A stretch of 64,000 bases of DNA from Octopus vulgaris (Eukaryota), in assembly GCA_951406725.2 (NCBI GenBank), contig OX597822.1, forward strand, positions 114,576,001 through 114,640,000, given 5' to 3'. Position 1 is the stretch's first letter; the number at the start of each line of letters is the position of its first letter. Below, piece by piece: positions 1-64,000 of the stretch. The notes below the pieces were generated by a model. It had not been told where the DNA came from, ran no database searches, and saw nothing but the letters and a program-made list of their open reading frames with translations. Made by a program: the position numbers and the translations under genes.

Positions 1-84
1 ATTGCACATGCAAAATTACAGCTAGATCAAACAACTGCAAGTAGGTTAGAGGTATTACTTATTGAACGTCCCTCGTACTTATAA

Positions 85-120
<36 letters not shown>

Positions 121-245
121 TTTATATTTATTAATATTTTTATTTTTATTTAATTTTATTTTTAATTTAATATTTTAATCTTTTTTATAATACATATAAC
201 TATCAAAGAGTATTAAAAAGTTAAATATAAGATAAAAAGTAAAAC

Positions 246-340
246 CACTACGATCGTTTCATGCCCATAACCTAATTCGAATAACAATAATTTAAATTCA
301 ATTAATAATTCGAATTATGGTTATAGTCAATCTTCAGGTT
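246..340 (-). ncRNA. Minimal hammerhead-like motif in AT-rich Penelope-type terminal repeat
   Basis: Minus strand CTGAAGA...long stem II...GAAAC GATC GTA; stem I weak; same family as 24631-24723. Confidence 0.55.
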
Positions 341-699
341 AATGATAATATTTAAATAAATAATCAAATATATTTAAACAATATTTTTTTAAGAAATAAA
401 TAAAATAATATTTTTCCTTATAAAAAAACTCTATTATCAAACTAGAAGTTTAACGATTATGATTATGTCATACAATCGATTATAATGCTAAATATTAATT
501 TTTAAGTATTAATTTTTAAGGTAAGAAACCCACAAATAATCTAATCTCAGTTATAGTCAATATCTAATTGTATATTTTTATAGCTTGCTCATTATATATA
601 TTTTTATATATTTTACATCGTATATTTTATGTATATTTTGTATATATCAATATTTTTATATATCGTATGTTTTTTTCCTTATTTCTATCTTATCCAGCT

Positions 700-1850
700 T
701 ATGGCTGTATCATGCGCGGGCAAACATAAATAATCGGACTGAATACCCGAACACGCGGTTAAACCATTGGGAGTGAAGGACCCCTAGCCTTTGTTAGGGC
801 ATCCTTCTAGGAGAAGGCAATTCAGGTAACTGGGATAACTCTGACATAATACCTGCGGCTCAGTGGTTACCGATGATGTTGACTTGTTCTACTTTTCGGA
901 TTATGGCTGCTGTTGCTTAGTGAGTGGGATTGACGCAGTGCACAGCCTTTCCTCACTTAAAAAAATCTTCTTGCACAGGCATTGTACAATAACAACATTG
1001 ATTAATTGATTGATTGATTAAATTGATAACTAATTCATGATTGTTGATAGCGCTGTGAGTCTCAACAGAATGGCTGGTTGTAGCCTTAAAAAGCAAATAA
1101 TCAATGATGTACCAAAACAGTATAAAAATAAATGGCAGTAAGGACTCTGAAACCACATCAGATGAAAGAGTCTGGCCCGGCAGTGGCTCCAGAGCATCAC
1201 AGTCTGTACACGGCCGTCATCATGCTACTGTGATAGAACCAAATAAAATATTGAATATTGGCTGTTGGAATGTACGGGCACTGCTTGACCGCGAGTCCTC
1301 TGAATGTCCTGAACGAATGACTGCGCTTGTTGCGAAGGAGCTTCAACGCTATGATCTTAACATCGTTGCTTTATCTGAGACGAGATTAGCTGGAGATGGT
1401 CATCTTACAGAATCTTGTGGAAAATATACATTCTTTTGGAAAGGAAGGAATGAAGAGTTTAGAATAGAGGCTGGAGTGGTATTTGCTGTTAAGACTACTC
1501 TTGTGGACAAGTTGGAAGAATTCTCAGTAGGGATTAACGAACGTCTTATGTCCATGAGAATTCCTTTGGTTAAAGGAAATTATATGACCTTGGTGAGTGT
1601 GTGTGCTCCAACAACGTACTCTACTGATGACGAAAAACTTTCTTTCTACCATGCTTTGAAGGGCATTATAAGAAATATCCCTCGGGCAGACAAAGTCATC
1701 GTACTGGGTGACTTTAATGCTAGAGTGGGTAGGGATTTTAACACATGGACTGTAACTGGAAAGCATGGGGTGGGGAAGTGTAATAGTAATGGCATGCTTA
1801 TGCTGCAGATGTGTGAGGAGCTGGGTCTGTGTGTTGCCAATACACGCTGA
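700..1850 (+). mobile_element. RTE-clade LINE 5' part: 5' UTR + AP endonuclease, truncated at CA/CT microsatellite
   Basis: WNVRALLD..ER.TALVAKEL.RY, VALSETRL, YTFFWKG, VLGDFNARVG, GKHGVGKCNSNG motifs. Confidence 0.9.
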
Positions 1851-2014
1851 CACTATCTCTCCCTCACACACACACTGACTCACTCTCTCTCTCTCTCTCT
1901 CACACACACAGTGTTTCTATCTTAGGAACAATAAAATATTTAGAGATATGGAGAGATATAAATGAGAGCACACATATATGTGTGGGGCGAAGGTTATGAA
2001 AAGATACAGGCACA

Positions 2015-2320
2015 AGCAGAGAGAGAAAGAGAGAGAGAGAAGGAAGGAATGAGGGAGAGAAAACGAAAGAGAGAGGGAGAAGGAAGGAATGAGAGAGAGG
2101 GAGCGAAAGAGAGAGAGAGAAGGGAGGAATGAGAGAGAGGGGGCGGAAGAGAGAGAGAGAGCGAAAGAGAGAGAGAGAGCGAAAGAGAGAGAGAGAAAGA
2201 GAGAGAGAGAGCGCGGAAGAGAGAGAGAGAAGGAAGGAGTGAGAGAGAGAGAGAGAGAGCGAAAGAGAGAGAGAGAGAGTAAGAGAGAGTGAGAGAGTGA
2301 GAGAGAGTGAGAGAGAGAGT
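2015..2320. repeat. Degenerate (GA)n purine tract
   Basis: Seen directly. Confidence 0.9.
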
Positions 2321-2673
2321 ATGTATCATGCATAGAAAGTTTGTATTTCTTAAACACACCCGAAATTCCAAAATTTTGTGCAGACACAAATCAGCGGATG
2401 CAATTCCAGCATAAATGAAGTAATTATCCCTGTTTAACCAATTAATATTAAAGCTAATATGTTCTTTCATGTAGACAGGGTTCTTGTGCCAGTTTTGCAA
2501 AGGCCACGTTTCATTAGTACAGGACACTGATAGGTCAATGTTCTGACACAGCAAGATCTTCGTCCGGATGCTAATCGAACGGTTGACCCAAATCTGGTTA
2601 ATTTCTCTGAAAACTGCCGCGGCAAGCTCGATTCTGGAGTGGAGAAGAGCAAATGTAGTTCGGTTATGTGTGG

Positions 2674-2959
2674 AGGCACATGGCCTAGTGGTTAGAGCAG
2701 CAGACTCACGGTCGAGGGATCGCGGGTTCGAATCTCAGACCGAGCGATGTGTGTGTTTATGAACGAAACACAAGCTCCACGCGGCTCCGGCAGAAGGTAA
2801 TGGCGAACTTCTGCTGACTCTTTCGCCATAATTTTCTCTCACTCTTTCCTCCTACATCTTGCAGCTCACCTGCGACGGACCGGCGTCCCGTCCAGGTGGG
2901 AAACCAATACGCCAAGTAAACCGGGAAACCGGCTCTTATGAGCGAGAAGGAACAAACAA
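2674..2959 (+). mobile_element. tRNA-derived SINE, family 2
   Basis: A box TGGCCTAGTGG, B box GGTTCGAATC; near copy at 21910-22200, related heads at 14933 and 56785. Confidence 0.85.
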
Positions 2960-2961
2960 TT

Positions 2962-3133
2962 CGGTTATGTATTTGTCTGCATGTTTTTTTAATTGTACCT
3001 GATGCACCTGATTCTAGGGATAATTTCTGTTTTTAGGCGCCACATTCGAGTTATCTCTATTTCCAGATCTTTATATTTTGAGAGTCTGTCCGTTTCTTTC
3101 AGAGATACATTTTCATCTGTTGAGATTGATATC
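2962..3133 (-). mobile_element. R4/Dong-type 3' fragment (RLE end)
   Basis: [26 protein letters not shown]; starts at a (TAA)n tract. Confidence 0.75.
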
Positions 3134-3156
3134 ATTATTATTATTATTATTATTAT

Positions 3157-5607
<2,451 letters not shown>

Positions 5608-5799
5608 CGATTGATTTGCATTTTATTTCTTCTTCCAACGAATATGAACCAGAGACGTAAGACATGTATATATTAAATGAAGAAAAACATATTGAGAATG
5701 TGGACGGTTGATGTCAACACAATTTGTTGAGTCCCATAGATTGTTGGTTTCCTGGGAATATGATGAAAAATTTGTCAGTACTTTTTTTTTATCATTCCC

Positions 5800-5970
5800 A
5801 GGTTACCTACGACAACAAGAAAGGTTTTGATTTTTCATGTCTAGGATGACCACCCTACCATCCGGATCCAAGAAGATATCCGATACATGAAGAGCTAAGG
5901 ATTTCCATAGTAGCACTGATACACCGCCATCCGCTCCTGACAGACCATAAGATGAGAATTCCTGAGGATA
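5800..5970 (-). mobile_element. L1/Tx1-like endonuclease fragment
   Basis: GGVSVLL.KSL...FLDPDGRVVILD. Confidence 0.5.
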
Positions 5971-6161
5971 AAAAAACAAAAACAAAAGAAACTGAACAAT
6001 TTGAAGGTTTCCTACTCCGCTGATCCTATAAGATAGGGAACAATTTGGTTAAAATGGTTTAATTTGAGAGGTCGTTTCTTACTTTCGGGAGAAATATGCG
6101 ACCGACTTGTTGACGCAAGATTGAAAATAAAAACAGAAAATTTTTTCTGCTATTCATTCTG

Positions 6162-6322
6162 CAGGAGTGGCTGTGTGGTAAGTAGCTTGTTTACCAACCA
6201 CATGGTTCCGGGTTCAGTCCCACTGCGTGGCACCTTGGGCAAGTGTCTTCTACTATAGCCTCGGGCCGACCAAAGCCTTGTGAGTGGATTTGGTAGACGG
6301 AAACTGAAAGAAGCCCGTCGTA

Positions 6323-6384
<62 letters not shown>

Positions 6385-6600
6385 TATGTGTGTGTGTCTG
6401 TTTGTCCCCCTAGCATTGCTTGACAACCGATGCTGGTGTGTTTATGTCCCCGTTACTTAGCGGTTTGGCAAAAAGAGACCGATAGAATAAGTACTGGGCT
6501 TACAAAAGAATAAGTCCGGGGCCGAGTTGCTCGATTAAAGGCGGTGCTCCAGCATGGCCGCAGTCAAATGATTGAAACAAGTAAAAGAGTAAAAGAGAGA
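6162..6600 (+). mobile_element. tRNA-derived SINE, family 1, with internal (TA)/(TG) tract
   Basis: A box TGGCTGTGTGG, B box GGTTCAGTCCC, tail AAAAGAG repeats; several copies in the window. Confidence 0.88.
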
Positions 6601-6726
6601 GAGTATTCCTGTGCAACCCACTATTTTTTCACATGCCTATTTTTTTATTTACTTATTGTCCAACCCGCACATTGTTCCTAGATCACACAAAAACAAACAC
6701 TTTGTTAAACAAATTTTTTCGGAGAC

Positions 6727-6994
6727 GTCTATGTATATGACAGTTTAAATTGACCTGTCTTAGAAGAACTAACCGCACAGATAACTACTCTCTACTCTTC
6801 GCCACAAAACAATATAACACCTACAATTTAAACAAGTTGAAATAATTAATCCCCAGGCTGGCCCATACGACTGTGGTCTTTTTGCGCTTGCATACACATT
6901 TGAACTGGTGATTGGAAACTCTTCAGCAGAGTGTCTATTTGATTAATCAAAAATGTGAAGCCATTTTCAATTTTGTCTTGAGAACAATAAATTT
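6727..6994 (+). pseudogene. Decayed Ulp1/C48-like cysteine protease fragment, probably transposon-borne
   Basis: Manual translation gives VYVYDSLN and NPQAGPYDCGLFALAYTFELVIG...FD*SKM*SHFQFCLEN, with in-frame stops. Confidence 0.6.
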
Positions 6995-7519
6995 GTTAGG
7001 AGAGTCTTGTAGTTCGCTTGAAGCATTGTGTATTGTTTGTAAAGAATAAAAGCGTTTTGAATGGTACAACAATGCACTATAATACAGACAATAGGCTATA
7101 TACCTGTTGCAATTTAGTTATCCATAGTCTGATACGATATTTCGGAATAAAATTCCTTCTTCAGATATTCTTAGATGGAGTCGCTGCTAGAATCGGTTTT
7201 CTAACGGCTTTTCTTTTTTCATTTTTATTTTTATTCCTTTTCCAAAACTGTAAGTGTTTCAAATTCCAACAAAAAACCAATGAAATCACACACTTTTTTA
7301 TCACCCACCCAGGAATGGGTTACTCCGGCAAAGACGAGTAGAAGTGATGACCCCATCACAGAATTATCAACACCGTTTTTTGACACCTAATAGATTCCAT
7401 GTTGTTTTATGTGAGTATTTCCATCAACCCCCCCACACACACACACACCAAAAAAAAAAAAACGAGTAAGAAATATGATGCAAGTAATGGTGGGGAAAAC
7501 GCTAGACCAAGAACGTCAA

Positions 7520-9020
7520 CCATATTAGAAAATAAGATGGTAATGAATTTATCAATACTTCTGTCTTAGACCTTGGACTGAGTTTCTGCCCAAGTACTAA
7601 GAATTTTCACAAAAATAAATTAACACAAGGAATATATCAGTTTGTCCGCCGTCACAAGCTTCTAGTATATTTTTTGAAAGAATTGGTAACGGGTGTCAGA
7701 AAACCCTATGTCTGTTGAAAGAAATGATGATAATCGGATTTGGCATAATTGGATTTTAAAGAATCCAAATTGGTACCCAGATAAAGTTCGGGAGGGACGG
7801 TCACAAGCACTGTTGGAATTTCTCGAATCTTATCAGTCATGAATTAGGGAAAGCCTTAAAACCTGTAAGAAAAAGAGCTGGAATAACCTTACGGATTCCC
7901 AGTGTAGCGCATCCCGTCGCCTAGCAAACAACGATTCTATTCCTATTAAAATCGCAGATAAGGGAGGTGCTACTGTGATTATGGACAAGGACGAGTAACT
8001 TTCAGCTTGTGAAGAAGTCTTAAATCACAAAACTTCTTATGAAGAACTACTTGTAGATCTAGACTTCAATTACAGAGAGGATTTGATAAAATAATTTTGG
8101 AAATGGAGGAAAAGAACTTCATAAATGACACGGTATTATGTTCAGAAAGAAGAACGCCTGTGTTTTACGGTCTTCCAAAAATACATAAAAATTTCGAAAA
8201 ATTTCCTCCATTGCGCCCAATTTTCAGTGGGTATGAATGTTGCACTGCAAACATTTCAGAATGGCTGGATGGCTTTCTACTCCCAGCCGCTAAAAGATCA
8301 AGTTCCTACATTCGGGATATTTTTCATTTTGTTTCCCAATTGAACGAATTTTCTAAACACCGAAGTAGTGGTTTTTAGTAGCCATAGATGTTTCTTCCTT
8401 ATAACCCAACATTGATCACGACGATGGGGGGAAGTATGCATGAAAACCTTTAAAAAATTCTCAAAGAAAATAATCCCCTAAAATATTCTCTGTAAAATAT
8501 TAAGATTTGTGTTACAAAGTAACACAATGAAGTTTGGCAAAAAAAAATTCTTCCATCAGATGAAGGTCTGCGCCATGAGTAACCCCATGGCGGTTAATTT
8601 CGCAAATGTCTTCATGACAAAACTTGAAATGCAATCAATGGAGATATTCAAATCCCTACATGATCATAAACCTACACTCTGGTTATGGTTCATTGACGTC
8701 GTCTTTCCTTGTCTAGGAAGGAACACAGGATAGTTTAGTCAAATTTTTACATTTCTGTAACTGCTTCGCGGAAGACTATGGCTTTGAGTCCAAAATAAAA
8801 TACACGTCGAGCTGTTCAAAAACTAGCATCGAATCTTTGGACACAAAAGGTAAGTTTTCGGAAGGCCGAATAGTCACAGAAATATTTTGAAAAGCCACAT
8901 CATCCCGTATTTATCTCCACCGCCGCTCTTATCCTAATCATTATACATTCAGATCAAATCCGAAGTCCCAGGTTTTGAGGAAAAGACGTATTTGAAGAGA
9001 CATTGGGGTTTATTAGAAAC
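7520..9020 (+). mobile_element. Decayed Penelope-like element reverse transcriptase
   Basis: IKIADKGGATVIMDK, FYGLPKIHK..PLRPI, SSYIRD, NPMAVNFANVFM, W.WFID; many frameshifts and stops. Confidence 0.85.
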
Positions 9021-9034
9021 TTGCAAATAATTTA

Positions 9035-9295
9035 AGGCGGCGAGCTGGCAGAAACGTTAGCAGGCCGGGCGAAATGCTAAGCGATATTTCGTCTGCCGCT
9101 ACGTTCTGAGTTCAAATTCCGCCGAGGTCGGCTTTGCCTTTCGACCCTAGTGCGTAACTGGTATTTATTTCATCGACCCCGAAAGGATGAAAGGCAAAGA
9201 CGACTTCGGCGGAATTTCAACTCACAACGTAACGGCAGACGAAATACCGCTTAGCATTTCGCCCGGCGTGCTAACGATTGTGCCAACTCGCTGCC

Positions 9296-9296
<1 letters not shown>
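9035..9296. mobile_element. Palindromic short element (family 3) with ~105-bp inverted arms, next to (TAA)n
   Basis: AGGCGGCGAGCTGGCAGAAACGTTAGC... mirrored by ...GCTAACGATTGTGCCAACTCGCTGCCT; single-arm copies at 17690-17895, 33370-33572 and 48366-48564. Confidence 0.8.
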
Positions 9297-9351
<55 letters not shown>

Positions 9352-9354
9352 GAA

Positions 9355-9960
9355 TGCAAGTGCAGGCACTAATTTCCTATGCATGAAGAGAGCAAATGGA
9401 GGAAGGGGACTGATAAGTGTGGAAGACTGCGTGCGTATCGAACTCGAGAGCTTAATGAGATACGTCGCCCATAGTAAGGAAGCCTTGCTAGTGACAATCA
9501 GGAACGAAGGAGTATTGAGAACAGAGAGAAAAGGAAAAACAAAGGAAGAAGTACAAAAACGACATGAAGAAGAATTAGACAAGAAGGGACAACGCGATCA
9601 ATTCCATGTAGCGATCTGGCGACTGACCTAAATAGCTGTCGGTTTCGCCCCCCCCCCCCGTCTTTATACGCTGGAACACCACAATGCATAGTGGCGTTTG
9701 CTCTGTCGTTAAATTAAAAGGGCCCCCTATTGGAACCTTTCAATATTGAACATTCGGTTGCACCAGGTTGCCCCTTCTCGCTGCTTTATATAGTTTGACA
9801 TTTGAATTCTTTGTTGCGAATGCTGGATAATTTCAGGGGCATCATGTTGGGGCTAGGCCACGGGAGAGCTGTGTCTGCATAAGCGGACAACCCCGCAGTC
9901 ACTATACTGAGGGAATATCAGGTATGTACCGAAGAACCAGGACAAATCTATAGGTTACAA
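9355..9960 (+). mobile_element. Adjacent non-LTR fragments (R4-like GGRGL segment, then an L1/Tx1-like RT piece)
   Basis: KRANGGRGLISVEDCV; EPFNIEHSV..GCP.S. Confidence 0.5.
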
Positions 9961-10471
9961 CTAGGATGTTGGGTGCGTGTATGTATAACTATTAATAAAA
10001 CCTGTTTTGCATAAATTCAATTATTCATATGTATAACTTTTTTAATTTGTCCTTGGATGGGTATATATACATAACTATTAATAAAACCTGTTTTGCATAA
10101 ATTCAATTATTCATATACATAACTTCTTTATTTTATACTTGGGTGGGTATATATACATAACTATTAATAAAACCTGTTTTAAATAGCGGAAGTAACTTAA
10201 TTTAAATGTATAATTTGTCCACATTGTTTTTTCTTCTATGTTCGATATTTCTGTAGGTATGTATCTGTGCATATGTGTATTTATGTGTCTGTGTAAGTAT
10301 TTATATACGTGTGTGTGTGTCTGTGTGTCTGTACGTATGCGCATATATATTTTTTATATATACGAATAAAAGTGAGTGTATATGTTTTTGCGGGATAATT
10401 ATTACATATGGATATATAGATTTGTATAATTAACATTTAAATATTACATATAATAATATAAGTACAGATTT

Positions 10472-11529
10472 CTGCCTACCCCCGCCAACTTTGGATGATC
10501 ATAACTTTCAGAAAAATGGATATTTTTTAATGAAATTTTCTACGGATATGGATTATATGCAAAATTTGGGAGTGTTTTAGGAGGGGGTGGGCTGGGGAAT
10601 TTCGGAAAATTTACCAGAATCCACTTCAATTCGTCTTAACTTTCATAGAAATGGATATATTTTTAATGAAATCCTCTACAAATATACCTCCAGCTATGTA
10701 GATTCCGAGGACATAAGAAGTTTTGGGGAAAACAATTGGGGGTAATTTTTGAAAACTATTCCCCACTAAGGGGGAATAGTTATCAAATAGTTATTTTCTA
10801 CGGTTTGTACATCCGTAGATTTCTACTAAAGCAACAAATGGGCAATGAAGGCAAATGAAGCCGTCACCAGAAAACTCATCATGCTAAAAATAACTGCTAA
10901 AGGTCTGGTACATAGAAATATGCTATTAAGACGACTTATCTGTCGAATACGAATTTTTTTCACTTTAAGTAAATTCCCAGGTAAACGTTTCTAATAGAAA
11001 GGCAGAAGACACCAGAAGCAAGAATAAGGAATATACACGCTCAGTTAAATATAGAAGTGTAAAGTATAATTTGTTACATAATCTCTATAATAAACCTGAT
11101 ACTAAATGTAATGATACCCCGTTGGAACTAATTAATTTAAATATGTGTGTGTGGATGTGTGTAGAAAACTACGGATGCACAAACACACAAAACGGAGAAA
11201 ATGAAACTAATATGGTCGATTTGTTCCGAAACACCCCATGGTGGGGAACAGTTCTCAAAAATAACTGCGAAATGCTTTTCTCCTCGGAACATAGTTGGAG
11301 GTATATTTGTAGAGGATTTCATAAAAAATATCTGTTTTCCTGAAAGTTAAGACGAATTGGACTCTGAGGAATTTTCCGAAATTCCCCACCTCACCCCTTC
11401 CTAGAACACTTTCCCCTCAAAATTTTCTATATTCGGTATCTACATGATATAACACATATTCATAGAAAATTTCATTAAAAAATATCCATTTTTCTGAAAG
11501 TTATGATCATCCAAAGTCGGATGGGGCAG
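10472..11529. mobile_element. Non-autonomous element with ~230-bp inverted termini (MITE-like)
   Basis: ACTTTGGATGATCATAACTTTCAGAAAAATGGATATTTTTTAATGAAATTTTCTA at 10489 and its reverse complement ending near 11518. Confidence 0.75.
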
Positions 11530-11557
11530 CTATGCCCATATAATATTAGTTTCAGGT

Positions 11558-11776
11558 GGAAGGTGTTTATAAGTCATTTAAGAAAAACACAAAAACGGTT
11601 AGATTTACTTCAACATTTAAATTTAATTTGCCAAAATATTTTCGTCGCTTTGAGATCGCAACCGGTTCACTGACAAAATTCCGTGCTGCATCGACAAAAA
11701 TATTTTGACAAATTTAAATGTTGAAGTGAATCTTACGATTTTTGTGTGTTTCTTAAATTGCTTATAAACACCTTCC
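11558..11776. mobile_element. Fold-back element with ~90-bp arms
   Basis: GGAAGGTGTTTATAAG...CTTATAAACACCTTCC; decayed hammerhead-like core on the minus strand. Confidence 0.75.
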
Positions 11777-12141
11777 CCGCTGCAATTGTTTTCGTTCCAG
11801 CACACGATCTCAGATCAGGTCACTTGCTATGCAAGTACATCTCCGTAATATTAGTCTCATTCATTAATTATCTTCTATCTTATTTTCATTCCAAACATCA
11901 TGTAACAAATCCTCTTACAGTTTTGTTTTGTTCTCCACGTGTAGCTTTTCTCTTCTTCTATACGAATCTATGGAAGCCCATTTCTGCACAATTACTTCTA
12001 CTTTCTATTTTCCCTTAACTTTCATATATTCTCCCTTTATCTTCCTATTAATTAATAATCTAACTACCTTTAATAAATTAATTATATTAAGTTCTCTTAG
12101 CCTTATATTTGTATCTGTGCATATATGTATATATATATATG

Positions 12142-12209
<68 letters not shown>

Positions 12210-12211
<2 letters not shown>

Positions 12212-12414
12212 TTAATCCAAGCAAGAAAGCACAAAAAAACACAACAACGCGAGGACGTGGAACAAATATAGTATTATTGGATGCTCAGGAAAGAAGGAAA
12301 GAAGGAGGGTTTAACGTTTCGAGCGGAGCTCTTCGTCGGAAACATAGGAGAAGGAAAGATCCAGAGAAGGGAAGACAGAGGAAAAAAATCGCCAACGGTA
12401 CACACGCGGTCACA
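12210..12414 (-). mobile_element. ~200-bp dispersed repeat in (TA)n with hammerhead-like core (copies also at 14411-14615 and 31898-32099)
   Basis: Three near-identical copies; core GTTT CCGACGA AGAGCTCCGCTC GAAA CGTT AAAC. Confidence 0.8.
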
Positions 12415-12432
12415 TATATATATATGTATATG

Positions 12433-12500
<68 letters not shown>

Positions 12501-12570
12501 TGTGTGTGTTATGGACATATAGTGGTACGTAAGCCGACTCCAAATATCTCTTGTGAGACTTTTTATTGAT

Positions 12571-12612
12571 GTACCCGAAGAGACCCAGAACGGGTCGAAA
12601 CATGTGTCGTAC
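12571..12612 (+). ncRNA. Minimal type-I hammerhead ribozyme-like motif (U4-to-C variant)
   Basis: GTAC CCGAAGA GACCC-AGAAC-GGGTC GAAA C-ATGT-G TC GTAC: stems I, II and III all pair, GUC triplet at 12606-12608. Confidence 0.7.
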
Positions 12613-12650
12613 CCAAAAATATCTTTTACTCCTTCCATCTATTTTCTTAA

Positions 12651-12696
<46 letters not shown>

Positions 12697-12990
12697 GTGA
12701 CCCCTTCATAATGACCAATCAAAATTGTATTGACCATTGTCCACAAAAAATTTTAGGCGCGAAACCAAGCAAATCTTAAACAACTCTGGAGCCTCTTTTT
12801 TCACATATAAGAGACAGCAAACCCAACATAAAGTCAGATAAGAGGAAAAAATCTATCAGAAAAGAACTCTTTCTCTCTTAAAAAATATCTTTTGATAAGC
12901 ATAACAAATGCGCAACCGGTAAAAAGAACTTTCACCTAATTAAATTACTTTAAATTACTTAAATTATTTTGTCAGCATTTTCTTCATTTC

Positions 12991-13067
<77 letters not shown>

Positions 13068-13267
13068 ACAGGATTCTATGCATCGTACGTCTATCGAATT
13101 CGCTCAGAAAGCGTCGTTCAACAGTGGAGGCCGTGAGTAGATACTTACCCCAGGTAAAGTGCATTGGGGATTGAACTTGAAAGAATGTTGATTCGAAATC
13201 AGCACCCCGTGCTTGTGCTTGTACATCCAACCGTCTATTCATCTATACATACATACATACATACATA

Positions 13268-13750
13268 ATGAGATTCGCCTGAAGTATAGTCCTGAGTCTA
13301 AAGAAATAAGAACCCACAGGGTGGTAGACGCCATAGCCACTAATAGTAAGGAATACTATTGGAATCTGCCAGTGAAGACCTTAATAAAATTTAAGCACAA
13401 CAGACCCGATATAATGACTTGGGATAGACAAGAAAAACCGTGCACAGTTGTAGAAATTAGCTGTCCAGCGGATGTTAACATAAAGCTGAAGATCAGTGGA
13501 AAAGAGAACACCTACACTGAACTATTGAGAAATATGCTGTTACTCTTTCCAGATTACAAGTTCAGGCTTATACCTGAAATTATTGGGGCCCTGGGGTATG
13601 TAACACACTGCCTAAATACTAATTTTGAGAAATTAGGCTTCTCAAGGAGAAAGCTGATTCGAAAACCAAAGATGGAATCTATCACTGGAACTGTAAAAAT
13701 CTGTAAAACTTTCTGGAAGTTAATTATTTAAGTATATATGAGCATGTTTA
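13268..13750 (+). mobile_element. RLE-type non-LTR 3' fragment
   Basis: HNRPDI..WD...VVEISCPAD.NI..K...Y..L, IIGALG. Confidence 0.75.
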
Positions 13751-13886
13751 GATATGCGACTATATTAATGAGCATACATACATACGTAGATATATACATA
13801 GATATGTAGATGGATAGATACATATAGGGAGAGAGGGAGAGAGACACAGAGAGAGAGAGAGACGGAGAGAGAGTGGTAGATAGATT

Positions 13887-13952
<66 letters not shown>

Positions 13953-13999
13953 CAGAGAGACAGACATACAGACAGATAGATAGATAAAAATGCATAAAC

Positions 14000-14078
<79 letters not shown>

Positions 14079-14410
14079 CACATATCTTTTATTTGTGTTG
14101 TTTACGCGGAGGTTATGCTTTGGAACCAACTTCCAACTTTAAGTTTTTAATCGAACATATCAACCCCTGTAATCTTTATATATATCAACCCCTGTAATTT
14201 TTAAGCTTGGTACTCATTTTATCGGTAGAATTTGCGGCATCGCTAAGTGAGATGGACGTTCACATCGCTTGTCAAGCATCGCTGAAGTAATTAAAAATGC
14301 GAAGATACATATCAACAGTCACGTGTATATTAAAACATAATACATATGTATGTATATATATATGTGTGTATGTATATATATATATATATAATGTTTTATA
14401 TATATATAAA

Positions 14411-14615
14411 GTTAATCCAAACAAGAAAGCACAAAAAAACACAACAACGCGGGGACGTGGAACAAGTATAGTATTATTGGACGCTCAGGAAAGAAGGAAA
14501 GAAGGAGGGTCTAACGTTTCGAGCGGAGCTCTTCATCGGAAACATAGGAGAAGGAAAGATCCAGAGAAGGTAAGACAGAGGAAAAAAAATTGCCAACGGT
14601 ACACACGCGGTCACA
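14411..14615 (-). mobile_element. Second copy of the ~200-bp hammerhead-like repeat
   Basis: Near-identical to 12210-12414. Confidence 0.8.
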
Positions 14616-14848
14616 TATGTATATGTACATGTGTATGTGTATATAGACACATACATATACATGTATATGTATGTACATACATGTTTATATATATGTTCGT
14701 ATATGTTTGTATATATATATATGTATATATCAAGTAGGTACTGTAAATTTAGGGTGAATATTTGATAAGTGTAAGCACCTGTATATGCCAGATAGTGGCA
14801 GAGGTGAGAGAGGATATAGCAAATAAATTCAAAAACAGAACACGATGG

Positions 14849-14932
<84 letters not shown>

Positions 14933-14935
<3 letters not shown>

Positions 14936-15320
14936 CCGCAATAGCCTAGTGGTTAGGGCAGCGGACTCGCGGTCGTAAGATTGCGGTTTCGATTCCCAGA
15001 CCGGGCGTTGTGAGTGTTTATTGAGCGAAAACACCTAAAGCTCTACGCGGCTCCGGCAGGGGGGGGGGAGTAGCGGTCCCTGCTGTACTCTTTCGCCACA
15101 ACTTTCTCTCACTCTTTGTTCTATATATATATATATATATATATATCACCGTAATCACCGTGACCGACCAGGCTATCAGATGTTGTTACACATCGCTGGT
15201 CACAATGCGCTTCGCATTGTTTTAGCCTTCAAATGACGCCACCCCGCTGCCTAAGCGAGCAGGCCAACAGAAGAAAGAGTGAGAGAAAGTTGGGGCGAAA
15301 GAGTATAGCAGCGACCGCTT
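14933..15320. mobile_element. Two SINE fragments (family 2-related) in opposite orientation around (TA)n
   Basis: tRNA-like head at 14933 on +; 3' segment on - at 15146-15320 similar to 56985-57040. Confidence 0.7.
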
Positions 15321-15643
15321 TCCCCCCTCCCCCTCCTCATCATCCTTCTTCATCTTCCCTACCAAGAATTCACAACGACCTCCAACCCACAAGTGTAAAC
15401 AAGAGAGACAGAGAAAGGCAGAAACAAGGAAAATGCCACTTATATTTGAACACTATACAAATATTCCTTTAAAAAAAACATTTCTTTTAATTTTTCTAAA
15501 TTTAATTATTTAATCGTTACAGTTGAAAAGGTCTCAAAATGACTGAAACCGGTACTGAAATATTCTTTATAACGTTATTTTAGCATTTTCTATTTTGACC
15601 TATTTTTTCATATATATCAACTCGTGTGTTCCTTTTCATCCTT

Positions 15644-15727
<84 letters not shown>

Positions 15728-15739
15728 CTTTAAATCCTT

Positions 15740-16485
15740 AAAAATGTTTCAGCCCGAAGGCTGCGGCCATGCTGGGGCACCATCGTTGAACGAGCTACAT
15801 TAGTATGTGAATCCACCTCTGATACGCGGCACTTGGTCGACAAGGGAGTTCGATACCGCTGCCCGCATCTGTGTCACCTGCCGACAGGTAGGTTCATCTG
15901 GGACCCCCGACAAGAAGAGATCCAGTTTAGTTTTAAAGAAACCCACATCCATACTATGCAAGTCTCTCAGGCATTTAGGGAGGATGTTAAAGAGCTGTGG
16001 TCCTCTGAAACCCAAGCTGTTGCAGTATCTGGTCCTGTATTTGATGGTGATGTTGGAATCTTTGGCACCATGCAGTGGCGCCCCGTTCTGCAGTTGGAGT
16101 AACTTTGAATGCCAAAGTTTGGGATTTTCCACTTCATATCTCTCCCGCCTTCGTTCTAGGGAGAAGAGTTTTAATACTTTCAGTCTTTCCCAGTAGCTGA
16201 TATGTTGCATTGAGACGATCTTCTTTGTGTGTCTTCTTTGAATTGCTTCGATTTCTGCTGTTAACTTTATATTGTGTGGTGACCACAATTGGAAGCAGTA
16301 GTCCAAGCGGCTGAGGACGAATGTTTTCCAGAGGACCATCAGTGTCTCCTTCTCTCTTGTTCTGAAAGTTCGGAGAATCCATCCAGCTTAGCAATATGCA
16401 TTTTATCACCAAATTAGTAATATGCACTTGGAAAGAGGCATCATTGCTCAGGTCAATACCCAGGTCACGCACTGATTTTGACTCA
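15740..16485 (-). mobile_element. CR1/L2-group LINE 3' fragment
   Basis: [37 protein letters not shown]; same family at 25020-25480. Confidence 0.85.
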
Positions 16486-17202
16486 GGAAATATATGTATA
16501 TATATATGAGCATATATATATATATATATGCTCACACACACACGCACAACATATTAATTCACACACACACACACACTCACACACAAACTCTCTCAGGGAT
16601 GCATGTACAAACACATTTATTTGTATGCATTTATATGTGGGTGTGTGAGGGGGCATGTGTGTTTGTTTGTGTGTGTGTGTGTGAGTGCGTGGGAGTGCAT
16701 ATGTGTTTCCGTGTTTGTGCATGTGTGCGTGCGTGTATGTGTGTGTGTGTAATGGTCACATGCATATACCTGTGATGGTAGTCGTTGACAATCTTGTTTG
16801 AGCAGTTGTTTTGCATAAGAGGCACCTTGTTCTCACCTGCGGTCTTTTACCTGACAATGGATCCGATTGATGTCAATGGCCTTTTGTTGTTCTACTTTTC
16901 TTCTCTCAGATTTGATACGCGACCACCTCTTTGCTTGCGGTTTGTTATAAATATGAGTGTCTTGGTGGAGATGTGACAGAGCCAGGTCGATTTCGCAACG
17001 GGACTCTTCTGTAGACACTTCCGCTGCTGTTGTTGAAAAGGTTGTTGTGCTTCAAGAACCATCACACGACAAGGCAACACCAACAAAAAGTTTACACATT
17101 TATCCTCTGTTCTTTATTTAGTCGAATCTATTCCTTCTGATTATACAAGCTTTTCGTGTGTCAGTAAACAGGGGGAGCACTAAAAAGAAGAAAATAACAG
17201 CC

Positions 17203-17387
17203 ATGAAGAATCTGGTTCTGTTCTTATTTGTTTTTGTTGTTGGTCTTTGGCTGACAGAAGGACAGCAGACGACTGATGGGCCAGTGACTCTAAGTCCCAC
17301 ACTGAGTGAAAAATTGTCGGTTTCTAACGAAACGCTTGATTCTGGAAACTCAACGGCACAGGCAGGAAGTCTTCATTTCAGACCACC
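17203..17387 (+). CDS. Exon 1: signal peptide and Ser/Thr-rich spacer
   Basis: GCCATG start, hydrophobic [23 protein letters not shown]-glycosylation sequons NET and NST, donor GTAAGT at 17388 (phase 2). A possible upstream acceptor at 17120-17121 suggests a non-coding first exon. Confidence 0.8.
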
Positions 17388-18131
17388 GTAAGTTACGCTT
17401 TCATTCCACCCGATTTCTCATCGCCACTTTCCTCTTCTGTACTTCTTGTGTTTTTTACTCTTTTATTAAATAATTGGACCGTGTTAAATAATTGGAACGA
17501 TTGCAACAGAAGGGACTCAGGGTACCTGAATTACCCCAGCATTTGTAGTTTTTATGTCGATCTGTTTGTACTTAGCCCAGTGCGTCTCTGTTAGTAGGTA
17601 GAAATGAAAAACTATGGCCTGTATATCAGAACTGTATTGTTTCAAACAGTTCTCCATAGATCTCTTTTTCTTTAATATATGATGAGATATTCTTTTCTAC
17701 TCGAGGCACAAGGCCCGAAATTTTGGGGGACCAGTCGATGAGATCGACCCTAGTACGCAGCTCGTACTTAATTTATCGACCGAGAAAGGATGAAAGGCAA
17801 AGTCGACCTCTGCGGAATTTGAACTCAGATCGTAAAGACGAAATACCGCTAGGCATCTCGCCCGGCGTGCTAACGTTTCTGCCAGCTCGCCGCTTTAATA
17901 CGATGAGATACTGACATATGACTGGGCAGATGATCTCTTCAAAAGTGCTTGACTTATTTTCCTGTCCCTTGGAACAATATCGGGTCCGTTGTGTTTACTC
18001 CGGGTTTCTGATTCTACTGGGATGTTCCACCAACTTTCTGGATACGTTCTGGTTCTGATGCGCCAATCTTCAACAAGCCAGATTCCTGTAACGGAGCTAC
18101 GAAACTTTATGGGATCAAATCAAACTTTTTA

Positions 18132-18229
<98 letters not shown>

Positions 18230-18255
18230 GAAGAAGGAAGAAGAAGAAGAAGAAG

Positions 18256-18286
<31 letters not shown>

Positions 18287-21200
18287 GCCACCGCTCGTCG
18301 ACTCACAGATTGGGGATATCTGCCGAGCTGTTATTCTTCCCAAGCGTTTGGCGAACCGATGCTGAAATGCTGCATATATTCGCCCAAATTCAAGTACCAC
18401 GCGCCCATTTTGGCCAACCAAAGACCGAATTGTGGCTTTGTTTTCACATTTTGCTTTAGCTCTGACATGCGCCTTAACTCTAACAAAGCAACCTTCGTGT
18501 TTAACGCCAAAGAATTGGCTCAGGGCCAATCTCGCGGTTAGCAGGTCGCTTGCAATGCCCTTCCAAAGTGCCTCTTCTATGTTTCTAAGACCCCTTCATT
18601 TTATTCCTTTCTATCACTAACGCCTTAATAAACTGATTCTAGTCTAATTGCCATTTTCAAAGCAAACCCCCGCTTATTGAGAAGTACCCTTGTCAACGTC
18701 CTCCTGACTAATTCTCTAATTCGGTCTCTGTAGCATTGACACACCGGGAGTAATTCGTTCAGCTTCCAGCAACCGGCTCCCTGCCTTCTAAGCTTATCTA
18801 CGGCGACCATACAGATCACAAATTTGTGGTCTGTGTAGCCGATTAGTTTGAAAAGTGGACATCATATGTTATCTTTACCTACTGGCCTACAGAAAACCCT
18901 ATCTAGATACAACCTGGATAACCAGGGGCAATTCCTTCATGTCTACATTTGAATATCCGGGAAAATAGGGTCGATACTTGTCAAACAGCTGCAAATGTCT
19001 GAGCAGGTTTGCAGGGCTTTTACCACCCGCCTTCTAGCCGCTAGCCCCACACAAACAAAACGTGTGTGTAAGACGGTGTTCCAGTCGCCCAGCGAAACGT
19101 TTCTAGGAAAACCTCAAAACGTCTCAAGAAATCCGACTGTTCTGCTGTTGTTGGTGTAAAAAAGCCACCAGTCTCAAACCACCCTTCTCTCCACATCACT
19201 ACAGTTCACGTCCATGGCCACCAACTTACTTTCTGGGTCCAGGAAGGTAGTTCTTATCTAGGAATTCAGACTTCTCCTGATCAACACAGTCGTTAACTCC
19301 GATTTTAGGTTGACATGGAGATACGTACATCTTATATCCCCCGAAAATAGTCAAGAAAGCTTGTCGGTCGGAGTCTAGTTTCACTGATGGCCAATACATC
19401 GACACCTGAGGTCGTTGAGTAAGTGGCGTTGTTTCCAAGTTGATCTCAAGTCATGTGTGTTTATAATGTCCACTCTGAGCAGTGTTATGTCAGATCAAGG
19501 CATAGAAGAAAAGGCTACTTACTGCGAATTATTTGTTGAGGAAAGGACAGGCGTTCCGTTCCCATAAATATGCGTGAATGTATCCACGAACAATTTTTTT
19601 TTTTACATGTTCGTCTATTTATGTCTCTGGAAAACCCATACTCCTTGAGGGGATTTCGTTTTGATGGCGTTATATGTGTGTTATAATGTTTGTGTGGCGT
19701 TAATACAGGCGTTATAATGTTTGTATGGCGACCTCACCTGGAATTTGCATCACCGGTCTGGAACCCCTATCTTGCCCAGGATATTAATCGTCTGGAAGCC
19801 GTTCAGCGACGTGCAACCAAGAGAATACGCTCCATCAGGCATTTGCCATATTCTGAATGCCTTACTTCCCTGGGCATGGATACATTGAAACTCCGACGTC
19901 TGGCAGCTGACTTGGCAGACACCCATAAAACTATTAACCATCTTATAAACAATAACTCTGAGCACCTTTTCAAACTCCACCTGTCTAACACCCGTGGACA
20001 TGTTTACAAAGTCAGAAAACAGCACAGCTCCTTTCATGACTTTCAGAAACATTTTTTCACGCTAAGATTTGCTGAAGCATGGAACAGACTGCCGGCATCG
20101 GTTGTTAGTTGTCGGGGCACTGTATCTTTCAAAACTTCCATGCTTCCTGAGATTCGCCAACACTACACCTGATCTTCTGCCCTCCATATACACGCAAGCA
20201 TGTATCTGACTCATACACTGTTCACTTTCCAGACATTTGTGCATTACTGCAGATACTTTATACGCACTTTTGACACGTTGTGGTGCACTTGAGCACTGTA
20301 TACAATAATTTCATTATTATTATTATTATTATATGTTTACAAAGTCAGAAAACAGCACAGCTCCCATAAGTTTCGGAAACATTTTTTCACGCTAAGATTT
20401 GCTGAAGCATGGAACAAACTGCCGGCATCAGTTGTTAGTTGTCGGGGCACTGCATCCTTCAAAACTTCCATGCTTCCTGAGATTCGCCAACACTACACCT
20501 GATTTTCTCCCTCCATATACACGCAAGCATGTATCTGACTCATACACTGTTCACTTTCCAGACATTTGTACATTACTGCATATACTTTATACGCACTTTT
20601 GACAAGTTGTGGCGCACCTGAGCACTGTATACAATAATTTCATTATTATTATTATTATTATTATTATATGTTTACAAAGTCAGAAAACAGCACAGCTCCC
20701 ATAAGTTTCGGAAACATTTTTTCACGCTAAGATTTGCTGAAGCATGGAACAAACTGCCGGCATCAATTGTTAGTTGTCAGAGCACTGCATCCTTCAAAAC
20801 TTCCATGCTTCCTGAGATTCGCCAACACTACACCTGATCTTCTGCCCTCCATACACATGCTGAAGCATGGAACAGACTGCCGGCATCGGTTGTTAGTTGT
20901 CGGGGCACTGTATCTTTCAAAACTTCCATGCTTCCTGAGATTCGCCAACACTACACCTGATCTTCTGCCCTCCATACACATGCTGAAGCATGGAACAGAC
21001 TGCCGGCATCGGTTGTTAGTTGTCGGGGCACTGTATCTTTCAAAACTTCCATGCTTCCTGAGATTCGCCAACACTACACCTGATTTTCTCCCCTCCATAT
21101 ACACGCAAGCATGTATCTGACTCATTCACTGTTCCCTTTCCAGACATTTGTGCATTACTGCAGATACTTTATACGCACTTTTGACACGTTGTGGTGCACC

Positions 21201-21442
21201 TGAGCACTGCATACAATAATTTCATTATTATATGTCTGGCGCGTTTTTCTCGGTATGATATATAATCGGTGTGTGTGTGTGATGTTTGTGTGGTTATATA
21301 TATGATTTGTTAGATTTCATGATTGGTATCTATTGCTATGTAGCTCAAAATGTTCAATATGTTTGGCTTTTGCTGGTGTTGAGATAAACGGACACCCACC
21401 CGCTCACTCACACACACTCATATAAATTAATACATATCTATA

Positions 21443-21477
<35 letters not shown>

Positions 21478-23191
21478 TAAGTAGCTTGCTTACCAACCAC
21501 ATGGTTCCGAGTTCAGTCCCACTGCGTGGCATCTTGGGCAAGTGTCTTCTGCTATAGCCTCGAGCTGACCAATGCCTTGTGAGTGGATTTGGTAGACGGA
21601 AACTGAAAGAAGCCTGTCGTATATATGTATATGTGTGTGTATATGTTTGTGTGTCTGTGTTTGTCCCCCTAGCATTGCTTGACAACCGATGCTGGTGTGT
21701 TTACGTCCCCGTCACTTAGCGGTTCGGCAAAAGATACCGATATTGGGCTTACAAAGAATAAGTCCCGGGGTCGATTTGCTCGACTAAAGGCAGTGCTCCA
21801 GCACGGCCGCAGTCAAAATGACTGAAACAAGTAAAAAGAGAGAAAGAGATGTGTGTGTGTGTGTGTGTGTTTGTCTCCAATCACTGCTTGACAACCGGTG
21901 TTGGTGTTGAGGCACATGGCCTAGTGGTTAGAGCAGCGGACTCGCGGTCGAGGGATCGCGGGTTCGAATCTCAGACCGGACGATATGTGTGTTTATGAAC
22001 GAAACACCTAAGCTCCACGCGGCTCTGGCAGAAGGTAATGGAGAACTTCTGCTGACTCTTTTGCCACAACTTTCTCTCACTCTTTCCTCCTGCATCTTGC
22101 AGCTCACCTGCGACGGACCGGCGTCCCGTCCAGGTGGGAAACCTATACGCCGAGGAAACCGGCCCTTATGAGCCAGGAATGGCACCAGAAGGAACAAACA
22201 AACTAATTAATACACCTATGCTAATTGCTTGACTTAACCCTTCAATCGGTCGTAAAGTTCCTCAGATATAACATGTAGCATCGATTTAACATGTAGCATC
22301 GATTTGTTTATTGATTTTCTCTCTCTTTCTTCCTTTTCGTTTCTCTTTCCTTTCTATTTTTTCCGCTGTGATGAAGTCCCACTGATTAAGTTGGCAATAA
22401 CAGTGTTAATTATCATTGTAATAATTAAGCCTGACTAATTATCTGTTAAATGGTGTACTCTTTTACTCTCTTTTTACTTTTCTACTTGTTTCAGTCATTT
22501 GACTGCGGCCATGCTGGAGCACTGCCTTTAGTCGAGCAAATCGACCCCAGGACTTAGTCTTTGTAAGCCTAGTACTTTTTCTATCAGTCTCTTTTGCCGA
22601 ACCTCTAAGTTACAGGGTCCTAAACACACCAACATCGGTTGTCAAGCGATGTTGGGGGACACAAACACAGATACACAATATATGCACACACATACATACA
22701 TATATTTTTTTACTTTTTATTTTTTACTCTTTATTTTTTACTTTTTTTTACTTTTTATTTTTTATTTTTTACTTTTTATTTTTTACTTTTTTACTTTTTA
22801 TTTTTTACTTTTTATTAAAATTTTATGTATTGATTAAGTCTTTCCTTGTTTGTTTTACAAAATAGTGGTTTTGTCTCTAATTAATATTATATAATATTTT
22901 ACTATAAAATTGGATTTAATCCTAAATCTGATTTTTTCCCTGTAAATTTGGATTTATTCCCTAATATTTATTATTATACATATACATATATATATATATA
23001 CGACAGGCTTCCTTCAGTTTCCGTCTACCAAATCCACTCACAAGGCTTTGGTCGGCCCGAGGCTATAGTAGAAGACACTTGCCCAAGGTGCCATGCAGTG
23101 GGACTGAACCCGGAACCATGTGGTGGTAAGCAAGCTACTTACCACACAGCCACTCCTGCGCCTAAAATATTCTTAAATATTGTTATATCGT

Positions 23192-23265
<74 letters not shown>

Positions 23266-23614
23266 ATCTTTTTCGGATATTTTGGGATTATTTTGTTGGT
23301 TGAGACGGTTCTTTTTACACTCATTTAGGTATTTTTTCCCTCTTTTAATTTGCATTACAAATAAAACGAACCAAGGATCTTCATTTTTCTTCTCCATTTT
23401 CTTTTATTCTATTATACACACACACATATATATATATATATTTAGATATACATGTATATATGTGTGTATGTATATATATATATATATAATGCACACACAT
23501 ACATATATATATATATATATTTAGATATACATGTATATATGTATGTATATATATATATATATACATGCACACACATACATATATATATATATATTATAGA
23601 TATACATGTATATA

Positions 23615-23661
<47 letters not shown>

Positions 23662-25484
23662 GCACACACATACATATATATATATATACACACAAGTATA
23701 TGATATATATATATATATCTTATATTTAAGATCTTTAAATTTTAAATTTTAATATTTTATAAGTCTTTGGTGTAATAATATTGTTTTTTTTTGTGTAAAT
23801 ATCGTTGTTTATGTAATGATCTAATTATCGTAATTTTCTATATAATTATTAGATATTAACTTTAAGTTTATTCGTAAGATTTTACTTAGCGATAGATATG
23901 TTGTTTGATAGCAAGTATAGGAGTTGTTTAAAATTAGGTTTATGTATATACATGTATTAATAGCATTAATTGTAGTTTTAAATTTCTTATAATTATTATT
24001 TTAACATATATATTGTCTTTTTGAATTGATATTTGCTAGTTTTATTCTCATTGATAAATATATTTATTGTATTTATTTGATACTATATAACTACGAATTG
24101 ATTATTTCTTTAAGTATTTTAAATATAAGATTTCCGAAAGTTATTATTTAGCCAACGAGATATAAAGATAGTTAATTTGCTATAGCGTTCGTTTAAGATT
24201 GTTTGTTTGTTTGTATTTTTGAAATTAGCTATTTCATCTTTAAATATGAACAATTAATTTTTATTATATGTGCATATATATTTATTTATAGAGATTATTT
24301 TAGATCTTAATTACAATATTTATATACATTTATATATTTTCATTGATAATTTATATATAATAGTCATTTTTTTTTGTAAAATATTTATGTAATTAGATAT
24401 TGACTATTACAGATATTAGATTATTGGTGGGTTTCTTACCTTAAAAATTAATACTTAAAAATTAAAATTAATATTTAACATTATAATAGATGTTTTGATA
24501 TAATCATAATCGTTAAGTTTTAAGTTTCTAATTTGATAATAGAGTTTTTTTATAAGTATAATTATTATATTATTTATTTCTTTAAAATATTGTTTAAATA
24601 TTTCTGATTATTTATTAAAATATTACAATTAATCTGAAGATTGACTGTAACCATAATTCGAATTATTAATTGAATTTAATTATTGTTATTCGAATTGGTT
24701 ACATCCATGAAACGATCGTAGTGTTTTTACTCTTTATCTTTTATTAAACTTTTAATACTTTTTGATATTTATATTTATATAATTTTAAAAAAAAATAAAT
24801 AAATAAAATAATATAAAAATATACATACATATATATATATATATATAAAATTTATAAGTTTAAATTATTTAAATAATTTTTAAATTTTAACTTTTATATT
24901 TTTTTAATTAATTTAATTTCTATGTATTGGCTTATGATTTTCACTGTTTGATTTGCCTAATAGTGGTTTTATCTCTAATTTAATATAATATATATATATA
25001 ATATATATATATATATATAAGCAATCCAGAGAAGATTCACAAAGAAGATCGTCTCTTTGCAGCAGCTCAGCTACTGGGAAAGGTTGAAACAGCTAAGACT
25101 CTACTCCCTGGAGAGAAGACGGGAGAGGTATGCAGTAATATACGTCTGGAAGATTCTGGAAGGAATTGTGCCAAATTTTGGCATTGTAAGCTACACCAAT
25201 GCTATAACGGGACGACACTGCATAGTGCCAAAGATCCCAGCAATGCCATCACGCTTCAGGACCAGCTTCTGCAACAGCCTGAGTTTCAAGGGCCCACAGT
25301 TTTTTAATATTTTCCCAAAGAGTCTGAGGAACTTGCACAAAGTAGATGAAGCGAAATCAAAGCTGGACAAATTCCTGTCAAGAGTCCCAGATGAACCTAC
25401 CCCACGGCAAGAGGTGCAAATGAGAGTAGCTGTATCAAACTCCAACTAGTGCCACAAAACAAGGTTCGTCGTAATAACAGTGTA

Positions 25485-25544
<60 letters not shown>

Positions 25545-27648
25545 GTTTATATATTTGTTGTGCAAGATTTTTTATGTGAAGTCCTGTGTTGAAACAGATA
25601 TTGTTATATTTTGGAATGGTCATTTTGCCAGTTTAGCCAATAAAGAAAACAAAGGATCACTGATGCGGTCACAGGGGTGTGACGAAAGAACTCTGGTCGA
25701 AATAAGATTAAGATTAATGTAAAAAATAAATAACACTGAAGCAAAGTAACATCAAATATATAGTGCATGTGTTTTTATTGCTTAAACAGGCAAAATGACC
25801 ATTCCGAAGTATAACAAATATATATATATATATACAAATACATATATTCCTTTCTTTTTTCAGGATATGTAGATGGACATGTCCTCGACGCGTGACCTAC
25901 AGAAGAGGAACCTGGTGCTGGTTCTCCGGATGGTGTAGAAAATTCACGTAAATACGAGGCCACACTTTCCGGTTTTTATATCTTTCTTTACAGAGTAAAC
26001 TTTCGATATAACGGCATCCACAATAACGCAAACCACAAGCTAACGGCATTTTCCTCCTCTTCTCCTATTTTGAAATTTCTATGTATACATTCTTATTTAT
26101 TTCTATCGTTGCCGATATATGGTCACCTGTTAAATATAAATGCTAATGATGTGGTATTTCATATAGCAACCTTTTGTTTCTTACTCAATCTACACTCTTC
26201 ACTTGTGGCGCTGTTACTCTCTCTCTCTTGTCGGCTTCTAACGAGCAAAGTTCCTGTAACTAGCAATATTTTCCGAATTCATAATTTGTAGCACTCAATG
26301 AAATCCCATTCACTAAGCAACAGCAGCCATAATCCGAAAAGAAGAACAAGTCAACATCATCGGTAATCACTGAGACGCAGGTTTTATGTCGGAGTTATCC
26401 TAGTTACCTGAGTTACCTTCTCCTAGAAGGATGCCCATACAAAAGCTAGGAGTCCTTCACTCCCAATGGTTTAACTGCACGATCGGGTATTCAGTCCGAT
26501 TATTTCTATGTCCCCGCGCATGATACAGCCTTAAGACATTTATTGGATGGCCGTTGACTCTCGAGAGTTCCTCCGCCCTTTGACGGGTTTTGTTTTTCAT
26601 CCCGCAGGGTGTCCAATAAACACCCTCCTCACCAAGCATATATATATATACATATATAAATTCAGGGTGAATACTTGATAAATGTAAGCACCTGTATATG
26701 CCAGCTAGTGGCATAGGTGATAGGATATATGTATCAAAAGAAAAACAGGACGCAAAGGATTTTGCGGTACATATGATTCGGGCTTTATTGAACAACTTAT
26801 TCTTATATCAATGCATAATTGATATAACGGATCTACCCAGTATTCATTCTATATCGAGTGAAAAAACGGTATGGACGATTTGTTTTGGAATCTAATAATA
26901 CCATGTTCGCCTATGAGGATTTACTTTCCCAATGAAGCTCGGTTTTTTCTCAAACCTTTTATAATGTGATATGGTGTAGCAATTGTACGCGGCTGAAGAA
27001 GGCTTTTGATCTATCTGTTATATCAATTATGCATTGATATAAGAATAAGTTGTTCAATAAAGCCCAAAACATATGTACCGCAAAATCCTTTGCATCCTGT
27101 TTTTCTTTTGATACATATATCCTATCACCTATGCCACTAGCTGGCATATACAGGTGCTTACATTTATCAAGTATTCACCCTCAATTTATATATATATATA
27201 TATATGCTTGGTGAGGAGGGTGTTTATTGGACACCTGCGGGATGAAAAACAAAACCCGTCAAAGGGCGGAGGAACTCTTGAGAGTCAACAGCCATCCAAT
27301 AAATGTCTTAAGGCTGTATCATGCGCGGGGACATAGAAATAATCGGACTGAAAACCCGATCGCGCGGTTAAACCATTGGGAGTGAAGGACTCCTAGCCTT
27401 TGTTAGGGCATCCTTCTAGAAGGTAACTCAGGTAACTGGGATAATTCCGACATAAAACCTGCGGCCCAGTGGTTACCGATGATGTTGACTTGTTCTTCTT
27501 TTCAGATTATGGCTGCTGTTGCTTAGTGAGTGTGATTGACTCAGTGCACAGCCTTTCTTCACTTAAAAATCTTCTTGCACAGGCATTGCACGATGACAAC
27601 ATTGATTAAGCTTCGAGCAATGGCCATACTCGATAACGAGGGGACAGC

Positions 27649-27694
<46 letters not shown>

Positions 27695-27943
27695 TTTTGT
27701 GTATATATATTTTTTTACAACTATAAATAAGGGTGTCTGAGAGACACTACCATGCTGAAATAGCAGTCAAATCCCTGACTCTAGAAACCACCAGGAATTT
27801 GACTGCTATTTCAGCATGGTGGTGTCTCTCAGACACCCTTATTTATAGTTGTAAAACAATTATTACCTTTGTATGGTATCTATTCCCATGCTAACCACTT
27901 GATAATATCGATATTTAAATATCGATATTATCCTTATTTATGA

Positions 27944-28013
<70 letters not shown>

Positions 28014-28323
28014 AAACAAAGTCAAATGCGATACAATAAAATTAATTATTATCGCTGGTGTTTCTAGCACAGGCCATATATTATTCATATATAAGTACAT
28101 TAAAGGCGAAGTGTGTACTAGATACACAAAAGCTGGATAAATTTAATGAGATGAAAATTAAAAACTTTTACAAACTTAGTTCTTTGCTTGACTTAGACTG
28201 CAGTTTCGCCCCGTATTTCAGCAATAAAAATAATATTTATTTACTCAGGTAGGCTCTTCAGTAAGATTCCTGTTATTATGGGAAGCGCAGATCAATAGAG
28301 GCACATGCGTCTATTAAATTGCT

Positions 28324-28392
<69 letters not shown>

Positions 28393-30816
28393 CAAAATTA
28401 GAAAATGGAGAAACATACTTAAATCAATAAAACATCAACTATTATTACACCATTACATATCAGTAAAGGCATTATACAAAATATAAAGTAAATATAAATA
28501 GACAAGGAAATAGAAATATAAAATATAAAATATAATATGTAATTATATCATATCTGACAGCTGTTTCGGCAGTAAGGGCAGTCATACCTCATTTAACCTA
28601 TAAGCCATAAAGGCAGGTATAAATGAGGCATTAACAAGGATGCCCCACGGCCTCTTCAGAGAATTTAATTTGTTATAATTGTGAAAAAAATTATTTTTCC
28701 ATATACATATAAATATAAAAATATAAAAATGTAAAATATAAAAAATATAAAAATATAAAAATGTAAAATATATCGAAATAACTATAGTTATTTCGATTTT
28801 GAATGGATGTACTTGGTGCTAACTTAACTGTATCTATTATTATTATTATTATTATTAATATTAATAGTAATTTATATTGACTTTTATAGGTTTATAATTT
28901 TATGAACAGAACTATGGTTTTTTTATTATTATTTTCAGGTATAGGTATGATTTTAATTTAAATAGTAGTGCGCATACATCTCCCTATGTGTTAGTTTTTA
29001 GAACTATTAGCCAAATATGTAAAATAACTGTGCTTATTAATATTAATATATACACTGATATATATTTTGTTTTATTTTGTTTTGTTTACCTTGCATTATT
29101 GTACCAATGAGTATTATATATATGTGTAGCATTATGGAGTTTATGCACAAGTTTTTATATTTTACATTTTTATATGTTTATATTTATATGTATATGGAAA
29201 AATAATTTTTTTCGCAATTATAACAAATTAAATTCTCTGAAGAGGCCGTGGGGCATCCTTGTTAATGCCTCATTTATACCTGCCTTTATGGCTTATAGGT
29301 TAAATGAGGTATGACTGCCCTTACTGCCGAAACAGCTGTCAGATATGATATAATTACATATTATATTTTATATTTTATATTTCTATTTCCTTGTCTATTT
29401 ATATTTACTTTATATTTTGTATAATGCCTTTACTGATATGTAATGGTGTAATAAAGTATTGATTGGGTATCATCTGATAGTTGATGTTTTATTGATTTAA
29501 GTATGTTTCTCCATTTTCTAATTTTGTAGTATTAATTTACGGTAATATTATTACCTTTGCCCATATAATACAATAGATGAACTAATTGCTTGGCAATTTT
29601 TAACATCTATGTATTAGTCTTGTTGGGTACCTATCTAGCAGTATATTGGATATATGTTATCCCATGGTGGGTTGAATTGTTCAACCCCTATCTCATTTTA
29701 TAACCTATATATATATATAAGAGGGTGAGTCAAAAAGTAATGCCATTTTGTTTAGGACGGGTATAATTACCAACACAGGAACATGTATCATACATCAAAA
29801 TGAAGCTGGTCCTCTGTTGATCACATCCCTACTTCTCAACATAGTCATCTTTTCTCTCAATAGCAATGTTCCACCTTCGAATGAGAGCATGTATCCCTGC
29901 CCCTTAAAATTCTGTTGACTGTTCTTTGAGCCATTTCGTCACTACAGTTTTCACTTCTTCGGCCCCATGAAAGAGGGTTTGAGAAGCAAACAATATTCCA
30001 GTGACGAGGAAGTGAAAACTGTAGTGAAGAAGTGGCTCAAAGAATAGTCGACAGAATTTTACAGGGCAGGGATACATGGTCTCATTCGAAGGTGGAACAT
30101 TGCTATTGAGAGAAACGGATGTTGAGAAGTAGGGACGTGATCCACAAAGGACCAGCTTCATTTTAATGTATGATACCTGTTCCTGTGTTGGTAATTATAC
30201 CTGTCCTAAACAGGTATAATTACCTTTGATAGGTGTAATTTTTTCCAAAGATTTCTGACGTTCTTCCTTCCTACTTTATTATTAAATTTACTAGTGTACA
30301 TTTGTGTAGATATGAGTACTTATATAGAAATATTAAATACATAAAAAACCTCTGGAAGATCCTGGAAGTAATTGTGTTAAATTTTGGTATTGAAAGCCAG
30401 AACGGATCGACACTGCACATTGCTGAAAATCCCAGCAAAGCCATTGCGCTTCAGGACCAGTTACTGCATGAAAAGATTCAAAACTTTGCCTGAAAGATGG
30501 CAAAAGGGGATCGATAACGAGGGATTACCTTTTCGATTGATTGATCTTTGTTGTATTTTAATTGTCAATAAAGTGATATTTTCTTCTATTATTCTTTTAC
30601 TTGTTACAGTAATTTAACTGCGGCCATGCTGGAGCACAGCCTTTAGTTTAACAAACCGACCCTACAGCTTATTCTTTGTAAGTCTAGTACTTATTCAGTC
30701 GTTCGCCATTGCCGAACCGCTAGACTACAGGGACGTAAACACACCAACATCGGTTCTCAAGCGATGGTGGAAAGACATATGCAAACACACAAATACAGAC
30801 ACACACACACACATGT

Positions 30817-30864
<48 letters not shown>

Positions 30865-31328
30865 TTAGAGATAAAACCACTATTAGGCAAATCAAACAGT
30901 GAAAATCATAAGCCAATACATAGAAATAAAATTAATTAAAAAATATATAAAAAATATAAAATATAAAAATCCAATTAAAGTTAAAATTTTTAAAAATTAT
31001 TTAAATTAATAATTTAAACTTATGAATTATAAATATATATATTTTTTTATCATTATTTTATTTAATTATTTATTTTTTATTTAATTATTTATTTTTTATA
31101 TATATTTTTTAATATTTTTTTATATTTTTATATTTATTTATTTTTTTATAAACTATCAAAAAGTATTAAAAGTTTAATAAGATATTTCTATGTATTGGCT
31201 TATGATTTTCACTGTTTGATTGCCTAATAGTGGTTTTATCTCTAATTTAATATATATATGTTTATACTACAAAATTAGATTTAATCCTAAATCTAATTTT
31301 TCCCTGTAAGTTTGGATTTACTCCCTAA

Positions 31329-31359
<31 letters not shown>

Positions 31360-32097
31360 TATAATAAATATTAGGGAATAAATCCAAACTTACAGGGAAA
31401 AATCAGATTTAGGATTGAATCCAATTTTATAGTAAAATATTATATTATATTAAATTAGAGATAAAACCACTATTAGGCAAATCATACAATAAAAAACTTA
31501 AGCCAATACATAAGATTATTTAATTTATATTATTTAAATATATAACAAAATTATTAAAAATATATAATTAATATAACTCTACGATCGTTTCATGGCTGTT
31601 AATTTCTTTAAATTTTCGAGTTACAGTCATTCATCAGGTGGTTTGAATATTTAACTTGGCGAGTTAAATATTTAAACCACCTGATGAATGATTGTAACTC
31701 GAAAATTTAAAGAAATTAACAGCCATGAAACGATCGTAGTGTTATATTAATTATATTTTTTAATAATTTTGTTATATATTTAAATAATATAAATTAAATA
31801 ATCTTATGTATTGGCTTAAGTTTTTCATTGTATGATTTACCTAATAGTGGTTTTATCTCTAATTTAATATAATATATATATATATGTTCATTCAAAATGT
31901 GACCGCGTGTGTACCGTTGGCGATTTTTTTCCTCTGTCTTCCCTTCTCTGGATCTTTCCTTCTCCTATGTTTCCGACGAAGAGCTCCGCTCGAAACATTA
32001 AATCCTCCTTTCTTTCCTTTCCTGACCGTCCAATAATACTATATTTGTTCCACGTCCTCACGTTGTTGTGTTTTTTTGTGCTATCTTGTTTGGATTA

Positions 32098-32135
<38 letters not shown>

Positions 32136-32811
32136 CGTCGGGCTTCTTTCAGTCTCCGTCTACCGAATCCACGCACAAGGCTTCGGTCGGACGGAGTTTA
32201 GAGTAGAAGACACATGACCAAAATGCCAGGCAGTGGGACTGACACTGACACAATGTGGTTGTGGAGCTTCCTACTACACAACCGTGATTGCGCCTCGATA
32301 TATATATATCCACGGAGTGGTTGGCGTTAGGAAGGGAATCCAGCTGTAGAAACATTGCCAGATAAGACTGGAGCCTGGGGCAACCTTCTGGCTTCCCAGA
32401 TCCCCGGTCGATCCGTCCAACCCATGCTAGCATGGAGAACGGACGTTAAACGATGATGATGATGATGATGATATATATAATATTTCGCTTAGGCATAGCG
32501 AATATAACAACCTGGTGTAGACCTCAATACACGTGTGGTGTAGAATACAATGTTAAATGAGAATAGAGTGTCAAGAGAAAAGAAAAAGATGTCACTGGAA
32601 AAACGGAGGAATTATATAATAAGCTTCACTGGCTAACAGTTGTTTCTGCTGTGTGATGTAGTGGTGTGTTGGTTGAGTAGCTGGGTAACACCCTGTAGCT
32701 TCATCAAAGCCTTGAATATAAAAAGCACATTATTTGGGAAAATGACATTTTCTAAACACACAAGCGTAAGTTCTGAAAATGTAACTTGTGTGCGCGTGTG
32801 CATGCGTATGA

Positions 32812-32857
<46 letters not shown>

Positions 32858-33882
32858 ATATGTGTATGTATGTGCGATTGTCTAAAATTATCGTCACTGC
32901 TCTGTTTTCATATTTTCCTTTTCTATCCTTCTCTCTCTTAACAGGGTAGCTTACAGAATAATTCATTCAACTTGTTACAAATGCTGCAGAGGATGGATCG
33001 GCACGCCTGGAAGGTGCAGAGGTAAGAATATGTGTTCGGTCCGCTCCGGGTATTATGTGTAGATAAGGCCTAATATTTTCTTAATATTTTATATTTTATA
33101 TCCAAATATAACGACCAATGGTCTCGTTTCAAATTTCCTTTTTCTTTCGTATCACAATCCTTTGAAGAAAAACATCGCTATTTCTTCCATTTTCTTTTTC
33201 CTGTTTTATATTGTAAAATGTGCAAATGAGCGTCATGTCGTCTCGTCTTCTGTCCACCATATTTGACCAGTTGATGTCCATTTTGATGTATATAATGCCT
33301 TTGCCACAGCAACTGAGCTGAGAAAGGTCTGAGTTCTGTTAAAAGAACATGGTGCGTCTAACTTATTCTACAATAGCCACAAGGCCTGATATTTGGGGAG
33401 CAGGTGGGGGTCAGTCGATTACATTGAGCCTAATACTTGAATGGTGCTCATTTCACCGACTCCGAAACGATGGATTACAACGTCGACATTGGCAGATTTT
33501 GAACTCGGAACGACGAAATTACGCCAAGAATTTTGCCCAGCGTGTTCACGATTCTGCCAACTCATCACCTTAATAATAACAACAACCACAACAACAACGA
33601 GGACGCAGACGAGGACTACAACGATGACGACGTTGATGATGATGAAACATAAGTGTAATATCCATGCAATAAAATTGTTTTAATTTTCCAGACGTAAACG
33701 AGTGCACAGGGAACCCATGCGGGGCACATGGGAGATGCACCAACACACTAGGATCCTACAGATGTGTTTGTCATCCAGGGTTCCATTTTAACGGCAGAAC
33801 ATGCACTGGTAAGTAAAGCAGAATAGACAACATTTACGCGTATAGCTGTAACTGGTTTCAAGTTATAATAATAATAATAATA

Positions 33883-33930
<48 letters not shown>

Positions 33931-35189
33931 ACAACAATAATAATAATAATAATCATTATAATAATAATTGATGTATCAATACCAGCAGATGACAACGTGT
34001 CTCTAAAAGAAATGGGGAAACTTTCAAAATACAAAGAACTGGAAATAGAGGTAACTCGAATGTGGAATCTAAAAACAGAAACAATTCCTATCATAGTAGG
34101 TGTATTAGGCATGATAAAAAAATATTTAGACAAATACATAACAAAAACATCAGGACTTACAAACACATATAACATACAGAAAATTGCACTACTAGGCACT
34201 GCACACATCCTACGCAGAACACTTTCAATACAATAACCATCAGAGCATCACAACAAATCACAGCACATACCCAAGGCACACAGAGCTGCACTCGGTAGTG
34301 AAGAGAAAGCACGCTATAAAAATAAAACTACTGAATAATAGTAATAATAATAATAATAATAAGGACCTACATACAATGGAAGATATGCACACACTATAGA
34401 ATAACACCAGAAAAAAGATGGTATAGGTACACGCCAGAAAAGATCACAGAAATGAGAAAGTAACATTACACAGATAGAGAAATTGAGGCCAATAGGCCGG
34501 ACATAATTGACAGAGATCATGAAGGAAAAAATGCATTCTGATTGATGTATCAATACCAACAGATGACAACGTTTCTCTAAAAGAAATGGAAAAACTTTCA
34601 AAATACAAAGACCTGGAAACAGAGGTATCTCGAAAGTGGAGTCTGAAAGCAGAAACAATTCCTATCATAGTAGGTGCATTAGGCATTATAAAAAAATATT
34701 CAGACAAATACATAAGAAAAACACCAGGACTTACAAATATATATAGCATAAAGAAAATAGCACTCGTAGGTACCGCACACATTCTACGTAAAGCACTTTC
34801 AATACAGTAAAAGTAAGAGCATCACAACAAACCACAGCACATACCCAAGGTACACAGAGCTGTAATTGGTAGTGCAGTAAAAGCACGTGATATCAATAAG
34901 ATTATGATGATGATGATGATTAATGATGATGATTGATGATGATGTTAATGTTGATGGTGATGATGATAATACATAAGTGTTATATTCATGCAATAAAATT
35001 GTTTTACTTTCCAGACAGAAACGAGTGCACAGGGAACCCATGCGGGGCACATGGGAGATGCACCAACAATCACGGATCCTACACATGTGTCTGTAATCCA
35101 GGATTCGAGTTCAGCGGAACAACATGCGTTGGTAAGTAAAGCAGAACAGACATCACGCGTATAGGTGTAACTGGATTCAAGTTATATTA

Positions 35190-35244
<55 letters not shown>

Positions 35245-38200
35245 GGCTTTTGATAGCCTACCACATAGCTGGATTAGGAAATGCCTGGAAATGTATAAGA
35301 TAGCACCTACTCTGTGAAACTTTTTCACTGTAAGTATGAGATCATGGAGAACCACACTAACTCTGAACAGTGACAATGAATCCCTAAATGCTGGTGATGT
35401 AAAAATTTTGTGTGGCATTTTCCAGGGTGACTCACTGTCACCACTCCTCTTTTGTTTAGCCTTAATACCTCTCTCAAAACTGCTCAATGACGCGCAGTAC
35501 GGGTATAAAATGTTGGATAAAAATATAAATCATCTCATTTACATGGATGATTTAAAGCTCTTTTCAAAAAATGACCAACAACTCAAGGGCTTACTAGCGA
35601 TAGTCAAACGATTCAGTGACGACATCAGAATGCAATTTGGCCTCGATAAATGTGCAAAAGCTACCTTTATCAAAGGAAAAATGACAGAAACATTTAACGT
35701 TAACCTTGACCAGCAGAATGTCATAAAAGAACTAGACCCAGCGGAGAGCTACAAGTACCTAGGGGTAATTGAAGGGAACGGAATAAGGCATTCAGAGATG
35801 AAGGAAAGGATCAGGAGAGAATGCTATCGAAGAGTGAGAGCAATACTGAAGACAGAGCTGAATGCAAGAAACAGGATCGAAGTGATCAATGCATTAGCCA
35901 TACCAGTTGTGACTTACAGTTTCAATATCGTTAACTGGTCAATTACTGAAATATGTCAGCTTGACAGAAAAATAAGAAAACTGTTGACAATGCATAGAAT
36001 GCACCACCCTAAGGCAGATACAGAACGACTTAATCTGCCAAGAAAAGAGGGAGGCCGTGGTCTTTTGCAACTGGCAATAACAATGAAGATTTCTACAATT
36101 GGCCTAGACACCTACTTGAAAAAGTCTGAGGACTGGATGTTAAAACTTGTCTCAAAACATGAAAACAAGAAAGCATCATACTCAGTAACAAAACAGGCCG
36201 AGGAATATCTAAGTGAATTCTGAATACAACAAATTTCGGAATTAGAGATAGACATACAAGAAACAAGCACAGAAAAAGCTAAACGCATGAAAACCCGTGC
36301 CAAAACTGCGGCCTTAGATATTCTGAATAATAAATGGCAAGAAAAACCTCTCTATGGCAAATACCCAAAGAGAGCGAATAATGCAGATATTGATAAAGCC
36401 CTGACCCATCAATGGCTAATGGCCTCTGGCTTAAAATCTGAAACAGAAGGGTTTATCATAGCAGCTCAAGATCAATGCCTACCAACAAGAAACTACCAGG
36501 CCAACATATTAAAGAACGGCAGTAGCCCAACATGTCGTTTATGCCGACAACAAAATGAAACCATTGATCATGTTGTCTCCAAGTGCAGTCTTCTTGCGCC
36601 TACAGAGTACCTCAACAGGCATGATAGACCTGCACAATATATTCACTGGGTAATTTGCAGAAGCCTGGACTTGCCCCATGATAAAAAACTGGTGGGAACA
36701 CAAACCACCTCCAGTGCTTGAAAATGACCACATCTCACTCCTCTGGAACTTCACCATTCAAACTGACAAAAAGATAGATGCAAACAGGCCAGACATCATA
36801 TAGAAAGACTTCAGACAAAGAACATGCCTCCTCATTGATATGACTGTCCCAATCGATATAAACGTATCTGTCAAGACCTACCAAAAACTGAGCAAATATA
36901 AAGATCTTGAAATAGAAATCAGCAAAATGTGGAAGCTGAAGACTAAAACAATACCTGTTGTCATAGGGAAAGATAGCGAAAGGGGCTGATTGCTACCTAA
37001 TTCAGATACCAGGAAACCCCGAAATGGCAGAAATTCAAGAGATAGTGCTCATGGGAACTGCTCATATTTTATGGCATGGATATAAATCTTATGTATAATC
37101 ATTATCATCATCATCATCATCAATCATCAATCATCATTTATCATCATCATCAATCATCATTATCATTCATCATCATAAATGAACAATCATCATTATCAAA
37201 ATACTCTCCAAGTAATCTCAAGGTTTAAAACAAACTTTTTTTTTTAAACTATGTATTAGACATTCACTAGAACAACACCAAAAAAAAACCCTAAATATAT
37301 GGAACACTAGGCATAACAACAACGTGAACTTCCAACCTGTTGTCTCTTGAGGTCACTGGGTGAGACTTGGAGCCAACTTGTACAAACATAAAGCAAAAGT
37401 CAAACATAGAATAATAATATTAATAATGATGTCGAAGATGTTGATGATGATGGTGCTGATGATGATGATGATGATTAATGATGATTGTTCATTGATAATG
37501 ATGATTCTTCATTTATGATGATGATTGATAATGATGATTGATGATGATGATTGATGATGATGATTGATGATGATTGATCATTGATGATGATGATGATGAT
37601 ACAAAAGATTTATATCCATGCCATAAAATTGTTTTACTTCCCAGACACAGACGAGTGCAAAGGAGACCCATGCGGAGAAAAGGGGAAATGCACCAACACA
37701 CAAGGATCCTACACATGTGACTGTAATGCAGGGTACGAGTTCCGTGAAACAACATGCGTTGGTAAGTAAAGCAGAACAGACATCACGCGTATAGGTGTAA
37801 CTGGATTCAAGATATATTAATAATAATAATAATAATAATGTCGATGATGTTGGTGATGATGGTGGTGATAATTGTGGTGATGATTATGATGTTGCTAATG
37901 ATTATGATGTTTAATGATGATCATTCATTGATGATGATGATTGATGATGATGATTAATGAGGATTGATGATGATGATGATGCTCATGATTATGATGATCA
38001 TTCATTGATGATGATGATTGATGATGATGATTCATGATGATTGATCATTGATGATGATGATGATGATACAAAAGATTTATATCCATGCCATAAAATTGTT
38101 TTACTTCCCAGACACAGACGAGTGCAAAGGAGACCCATGCGGGGGAAAGGGGAAATGCACCAACACACAAGGATCCTACACATGTGTCTGTAATGCAGGG

Positions 38201-41200
38201 TACGAGTTCCGCGAAACAACATGCGTTGGTAAGTAAAGCAGAACAGACATCACGCGTATAGGTGTAACTGGATTCAAGTTATATTAGTAATAATAATAAT
38301 AATAATAATAATGTCGATGATGTTGATGATGATGGTGGTGATAATGTTGGTGATGATTATGATGTTGCTAATGATTATGATGTTTAATGATGATCATTCA
38401 TTGATGATGATGATTGATGATGATGATTAATGATGATTGATGATGATGATTAATGATGATTGATGATGAGGATGATGCTCATGATTATGATGATTATTCA
38501 TTGATGATGATGATTGATGATGATGATTGATGATGATGATTGATGATGATTGATGATGATGATTGATGATGATGATTGATGATGATGATTGATGATGATG
38601 ATGATACAAAAGATTTATATCCATGGAATAAATTTGTTTTGCTTTCCAGACACAGACGAGTGCAAAGGAGACCCATGCGGGGGAAAGGGAAATGCACCAA
38701 CACACAAGGATCCTACACATGTGACTGTAATGCAGGGTACGAGTTCCGCGAAACAACATGCGTTGGTAAGTAAAGCAGAACAGACATCACGCGTATAGGT
38801 GTAACTGGATTCAAGTTATATTAGTAATAATAATAATAATAATAATGTCGATGATGTTGATGATGATGGTGGTGATAATGTTGGTGATGATTATGATGTT
38901 GCTAATGATTATGATGTTTAATGATGATCATTCATTGATGATGATGATTGATGATGATGATTAATGATGATTGATGATGATGATTAATGATGATTAATGA
39001 TGAGGATGATGCTCATGATTATGATGATTATTCATTGATGATGATGATTGATGATGATGATTGATGATGATGATTGATGATGATTGATGATGATGATTGA
39101 TGATGATGATTGATGATGATGATTGATGATGATGATGATACAAAAGATTTATATCCATGGAATAAATTTGTTTTGCTTTCCAGACACAGACGAGTGCAAA
39201 GGAGACCCATGCGGGGAAAGGAAATGCACCAACACACAAGGATCCTACACATGTGACTGTAATCCAGGGTACGAGTTCCGCGAAACAACATGCGTTGGTA
39301 AGTAAAGCAGAACAGACATCACGCGTATAGGTGTAACTGGTTTCAAGTTATATTAGTAATAATAATAATAATAATAATGTCGATGATGTTGGTGATGATG
39401 GTGGTGATAATGGTGGTGATGATTATGATGTTGCTAATGATTATGATGTTTAATGATGATCATTCATTGATGATGATGATTGATGATGTTGATTAATGAT
39501 GATTGATGATGAGGATGATGCTCATGATTATGATGATTATTCATTGATGATGATGATTGATGATGATGGATGATGATGATTGATGATGATGATTAATGAT
39601 GATTGATGATGATTGATCATTGATGATGATGATGATGATACAAAAGATTTATATCCATGCCATAAAATTGTTTTGCTTTCCAGACACAGACGAGTGCAAA
39701 GGAGACCCATGCGGGGGAAAGGGGAAATGCACCAACACACAAGGATCCTACACATGTGACTGTAATGCAGGGTACGAGTTCCGCGAAACAACATGCGTTG
39801 GTAAGTAAAACAGAACAGACATCACGCGTATAGGTGTAACTGGATTCAAGTTATATTAGTAATAATAATAATAATAATAATGTCGATGATGTTGGTGATG
39901 ATAGTGGTGATGATTATGATGTTGCTAATGATTATGATGTTTAATGATGATCATTCATTGATGATGATGATTGATGATGATGATTAATGATGATTGATGA
40001 TGAGGATGATGCTCATGATTATGATGATTATTCATTGATGATGATGATTGATGATGATGATTGATGATGATTGATCATTGATGATGATGATGATACAAAA
40101 GATTTATATCCATGCCATAAAATTGTTTTGCTTTCCAGACACAGACGAGTGCAAAGGAGACCCATGCGGGGGAAAGGGGAAATGCACCAACACACAAGGA
40201 TCCTACACATGTGACTGTAATGCAGGGTACGAGTTCCGCGAAACAACATGCGTTGGTAAGTAAAGCAGAACAGACATCACGCGTATAGGTGTAACTGGAT
40301 TCAAGTTATATTAGTAATAATAATAATAATAATAATGTCGATGATGTTGGTGATGATAGTGGTGATGATTATGATGTTGCTAATGATTAATGATGATCAT
40401 TCATTGATGATGATGATGATGATTAATGATGATTGATGATGATGATGATGCTCATGATTATGATGATCATTCATTGATGATGATGATTAATGATGATGAT
40501 TGATGATGATTGATCATTGATGATGATGATGATGATACAAAAGATTTATATCCATGCCATAAAATTGTTTTGCTTTCCAGACACAGACGAGTGCAAAGGA
40601 GACCCATGCGGGGAAACGGGAAATGCACCAACACACAAGGATCCTACACATGTGACTGTAATCCAGGGTACGAGTTCCGCGAAACAACATGCGTTGGTAA
40701 GTAAAGCAGAACAGACATCACGCGTATAGGTGTAACTGGATTCAAGTTATATTAGTAATAATAATAATAATAATAATGTCGGTGATGTTGGTGATGATGG
40801 TGGTGATAATGGTGGTGATGATTATGATGTTGCTAATGATTATGATGATTAATGATGATCATTCATTGATGATGATGATTGATGATGATGATTAATGATG
40901 ATTGATGATGATGATGGTGCTCATGATTATGATGATTATTCATTGATGATGATGATTGATGATGATGGATGATGATGATTGATGATGATTGATGATGATG
41001 ATTGATGATGATTGATCATTGATGATGATGATGATGATACAAAAGATTTATATCCATGCCATAAAATTGTTTTGCTTTCCAGACACAGACGAGTGCAAAG
41101 GAGACCCATGCGGGGGAAAGGGGAAATGCACCAACACACAAGGATCCTACACATGTGACTGTAATGCAGGGTACGAGTTCCGCGAAACAACATGCGTTGG

Positions 41201-43432
41201 TAAGTAAAACAGAACAGACATCACGCGTATAGGTGTAACTGGATTCAAGTTATATTAGTAATAATAATAATAATAATAATGTCGATGATGTTGGTTATGA
41301 TGGTGGTGATAATGGTGGTGATGATTATGATGTTGCTAATGATTATGATGATTAATGATGATCATTCATTGATGATGATGATTGATGATGATGATTAATG
41401 ATGATTGATGATGATGATGGTGCTCATGATTATGATGATCATTCATTGATGATGATGATTGATGATGATGATTGATGATGATTGATCATTGATGATGATG
41501 ATGATGATTAATGATTATTGATGATGATGATGATTAATGATGATTGATGATGATGATGGTGCTCATGATTATGATGATTATTCATTGATGATGATGATTG
41601 ATGATGATGGATGATGATGATTGATGATGATTGATGATGATGACTGATGATGATTGATCATTGATGATGATGATGATGATACATAAGTTTTATATCCATG
41701 CCATAAAATTGTTTTGCTTTCCAGACACAGACGAGTGCAAAGGAGACCCATGCGGGGGAAAGGGGAAATGCACCAACACACAAGGATCCTACACATGTGA
41801 CTGTAATGCAGGGTACGAGTTCCGCGAAACAACATGCGTTGGTAAGTAAAGCAGAACAGACATCACGCGTATAGGTGTAACTGGATTCAAGTTATATTAG
41901 TAATAATAATAATAATAATAATGTCGATGATGTTGGTGATGATGGTGGTGATAATGGTGGTGATGATTATGATGTTGCTAATGATTATGATGTTTAATGA
42001 TGATCATTCATTGATGATGATGATTGATGATGTTGATTAATGATGATTGATGATGAGGATGATGCTCATGATTATGATGATTATTCATTGATGATGATGA
42101 TTGATGATGATGGATGATGATGATTGATGATGATTGATGATGATGATTGATGATGATGATTGATGATGATTGATCATTGATGATGATGATGATGATACAA
42201 AAGATTTATATCCATGCCATAAAATTGTTTTGCTTTCCAGACACAGACGAGTGCAAAGGAGACCCATGCGGGGGAAAGGGGAAATGCACCAACACACAAG
42301 GATCCTACACATGTGACTGTAATCCAGGGTACGAGTTCCGCGAAACAACATGCGTTGGTAAGTAAAGCAGAACAGACATCACGCGTATAGGTGTAACTGG
42401 ATTCAAGTTATATTAGTAATAATAATAATAATAATAATGTCGATGATGTTGGTGATGATGGTGGTGATAATGGTGGTGATGATTATGATGTTGCTAATGA
42501 TTATGATGTTTAATGATGATCATTCATTGATGATGATGATTGATGATGTTGATTAATGATGATTGATGATGAGGATGATGCTCATGATTATGATGATTAT
42601 TCATTGATGATGATGATTGATGATGATGGATGATGATGATTGATGATGATTGATGATGATGATTGATGATGATGATTGATGATGATTGATCATTGATGAT
42701 GATGATGATGATACAAAAGATTTATATCCATGCCATAAAATTGTTTTGCTTTCCAGACACAGACGAGTGCAAAGGAGACCCATGCGGGGGAAAGGGGAAA
42801 TGCACCAACACACAAGGATCCTACACATGTGACTGTAATCCAGGGTACGAGTTCCGCGAAACAACATGCGTTGGTAAGTAAAGCAGAACAGACATCACGC
42901 GTATAGGTGTAACTGGATTCAAGTTATATTAGTAATAATAATAATAATAATAATGTCGGTGATGTTGGTGATGATGGTGGTGATAATGGTGGTGATGATT
43001 ATGATGTTGCTAATGATTATGATGATTAATGATGATCATTCATTGATGATGATGATTGATGATGATGATTAATGATGATTGATGATGATGATGGTGCTCA
43101 TGATTATGATGATCATTCATTGATGATGATGATTGATGATGATGATTGATGATGATTGATCATTGATGATGATGATGATGATTAATGATTATTGATGATG
43201 ATGATGATAATGATGATACATAAGTTTTATATCCATGCCATAAAATTGTTTTGCTTTCCAGACACAGACGAGTGCAAAGGAGACCCATGCGGGGGAAAGG
43301 GGAAATGCACCAACACACAAGGATCCTACACATGTGACTGTAATGCAGGGTACGAGTTCCGCGAAACAACATGCGTTGGTAAGTAAAGCAGAACAGACAT
43401 CACGCGTATAGGTGTAACTGGATTCAAGTTAT

Positions 43433-43496
<64 letters not shown>

Positions 43497-44976
43497 TCGA
43501 TGATGTTGGTGATGATGGCGGTGATAATGGTGGTGATGATTATGATGTTGCTAATGATTATGATGTTTAATGATGATCATTCATTGATGATGATGATTGA
43601 TGATGTTGATTAATGATGATTGATGATTATGATGCTCATGATTATGATGATCATTCATTGATGATGATGATTGATGATGATGATTGATGATGATGGATGA
43701 TGATGATTGATGATGATTGATGATGATGATTGATGATGATGATTGATGATGATTGATCATTGATGATGATGATGATGATACAAAAGATTTATATCCATGC
43801 CATAAAATTGTTTTGCTTTCCAGACACAGACGAGTGCAAAGGAGACCCATGCGGGGGAAAGGGGAAATGCACCAACACACAAGGATCCTACACATGTGTC
43901 TGTAATGCAGGGTACGAGTTCCGCGAAACAACATGCGTTGGTAAGTAAAGCAGAACAGACATCACGCGTATAGGTGTAACTGGATTCAAGATATATTAAT
44001 AATAATAATAATAATAATGTCGATGATGTTGGTGATGATGGTGGTGATAATTGTGGTGATGATTATGATGTTGCTAATGATTATGATGATTAATGATGAT
44101 CATTAATTGATGATGATGATTGATGATGTTGATTAATGATGATTGATGATGAGGATGATGCTCATGATTATGATGATTATTCATTGATGATGATGATTGA
44201 TGATGATGATTGATGATGATGGATGATGATGATTGATGATGATTGATGATGATGATTGATGATGATGATTGATGATGATTGATCATTGATGATGATGAAA
44301 GATTTATATCCATGCCATAAAATTGTTTTGCTTTCCAGACACAGACGAGTGCAAAGGAGACCCATGCGGGGGAAAGGGGAAATGCACCAACACACAAGGA
44401 TCCTACACATGTGTCTGTAATGCAGGGTACGAGTTCCGCGAAACAACATGCGTTGGTAAGTAAAGCAGAACAGACATCACGCGTATAGGTGTAACTGGAT
44501 TCAAGATATATTAATAATAATAATAATAATAATAATGTCGATGATGTTGGTGATGATGGTGGTGATAATGGTGGTGATGATTATGATGTTGCTAATGATT
44601 ATGATGATTAATGATGATCATTCATTGATGATGATGATTGATGATGATGATTAATGATGATTGATGATTATGATGCTCATGATTATGATGATCATTCATT
44701 GATGATGATGATTGATGATGATGATTGATGATGATTGATCATTGATGATGATGATGATGATACAAAAGATTTATATCCATGCCATAAAATTGTTTTGCTT
44801 TCCAGACACAGACGAGTGCAAAGGAAACCCATGCGGGGGAAAGGGGAAATGCACCAACACACAAGGATCCTACACATGTGTCTGTAATGCAGGGTACGAG
44901 TTCCGCGAAACAACATGCGTTGGTAAGTAAAGCAGAACAGACATCATGCATATAGGTGTAACTGGATTCAAGTTAT

Positions 44977-45031
<55 letters not shown>

Positions 45032-46211
45032 TTAATAATAATAATAATAATATTAATGCCAAATATCTCGAAATAACGAATGACTGGATGCTAAAGCTCG
45101 TGGAAAATCACGAGAGACGAAAGAAGCTTCGTTCTATCATAAAGGAATGCAAAAAATTTGCTATTGATCTCGTGCAGGATACCCAAACTGAACAACCGAG
45201 GGAAGTACGGCAACTATTGTTGCAAAGAAGGTGAAAATAATGGCAATGAAAAAAGCACACGAGCAATTGGCTGATAGGTGGGAGGAGAAACCTCTGCACG
45301 GCAAATATGTGGCCCGCAGCAAAGAAGCTGATGTTGACCAGAAGCAAACCCATCAGTGGCTACGGAGCTCAGGGTTAAAAGCAGAGAGTGAAAGTTTCAT
45401 CCTGGCTGCTCAAGATCAAAGCCTATTAACCCGGAACTACCAGGCCAATGTAATGAAAAATGGAGCAGACCCAAAATGCCGATTCTGCAACGACATGATT
45501 GAAACAGTGGACCACCTAATCTCTGGATGTAAAGTCTTAGCACCAGTGGAGTATAAATTAAGACAAGACAGAGTTGGCCAATATCTACACTGGCTAATAA
45601 GTCGGCATTACAATATCAAAACTGCCAACAAGTGGTATAATCACCTCCCTGAGTCTGTAACTGAAGGAGAAAAAGTAACCATTCTGTGGGACTTTCCAGT
45701 ACATACAGACCGAAACATCAAGGCCAATAAACCAGATATTGTCGTGAAAGACCAAAACAATAAAGTTTGCTTATTGATCGACATGAGCATCCCCTGTGAT
45801 CATAATATCTCAGCGAAAGAGTTTGACAAGCTCAGAAAATATAAAGACCTACTCATTGAAATTGAGAAAATGTGGCATCTCAAGGCGGTTACAATACCAG
45901 TGATCGTAGGAGCACTAGGAATGATCAAGAAGGGAACCGAAAATTATATGCGAATGATCCCTGGCTTACCATCCCTGCAAGAAGTGCAAAAGATTGTCTT
46001 AGCTGGTACATCACACGTATTGAGAAGAGCATTGTCGATGTGAGAACTGTTGCTGCTCATGTATTTTAATTTAACTTAAAAAAAAAAAAATGAACGAACT
46101 ATTGAGTTTGGTTTAATGGCCTACCAATGTATACTATGAGTTTCTTTGCCCTAGGAGTCGGGAAGACACTCGGCAAGAAATGGAAGCAAATTTGAAAGAA
46201 GAAAAAAATAA

Positions 46212-46247
<36 letters not shown>

Positions 46248-46596
46248 TCAATGATGTTGATGATAATGGTGGTGATGATTATGATGTTGCTAATGATTAT
46301 GATGATTAATGATGATTCTTCATTGATGATGATGATTAATGATGATTGATGATTAATGATGATGATGATGATAATGATGATACATAAGATTTATATCCAT
46401 GCCATAAAATTGTTTTACTTTCCAGACACAGACGAGTGCACAGGAGACCCATGCGGGGGAAAGGGGAAATGCACCAACACACAAGGATCCTACACATGTG
46501 ACTGTAATGCAGGGTACGAGTTCCGCGAATCAACATGCGTTGGTAAGTAAAGCAGAACAGACATCACGCGTATAGGTGTAACTGGATTCAAGTTAT

Positions 46597-46631
<35 letters not shown>

Positions 46632-48565
46632 GTCTTTTGATAGCCTACCACATAGCTGGATTAGGAAATGCCTGGAAATGTATAAGATAGCACCTACTCT
46701 GCAAAACTTTTTCACTGTAAGTATGAGATCATGGAGAACCACACTAACTCTGAACAGTGACAATGAATCCCTAAATGCTGGTGATGTAAAAATTTTGTGT
46801 GGCATTTTCCAGGGTGACTCACTGTCACCACTCCTCTTTTGTTTAGCCTTAATACCTCTCTCAAAACTGCTCAATGACGCGCAGTACGGGTATAAAATGT
46901 TGGATAAAAATATAAATCATCCCATTTACATGGATGATTTAAAGCTCTTTTCAAAAAATGACCAACAACTCAAGGGCTTACTAGCGATAGTCAAACAATT
47001 CAGTGACGACATCAGAATGCAATTCGGCCTCGATAAATGTGCAAAAGCTACCTTTATCAAAGGAAAAATGACAGAAACATTTGACGTTAACCTTGACCAG
47101 CAGAATGTCATAAAAGAACTAGACCCAGCGGAGAGCTACAAGTACCTAGGGGTAATTGAAGGGAACGGAATAAGGCATTCAGAGATGAAGGAAAGGATCA
47201 GGAGAGAATGTTATCGAAGAGTGAGAGCAATACTGAAGACAGAGCTGAATGCAAGAAACAGGATCGAAGTGAACAATGCATTAGCCATACCAGTTGTGAC
47301 TTACAGTTTCAATATCGTTAACTGGTCAATTACTGAAATATGTCAGCTTGACAGAAAAATAAGAAAACTGTTGACAATGCATAGAATGCACCACCCTAAG
47401 GCAGATACAGAATGACTTTATCTGCCAAGAAAAGAGGGAGGCCATGGTCTTTTGCAACTGGCAATAACAATGAAGATTGCTACAATTGGCCTAGACACCT
47501 ACCTGAAAAAGTGTGAGGACTGGATGTTAAAACTTGTCTCAAAACATGAAAACAAGAAAGCATCATACTCAGTAACAAAACAGGCAAAGGAATATCTAAG
47601 TGAATTCTGAATACAACAAATTTCGGAATTAGAGATAGACATACAAGAAACAAGCACAGAAAAAGCTAAACGCATGAAAACCCGTGCCAAAACTGTGGCC
47701 TTAGATATTCTGAATAATAAATGGCAAGAAAAACCTCTCTATGGCAAATACCCAAAGAGAGCAAATAATGCAGATATTGATAAAGCCCTGACCCATCAAT
47801 GGCTAATGGCCTCTGGCTTAAAATCTGAAACAGAAGGGTTTATCATAGCAGCTCAAGATCAATGCCTACCAACAAGAAACTACCAGGCCAACATATTAAA
47901 GAACGGCAGTAGCCCAACATGTCGTGTATGCCGACAAAATGAAACCATTGATCATGTTGTCTCCAAATGCAGTCTTCTAGCACTGAAAACTAAAACAATA
48001 CCTGTTGTCATAGGTGCCCTGGGAATGATAGCGAAAGGGGCTGATTGCTACCTAACTCAGATACCAGGAAACCCCAAAATGGCAGAAATTCAAAAGATAG
48101 TGCTCATGGGAACTGCTCATATCCTACGCAAAATACTCTCTATGTAATCCCAAGGTTTGAAACAAACTTTTTTTTTAAACTATGTATTAGACATTCACTA
48201 GAACAACACCAAAAAAAACCCAAATATATGGCACACTGGGCATAACAACAACGTGAACTTCCAACCTGTTGTCTCCTGAAGTCTCTGGGTGAGACTTGGA
48301 GCCAACTTGTACAGACATAAAGCAAAAGTCAAACATAGAATAATAATAATAATAATAATAATAATCCTCTCTACTATAGGCTCAAGGACTGAAATTTTGG
48401 GGGTGGGGACTAGTCGATTACATTGACCCCACTGTTTCAGTGGTACTTAATTTATCAACCTCGAAAGGATGAAAGGCAAAGTCGACCACGGAACGTAACG
48501 ACAGACGAAATTACAGCTACGCATTTCGCCCGGCGTGCTAACGTTTCTGCCAGCTCGCCGCCTTC

Positions 48566-48628
<63 letters not shown>

Positions 48629-50014
48629 TAATAATAATATTAATAATAATAATAATAATGATAATAATAATAATGATAATAATAATGATAATAATAATAA
48701 TAATAATAATAATGATAATAATAATAATAATAATAATGATAATAATAATAATAATAATAATAATGACAACTTCTGTCACTTTCCAGGGAGAAAAACTAGA
48801 AATAGTTGATAGTTTCCGTTACCTAGGTGACCAAGTCAGCAGCGGGGGCGGGTGTGCTGAAAGTGTAACTGCTAGAGTAAGAATAGCTTGGGCAAAGTTC
48901 AGAGAGCTCTTACCTCTGCTGGTGACAAAAGGCCTCTCGCACAGAGTGAAAGGCAGACTGTATGATGCGTGTGTACGAACAGCCATGCTACATGGCAGTG
49001 AAACATGGGCCGTGACTGCTGAGGATATGCGTAAGCTCGCTAGAAATGAAGCCAGTATGCTCCGATGGATGTGTAATGCCAGTACTCACACTCGGCAGAG
49101 TGTAAGTACCTTGAGAGAAAAGCTGGACCTAAGAAGCATCAGTTGTGGTGTGCAAGAGAGACGTTTGCGCTGGTATGGTCATGTGGCGAGAATGGATGAA
49201 GATAGTTGTGTGAAAAAGTGCCACACCCTAGCGGTTGAGGGAACCTGTGGAAGAGGCAGACCCAGGAAAACCTGGGACGAGGTGGTGAAGCACGACCTTC
49301 GAACTTTAGGTCTCACCGAGGAAATGACTAGAGACCGAGACCTCTGGAAGTGTGCTGTGCGCGAGAAGACCCGGCAGGACAAGTGAGTCCACAACCCGTG
49401 GCCTTCTACATGGGATGGAGCCAGCCTACGTATGCATACCTTCCCTTCTTGGGACACAAAACTCTACTTGTGAAGACGTGTTGAGGCAAGTGAGGATCAG
49501 AATCGAAATCGATCAATGGAAATTGCGGATGTGCTACCAGTGCCGGTGGCATGTCGAAACTCTGCTTGTGAAGACCCATTGAGGCAAGTGAGGATCAGAA
49601 TCGAAATCGATCAATGGAAATCGATCAATGGAAATTGCAGATGTGTTACCAGTGCCGGTGGCATGTAAGAGAACCTTCCGTTTCGCGACCGTTGCCAGCA
49701 CCGCCCCGTTTCGTGTTCGTTGCCAGCCTCGCCTGGCCCTCGTGCCGGTGGCACATAAAAAACACCATCCGTTCGTGGCCGTTTGCCAGCTCTGGCTGGC
49801 ACCAGTGCGGGTGGCACGTAAAAAGCACCCACTACACTCACGGAGTGGTTGGCGTTAGGAAGGGCATCCAGCCGTAGAAACACTGCCAGATTTGACTGGG
49901 CCTGATGAAGCCTTCTGGCTTCACAGACCCCAGCAGAACCGTCCAACCCATGCTAGCATGGAAAACGGACGCTAAATGATGATGATGATGATGATGATGA
50001 TAATAATAATAATG

Positions 50015-50084
<70 letters not shown>

Positions 50085-50128
50085 TAATAATAATGATAAT
50101 AATAATAATAATGATAATAATAATAATG

Positions 50129-50187
<59 letters not shown>

Positions 50188-50360
50188 GTATCTGTTTTGT
50201 ATACAAGCAATTGTTGCTTTCTTTTCCAGATATAGACGAGTGTAAATATGTAGCGTGTGCTAAAAACAAACACAGGATATGCATCAACACTATAGGATCT
50301 TACGAATGTCGCTGTAAGCAAGGCTTCCATTTTCAAGGGAAGTCATGTGTTGAAAAGTAG
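17203..50360 (+). CDS. Spliced gene (22 coding exons, ~860 aa): secreted protein, signal peptide + EMI-like domain + 19 calcium-binding EGF repeats, no TM segment seen
   Basis: All exons have AG/GT boundaries and compatible phases: exon1 ends phase 2, exon2 is 2-2, exon3 is 2-1, EGF exons are 1-1. The joined translation gives [20 protein letters not shown]..., ICRWTC...CYKCCRGW...C, then D-x-[DN]-E-C...C-x-N-x-x-G-S-Y-x-C-x-C repeats. Two array exons are 116 nt as assembled. Confidence 0.85.
17690..17895 (-). mobile_element. Family 3 short element
   Basis: Matches an arm of 9035-9296. Confidence 0.75.
18286..19500 (-). mobile_element. Decayed L1/Tx1-like ORF2 N-terminal region (AP endonuclease)
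   Basis: [24 protein letters not shown] motifs across frameshifts. Confidence 0.6.
19725..21230 (+). mobile_element. CR1-group LINE 3' end followed by tandem copies of its own tail
   Basis: [41 protein letters not shown]...WN.LP; tail units start at 20001, 20334 and 20669. Confidence 0.88.
21470..21848 (+). mobile_element. SINE family 1
   Basis: Near copy of 6162-6600. Confidence 0.88.
21910..22200 (+). mobile_element. SINE family 2
   Basis: Near copy of 2674-2959. Confidence 0.88.
22458..23163 (-). mobile_element. SINE family 1 split by an AT-rich insertion (about 22700-22975) in its internal microsatellite
   Basis: 3' half at 22458-22695, 5' half at 23000-23163; the insert matches the repeat tail at 31226-31335. 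Confidence 0.8.
24631..24723 (+). ncRNA. Hammerhead-like motif in AT-rich repeat (about 24390-24995), reverse-complement relative of about 190-575
   Basis: CTGAAGA ...TGTAACCA/TGGTTACA stem... GAAA C GATC GTA. Confidence 0.55.
25020..25480 (+). mobile_element. CR1/L2-group LINE 3' fragment
   Basis: [32 protein letters not shown]. Confidence 0.85.
25864..25947 (+). CDS. Exon 2: first half of EMI-like domain ([29 protein letters not shown])
   Basis: Polypyrimidine tract + CAG acceptor, 84 nt, phase 2-2, open in the frame set by exon 1, donor GTAAAT. Not in the ORF track. Confidence 0.8.
26300..26638 (-). mobile_element. RTE 5' UTR-type repeat
   Basis: Reverse complement of 27205-27540; similar to 700-940. 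Confidence 0.8.
26657..27188. mobile_element. MITE-like element with ~175-bp inverted arms in (TA)n
   Basis: Arms 26657-26832 and 27013-27188; a solo related arm at about 14745-14850. Confidence 0.85.
27205..27606 (+). mobile_element. RTE 5' UTR-type repeat
   Basis: Matches 700-1000, which leads into the RTE endonuclease ORF. Confidence 0.8.
27713..27856. repeat. Hairpin with 65-bp arms and a 14-nt loop
   Basis: 27713-27777 versus 27792-27856, two mismatches. Confidence 0.9.
28553..28662 (-). ncRNA. Type-I hammerhead ribozyme motif (mirror copy)
   Basis: Exact reverse complement of 29234-29343. Confidence 0.8.
29234..29343 (+). ncRNA. Type-I hammerhead ribozyme motif with canonical core and long stem II
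   Basis: TCT CTGAAGA GGC...GCC GAAA C-AGCT-G TC AGA; predicted cleavage after C29340. Confidence 0.8.
29719..30212. mobile_element. Mariner-derived fold-back element built from the transposase 3' end
   Basis: [43 protein letters not shown] on +, mirrored on -; arms about 29750-29958 and 30009-30212. Confidence 0.8.
30590..30812 (-). mobile_element. SINE family 1, 3' half
   Basis: Similar to 6400-6600. Confidence 0.75.
31577..31640 (-). ncRNA. Hammerhead motif (mirror copy)
   Basis: CAC CTGATGA ATGACTGT...ACAGCCAT GAAA C GATC GTA GAG. Confidence 0.7.
31678..31741 (+). ncRNA. Type-I hammerhead ribozyme motif with canonical core
   Basis: CAC CTGATGA ATG...CAT GAAA C-GATC-G TA GTG; predicted cleavage after A31738. 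Confidence 0.78.
31898..32099 (+). mobile_element. Third copy of the ~200-bp hammerhead-like repeat
   Basis: Reverse complement of 12210-12414. Confidence 0.8.
32137..32473. mobile_element. SINE family 1 head (-) and RTE 3' tail ending in (GAT)n (+)
   Basis: 32311-32473 matches 49838-50000. Confidence 0.75.
32945..33021 (+). CDS. Exon 3: second half of EMI-like domain ([25 protein letters not shown])
   Basis: Long pyrimidine tract + AACAG acceptor, 77 nt, phase 2-1, CCxGW motif typical of the EMI domain end, donor GTAAGA. Confidence 0.85.
33692..33808 (+). CDS. EGF exon 1 ([39 protein letters not shown])
   Basis: TTTCCAG acceptor, 117 nt, GTAAGT donor, cbEGF consensus. Confidence 0.9.
33967..34333 (+). 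mobile_element. R4/Dong 3' fragment in the intron after EGF exon 1
   Basis: [45 protein letters not shown]; (TAA)n flanks. Confidence 0.85.
34362..34900 (+). mobile_element. Second R4/Dong 3' fragment in the same intron
   Basis: Same family with a different 5' truncation; starts at (TAA)n. Confidence 0.85.
35015..35131 (+). CDS. EGF exon 2 ([39 protein letters not shown])
   Basis: TTTCCAG / GTAAGT, 117 nt, cbEGF consensus. Confidence 0.9.
35240..37410 (+). mobile_element. 5'-truncated R4/Dong element (copy A1) after EGF exon 2
   Basis: [51 protein letters not shown]; (TAA)n flanks. Confidence 0.92.
37645..37761 (+). CDS. EGF exon 3 (array type [10 protein letters not shown])
   Basis: CAG / GTAAGT, 117 nt. 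Confidence 0.88.
38112..38228 (+). CDS. EGF exon 4
   Basis: CAG / GTAAGT, 117 nt. Confidence 0.88.
38650..38765 (+). CDS. EGF exon 5 (116 nt; one G missing in a G run)
   Basis: Splice sites intact; GGGGGAAAGGGAAA instead of GGGGGAAAGGGGAAA. Confidence 0.65.
39184..39297 (+). CDS. EGF exon 6 (114 nt; 3 G missing, frame restored)
   Basis: Splice sites intact; reads CGERKC instead of CGGKGKC. Confidence 0.7.
39684..39800 (+). CDS. EGF exon 7
   Basis: CAG / GTAAGT, 117 nt. Confidence 0.88.
40139..40255 (+). CDS. EGF exon 8
   Basis: CAG / GTAAGT, 117 nt. Confidence 0.88.
40581..40696 (+). CDS. EGF exon 9 (116 nt; frameshift in G runs)
   Basis: Splice sites intact; GGGGAAACGGGAAA. Confidence 0.65.
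41083..41199 (+). CDS. EGF exon 10
   Basis: CAG / GTAAGT, 117 nt. Confidence 0.88.
41725..41841 (+). CDS. EGF exon 11
   Basis: CAG / GTAAGT, 117 nt. Confidence 0.88.
42241..42357 (+). CDS. EGF exon 12
   Basis: CAG / GTAAGT, 117 nt. Confidence 0.88.
42757..42873 (+). CDS. EGF exon 13
   Basis: CAG / GTAAGT, 117 nt; its 516-bp unit looks identical to that of exon 12. Confidence 0.85.
43262..43378 (+). CDS. EGF exon 14
   Basis: CAG / GTAAGT, 117 nt. Confidence 0.88.
43824..43940 (+). CDS. EGF exon 15
   Basis: CAG / GTAAGT, 117 nt. Confidence 0.88.
44339..44455 (+). CDS. EGF exon 16
   Basis: CAG / GTAAGT, 117 nt; not listed as a + ORF in the track. Confidence 0.88.
44806..44922 (+). CDS. EGF exon 17 (ECKGNPC variant)
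   Basis: CAG / GTAAGT, 117 nt. Confidence 0.88.
45057..46210 (+). mobile_element. R4/Dong 3' part after EGF exon 17 (related to 3157-5295)
   Basis: Open CCHC + RLE region ([30 protein letters not shown]); (TAA)n flanks. Confidence 0.92.
46426..46542 (+). CDS. EGF exon 18 (ECTGDPC...RESTCV variant)
   Basis: CAG / GTAAGT, 117 nt. Confidence 0.88.
46627..48339 (+). mobile_element. R4/Dong copy A2 after EGF exon 18, with an internal deletion of the RLE region
   Basis: Near-identical to 35240-37410 with the same 5' and 3' ends. Confidence 0.92.
48770..50000 (+). mobile_element. RTE-clade LINE 3' part with (GAT)n tail
   Basis: VDSFRYLG...[39 protein letters not shown]; ~100-bp tandem duplication in the 3' UTR. 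Confidence 0.92.
50230..50360 (+). CDS. Terminal EGF exon 19 ([43 protein letters not shown])
   Basis: CTTTTCCAG acceptor, phase 1, cbEGF consensus, no GT donor after the last Cys, in-frame TAG at 50358-50360. Confidence 0.85.
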
Positions 50361-50396
50361 AAGAGAAACAGCAACAACAGCAACACACACATATAC

Positions 50397-50935
50397 CTAC
50401 TGTTTACGACGTTTAACATTTCGATAGAAGATCCATTTTTTGTCACCTGTCACAAGTCTATACAAAAAGGGTGAAATGAGTTCGCGAGAATGGAGAGAAG
50501 AGCAGATGTCAACTCGGGATTTGCGGTTGCTTTCGGACAATTCATTAGGCATCCATTTTCCAAGTTTAGGAACTTTACCAATTTGTTGAAGATGACGATG
50601 AACATTTGTATGGTTTGAACTAAGCTTTATTGCCAATTCTTCAACTGATAATGCAGGATTTTCTTCAAGTAATGCCTCGAGGAGATTATCATCAACCTCA
50701 GCTGGACATTCTGTTCGATCTTCATCTTCAAGGCTGAAACCACTTTCTGTAAGTTCTTTCATTCAAACATTCCTTCCAATAAACTGAGTGTGTGTTTTGA
50801 ATCACTTCGGCTGCAGAGTTTCCTTTTTTGTACTCATAAAGCATTATGTGCCTCAAATGCTCTTTGTCAGAAAGGGTGTCAATCTAACAAATTTTAATTC
50901 TATTATGCTGTAAAATAATATTTAATTAGTTTAAA
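50397..50935 (-). mobile_element. Mariner transposase fragment
   Basis: LEDEDR..P.EVDD, ELA..L, KLGKW.P.EL, RLVTGD.KWIFY.N. Confidence 0.85.
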
Positions 50936-51939
50936 TGTACATATATAAATAAAAATAATTTGTTATCATCTTTCGGGAATTTACGGGACGGACCATGTCA
51001 CCGTATCGACTTCGCGATGACAGCTCACCCTAGACTGCCGCCTTATGCTGCCTCGTTCACAAGATGCCATGAGGAATGTAATACCACTTGAAGTTGTTTG
51101 GTCAAGCTGAAGAGAAGAAAGAGAAGGCATGTGAAATATATTAAAGGAGAGAGAGAGAGAGAGGAGAAAGGAGAGAGAAGAGGAAAGAAGAGAGAGTAAA
51201 GAAGATGCAGAAGTGAAAAAAAAGGAAAGACAAAAAAAGATATACACATACATGCATGCACACACATACACACACATGCCAGCCCAAATGCACACACACA
51301 CACACACACACACATACACCTTAACCCTAAATCCTAACCCTAACCCTAACTCTCTCACTCTCTCTCTCTCCCTCTTACTGTTTTGACTGCAGAAGCTATA
51401 AAAAATAACAAGAACTTCAAAGAATGTTTTCATGTCCAGAGATGACCCTATGAAGCACAATTCAAAATACAATACATCTAAAAATGTGTTGAGTAAGTTA
51501 TAGATGGAGGTGAGAACTAACTTTTGTAAGAAATTTATAGATTATTTACTGCCCTAACAAACAAACGGGATCTTTCTTCTTGTTTTAGATCTCAAATAAC
51601 ATTTTCTTTGGAGAAAAATTGATCGATTTCTCCAAAATCAATATCAAGAGAGGACACTGAATCACACAGCATCAATCTTAAGAACTGTTGCATCTCAAAG
51701 AATATCTCCAAAACAAAAAGAATCTGTTATGAAAAGAAATGATGAAAAAGATTTTTGTGATTCAATGAAGAGGATTCATGGATCAAATGAGAAAAAGATG
51801 TTATTTGGTTACTACTATCATGTTGTTATCGTGTCACATTGCCACTATTATGGTCTCTTTGGATATTCAATTTGTCTGGAATTGCAAGAAATTTTGAAAC
51901 AAAGGCAGATCTGAAGATTTTAGTTAATTCAAGCCTTAC

Positions 51940-52091
51940 TTATCCACAGCAGAATGTAAAGCTGTCTGGTTCTTTTTGTCGATGATGTTGAGACCAGTGC
52001 CAGATTTTGTTGATAAGGTTATTGACCTTATGCTGCCTCGTTCACAAGATGCCATGAGGAATGTAATACCATTTGAAGCTGTTTGGTTAAG
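51940..52091 (-). pseudogene. Ankyrin-repeat exon remnant; truncated duplicate at about 51040-51310
   Basis: CTTCAG acceptor and GTAAG donor; LNQTASNGITFLMASCERG...LNIIDKKNQTALHSAV. Confidence 0.65.
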
Positions 52092-53329
52092 CTGAAGAGA
52101 AGAAAGAGAAGACATGTGAAATATAATAAAGGAGAGAGAGAGAGAGAGAAGGGAGAGAGAAGAGGAAAGAAGAGAGAGCAAAGAAGATGCAGGAGTGAAA
52201 AAAAAGGAAAGTCAAAGAAAGATATACACATACATGCACACACATACACACACATGCCAGCTCAAATGCACACACACATACACACACTCAAACACATACA
52301 CACGTCATGTTGCAGGGGGTTTCGCAGCCAGAGTTTGCTCTTATTTAGTGTTACTAGATGAGTCAGGAGAGCTTGTAGACAGAGGCGTGGCTGTGTGGTA
52401 AGGAGTTTGCTTTCCAACCCCATGGAAAAGACCTCCTTTCAGTCATGAATGACCATGGGATTGCACCTTACAATGTTAGCCTCCAAGCCACAAGTCTGTG
52501 TAAGGTTGTTGGCAGTTGCCCATGCATACCAGCCTCCCCGTCTCTCCATGCCATCAATGTCATCGAATGGAAAGGCAGATACAGCTTGGCAACAGTGACA
52601 TTGCAACTCATTTCGACAACCGAGTGAACTGGAGCAACACGAAATAGAATGTGTTGCTGAAGAATACAACACACAGCCCAGACTGGGAATCAAACTCACT
52701 CTCTCATGATTGTGAGCCTAATGCCCCTAACCATTGAGCCATGCCCCTTCATATACATATACCCACACATACACACACGTATATGTACTTTTTTCTCCAT
52801 GGGGAGGCAATACGAGCAACAACCATAGGAACATCACAAAATTCAAAGATAGACCAAACACATACAAATCTTATATACTAATTTATATCTATACAGTCCG
52901 TGTAATATATAAGTATCATATACAAATAAAAATATAGAAATAAATATAAATTTTGCATATAACACGCTTAAAACCGTTAGAAAAAGAGAAATAAATATAA
53001 TGATAATAAAATAAAAATATGGCATATCAAAAGACGAGTAAAATTCCGGCGAATAGTACATAGAATATAATACATATAGAAGCTTACAAAAATATGGGCC
53101 GTTTCGGGGACATGCCAATTAATATTAGACATATCAGTACTTAAATAGTACTTGAAATAGTACTTAAAATTGTATGTATGTATAGTTTCAGTGGTTCAAG
53201 TGCTACCACTGGTCTAAGGGCAGCAAAGCTACAACTTCAAATTCTCACAAACATTTAACTTAGACATTGCACCTAATTAGATTACTATATCCATATTTTT
53301 ATATATATACTGATATGTACGTATAGGTT

Positions 53330-53765
53330 ACATCTCCAATCTGGTATGCTCCTTTTGTCCAGAATACCGATCTACCGGAAGCTGTCCACAGATGTGCAAC
53401 CACAAAAATAGCCTCTCTCTATCACTTATTATTCCTTAACAATATATTGCTTCTCCATGCATTGACGCACACACACACCACATGTTTTTATTTCTAGCAA
53501 CTCACTTGATAGAATCCCACAAGATTATCCCTCATCTTTCAATAACAACTTTGACCACTTCTGCAATTTAATATCTTTTACCACTCTCAGACATGCTTAT
53601 AAAGTGAAAAAAAAAAAAAAACACCCATCCCAGTTTCCATGATATCAGAAACATTTTTATGCTCAGAATTGTCAAGGCATGGAATAAACTATCTACATTG
53701 GTTGTTAGCTGTATCCTTCAAAAACACCACACTTTCTGTAATTCAGAAAAACTACATCCGAGGTT
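53330..53765 (+). mobile_element. Old CR1-group 3' fragment
   Basis: Degenerate EAV.R.AT and RIVKAWNKL motifs resembling 19725-20170. Confidence 0.55.
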
Positions 53766-56589
53766 CCTATGCACCCTTTCCTTTTTATGGTTCTTTTACA
53801 GCCCTCTTTTATGTCTTTATGAGTTTTATTCTGTGTTATACTATGACATGCGCTTTAGGTGACCATTGGTGTCTTTCTTTACATGATTTGTGCTTCCTGT
53901 CCTTTCATAGAAGTGGACAGAGCAATATCGAGGGAAACCAGTACAAATACCGTTTCATGGCAGATGGAAGAGTCTTTCTTATGAAACATGAAATGTCTGT
54001 CTTTAGTTACAACCTCACTTTTGTCTGAGTGAAGACCAAAAAAAAAAATCAGTTGAGATAATCTTTCAGTTTATTACTTGTATCTGTGTTATCAATTATG
54101 AATTGAAGAAAACACTGACAAGATTTCAAACTTGAATCTGATAGGAGACACACAGTTAAATAAGAGAAACCATCTACACTAACCAACTGCAGAGATTAGA
54201 CCATAAGATGGTGTATAAAGTAATTGGACAGGTGAAGAGCTATAAAGGGTGAAAACCCTCAGAAATAATTGTGTAGATTCTAAATATGTCAGACAGGGAT
54301 TTTAGTTTTCTATATTCCCTAGAAAAGCTCATGAAATTCTACACTGATGTCTGGCGTAGTAGCACTTTCATTTGATGCTATAATGATGAAGGAGGAGATT
54401 TAAATGATGGTGAGAGAAGAACAGGATGTTTGAAATGAAGCATGGATCTTCAGTTGTGTCATATGTCTGGTGAAACAACATGAGATCAGCTTATTCTATT
54501 CTATTGGCTGCGAAAAGGCTTAGAAAGACTGTTCAGTTCATGCATAAGTTCAAGGAAACATTGAAAATCCATTGACGTTAATCACTGAATCTATTACAAA
54601 TTGTAATTATTTGTGATTAGATATCTGCGACAACTTTAGAACGACACCAACCACAGCTAAATATGTGCAACTATGGAAAAGGAGGAGACACAAATGAAAA
54701 GAAACAATGGAGAAAATAAGAAATATTCTGAAAGTAGGGATCAGAATTTTGAGCCTAAATGAGGCAGCAGCAGCAGCAGCAGTATCAGGGCTTCTTACAT
54801 TAGTTTGTAAGCATTACAATATGTAAGAAGGTGTGAGTAGTTCATACACAACTGTATTATTACACCTGTACAAACAACATACTATCGACTTCACCTTGAG
54901 GAAAACACCTACCCTCACTAAACTGGCAGACATTCACCCACCACTGAAATACATGTATGATGGTCAGCAAGAAATGAAAGGATGTTTTTTCTGAATTTCA
55001 CCATTTCTCAGCTGTCTTCCCTCCAAAATTAAAAAGCCACATTATCTGGTCTCTTACCAAGAGTATCTCTAGAATCATTCCACCCACCACTTCCTAACCA
55101 TGATACTTCTATACCAGTGCTTCTTAAACTTTTCAAATATGGCCCCTTTTTATTTACTAAGAGTTTTTCAATGCCCCCTTTTCTTGCTATCATTCAATAT
55201 CCCTGGTTTTTAATGTTCTCTCACAGGGGTCAGATTAATTTACCTTTCGGTCCTAGTCTTGACATGGGTGACTACCACCCCACAATAAGTGAACGTTTGA
55301 TGCATCACCGCTTCACTTTAGTTTCTGATCCAAACTCAACTACACATTGACTTTCATATATTTGTACCACCACAGCTGCCTTGGCTCCCTGGTCCTTATA
55401 AAATTTTCCACAATCCCTACCCAAGGCTAGTACTACTCTCTTAGAGAAGCCCTGTTTTATAATTCTTGCTGATAGTGTCCTATCTGCTGATTCTAACTTC
55501 CAATATTTCAATTACGAAGTAAAAACGTCATAAACAACCATCATCTTTGTCCCTTTGGTTATCTTTCTCTATTCAATGAGCCCCAGTACAGTTCCATAAA
55601 GCTGGTTCAAGCAGGGGTCTCATTCCTACGTGACTCCCCAGTGTTTTGGTTATGTTTGACAACTTCTGCAAAAGAAATACTGTAGCCCTTGACGTCGGTA
55701 AAACCTTTTAACTGTGTATGGCAAGAGAATTTCTTGACAAAGTCACCAATTTATCTATCGGATCCATCTGTCCCCCATCTCTTGGACTGACAAATTTCCT
55801 GCCAGAATACTCCACTGCACAGTGTGTGAGGATGGCTTTCTCTCTCTCACTCACATTCCATCAATTCTGGCATGCCTCATTGTCTGGTTGAATATTTATA
55901 AAATAAATGATGAGGATTAGAGGAAAGAGGTGAAGAAAGAAATGAAATATTATGGACAAATATATCTGGTTATTTAATATTATGTATCAAATAATAAACA
56001 AACATTCAACATTGAAGAAGCAATATCATTGTCAAGATTCTTAACTTTGGTTTACTCGATCAGCTGCCGTAAATGAGCAGATCTATGATCTAAAAGGTAA
56101 TACGACTGTGATAATCACAACTATTATCTATGTACAAGGGTTAGGTAAACTTACTTTTTTGGGCTGTGTTTTCATAAGTCGTTTCACATCTTCAAAGTCC
56201 CCATTCCGAATGTTGCTTATAATCTTATTTACATCCATGTCTTTTGAATAAAAAGGAAAGTAAGATAGTTTTTAAAAACTTATAAAATGAGGTAAAGAAC
56301 AATTTAAAGAAGACTGTGTTTCTCAAATCTCCCATGAAATGACATAAATATTAAAAACTTCAGCTTATCTCAACAATTATTTAGAGCTGAATGTTCTTCT
56401 TGACACTAATAAACCTAACAACTGTCATTGTATTACATCTTTTGGTTTGCTACATTGATCTGCTCACCACAGTCTCACTGTCACACACACACACACACAA
56501 ACACAAGTGTGTGTGTGTGTTTACATTTGTTGTCTCTGACAATTTCTTAGCTTTCGGTGATTAGATTGTTATCATTTCTCCCGTTGACG

Positions 56590-57045
56590 AATAGACCATT
56601 GGAATAAGAGATCTCCTACTTGAGCAACAGGTAAGGGTTAAGGACATGAAGGGGATCCAGAAATAATCAAATACATATTCATCTAACCCATGCTAGCATG
56701 GAAAACAGACGTAAAAATGGCTACCATACATGCATATGCAAACATATGTACATCTATGTATATGTATACACGTGTGTGTGTGTGTGGCCTAGTGGTTAGG
56801 GTGTTGCACTCACAGTGGCTAGATTGTGGGTTCAATTCCCATACTGAGCAGTACTTTGTATTCTTGAGCAAAACACCTCATTTTACTTTGCTGCAGTCCA
56901 CTCAGCTGTAAATGGATCACCCTCCAAGAGACTTGTCTTATGATTAGGTGGGGGGAACACTCACTGGCCTGCTTGAAAGATGAAATGATGCAAAGCACAT
57001 TGTGACCAGCGATGTGTAACAGCATTTGATAGTCTGGTCAACACA
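56590..57045 (+). mobile_element. RTE-like tail followed by a tRNA-derived SINE
   Basis: AACCCATGCTAGCATGGAAA tail; TGGCCTAGTGG and GGTTCAATTCCC boxes. Confidence 0.65.
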
Positions 57046-58542
57046 CACGACTATATACCTGCATACCCGCACGTCTATATACGCACACACAAATGCACGC
57101 ACAATAAACGGTTCATACACACGTCTATATACGCACAAGAAAAAACAGGGCTAAAGGCAAAATACAGGAAAATGTGTCAAAAAAATATGTAAAGAGGCAA
57201 TGAGTAAAACACGTCTATATACGCACACACAAACACGACTATATACACCCGTATCTGCACACATCCACATGCGCGTGCACAAAAGATTCCATATACACGT
57301 CTATATATGCACAGGGAAATTGCAGGGTGGAATGTAGAATAGAGAAAAAATATATGAGCAATAAACCTACCATTTCAGGCTGACTTAACAGAGACTCTAC
57401 TCTGTGTTACCTCCATCTCTGTTACTGCCAGAAAGTTCCCTTGTAAGTTTCATAACGGAAAACAAAGACATTATTTTCCTAATTGGATCATGCACATTTA
57501 CGATAATTAATATCGTATCATTAATTTATAGAGACAGACAGAGTTTAAGATGAAAGGATGTTCATTGAAGCGTTAAATGGCCCCAAATGAAATTAAAATG
57601 CCTTACCTCAGTTTAGTTTGAAACCGTAGCAACGTATCCGGGGACCCAATTAATTTCAAATTTTCTGTTTGATGGCAAGTAAGCGGAGATAACTCTCGAA
57701 ATATATATATATATACCCTTCAGGCCTTCAAGCAGGCTATCCATATGCTAGAAATAGCAGCCAAAGCTAACAAAACTATGATAAAATTGGTTGTAATTTT
57801 TATTCTTGTCTTCGGTGTGTCTAATTTTTTTTTAAATTAAAAAAAAAACCATGCTGTATTAAAATAACAAATCAAATAAAATAAGAATGATTTAAACAAA
57901 CTCAGAATAATTTCTTTGTCCAACTACAGACATAGAATCTAGTTGTGCGAAATGGACAGAGATTTGAAAGTCAAATGTGTGTGGTATAAATGAGCAAATT
58001 CGCACGCATTAACATTTGTCATTGAGTCCACACACAAGCCTTATGCTATGTCTCCTCACTTAGCCATTCCTAAATATAGTGGTCACTTTCCACAAAAAGG
58101 GGTTGATCTCTTGCCATTTTCACAAAGGCTCACCCAACTTTGACTCGTGATCTTGTTTCTTCTTAATCTCCAACATAAACCCTGTACTAACCACTTCAAC
58201 AAATCCTTCTCTCTACAATATCCTCTCTGCTCATGGTTACTCAACCGTTGTCAACTCAACTTGCAGTTAAGTTGACATTCGATGGCAATGTTATCGCAAC
58301 CGTCGGAGAGAGCGCGAAAGCTATGCACTCATAACCATCTCCGTTCGAAACAGTTAAAAATAAAAATAAAACCGAAACAGCAATATTGCAGAAAGACTTA
58401 GGTTTCAACAGATTTGTATAAATGTTTACAAACTTACAGCAAAAAAATGCTTCTCTTTGCAAACATTAATTTATAAAACTCATTTACAAGAATGATAAAA
58501 AGTCAATTCTGTCACCAAATGAAAACAAAACACACAAAAAAC

Positions 58543-61500
58543 CCCTAACCCTAACACTAAATCTAAACCCCAATTCCTAAGCCTAACACTAACTTTAACC
58601 GAACCCTAACCCTATCCCTAAACCCTAAACTCTAACAGTAACATTAACCTTAACACTAACCCAACCCAAACCCTAACCCTAAAACCGAAACACTAAAGCT
58701 AACCCTAAAGCTAACCCTAACCCTAAACATAACCCTAACCCTAACCCTAACCCTAAGACTAAACCTAACCCAAAACCTAACCCTACACTAACCCTAAGCC
58801 AAAGCCTAAACATAAACCTTAAAACTAACCCTAAAACTAACACTAACCCTAAAACTAACCCAAAACCTAACCCTAACCCTAAAACAGACCCTAAACCTAA
58901 CCCAAAACCTAACCCTAACACTAAACCTAAGCCTAAACATAACCCTAAACCTAACCTAAACTCTAAACCTAACCCTAAAACTAACCTTAACACTAAACCT
59001 ACCCTAAAACTAACCCTAACCCTAACCCTAACCCTAACCCTAACCCTAAAACCTAAACACTAAAGCTAACCCTAAAGCTAACCCTAACCCTAAACATAAC
59101 CCTAACCCTAACCCTAACCCTAAGACTAAACCTAACCCAAAACCTAACCCTACACTAACCCTAAGCCAAACCCTAAACCTAAACCTTAAAACTAACCCTA
59201 AAACTAACACTAACCCTAAAACTAACCCAAAACCTAACCCTAACCCTAAAACAGACCCTAAACATAACCCTAAACCTAACCTAAACTCTAAACCTAACCC
59301 TAAAACTAACCTTAACACTAAACCTACCCTAAAACTAACCCTAACCCTAAACCTAACCAAAACCCGAAATCTAACCCTAAACCTAACCCTAACTCGAAAC
59401 CTAACCCTAACCCTAACCCTAACCTTAGCCCTAACACTAAACCTAACACTAACCATAACACTAAACCTAACCCTAAACCTAAACCTAACCCTAACCCTAA
59501 ATTAACCCTAACCCTAAACCTAACCTTAAAACTAACGCGAACCCTAAACCTAATCCTAAATCTAAACGTAACTTAAATCTACACTAAAACTAACCCTAAC
59601 GCTAAACCTAACCCAAAACCTAACCCTAGACCTAACCCTAACCCAAAACTTAAACCTAAACCTAAGACAAACCCTAACACTAACCCTAAAACTAACCCTA
59701 ACCCTACACCTAAGCCTAAACCTAACCCTAACGTTAAACATAACCCTAAAACTAACCCTAACCCTAAACCTACCCGAAAACTAACCCTAACCCTAAACCT
59801 AACACTAAATCTAACCCTAACCCTAGCCAAAACCCTAAACCTAACCCTAAACCTAACTTTAACCCCAACCCTAACCGAAACATAGGCCTAACCCTAAAAC
59901 TAAACCTAAACCTAACCCTAACCCTCAACCGAACCCTAAAGCTAACCCTAAACGTACCCTAACTCTAAACCTAGCAGTAACCCTAACCCTAATCCTAACC
60001 CTGACACTAACCCTAACACTAACCCTAACCCAATCCTTGAACCTAACCCTAAACCTAACCCTAACACTAACCCAAATACGAAAACTAACCCTAAACCTAA
60101 CCCTAACCCTAAAAATTACCCTAAAACTAACCCTAACCCTAAACCTACACATAACCCAAAAACTAAACCAAACCCTAAACCTAACCCTAAACGTAACCCT
60201 AAGCCTATCCCTAAAACTAACCGTAACCTAAACCTACATTAAAACTAACCCAAACGCTAAACCTAACACTAACCTATACCCGAGCCTAAACCTAACCCTA
60301 AGCCAAACCCTAACACTAGCCCTAAACCTAACCCAAAAACTAACCCTAAACGTACCCTAAACCTAACCCTAACAATAAACCTCACCCTACCCTAACCCTA
60401 AACCTAAACCTAATGCTAACCCTAACCCAAACCCTAAACCTTAAATCGAACCCTAAAACTAACCCTAACCCTAAACCTAAAACTAAATCTAAACCTAAAC
60501 CTAACCTTAAAACTAACCCTAAACCTGACCCAAACCCTAACCCTAAGCCTAAACCTAAGCCTAAACCTAACCCTAAATCTAATCCAAACCCTAAACCTAA
60601 CCCTTAAAGTAACCCTAATCCTAAACCTACCCTACAACTGCCCATAACCCTAAAACCTGACCCTAAATCTAACCCTAACCGTAACCCTAAACAAAACCCT
60701 AAATCTAACCCTAAACCTAACCCTAACTCTAAAACTAACACTAACCCAAGGACTAAACATAAAACTAAGACTAAACCTAACCCTAACACTAACCCTAACC
60801 ATAACCCTAAACCTAACCCTAAATTTAACCCGAACCCTAAACCTAACATAAACTAAACCTAACCCTAAAACTAACCCTAACCTAAACCTACCCTAAAAGT
60901 AACACTTGCGCTAAACCTAACTCTATACCTAACCTTAGAACTTACCCTAACCCAAAGCAAAAACGTAACCCTACAACTAACACTAAACCAAACCCTAAAC
61001 GTAACCCTCACCCTAAACGTAACCCCAAAACTAACTCGAACACTAAACCTTTCCTAAAACTAACCCTAACCCTAAACGTAACCCTAAATCTAACACTAAC
61101 CCTAGCCAAAACCCTAAATCTAACCCTAAACCTAACTTTAACCCTAAGCCTAACACTAAACCTAAGCCTAACCCTAAAACTAAACCTAAACCTAACCCTA
61201 ACCCTAAACCTAACACAAACACTAACACTAAACCTAACCTTAATCCAAAACTGAAACCTAACCCTAAACCTAACCCTAACCCTAACCCTAAACCTAACCC
61301 TAACCCAAAACCTAACACAAACACTAACACTAAACCTAACCTTAACCCAAAACTGAAACCTAACCCTAAACCTAACCCTAACCCTAACCCTAACCCTAAA
61401 CCTAACCCTAACCCTAAACCTAACACAAACAATAACACTAAACCTAACCTTAACCCAAAACTGAAACCCAAAACTGAAACCTAACCCTAACACTAACCCT

Positions 61501-63420
61501 AACCCAAAAACTAACCCTAACCCTAAATCTAAACCTAAGCCTAAACCTAAGCCTAAACCTAACCCTAAAACTAACCCTAACCCTAACCCTAACACTAAAT
61601 CTACATTACAACAAACCCTAACCCTAAACCTAACCCTAAATCTAACCCTAACCCTAGAAAAAACCCTAAACCTAACTTTAACCCTAATCCTAACCCTAAA
61701 CCTAAGCCTAACCCTAAAACTAACACTAAACTTAACCTTAACCCTAATCCTAACACTAAAATTAACACTAAACCTACCCTAAAGATAACCCTAAGCCGAA
61801 ACATAACCCTGACATTAACCCTAACGCTAAATCTAAACCTAAACCTAACCCTAACCCTAAACCTAACCCCAAACCTAACCTTAAACCTAACCCTAAAACT
61901 AACCCTCAAACTACCACAAACCTAACCCTAAATGCAACCCTGACCCTAACCCTAACCCAACCCTAACCCAAACCCTAAACCTAACCATAAACCTAACCCG
62001 AACCCTAAACCTAACCCTAACCCTAACCCTAAACATAAGCCAAACACTAAACCTAACCCTAAAACTAAACCAAACCCTAAATATAACCCTAAACCGAAAC
62101 CTAACCCTACCCCTAACACTAAACCTAACCTTGACCTAAACCTTAAACCTAACACTAAACCTAACCCTAACACTAACCCTTACAATAAAAATAACCCTGA
62201 ACCTAACACAAACCCTACAACTAAACCTAAACCTAACGCTAACCCTGAACCGAAAACTAACCCAACCCTTAAAACTAACCCTAAAACTAACCCGAACCCA
62301 ACCCTTAAAACTAACCCTAAAACTAACCCTAACCCTACCCATAACCCTAACTCTAAACCTAACACTAAACCTAACCCTAACCATAAACATAACCCTAAAA
62401 CTAACTCTGATCATAAACCCACTCTAAAACTGACAATAACCATAAACCTAAAGCTAAACCTAACCCTAACCCAAACTGTAAACCTAACCCTAATCATAAC
62501 ACAAAAACCTATCCCTAACACTAACCCTAAACCTAACCCTAAAACTAACCCTAAACCTAAACCTAACACTAACCCTAAACCTAACCCTAATCCAAAACAT
62601 TAAACCTATCCTAAAACTAACCCTAACACCAACCCTAACCTAAAAGCAACCCTAAACATAACCCTAACCCTAAAACTGACCCTAAACCTAGCACTAACCC
62701 TAAACCTAACCCTAGCCCCAACCCTAAACCTGACCCAAACCAAAACCTTAAACCTAACCCTAACCCCTAACCCTAACCCTAACCCTAACCCTAACCCCTA
62801 ACCCTAACCCTAATCCCTAACCCTAACCCTAACCTTAACAGTAACACTAAACCTAACCCTTAACCCTAACCCAAACCCTAACCCTAATCCAAACCCTAAC
62901 CCTAAACCTTAACCCTAAACCCTAACACAAACTCAAACCCTAAACAAACCCTAAACCTAACCCCAACCCTAACCCTAACCCTAACCCTAAACCCTTACCC
63001 TAACTGATAACCCTTAACCCCTAACTCCAATCCTAAACTCTAACCATAACCCCAACTCTAACCCAAACTTTAACCCCAACCTAACCCCAACCCCAACCCT
63101 AACTCCTAACCCTAACCCCAACCCTAGCCATAACCTTAGCTCTAACCCTAGCCCTAACCCAAACCACTAACCCCTTAACCCTAACGGTAATCCCTAAACC
63201 CTAACCATAACCCAAACCCTCTAACCCTAAACCCGATACTCTAACCCTAAATCTCTAATGCTAATCATCACCCTAAACCCGTAACCCTACTCCTAGCCCT
63301 AAACCCTAACCCTAACACCTAGCCCCTAACCTAACCCTAAACCTAACCCTATGCCTAAGCCTAACCCTAACAGTAAACCTAACTCTAAACCGATCCTCAA
63401 CCCTAACACTAACCCTAACA
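58543..63420. repeat. Degenerate interstitial telomere-like repeat (TAACCC/TAAACC/TAAAAC/TAACAC)n
   Basis: About 4.9 kb with a 6-mer period; TTAGGG-like on the minus strand. Confidence 0.95.
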
Positions 63421-64000
63421 CTGCCGAAAGAGATCAAAGAGGAAATCTAAGAGGGTCGCGAAAAAGATCAAACAAACTGCCGAAACAGATGAAAGTGGGT
63501 GCCGAAAGAGATTGAAGAACGTTCCGAAAGAGATCAAAGAGGGTGCCGAAAGAGATCAAAGAGGAGACCCGAAAGAGATCAACGAGGGTGCCGAAAGAGA
63601 TCAAAGGGGGTGCCGAAAGAGATCAAAGAGGGTGCCGAAAGACATCACAGGTGAGTCCTGAAAGAGATAAAAGAGTGTGCCGAAAGAGATCAAAGAGGGT
63701 GCCGAAAGACATCAAAGGGGAGTCCCGAAAGTGATCAACGAGGGTGCCGAAAGTGATCAAAGAGGAGTCCCGAAAGAGTTCAAAGTGGGTGCCGAAAGAG
63801 ATCAAAGAGGGTGCCGAAAGACATCAAAGAGAGTGCCGAAAGAGAGCAAAGAGGAGTCACGAAAGAGTTCAAAGTGGAGTCCCGAAAGAGATCAAAGAGG
63901 GTGCCGAAACAGATCAAAGAGGAGTCCCGAAAGAGATCAAAGTGGGTGCCGAAAGAGATCAAAGAGGGTGCCGAAAGAGATCAAAGAGGGTGCCGAAAGA
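63421..64000. repeat. 22-bp satellite (GCCGAAAGAGATCAAAGAGGGT) with 23-bp variants, running off the window
   Basis: Period seen directly, e.g. 63970 to 63992. Confidence 0.95.

Follow-up and report, generated by a model that had tools for sequence, protein, structure and literature searches.

The window (the whole stretch of Octopus vulgaris DNA analysed, 64 kb) contains a 22-exon gene on the forward strand, running from an ATG at 17203 to a stop codon at 50358-50360, whose EGF exons form a tandem array that was likely, judging from its sequence, amplified recently by repeated unequal crossing-over. The gene may encode a secreted binder of negatively charged surfaces, carried on a calcium-stiffened, length-variable EGF stalk, a reading to which a probability of roughly 0.45 is assigned. 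The exons and flanking signals outside the core array are:

16946..16955, + strand: TATA-like box called from sequence only, putative function, about 255 nt 5' of the ATG
17203..17387, + strand: coding exon 1, with a Ser/Thr-rich spacer after the predicted signal peptide (residues 1-20), phase 2 end
25864..25947, + strand: exon 2, first half of a cationic eight-cysteine EMI-like head, phase 2-2
32945..33021, + strand: exon 3, remaining half of the head including a CC-x-GW motif, phase 2-1
33692..33808, + strand: EGF exon 1, cbEGF, sharing 77-79% identity with the array units
35015..35131, + strand: EGF exon 2, cbEGF, mosaic
46426..46542, + strand: EGF exon 18, array type, 95-98% identical to exons 3-17
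50230..50360, + strand: EGF exon 19, terminal, cbEGF, net charge +4
50778..50953, + strand: two putative AATAAA polyadenylation candidates (at 50778 and 50948)

All 22 exons, with AG/GT ends, lie where a preliminary description of this DNA had placed them, the introns are GT-AG throughout (21/21), and the phases leading into EGF1 are 2, 2 and 1. Exon 1 holds the sole hydrophobic 19-residue window among the three exons checked, and its spacer contains two N-glycosylation sequons. Exon 2 aligns with the heads of the relatives P0001, P0002, P0004 and P0005, and exon 3 matches P0001 at 66% (tblastn). Upstream of the ATG, positions 16970-17200 also align with the N-terminal extension of P0002. The 19 EGF exons extend from 33692 through the stop codon; the last has AA instead of GT at the donor position and reads through into the stop codon, 2 residues beyond the last EGF module, with no membrane anchor or hydrophobic segment in this exon. 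EGF_CA (PF07645), which the preliminary description expected from a Pfam search, scored above the curated cut-off of 27 in all four EGF exons tested (30.6-39.7 bits). The six cysteines and the D-x-D/N-E, N, Y calcium consensus are present in every in-frame EGF module, none of which contains a stop or has lost a cysteine, and exons 1-3 are intact. A chance origin of the modelled gene is excluded at the sequence level by the 16 near-identical exon-sized modules, the intact splice sites, and the colinear relatives annotated in three Octopus species. No second family gene was found by tblastn in the 64-kb window.

The array and the LINE (retroelement) sequences in its introns are:

35241..37420, + strand: 5'-truncated LINE located in the AAT tract of the intron after EGF2 (RVT_1 and zf-RVT matches)
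37645..44922, + strand: core of the tandem array with EGF exons 3-17, repeating every 442-642 nt
45058..46210, + strand: LINE 3' fragment after EGF17, bordered by AAT tracts (zf-RVT E 2e-4, below the curated cut-off)
46628..48350, + strand: LINE twin, with the same insertion site and 5' truncation point as the LINE after EGF2

The sixteen EGF exons 3-18 are 95-100% identical and comprise 9 distinct sequences. Identity over aligned columns is also 95-100% among the 14 introns that lie from EGF3 to EGF17, though their lengths range from 325 to 525 nt; this bears out the near-identity reported earlier for both exons and most introns. In each array intron, an AAT tract and a degenerate GAT tract lie between a conserved 60-nt 5' part and a conserved acceptor. 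Three observations point to exchange between units: mosaic units (EGF2 differs from EGF1 at 2 positions in the first 54 nt and at 16 in the last 63 nt), failure of the four-gamete test by 14/66 site pairs among array unit variants, and the co-duplicated LINE, all in line with the recent amplification by unequal exchange proposed in the preliminary description. Two independent LINE insertions are ruled out, because both copies have the insertion site and truncation point in common. The twins show 22 mismatches over 1354 aligned bases in their 5' part and 11 over 221 in their 3' part. EGF2 and EGF18 differ at 18/117 bases, as against 22/1354 for the LINE co-duplicated with them (p 1e-10), and on this comparison the EGF exons were overwritten after the LINE-marked duplication. 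The common LINE thus dates one duplication and reveals later exon overwriting.

At the genomic level, neighbouring units would misalign, such that whole exons are gained or lost in frame; misalignment would probably be seeded at the AAT tract present in every intron; and conversion would homogenise the units, giving each lineage its own consensus. Taken jointly, these steps are considered highly probable. Symmetric in-frame units, the basis on which the gene had been called an 'accordion', make up 16/18 of the internal exons, and the mosaicism and the co-duplicated LINE are signs of unequal exchange.

The array itself looks real and is not an assembly over-expansion, since 13 of its 14 introns are distinct (introns 11 and 12 being the only gapless 100% match), its variants are mosaic, a LINE was co-duplicated with it, and a deep collapsed unit is present in two DNA-type sequencing runs. 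The runs compared, each of one sample and none of those with the unit recorded as RNA, were X1 and X2 (DNA-type), X5 (spanning introns and treated as DNA-like) and X6 (exon-only), with X2 and X6 carrying one organism label (organism B). X2 contains a 201-nt unit contig at depth 713, compared with 14-57 for most divergent contigs listed, and X1 contains a 137-nt contig identical to the window at depth 192, compared with 19-29 for three divergent ones. These ratios are rough hints and are unequal between the two runs, the contigs being collapsed and a single-copy baseline absent. At position 40172 the window unit has G, whereas A is read in the deep X2 contig and makes up 448/526 of the X1 depth. 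No joint is listed inside the single unit that was compared with the runs.

Splicing at phase-1 EGF-to-EGF junctions is seen in X6 for related modules, although the window array is not represented there. All 14 X6 contigs are <99% alike to the window, with letters other than the window's at 40181 and 40237; they record splicing of related modules and are not proof of transcription of the window array. No contig 99% alike to the window was found in X5 or X6, which falls short of proving absence. One X6 contig continues into a different downstream sequence that is absent from the 64-kb window.

The gene is, by sequence comparison, a member of a small family, with Octopus the only genus among the named matches. 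A profile search of 1.84 billion representatives returned six matches, of which four were true and three were named Octopus; P0003 (from a sturgeon, repetitive and flagged as a contaminant) and P0006 (E 4e-4) were discarded as chance matches. The Octopus entries XP_014783437, UPI00069532CB, CAI9741403 and XP_029651374 / XP_036369591 have in common a near-identical signal, a GNST motif, the 8-Cys head and cbEGF modules, but contain 0 (partial model), 2, 3 or 5 modules, and none contains the 16-unit array. One relative has two annotated isoforms that are one module apart, and that module is 92% identical to its neighbour; differing module numbers of this kind were predicted by the accordion view. 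The only Pfam matches in the relatives are of EGF type, and their automatic names (ADGRE2, fibulin-1 and LTBP2) are based on EGF alone. Across the family the signal is conserved, the mature part fast-changing and the head variable. Most branching in a tree of 20 modules was unresolved, with support only for the window array and the P0007 pair as separate groups. A word-index search with the P0001 head returned nothing beyond P0001 itself. The main texts searched, mostly from outside subscription journals, contained nothing describing the gene, its family or these accessions.

The head, which follows the signal and spacer as a single copy in the window gene and all relatives, is encoded by exons 2 and 3 (27 and 25 aa), contains 8 Cys, and carries a net charge of +12 (+7 from exon 2 and +5 from exon 3). 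EMI domains occur as a single N-terminal copy in secreted proteins and have a fold with three conserved disulfides (PMC11990869), and the window gene likewise has its single head at the N-terminus. Although the colinear relatives support the secreted layout of signal, head and cbEGFs proposed in the preliminary description, its naming of the head as EMI finds no Pfam counterpart: PF07546 gave no match in either head exon scanned separately, in the whole heads of P0001, P0002, P0004 and P0005 (E up to 1), or in P0007 (E up to 0.001). In the Atlas structure rows for the P0001 head, EMI is the aligned part in 8/10 (TM 0.52-0.75, all below the tool's bar), with feature scores of 0.75-0.81. A structure model made for the head has low confidence (pLDDT 58.8; best fold match Z 2.8), and a sequence comparison of the head with solved structures gave no match (best E 0.57). 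The likeness of the head to EMI is confined to predicted structure.

In the proposed protein, the signal-like exon 1 would direct secretion, and the cationic head would sit at the tip of a stalk of cbEGF modules, predicted to be stiffened by calcium and likely altered in length by unequal crossing-over. Candidate targets of the head include microbial envelopes, exposed phosphatidylserine and acidic glycans. More tentatively, the head may be an EMI-like fold that recognises polyanionic targets, the protein serving in bridging or defence; in those relatives with a basic cleavage-type site, an acidic pro-piece would keep the head masked. The heads of the relatives carry charges of +10 to +17 and their pro-regions -5 to -82, with a basic site (KR or RRSR) ahead of the head in 3/4. 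Against such masking in the window gene, both it and P0001 lack a basic site, and its spacer has a net charge of only -2. The secreted Nimrod protein NimB4 is described as a bridging molecule with phosphatidylserine-dependent binding of apoptotic cells (PMC8419693). A broader reading, which appears unlikely, is an Octopus-specific recognition family in which a signal and acidic pro-piece would release a hypervariable cationic EMI-like head, cbEGF stalks would be resized and re-homogenised per lineage by microsatellite-seeded unequal crossing-over, and exposed residues would be diversified by selection. Of 27 scored exon variants, 25 are residue-changing (p 0.04 for excess) and none falls at Cys or calcium-consensus positions (p 2e-4 for avoidance), signals that are approximate, with paralogs and species pooled, single-base scoring used and three adjacent rows excluded.

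The gene might instead encode an abundant structural rod for a secreted material or cuticle of the octopus (cement of the egg strings, mucus or the lining of the suckers), in which the cationic head would attach head-to-tail to acidic stalks or glycans and mesh size would depend on length, an explanation of rather low probability. It is consistent with the charge of the head set against that of the internal EGF modules (net -40), and with the contig depths of 600-940 reached by related modules in X6. There are precedents in avian CREMP, a structural protein with long arrays of near-identical disulfide modules (PMC12723725), and in the frequency of EMI domains in multimer-forming matrix proteins (PMC2901201). 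However, the number of modules is only 2-5 in most relatives and their head varies, the free-position variants are almost all residue-changing, which fits a passive spacer less well, and domains that could serve assembly (coiled coil, collagen or C1q) are absent from the gene.

Abalone VERL and oyster bindin are reproductive proteins with repeats homogenised within species. By analogy, the gene might encode a protein of the egg coat, spermatophore or seminal fluid that acts in reproductive recognition, with repeats homogenised per species, in keeping with the consensus letters that differ among the window, X1 and X2, and with the conserved signal and fast-changing mature part. This is improbable, and no ZP or lectin module appeared in the Pfam scans of window exons and relatives.

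Similarly improbable is a decaying copy, expanded neutrally beside a satellite block, with real frameshifts and destroyed transcripts, while its paralogs remain functional. The short EGF exons in the array are:

38650..38765, + strand: EGF exon 5, 116 nt, out of frame as assembled
39184..39297, + strand: EGF exon 6, 114 nt, frame kept with one residue fewer
40581..40696, + strand: EGF exon 9, 116 nt, out of frame as assembled

EGF exons 5 and 9 each lack a single base in a purine run in their first half, and all 22 exons joined reach a stop at codon 451; when these two are omitted, the join stays open as a single frame for 781 aa and includes 17 EGF modules. The gene had been described as complete and phase-consistent, with 19 cbEGFs and all internal exons symmetric. 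Its exons and splice sites hold, but phase 1-1 applies to 16/18 internal EGF exons, the other two being out of frame as assembled and, if the lesions are real, needing to be skipped. Decay would also accommodate the telomere-like array that begins 8 kb downstream, and the array-type unit present in organism B DNA (X2) and missing among the exon-only X6 contigs of the same label, though X6 is a single sample. Against it stand the intact introns, modules and exons 1-3 described above, and an exon indel of this kind is absent from all 155 contigs of 4 public runs, noting that contigs drop rare variants. Assembly error is therefore possible, and the 116-nt exons are more probably such errors than real lesions.

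A salivary or venom-gland component, suggested by the precursor-like layout of the relatives (signal, acidic pro-piece, cationic cysteine-rich part) and by a mention of calcium-binding EGF in a bloodworm toxin paper (PMC5336659), is very improbable, and there is no likeness to any solved or named toxin.

The secreted binder proposed here can be compared with several known systems. MEGF6 consists of EMI, cbEGFs, then many laminin-type EGFs, whereas the window gene has no laminin-type EGF and its frame closes at EGF19. The hallmarks of fibulin-1, LTBP2 and ADGRE2 (the fibulin C-terminal domain, the TB domain, and GAIN with seven transmembrane helices, respectively) are absent, with EGF-type Pfam matches only and a last exon free of hydrophobic segments. 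In Eater, homogenised repeats form a stalk that bears a cationic tip for binding. The Nimrod/Draper/MEGF10 group, to which Eater and NimB4 belong, similarly places a Cys-rich head, marked by a CC-x-G-aromatic motif, ahead of an EGF-like run, and MEGF10, MEGF11 and Draper are present among the structural rows for the P0001 head; by contrast, the window repeats are cbEGF (PF07645) and lack a membrane anchor. PF23301 (NIM) and PF00053 (laminin-type EGF) gave no Pfam matches in window exons or relatives, and no sequence-level link to this group was found. Exon arrays under concerted evolution are known in apolipoprotein(a) kringle IV-2, VERL and bindin. These and CREMP are likewise secreted, with near-identical tandem modules and length change by whole in-frame units, while the window gene differs in its one cbEGF per exon, microsatellite-filled introns and duplication-dating LINE. 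EGFL7 and EGFL8, the first structural row for the P0001 head (TM 0.55), are secreted proteins with a single N-terminal EMI-type domain followed by EGF modules (PMC2901201); they have two EGFs, with a coiled coil at the C-terminus, whereas the window gene has 17-19 cbEGFs and ends at the last EGF.

Precedents exist for the architecture and for the mechanism separately, and the surprise is moderate. At this locus the concerted evolution of a protein domain array can be read with unusual clarity, other samples having this unit with a consensus of their own, and the locus exposes an Octopus gene family whose members are mislabelled in databases as fibulin, LTBP or adhesion receptor. If the head is a ligand-binding EMI variant under diversifying selection, the gene would be a testable candidate for lineage-specific octopus recognition, and if the recognition family is real, it would constitute an immune or self-recognition system that varies in the germline, in a group without an established one.

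All 22 exons of the gene at 17203..50360 were checked in the window sequence and lie at the coordinates first proposed, with GT-AG borders in 21/21 introns.

Leading exon of the gene
17203-17387, exon 1, hydrophobic N-terminus and Ser/Thr-rich spacer

Together, exons 2 and 3 code for an eight-cysteine head of net charge +12, followed by 19 one-exon EGF modules (EGF1-EGF19), whose calcium-binding identity was borne out by passage of the Pfam EGF_CA cut-off in all four EGF exons tested. The near-identity described for the EGF exons likewise holds, EGF3-18 being 95-100% identical, with nine distinct sequences among the 16. The last exon, EGF19, carries AA where the other exons have their GT donor, then a stop; no hydrophobic segment was found in it. 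Readthrough at any of the 18 donors of EGF1-18 gives Gly-Lys-stop, so that intron retention would cleanly terminate the protein after any in-frame module; similar short tails end two relatives, XP_014783437 and P0005.

The preliminary description took the gene to be phase-consistent, which fails on the assembled sequence: EGF exons 5 and 9 measure 116 nt, and joining all 22 exons produces a stop at codon 451. Leaving these two out gives an open frame of 781 aa. EGF exon 6 has 114 nt, and all three EGF exons deviate within the same G/A run. One intact unit (40095-40315) was compared with 155 contigs from four public runs (30, 70, 41 and 14 contigs), none known to come from the assembled individual. 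No indel inside the exon was listed among these contigs, which lose rare variants, and the four indel rows are all intronic. The 116-nt exons are thus probably assembly errors, a leaning held in check because contigs lose rare variants and the runs are not known to be from the same individual.

Searches with exon 1 returned two relatives, and a head profile gave six matches among 1.84 billion representatives, of which four were true.

Relatives of the gene
XP_014783437, O. bimaculoides, 2 EGF
UPI00069532CB, long acidic spacer, model stops after the head
CAI9741403, O. vulgaris, 5 EGF
XP_029651374 and its cluster mate XP_036369591, Octopus, 2 and 3 EGF

The relatives follow the modelled exons in the same order, and UPI00069532CB continues into sequence matching the window intron after exon 3, both of which support the gene model. 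Membership in this family would make the window octopus DNA. XP_029651374 and XP_036369591 are annotated isoforms, one of which has an additional 39-aa module with 92% identity to the adjacent one, a separate recent exon duplication; the duplicated terminal modules 2 and 3 of XP_036369591 keep 4/6 cysteines and still match EGF_CA. Signals are nearly invariant across the family and heads about 50% alike, with head charges of +10 to +17 and pro-region charges of -5 to -82 in the relatives. KR or RRSR stands immediately before the head in 3/4 relatives, and is absent from the window gene and XP_014783437. The spacer is a second length-variable site of the family; that of UPI00069532CB spans about 240 aa and includes acidic repeats (net -82), versus about 40 aa in the window gene.

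The head had been called EMI, an assignment that could not be upheld, as neither the head exons of the window gene nor the relatives match Pfam EMI. In the Atlas, 8/10 structural rows for the XP_014783437 head align to an EMI part, with TM values of 0.52-0.75 that all lie below the acceptance threshold; the feature scores, 0.75-0.81, fall inside the chance range. The predicted head model is poor (pLDDT 58.8), and its structure comparison gave no match. According to a review, EMI occurs once per protein, at the N-terminus, and holds three disulfides (PMC11990869). The head is tentatively termed EMI-like and is not counted as an EMI member.

The array looks real rather than over-expanded in assembly: the 14 introns from EGF3 to EGF17 range over 325-525 nt with just one identical pair, whereas a looped assembly would be expected to repeat identical units. 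Two DNA-type runs contain collapsed unit contigs, one in X2 of 201 nt (depth 713, two differences from the window unit) and one in X1 of 137 nt (depth 192, no differences), while divergent contigs, among the 32 of 155 listed, mostly have depths of 14-57 (X2) and 3-49 (X1). The deep contigs are read as many copies and nothing further, depth not being copy number. The window unit carries G at 40172, where A accounts for 448 of 526 depth in X1 and is also the base of the deep X2 contig; the second difference of that contig, derived by subtracting depths, lies at 40214. The consensus thus seems to be particular to each lineage, matching the expectation under concerted evolution. X2 also holds divergent unit types (88-95%) at high depth, with a summed depth of 946 for C at 40181. 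These types are the sole ones on 40095-40315 in X6, an exon-only run sharing the X2 organism label, a hint that paralogs may contain more amplified EGF arrays.

Among 12 informative sites in the 16 units, 14/66 site pairs show all four combinations, a sign of exchange among the units. A further trace is left by a 5'-truncated LINE.

Copies of the LINE (RVT_1 match)
35241-37420, in the AAT tract after EGF2
46628-48350, in the AAT tract after EGF18

The two copies share insertion site and truncation point and differ at 22/1354 positions in the 5' part and 11/221 in the 3' part, while EGF2 and EGF18 differ at 18/117 (p 1e-10 against the LINE 5' part). EGF2 differs from EGF1 at two of its first 54 nt and 16 of its last 63, and EGF18 is of array type. 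The closer LINE copies, the mosaic EGF2 and the array-type EGF18 indicate that exon and LINE were duplicated together and that the exons were afterwards overwritten by neighbours or changed fast. An AAT tract lies in every EGF intron, and crossing-over between tracts could yield LINE-bearing and LINE-free units alike; we infer a seeding role for them. Unequal exchange between units is well supported as the genomic mechanism (probability about 0.85). In four EGF introns, retroelement pieces lie within or next to the AAT tracts (33967-34899, 35241-37420, 45058-46210, 46628-48350, 48790-49383), which have the look of preferred insertion sites.

Other repeats in and around the gene
20000-21231, intron 1, retroelement-like tail tandemly duplicated (335-bp and 123-bp)
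26302-27537, 28387-29532, 29749-30212 and 31437-31881, intron 2, long inverted duplicates/palindromes (380-530 bp, 87-96% identical)
50400-50762, minus strand, 121-codon frame starting 40 nt past the stop, which would fall in the 3' UTR; it presumably resembles a mariner transposase N-terminus, with no Pfam match at E 0.001
51041-51319 and 52026-52301, direct duplicate downstream of the gene (283 bp, 92% identical)
58543-63419, degenerate telomere-like array 8 kb downstream of the gene (811 CCCTAA-type units, 69% match), flanked on both sides by other sequence
63445-64000, 22-bp satellite directly behind that array (higher-order periods 67 and 89 bp)

In X6, depth is confined to the exon (40138-40259) and zero in introns, and loose ends carry another EGF exon's end before the acceptor and another's start behind the donor, so that EGF exons are spliced to one another at the phase-1 sites predicted. 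These contigs are most likely transcripts of paralogs rather than of this gene: 0/14 are at least 99% alike, all have C at 40181 together with A at 40237, and X6 contains a fraction of 0.17 of the exon-1 words, versus 0.65 in DNA of the same organism label. From 30 listed exon variants 27 were scored, three adjacent rows (40193-40195) being set aside as one multi-base change; 25/27 change a residue (p 0.04 against an expected share of 0.78) and 0/27 fall at cysteine or calcium-consensus codons (p 2e-4). Nominal values for EGF1 compared with the array are pN 0.26 and pS 0.14. A conserved scaffold with variable free positions is a lead, drawn from data that mix paralogs and species.

Calcium stiffens tandem cbEGFs, and 17-19 modules would correspond to some tens of nanometres. 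The protein would be secreted, and its cationic head, carried at the end of an acidic cbEGF rod (net charge -40 over the 16 in-frame internal modules), would bind polyanionic surfaces, a ligand class that is a tentative guess. Indirect support for a binder comes from the precursor-like layout of the relatives, from a signal that is conserved while the mature part varies, and from secreted NimB4 as an example (PMC8419693). Its main rival is a structural secretion, for which the precedents are avian CREMP (PMC12723725) and EMI in multimeric matrix proteins (PMC2901201). A reproductive protein, a salivary component and a decaying gene copy are the other rivals to a binder.

The gene, the Octopus family and five of its accessions are undescribed in the openly accessible article texts searched. 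Proteins of signal-EMI-EGF layout are already known, and so are homogenised exon arrays, with Eater, VERL, bindin and apolipoprotein(a) as precedents for the architecture or for such arrays. What is new is the Octopus family, the repeated one-exon expansions within it, and an exchange dated by a LINE.
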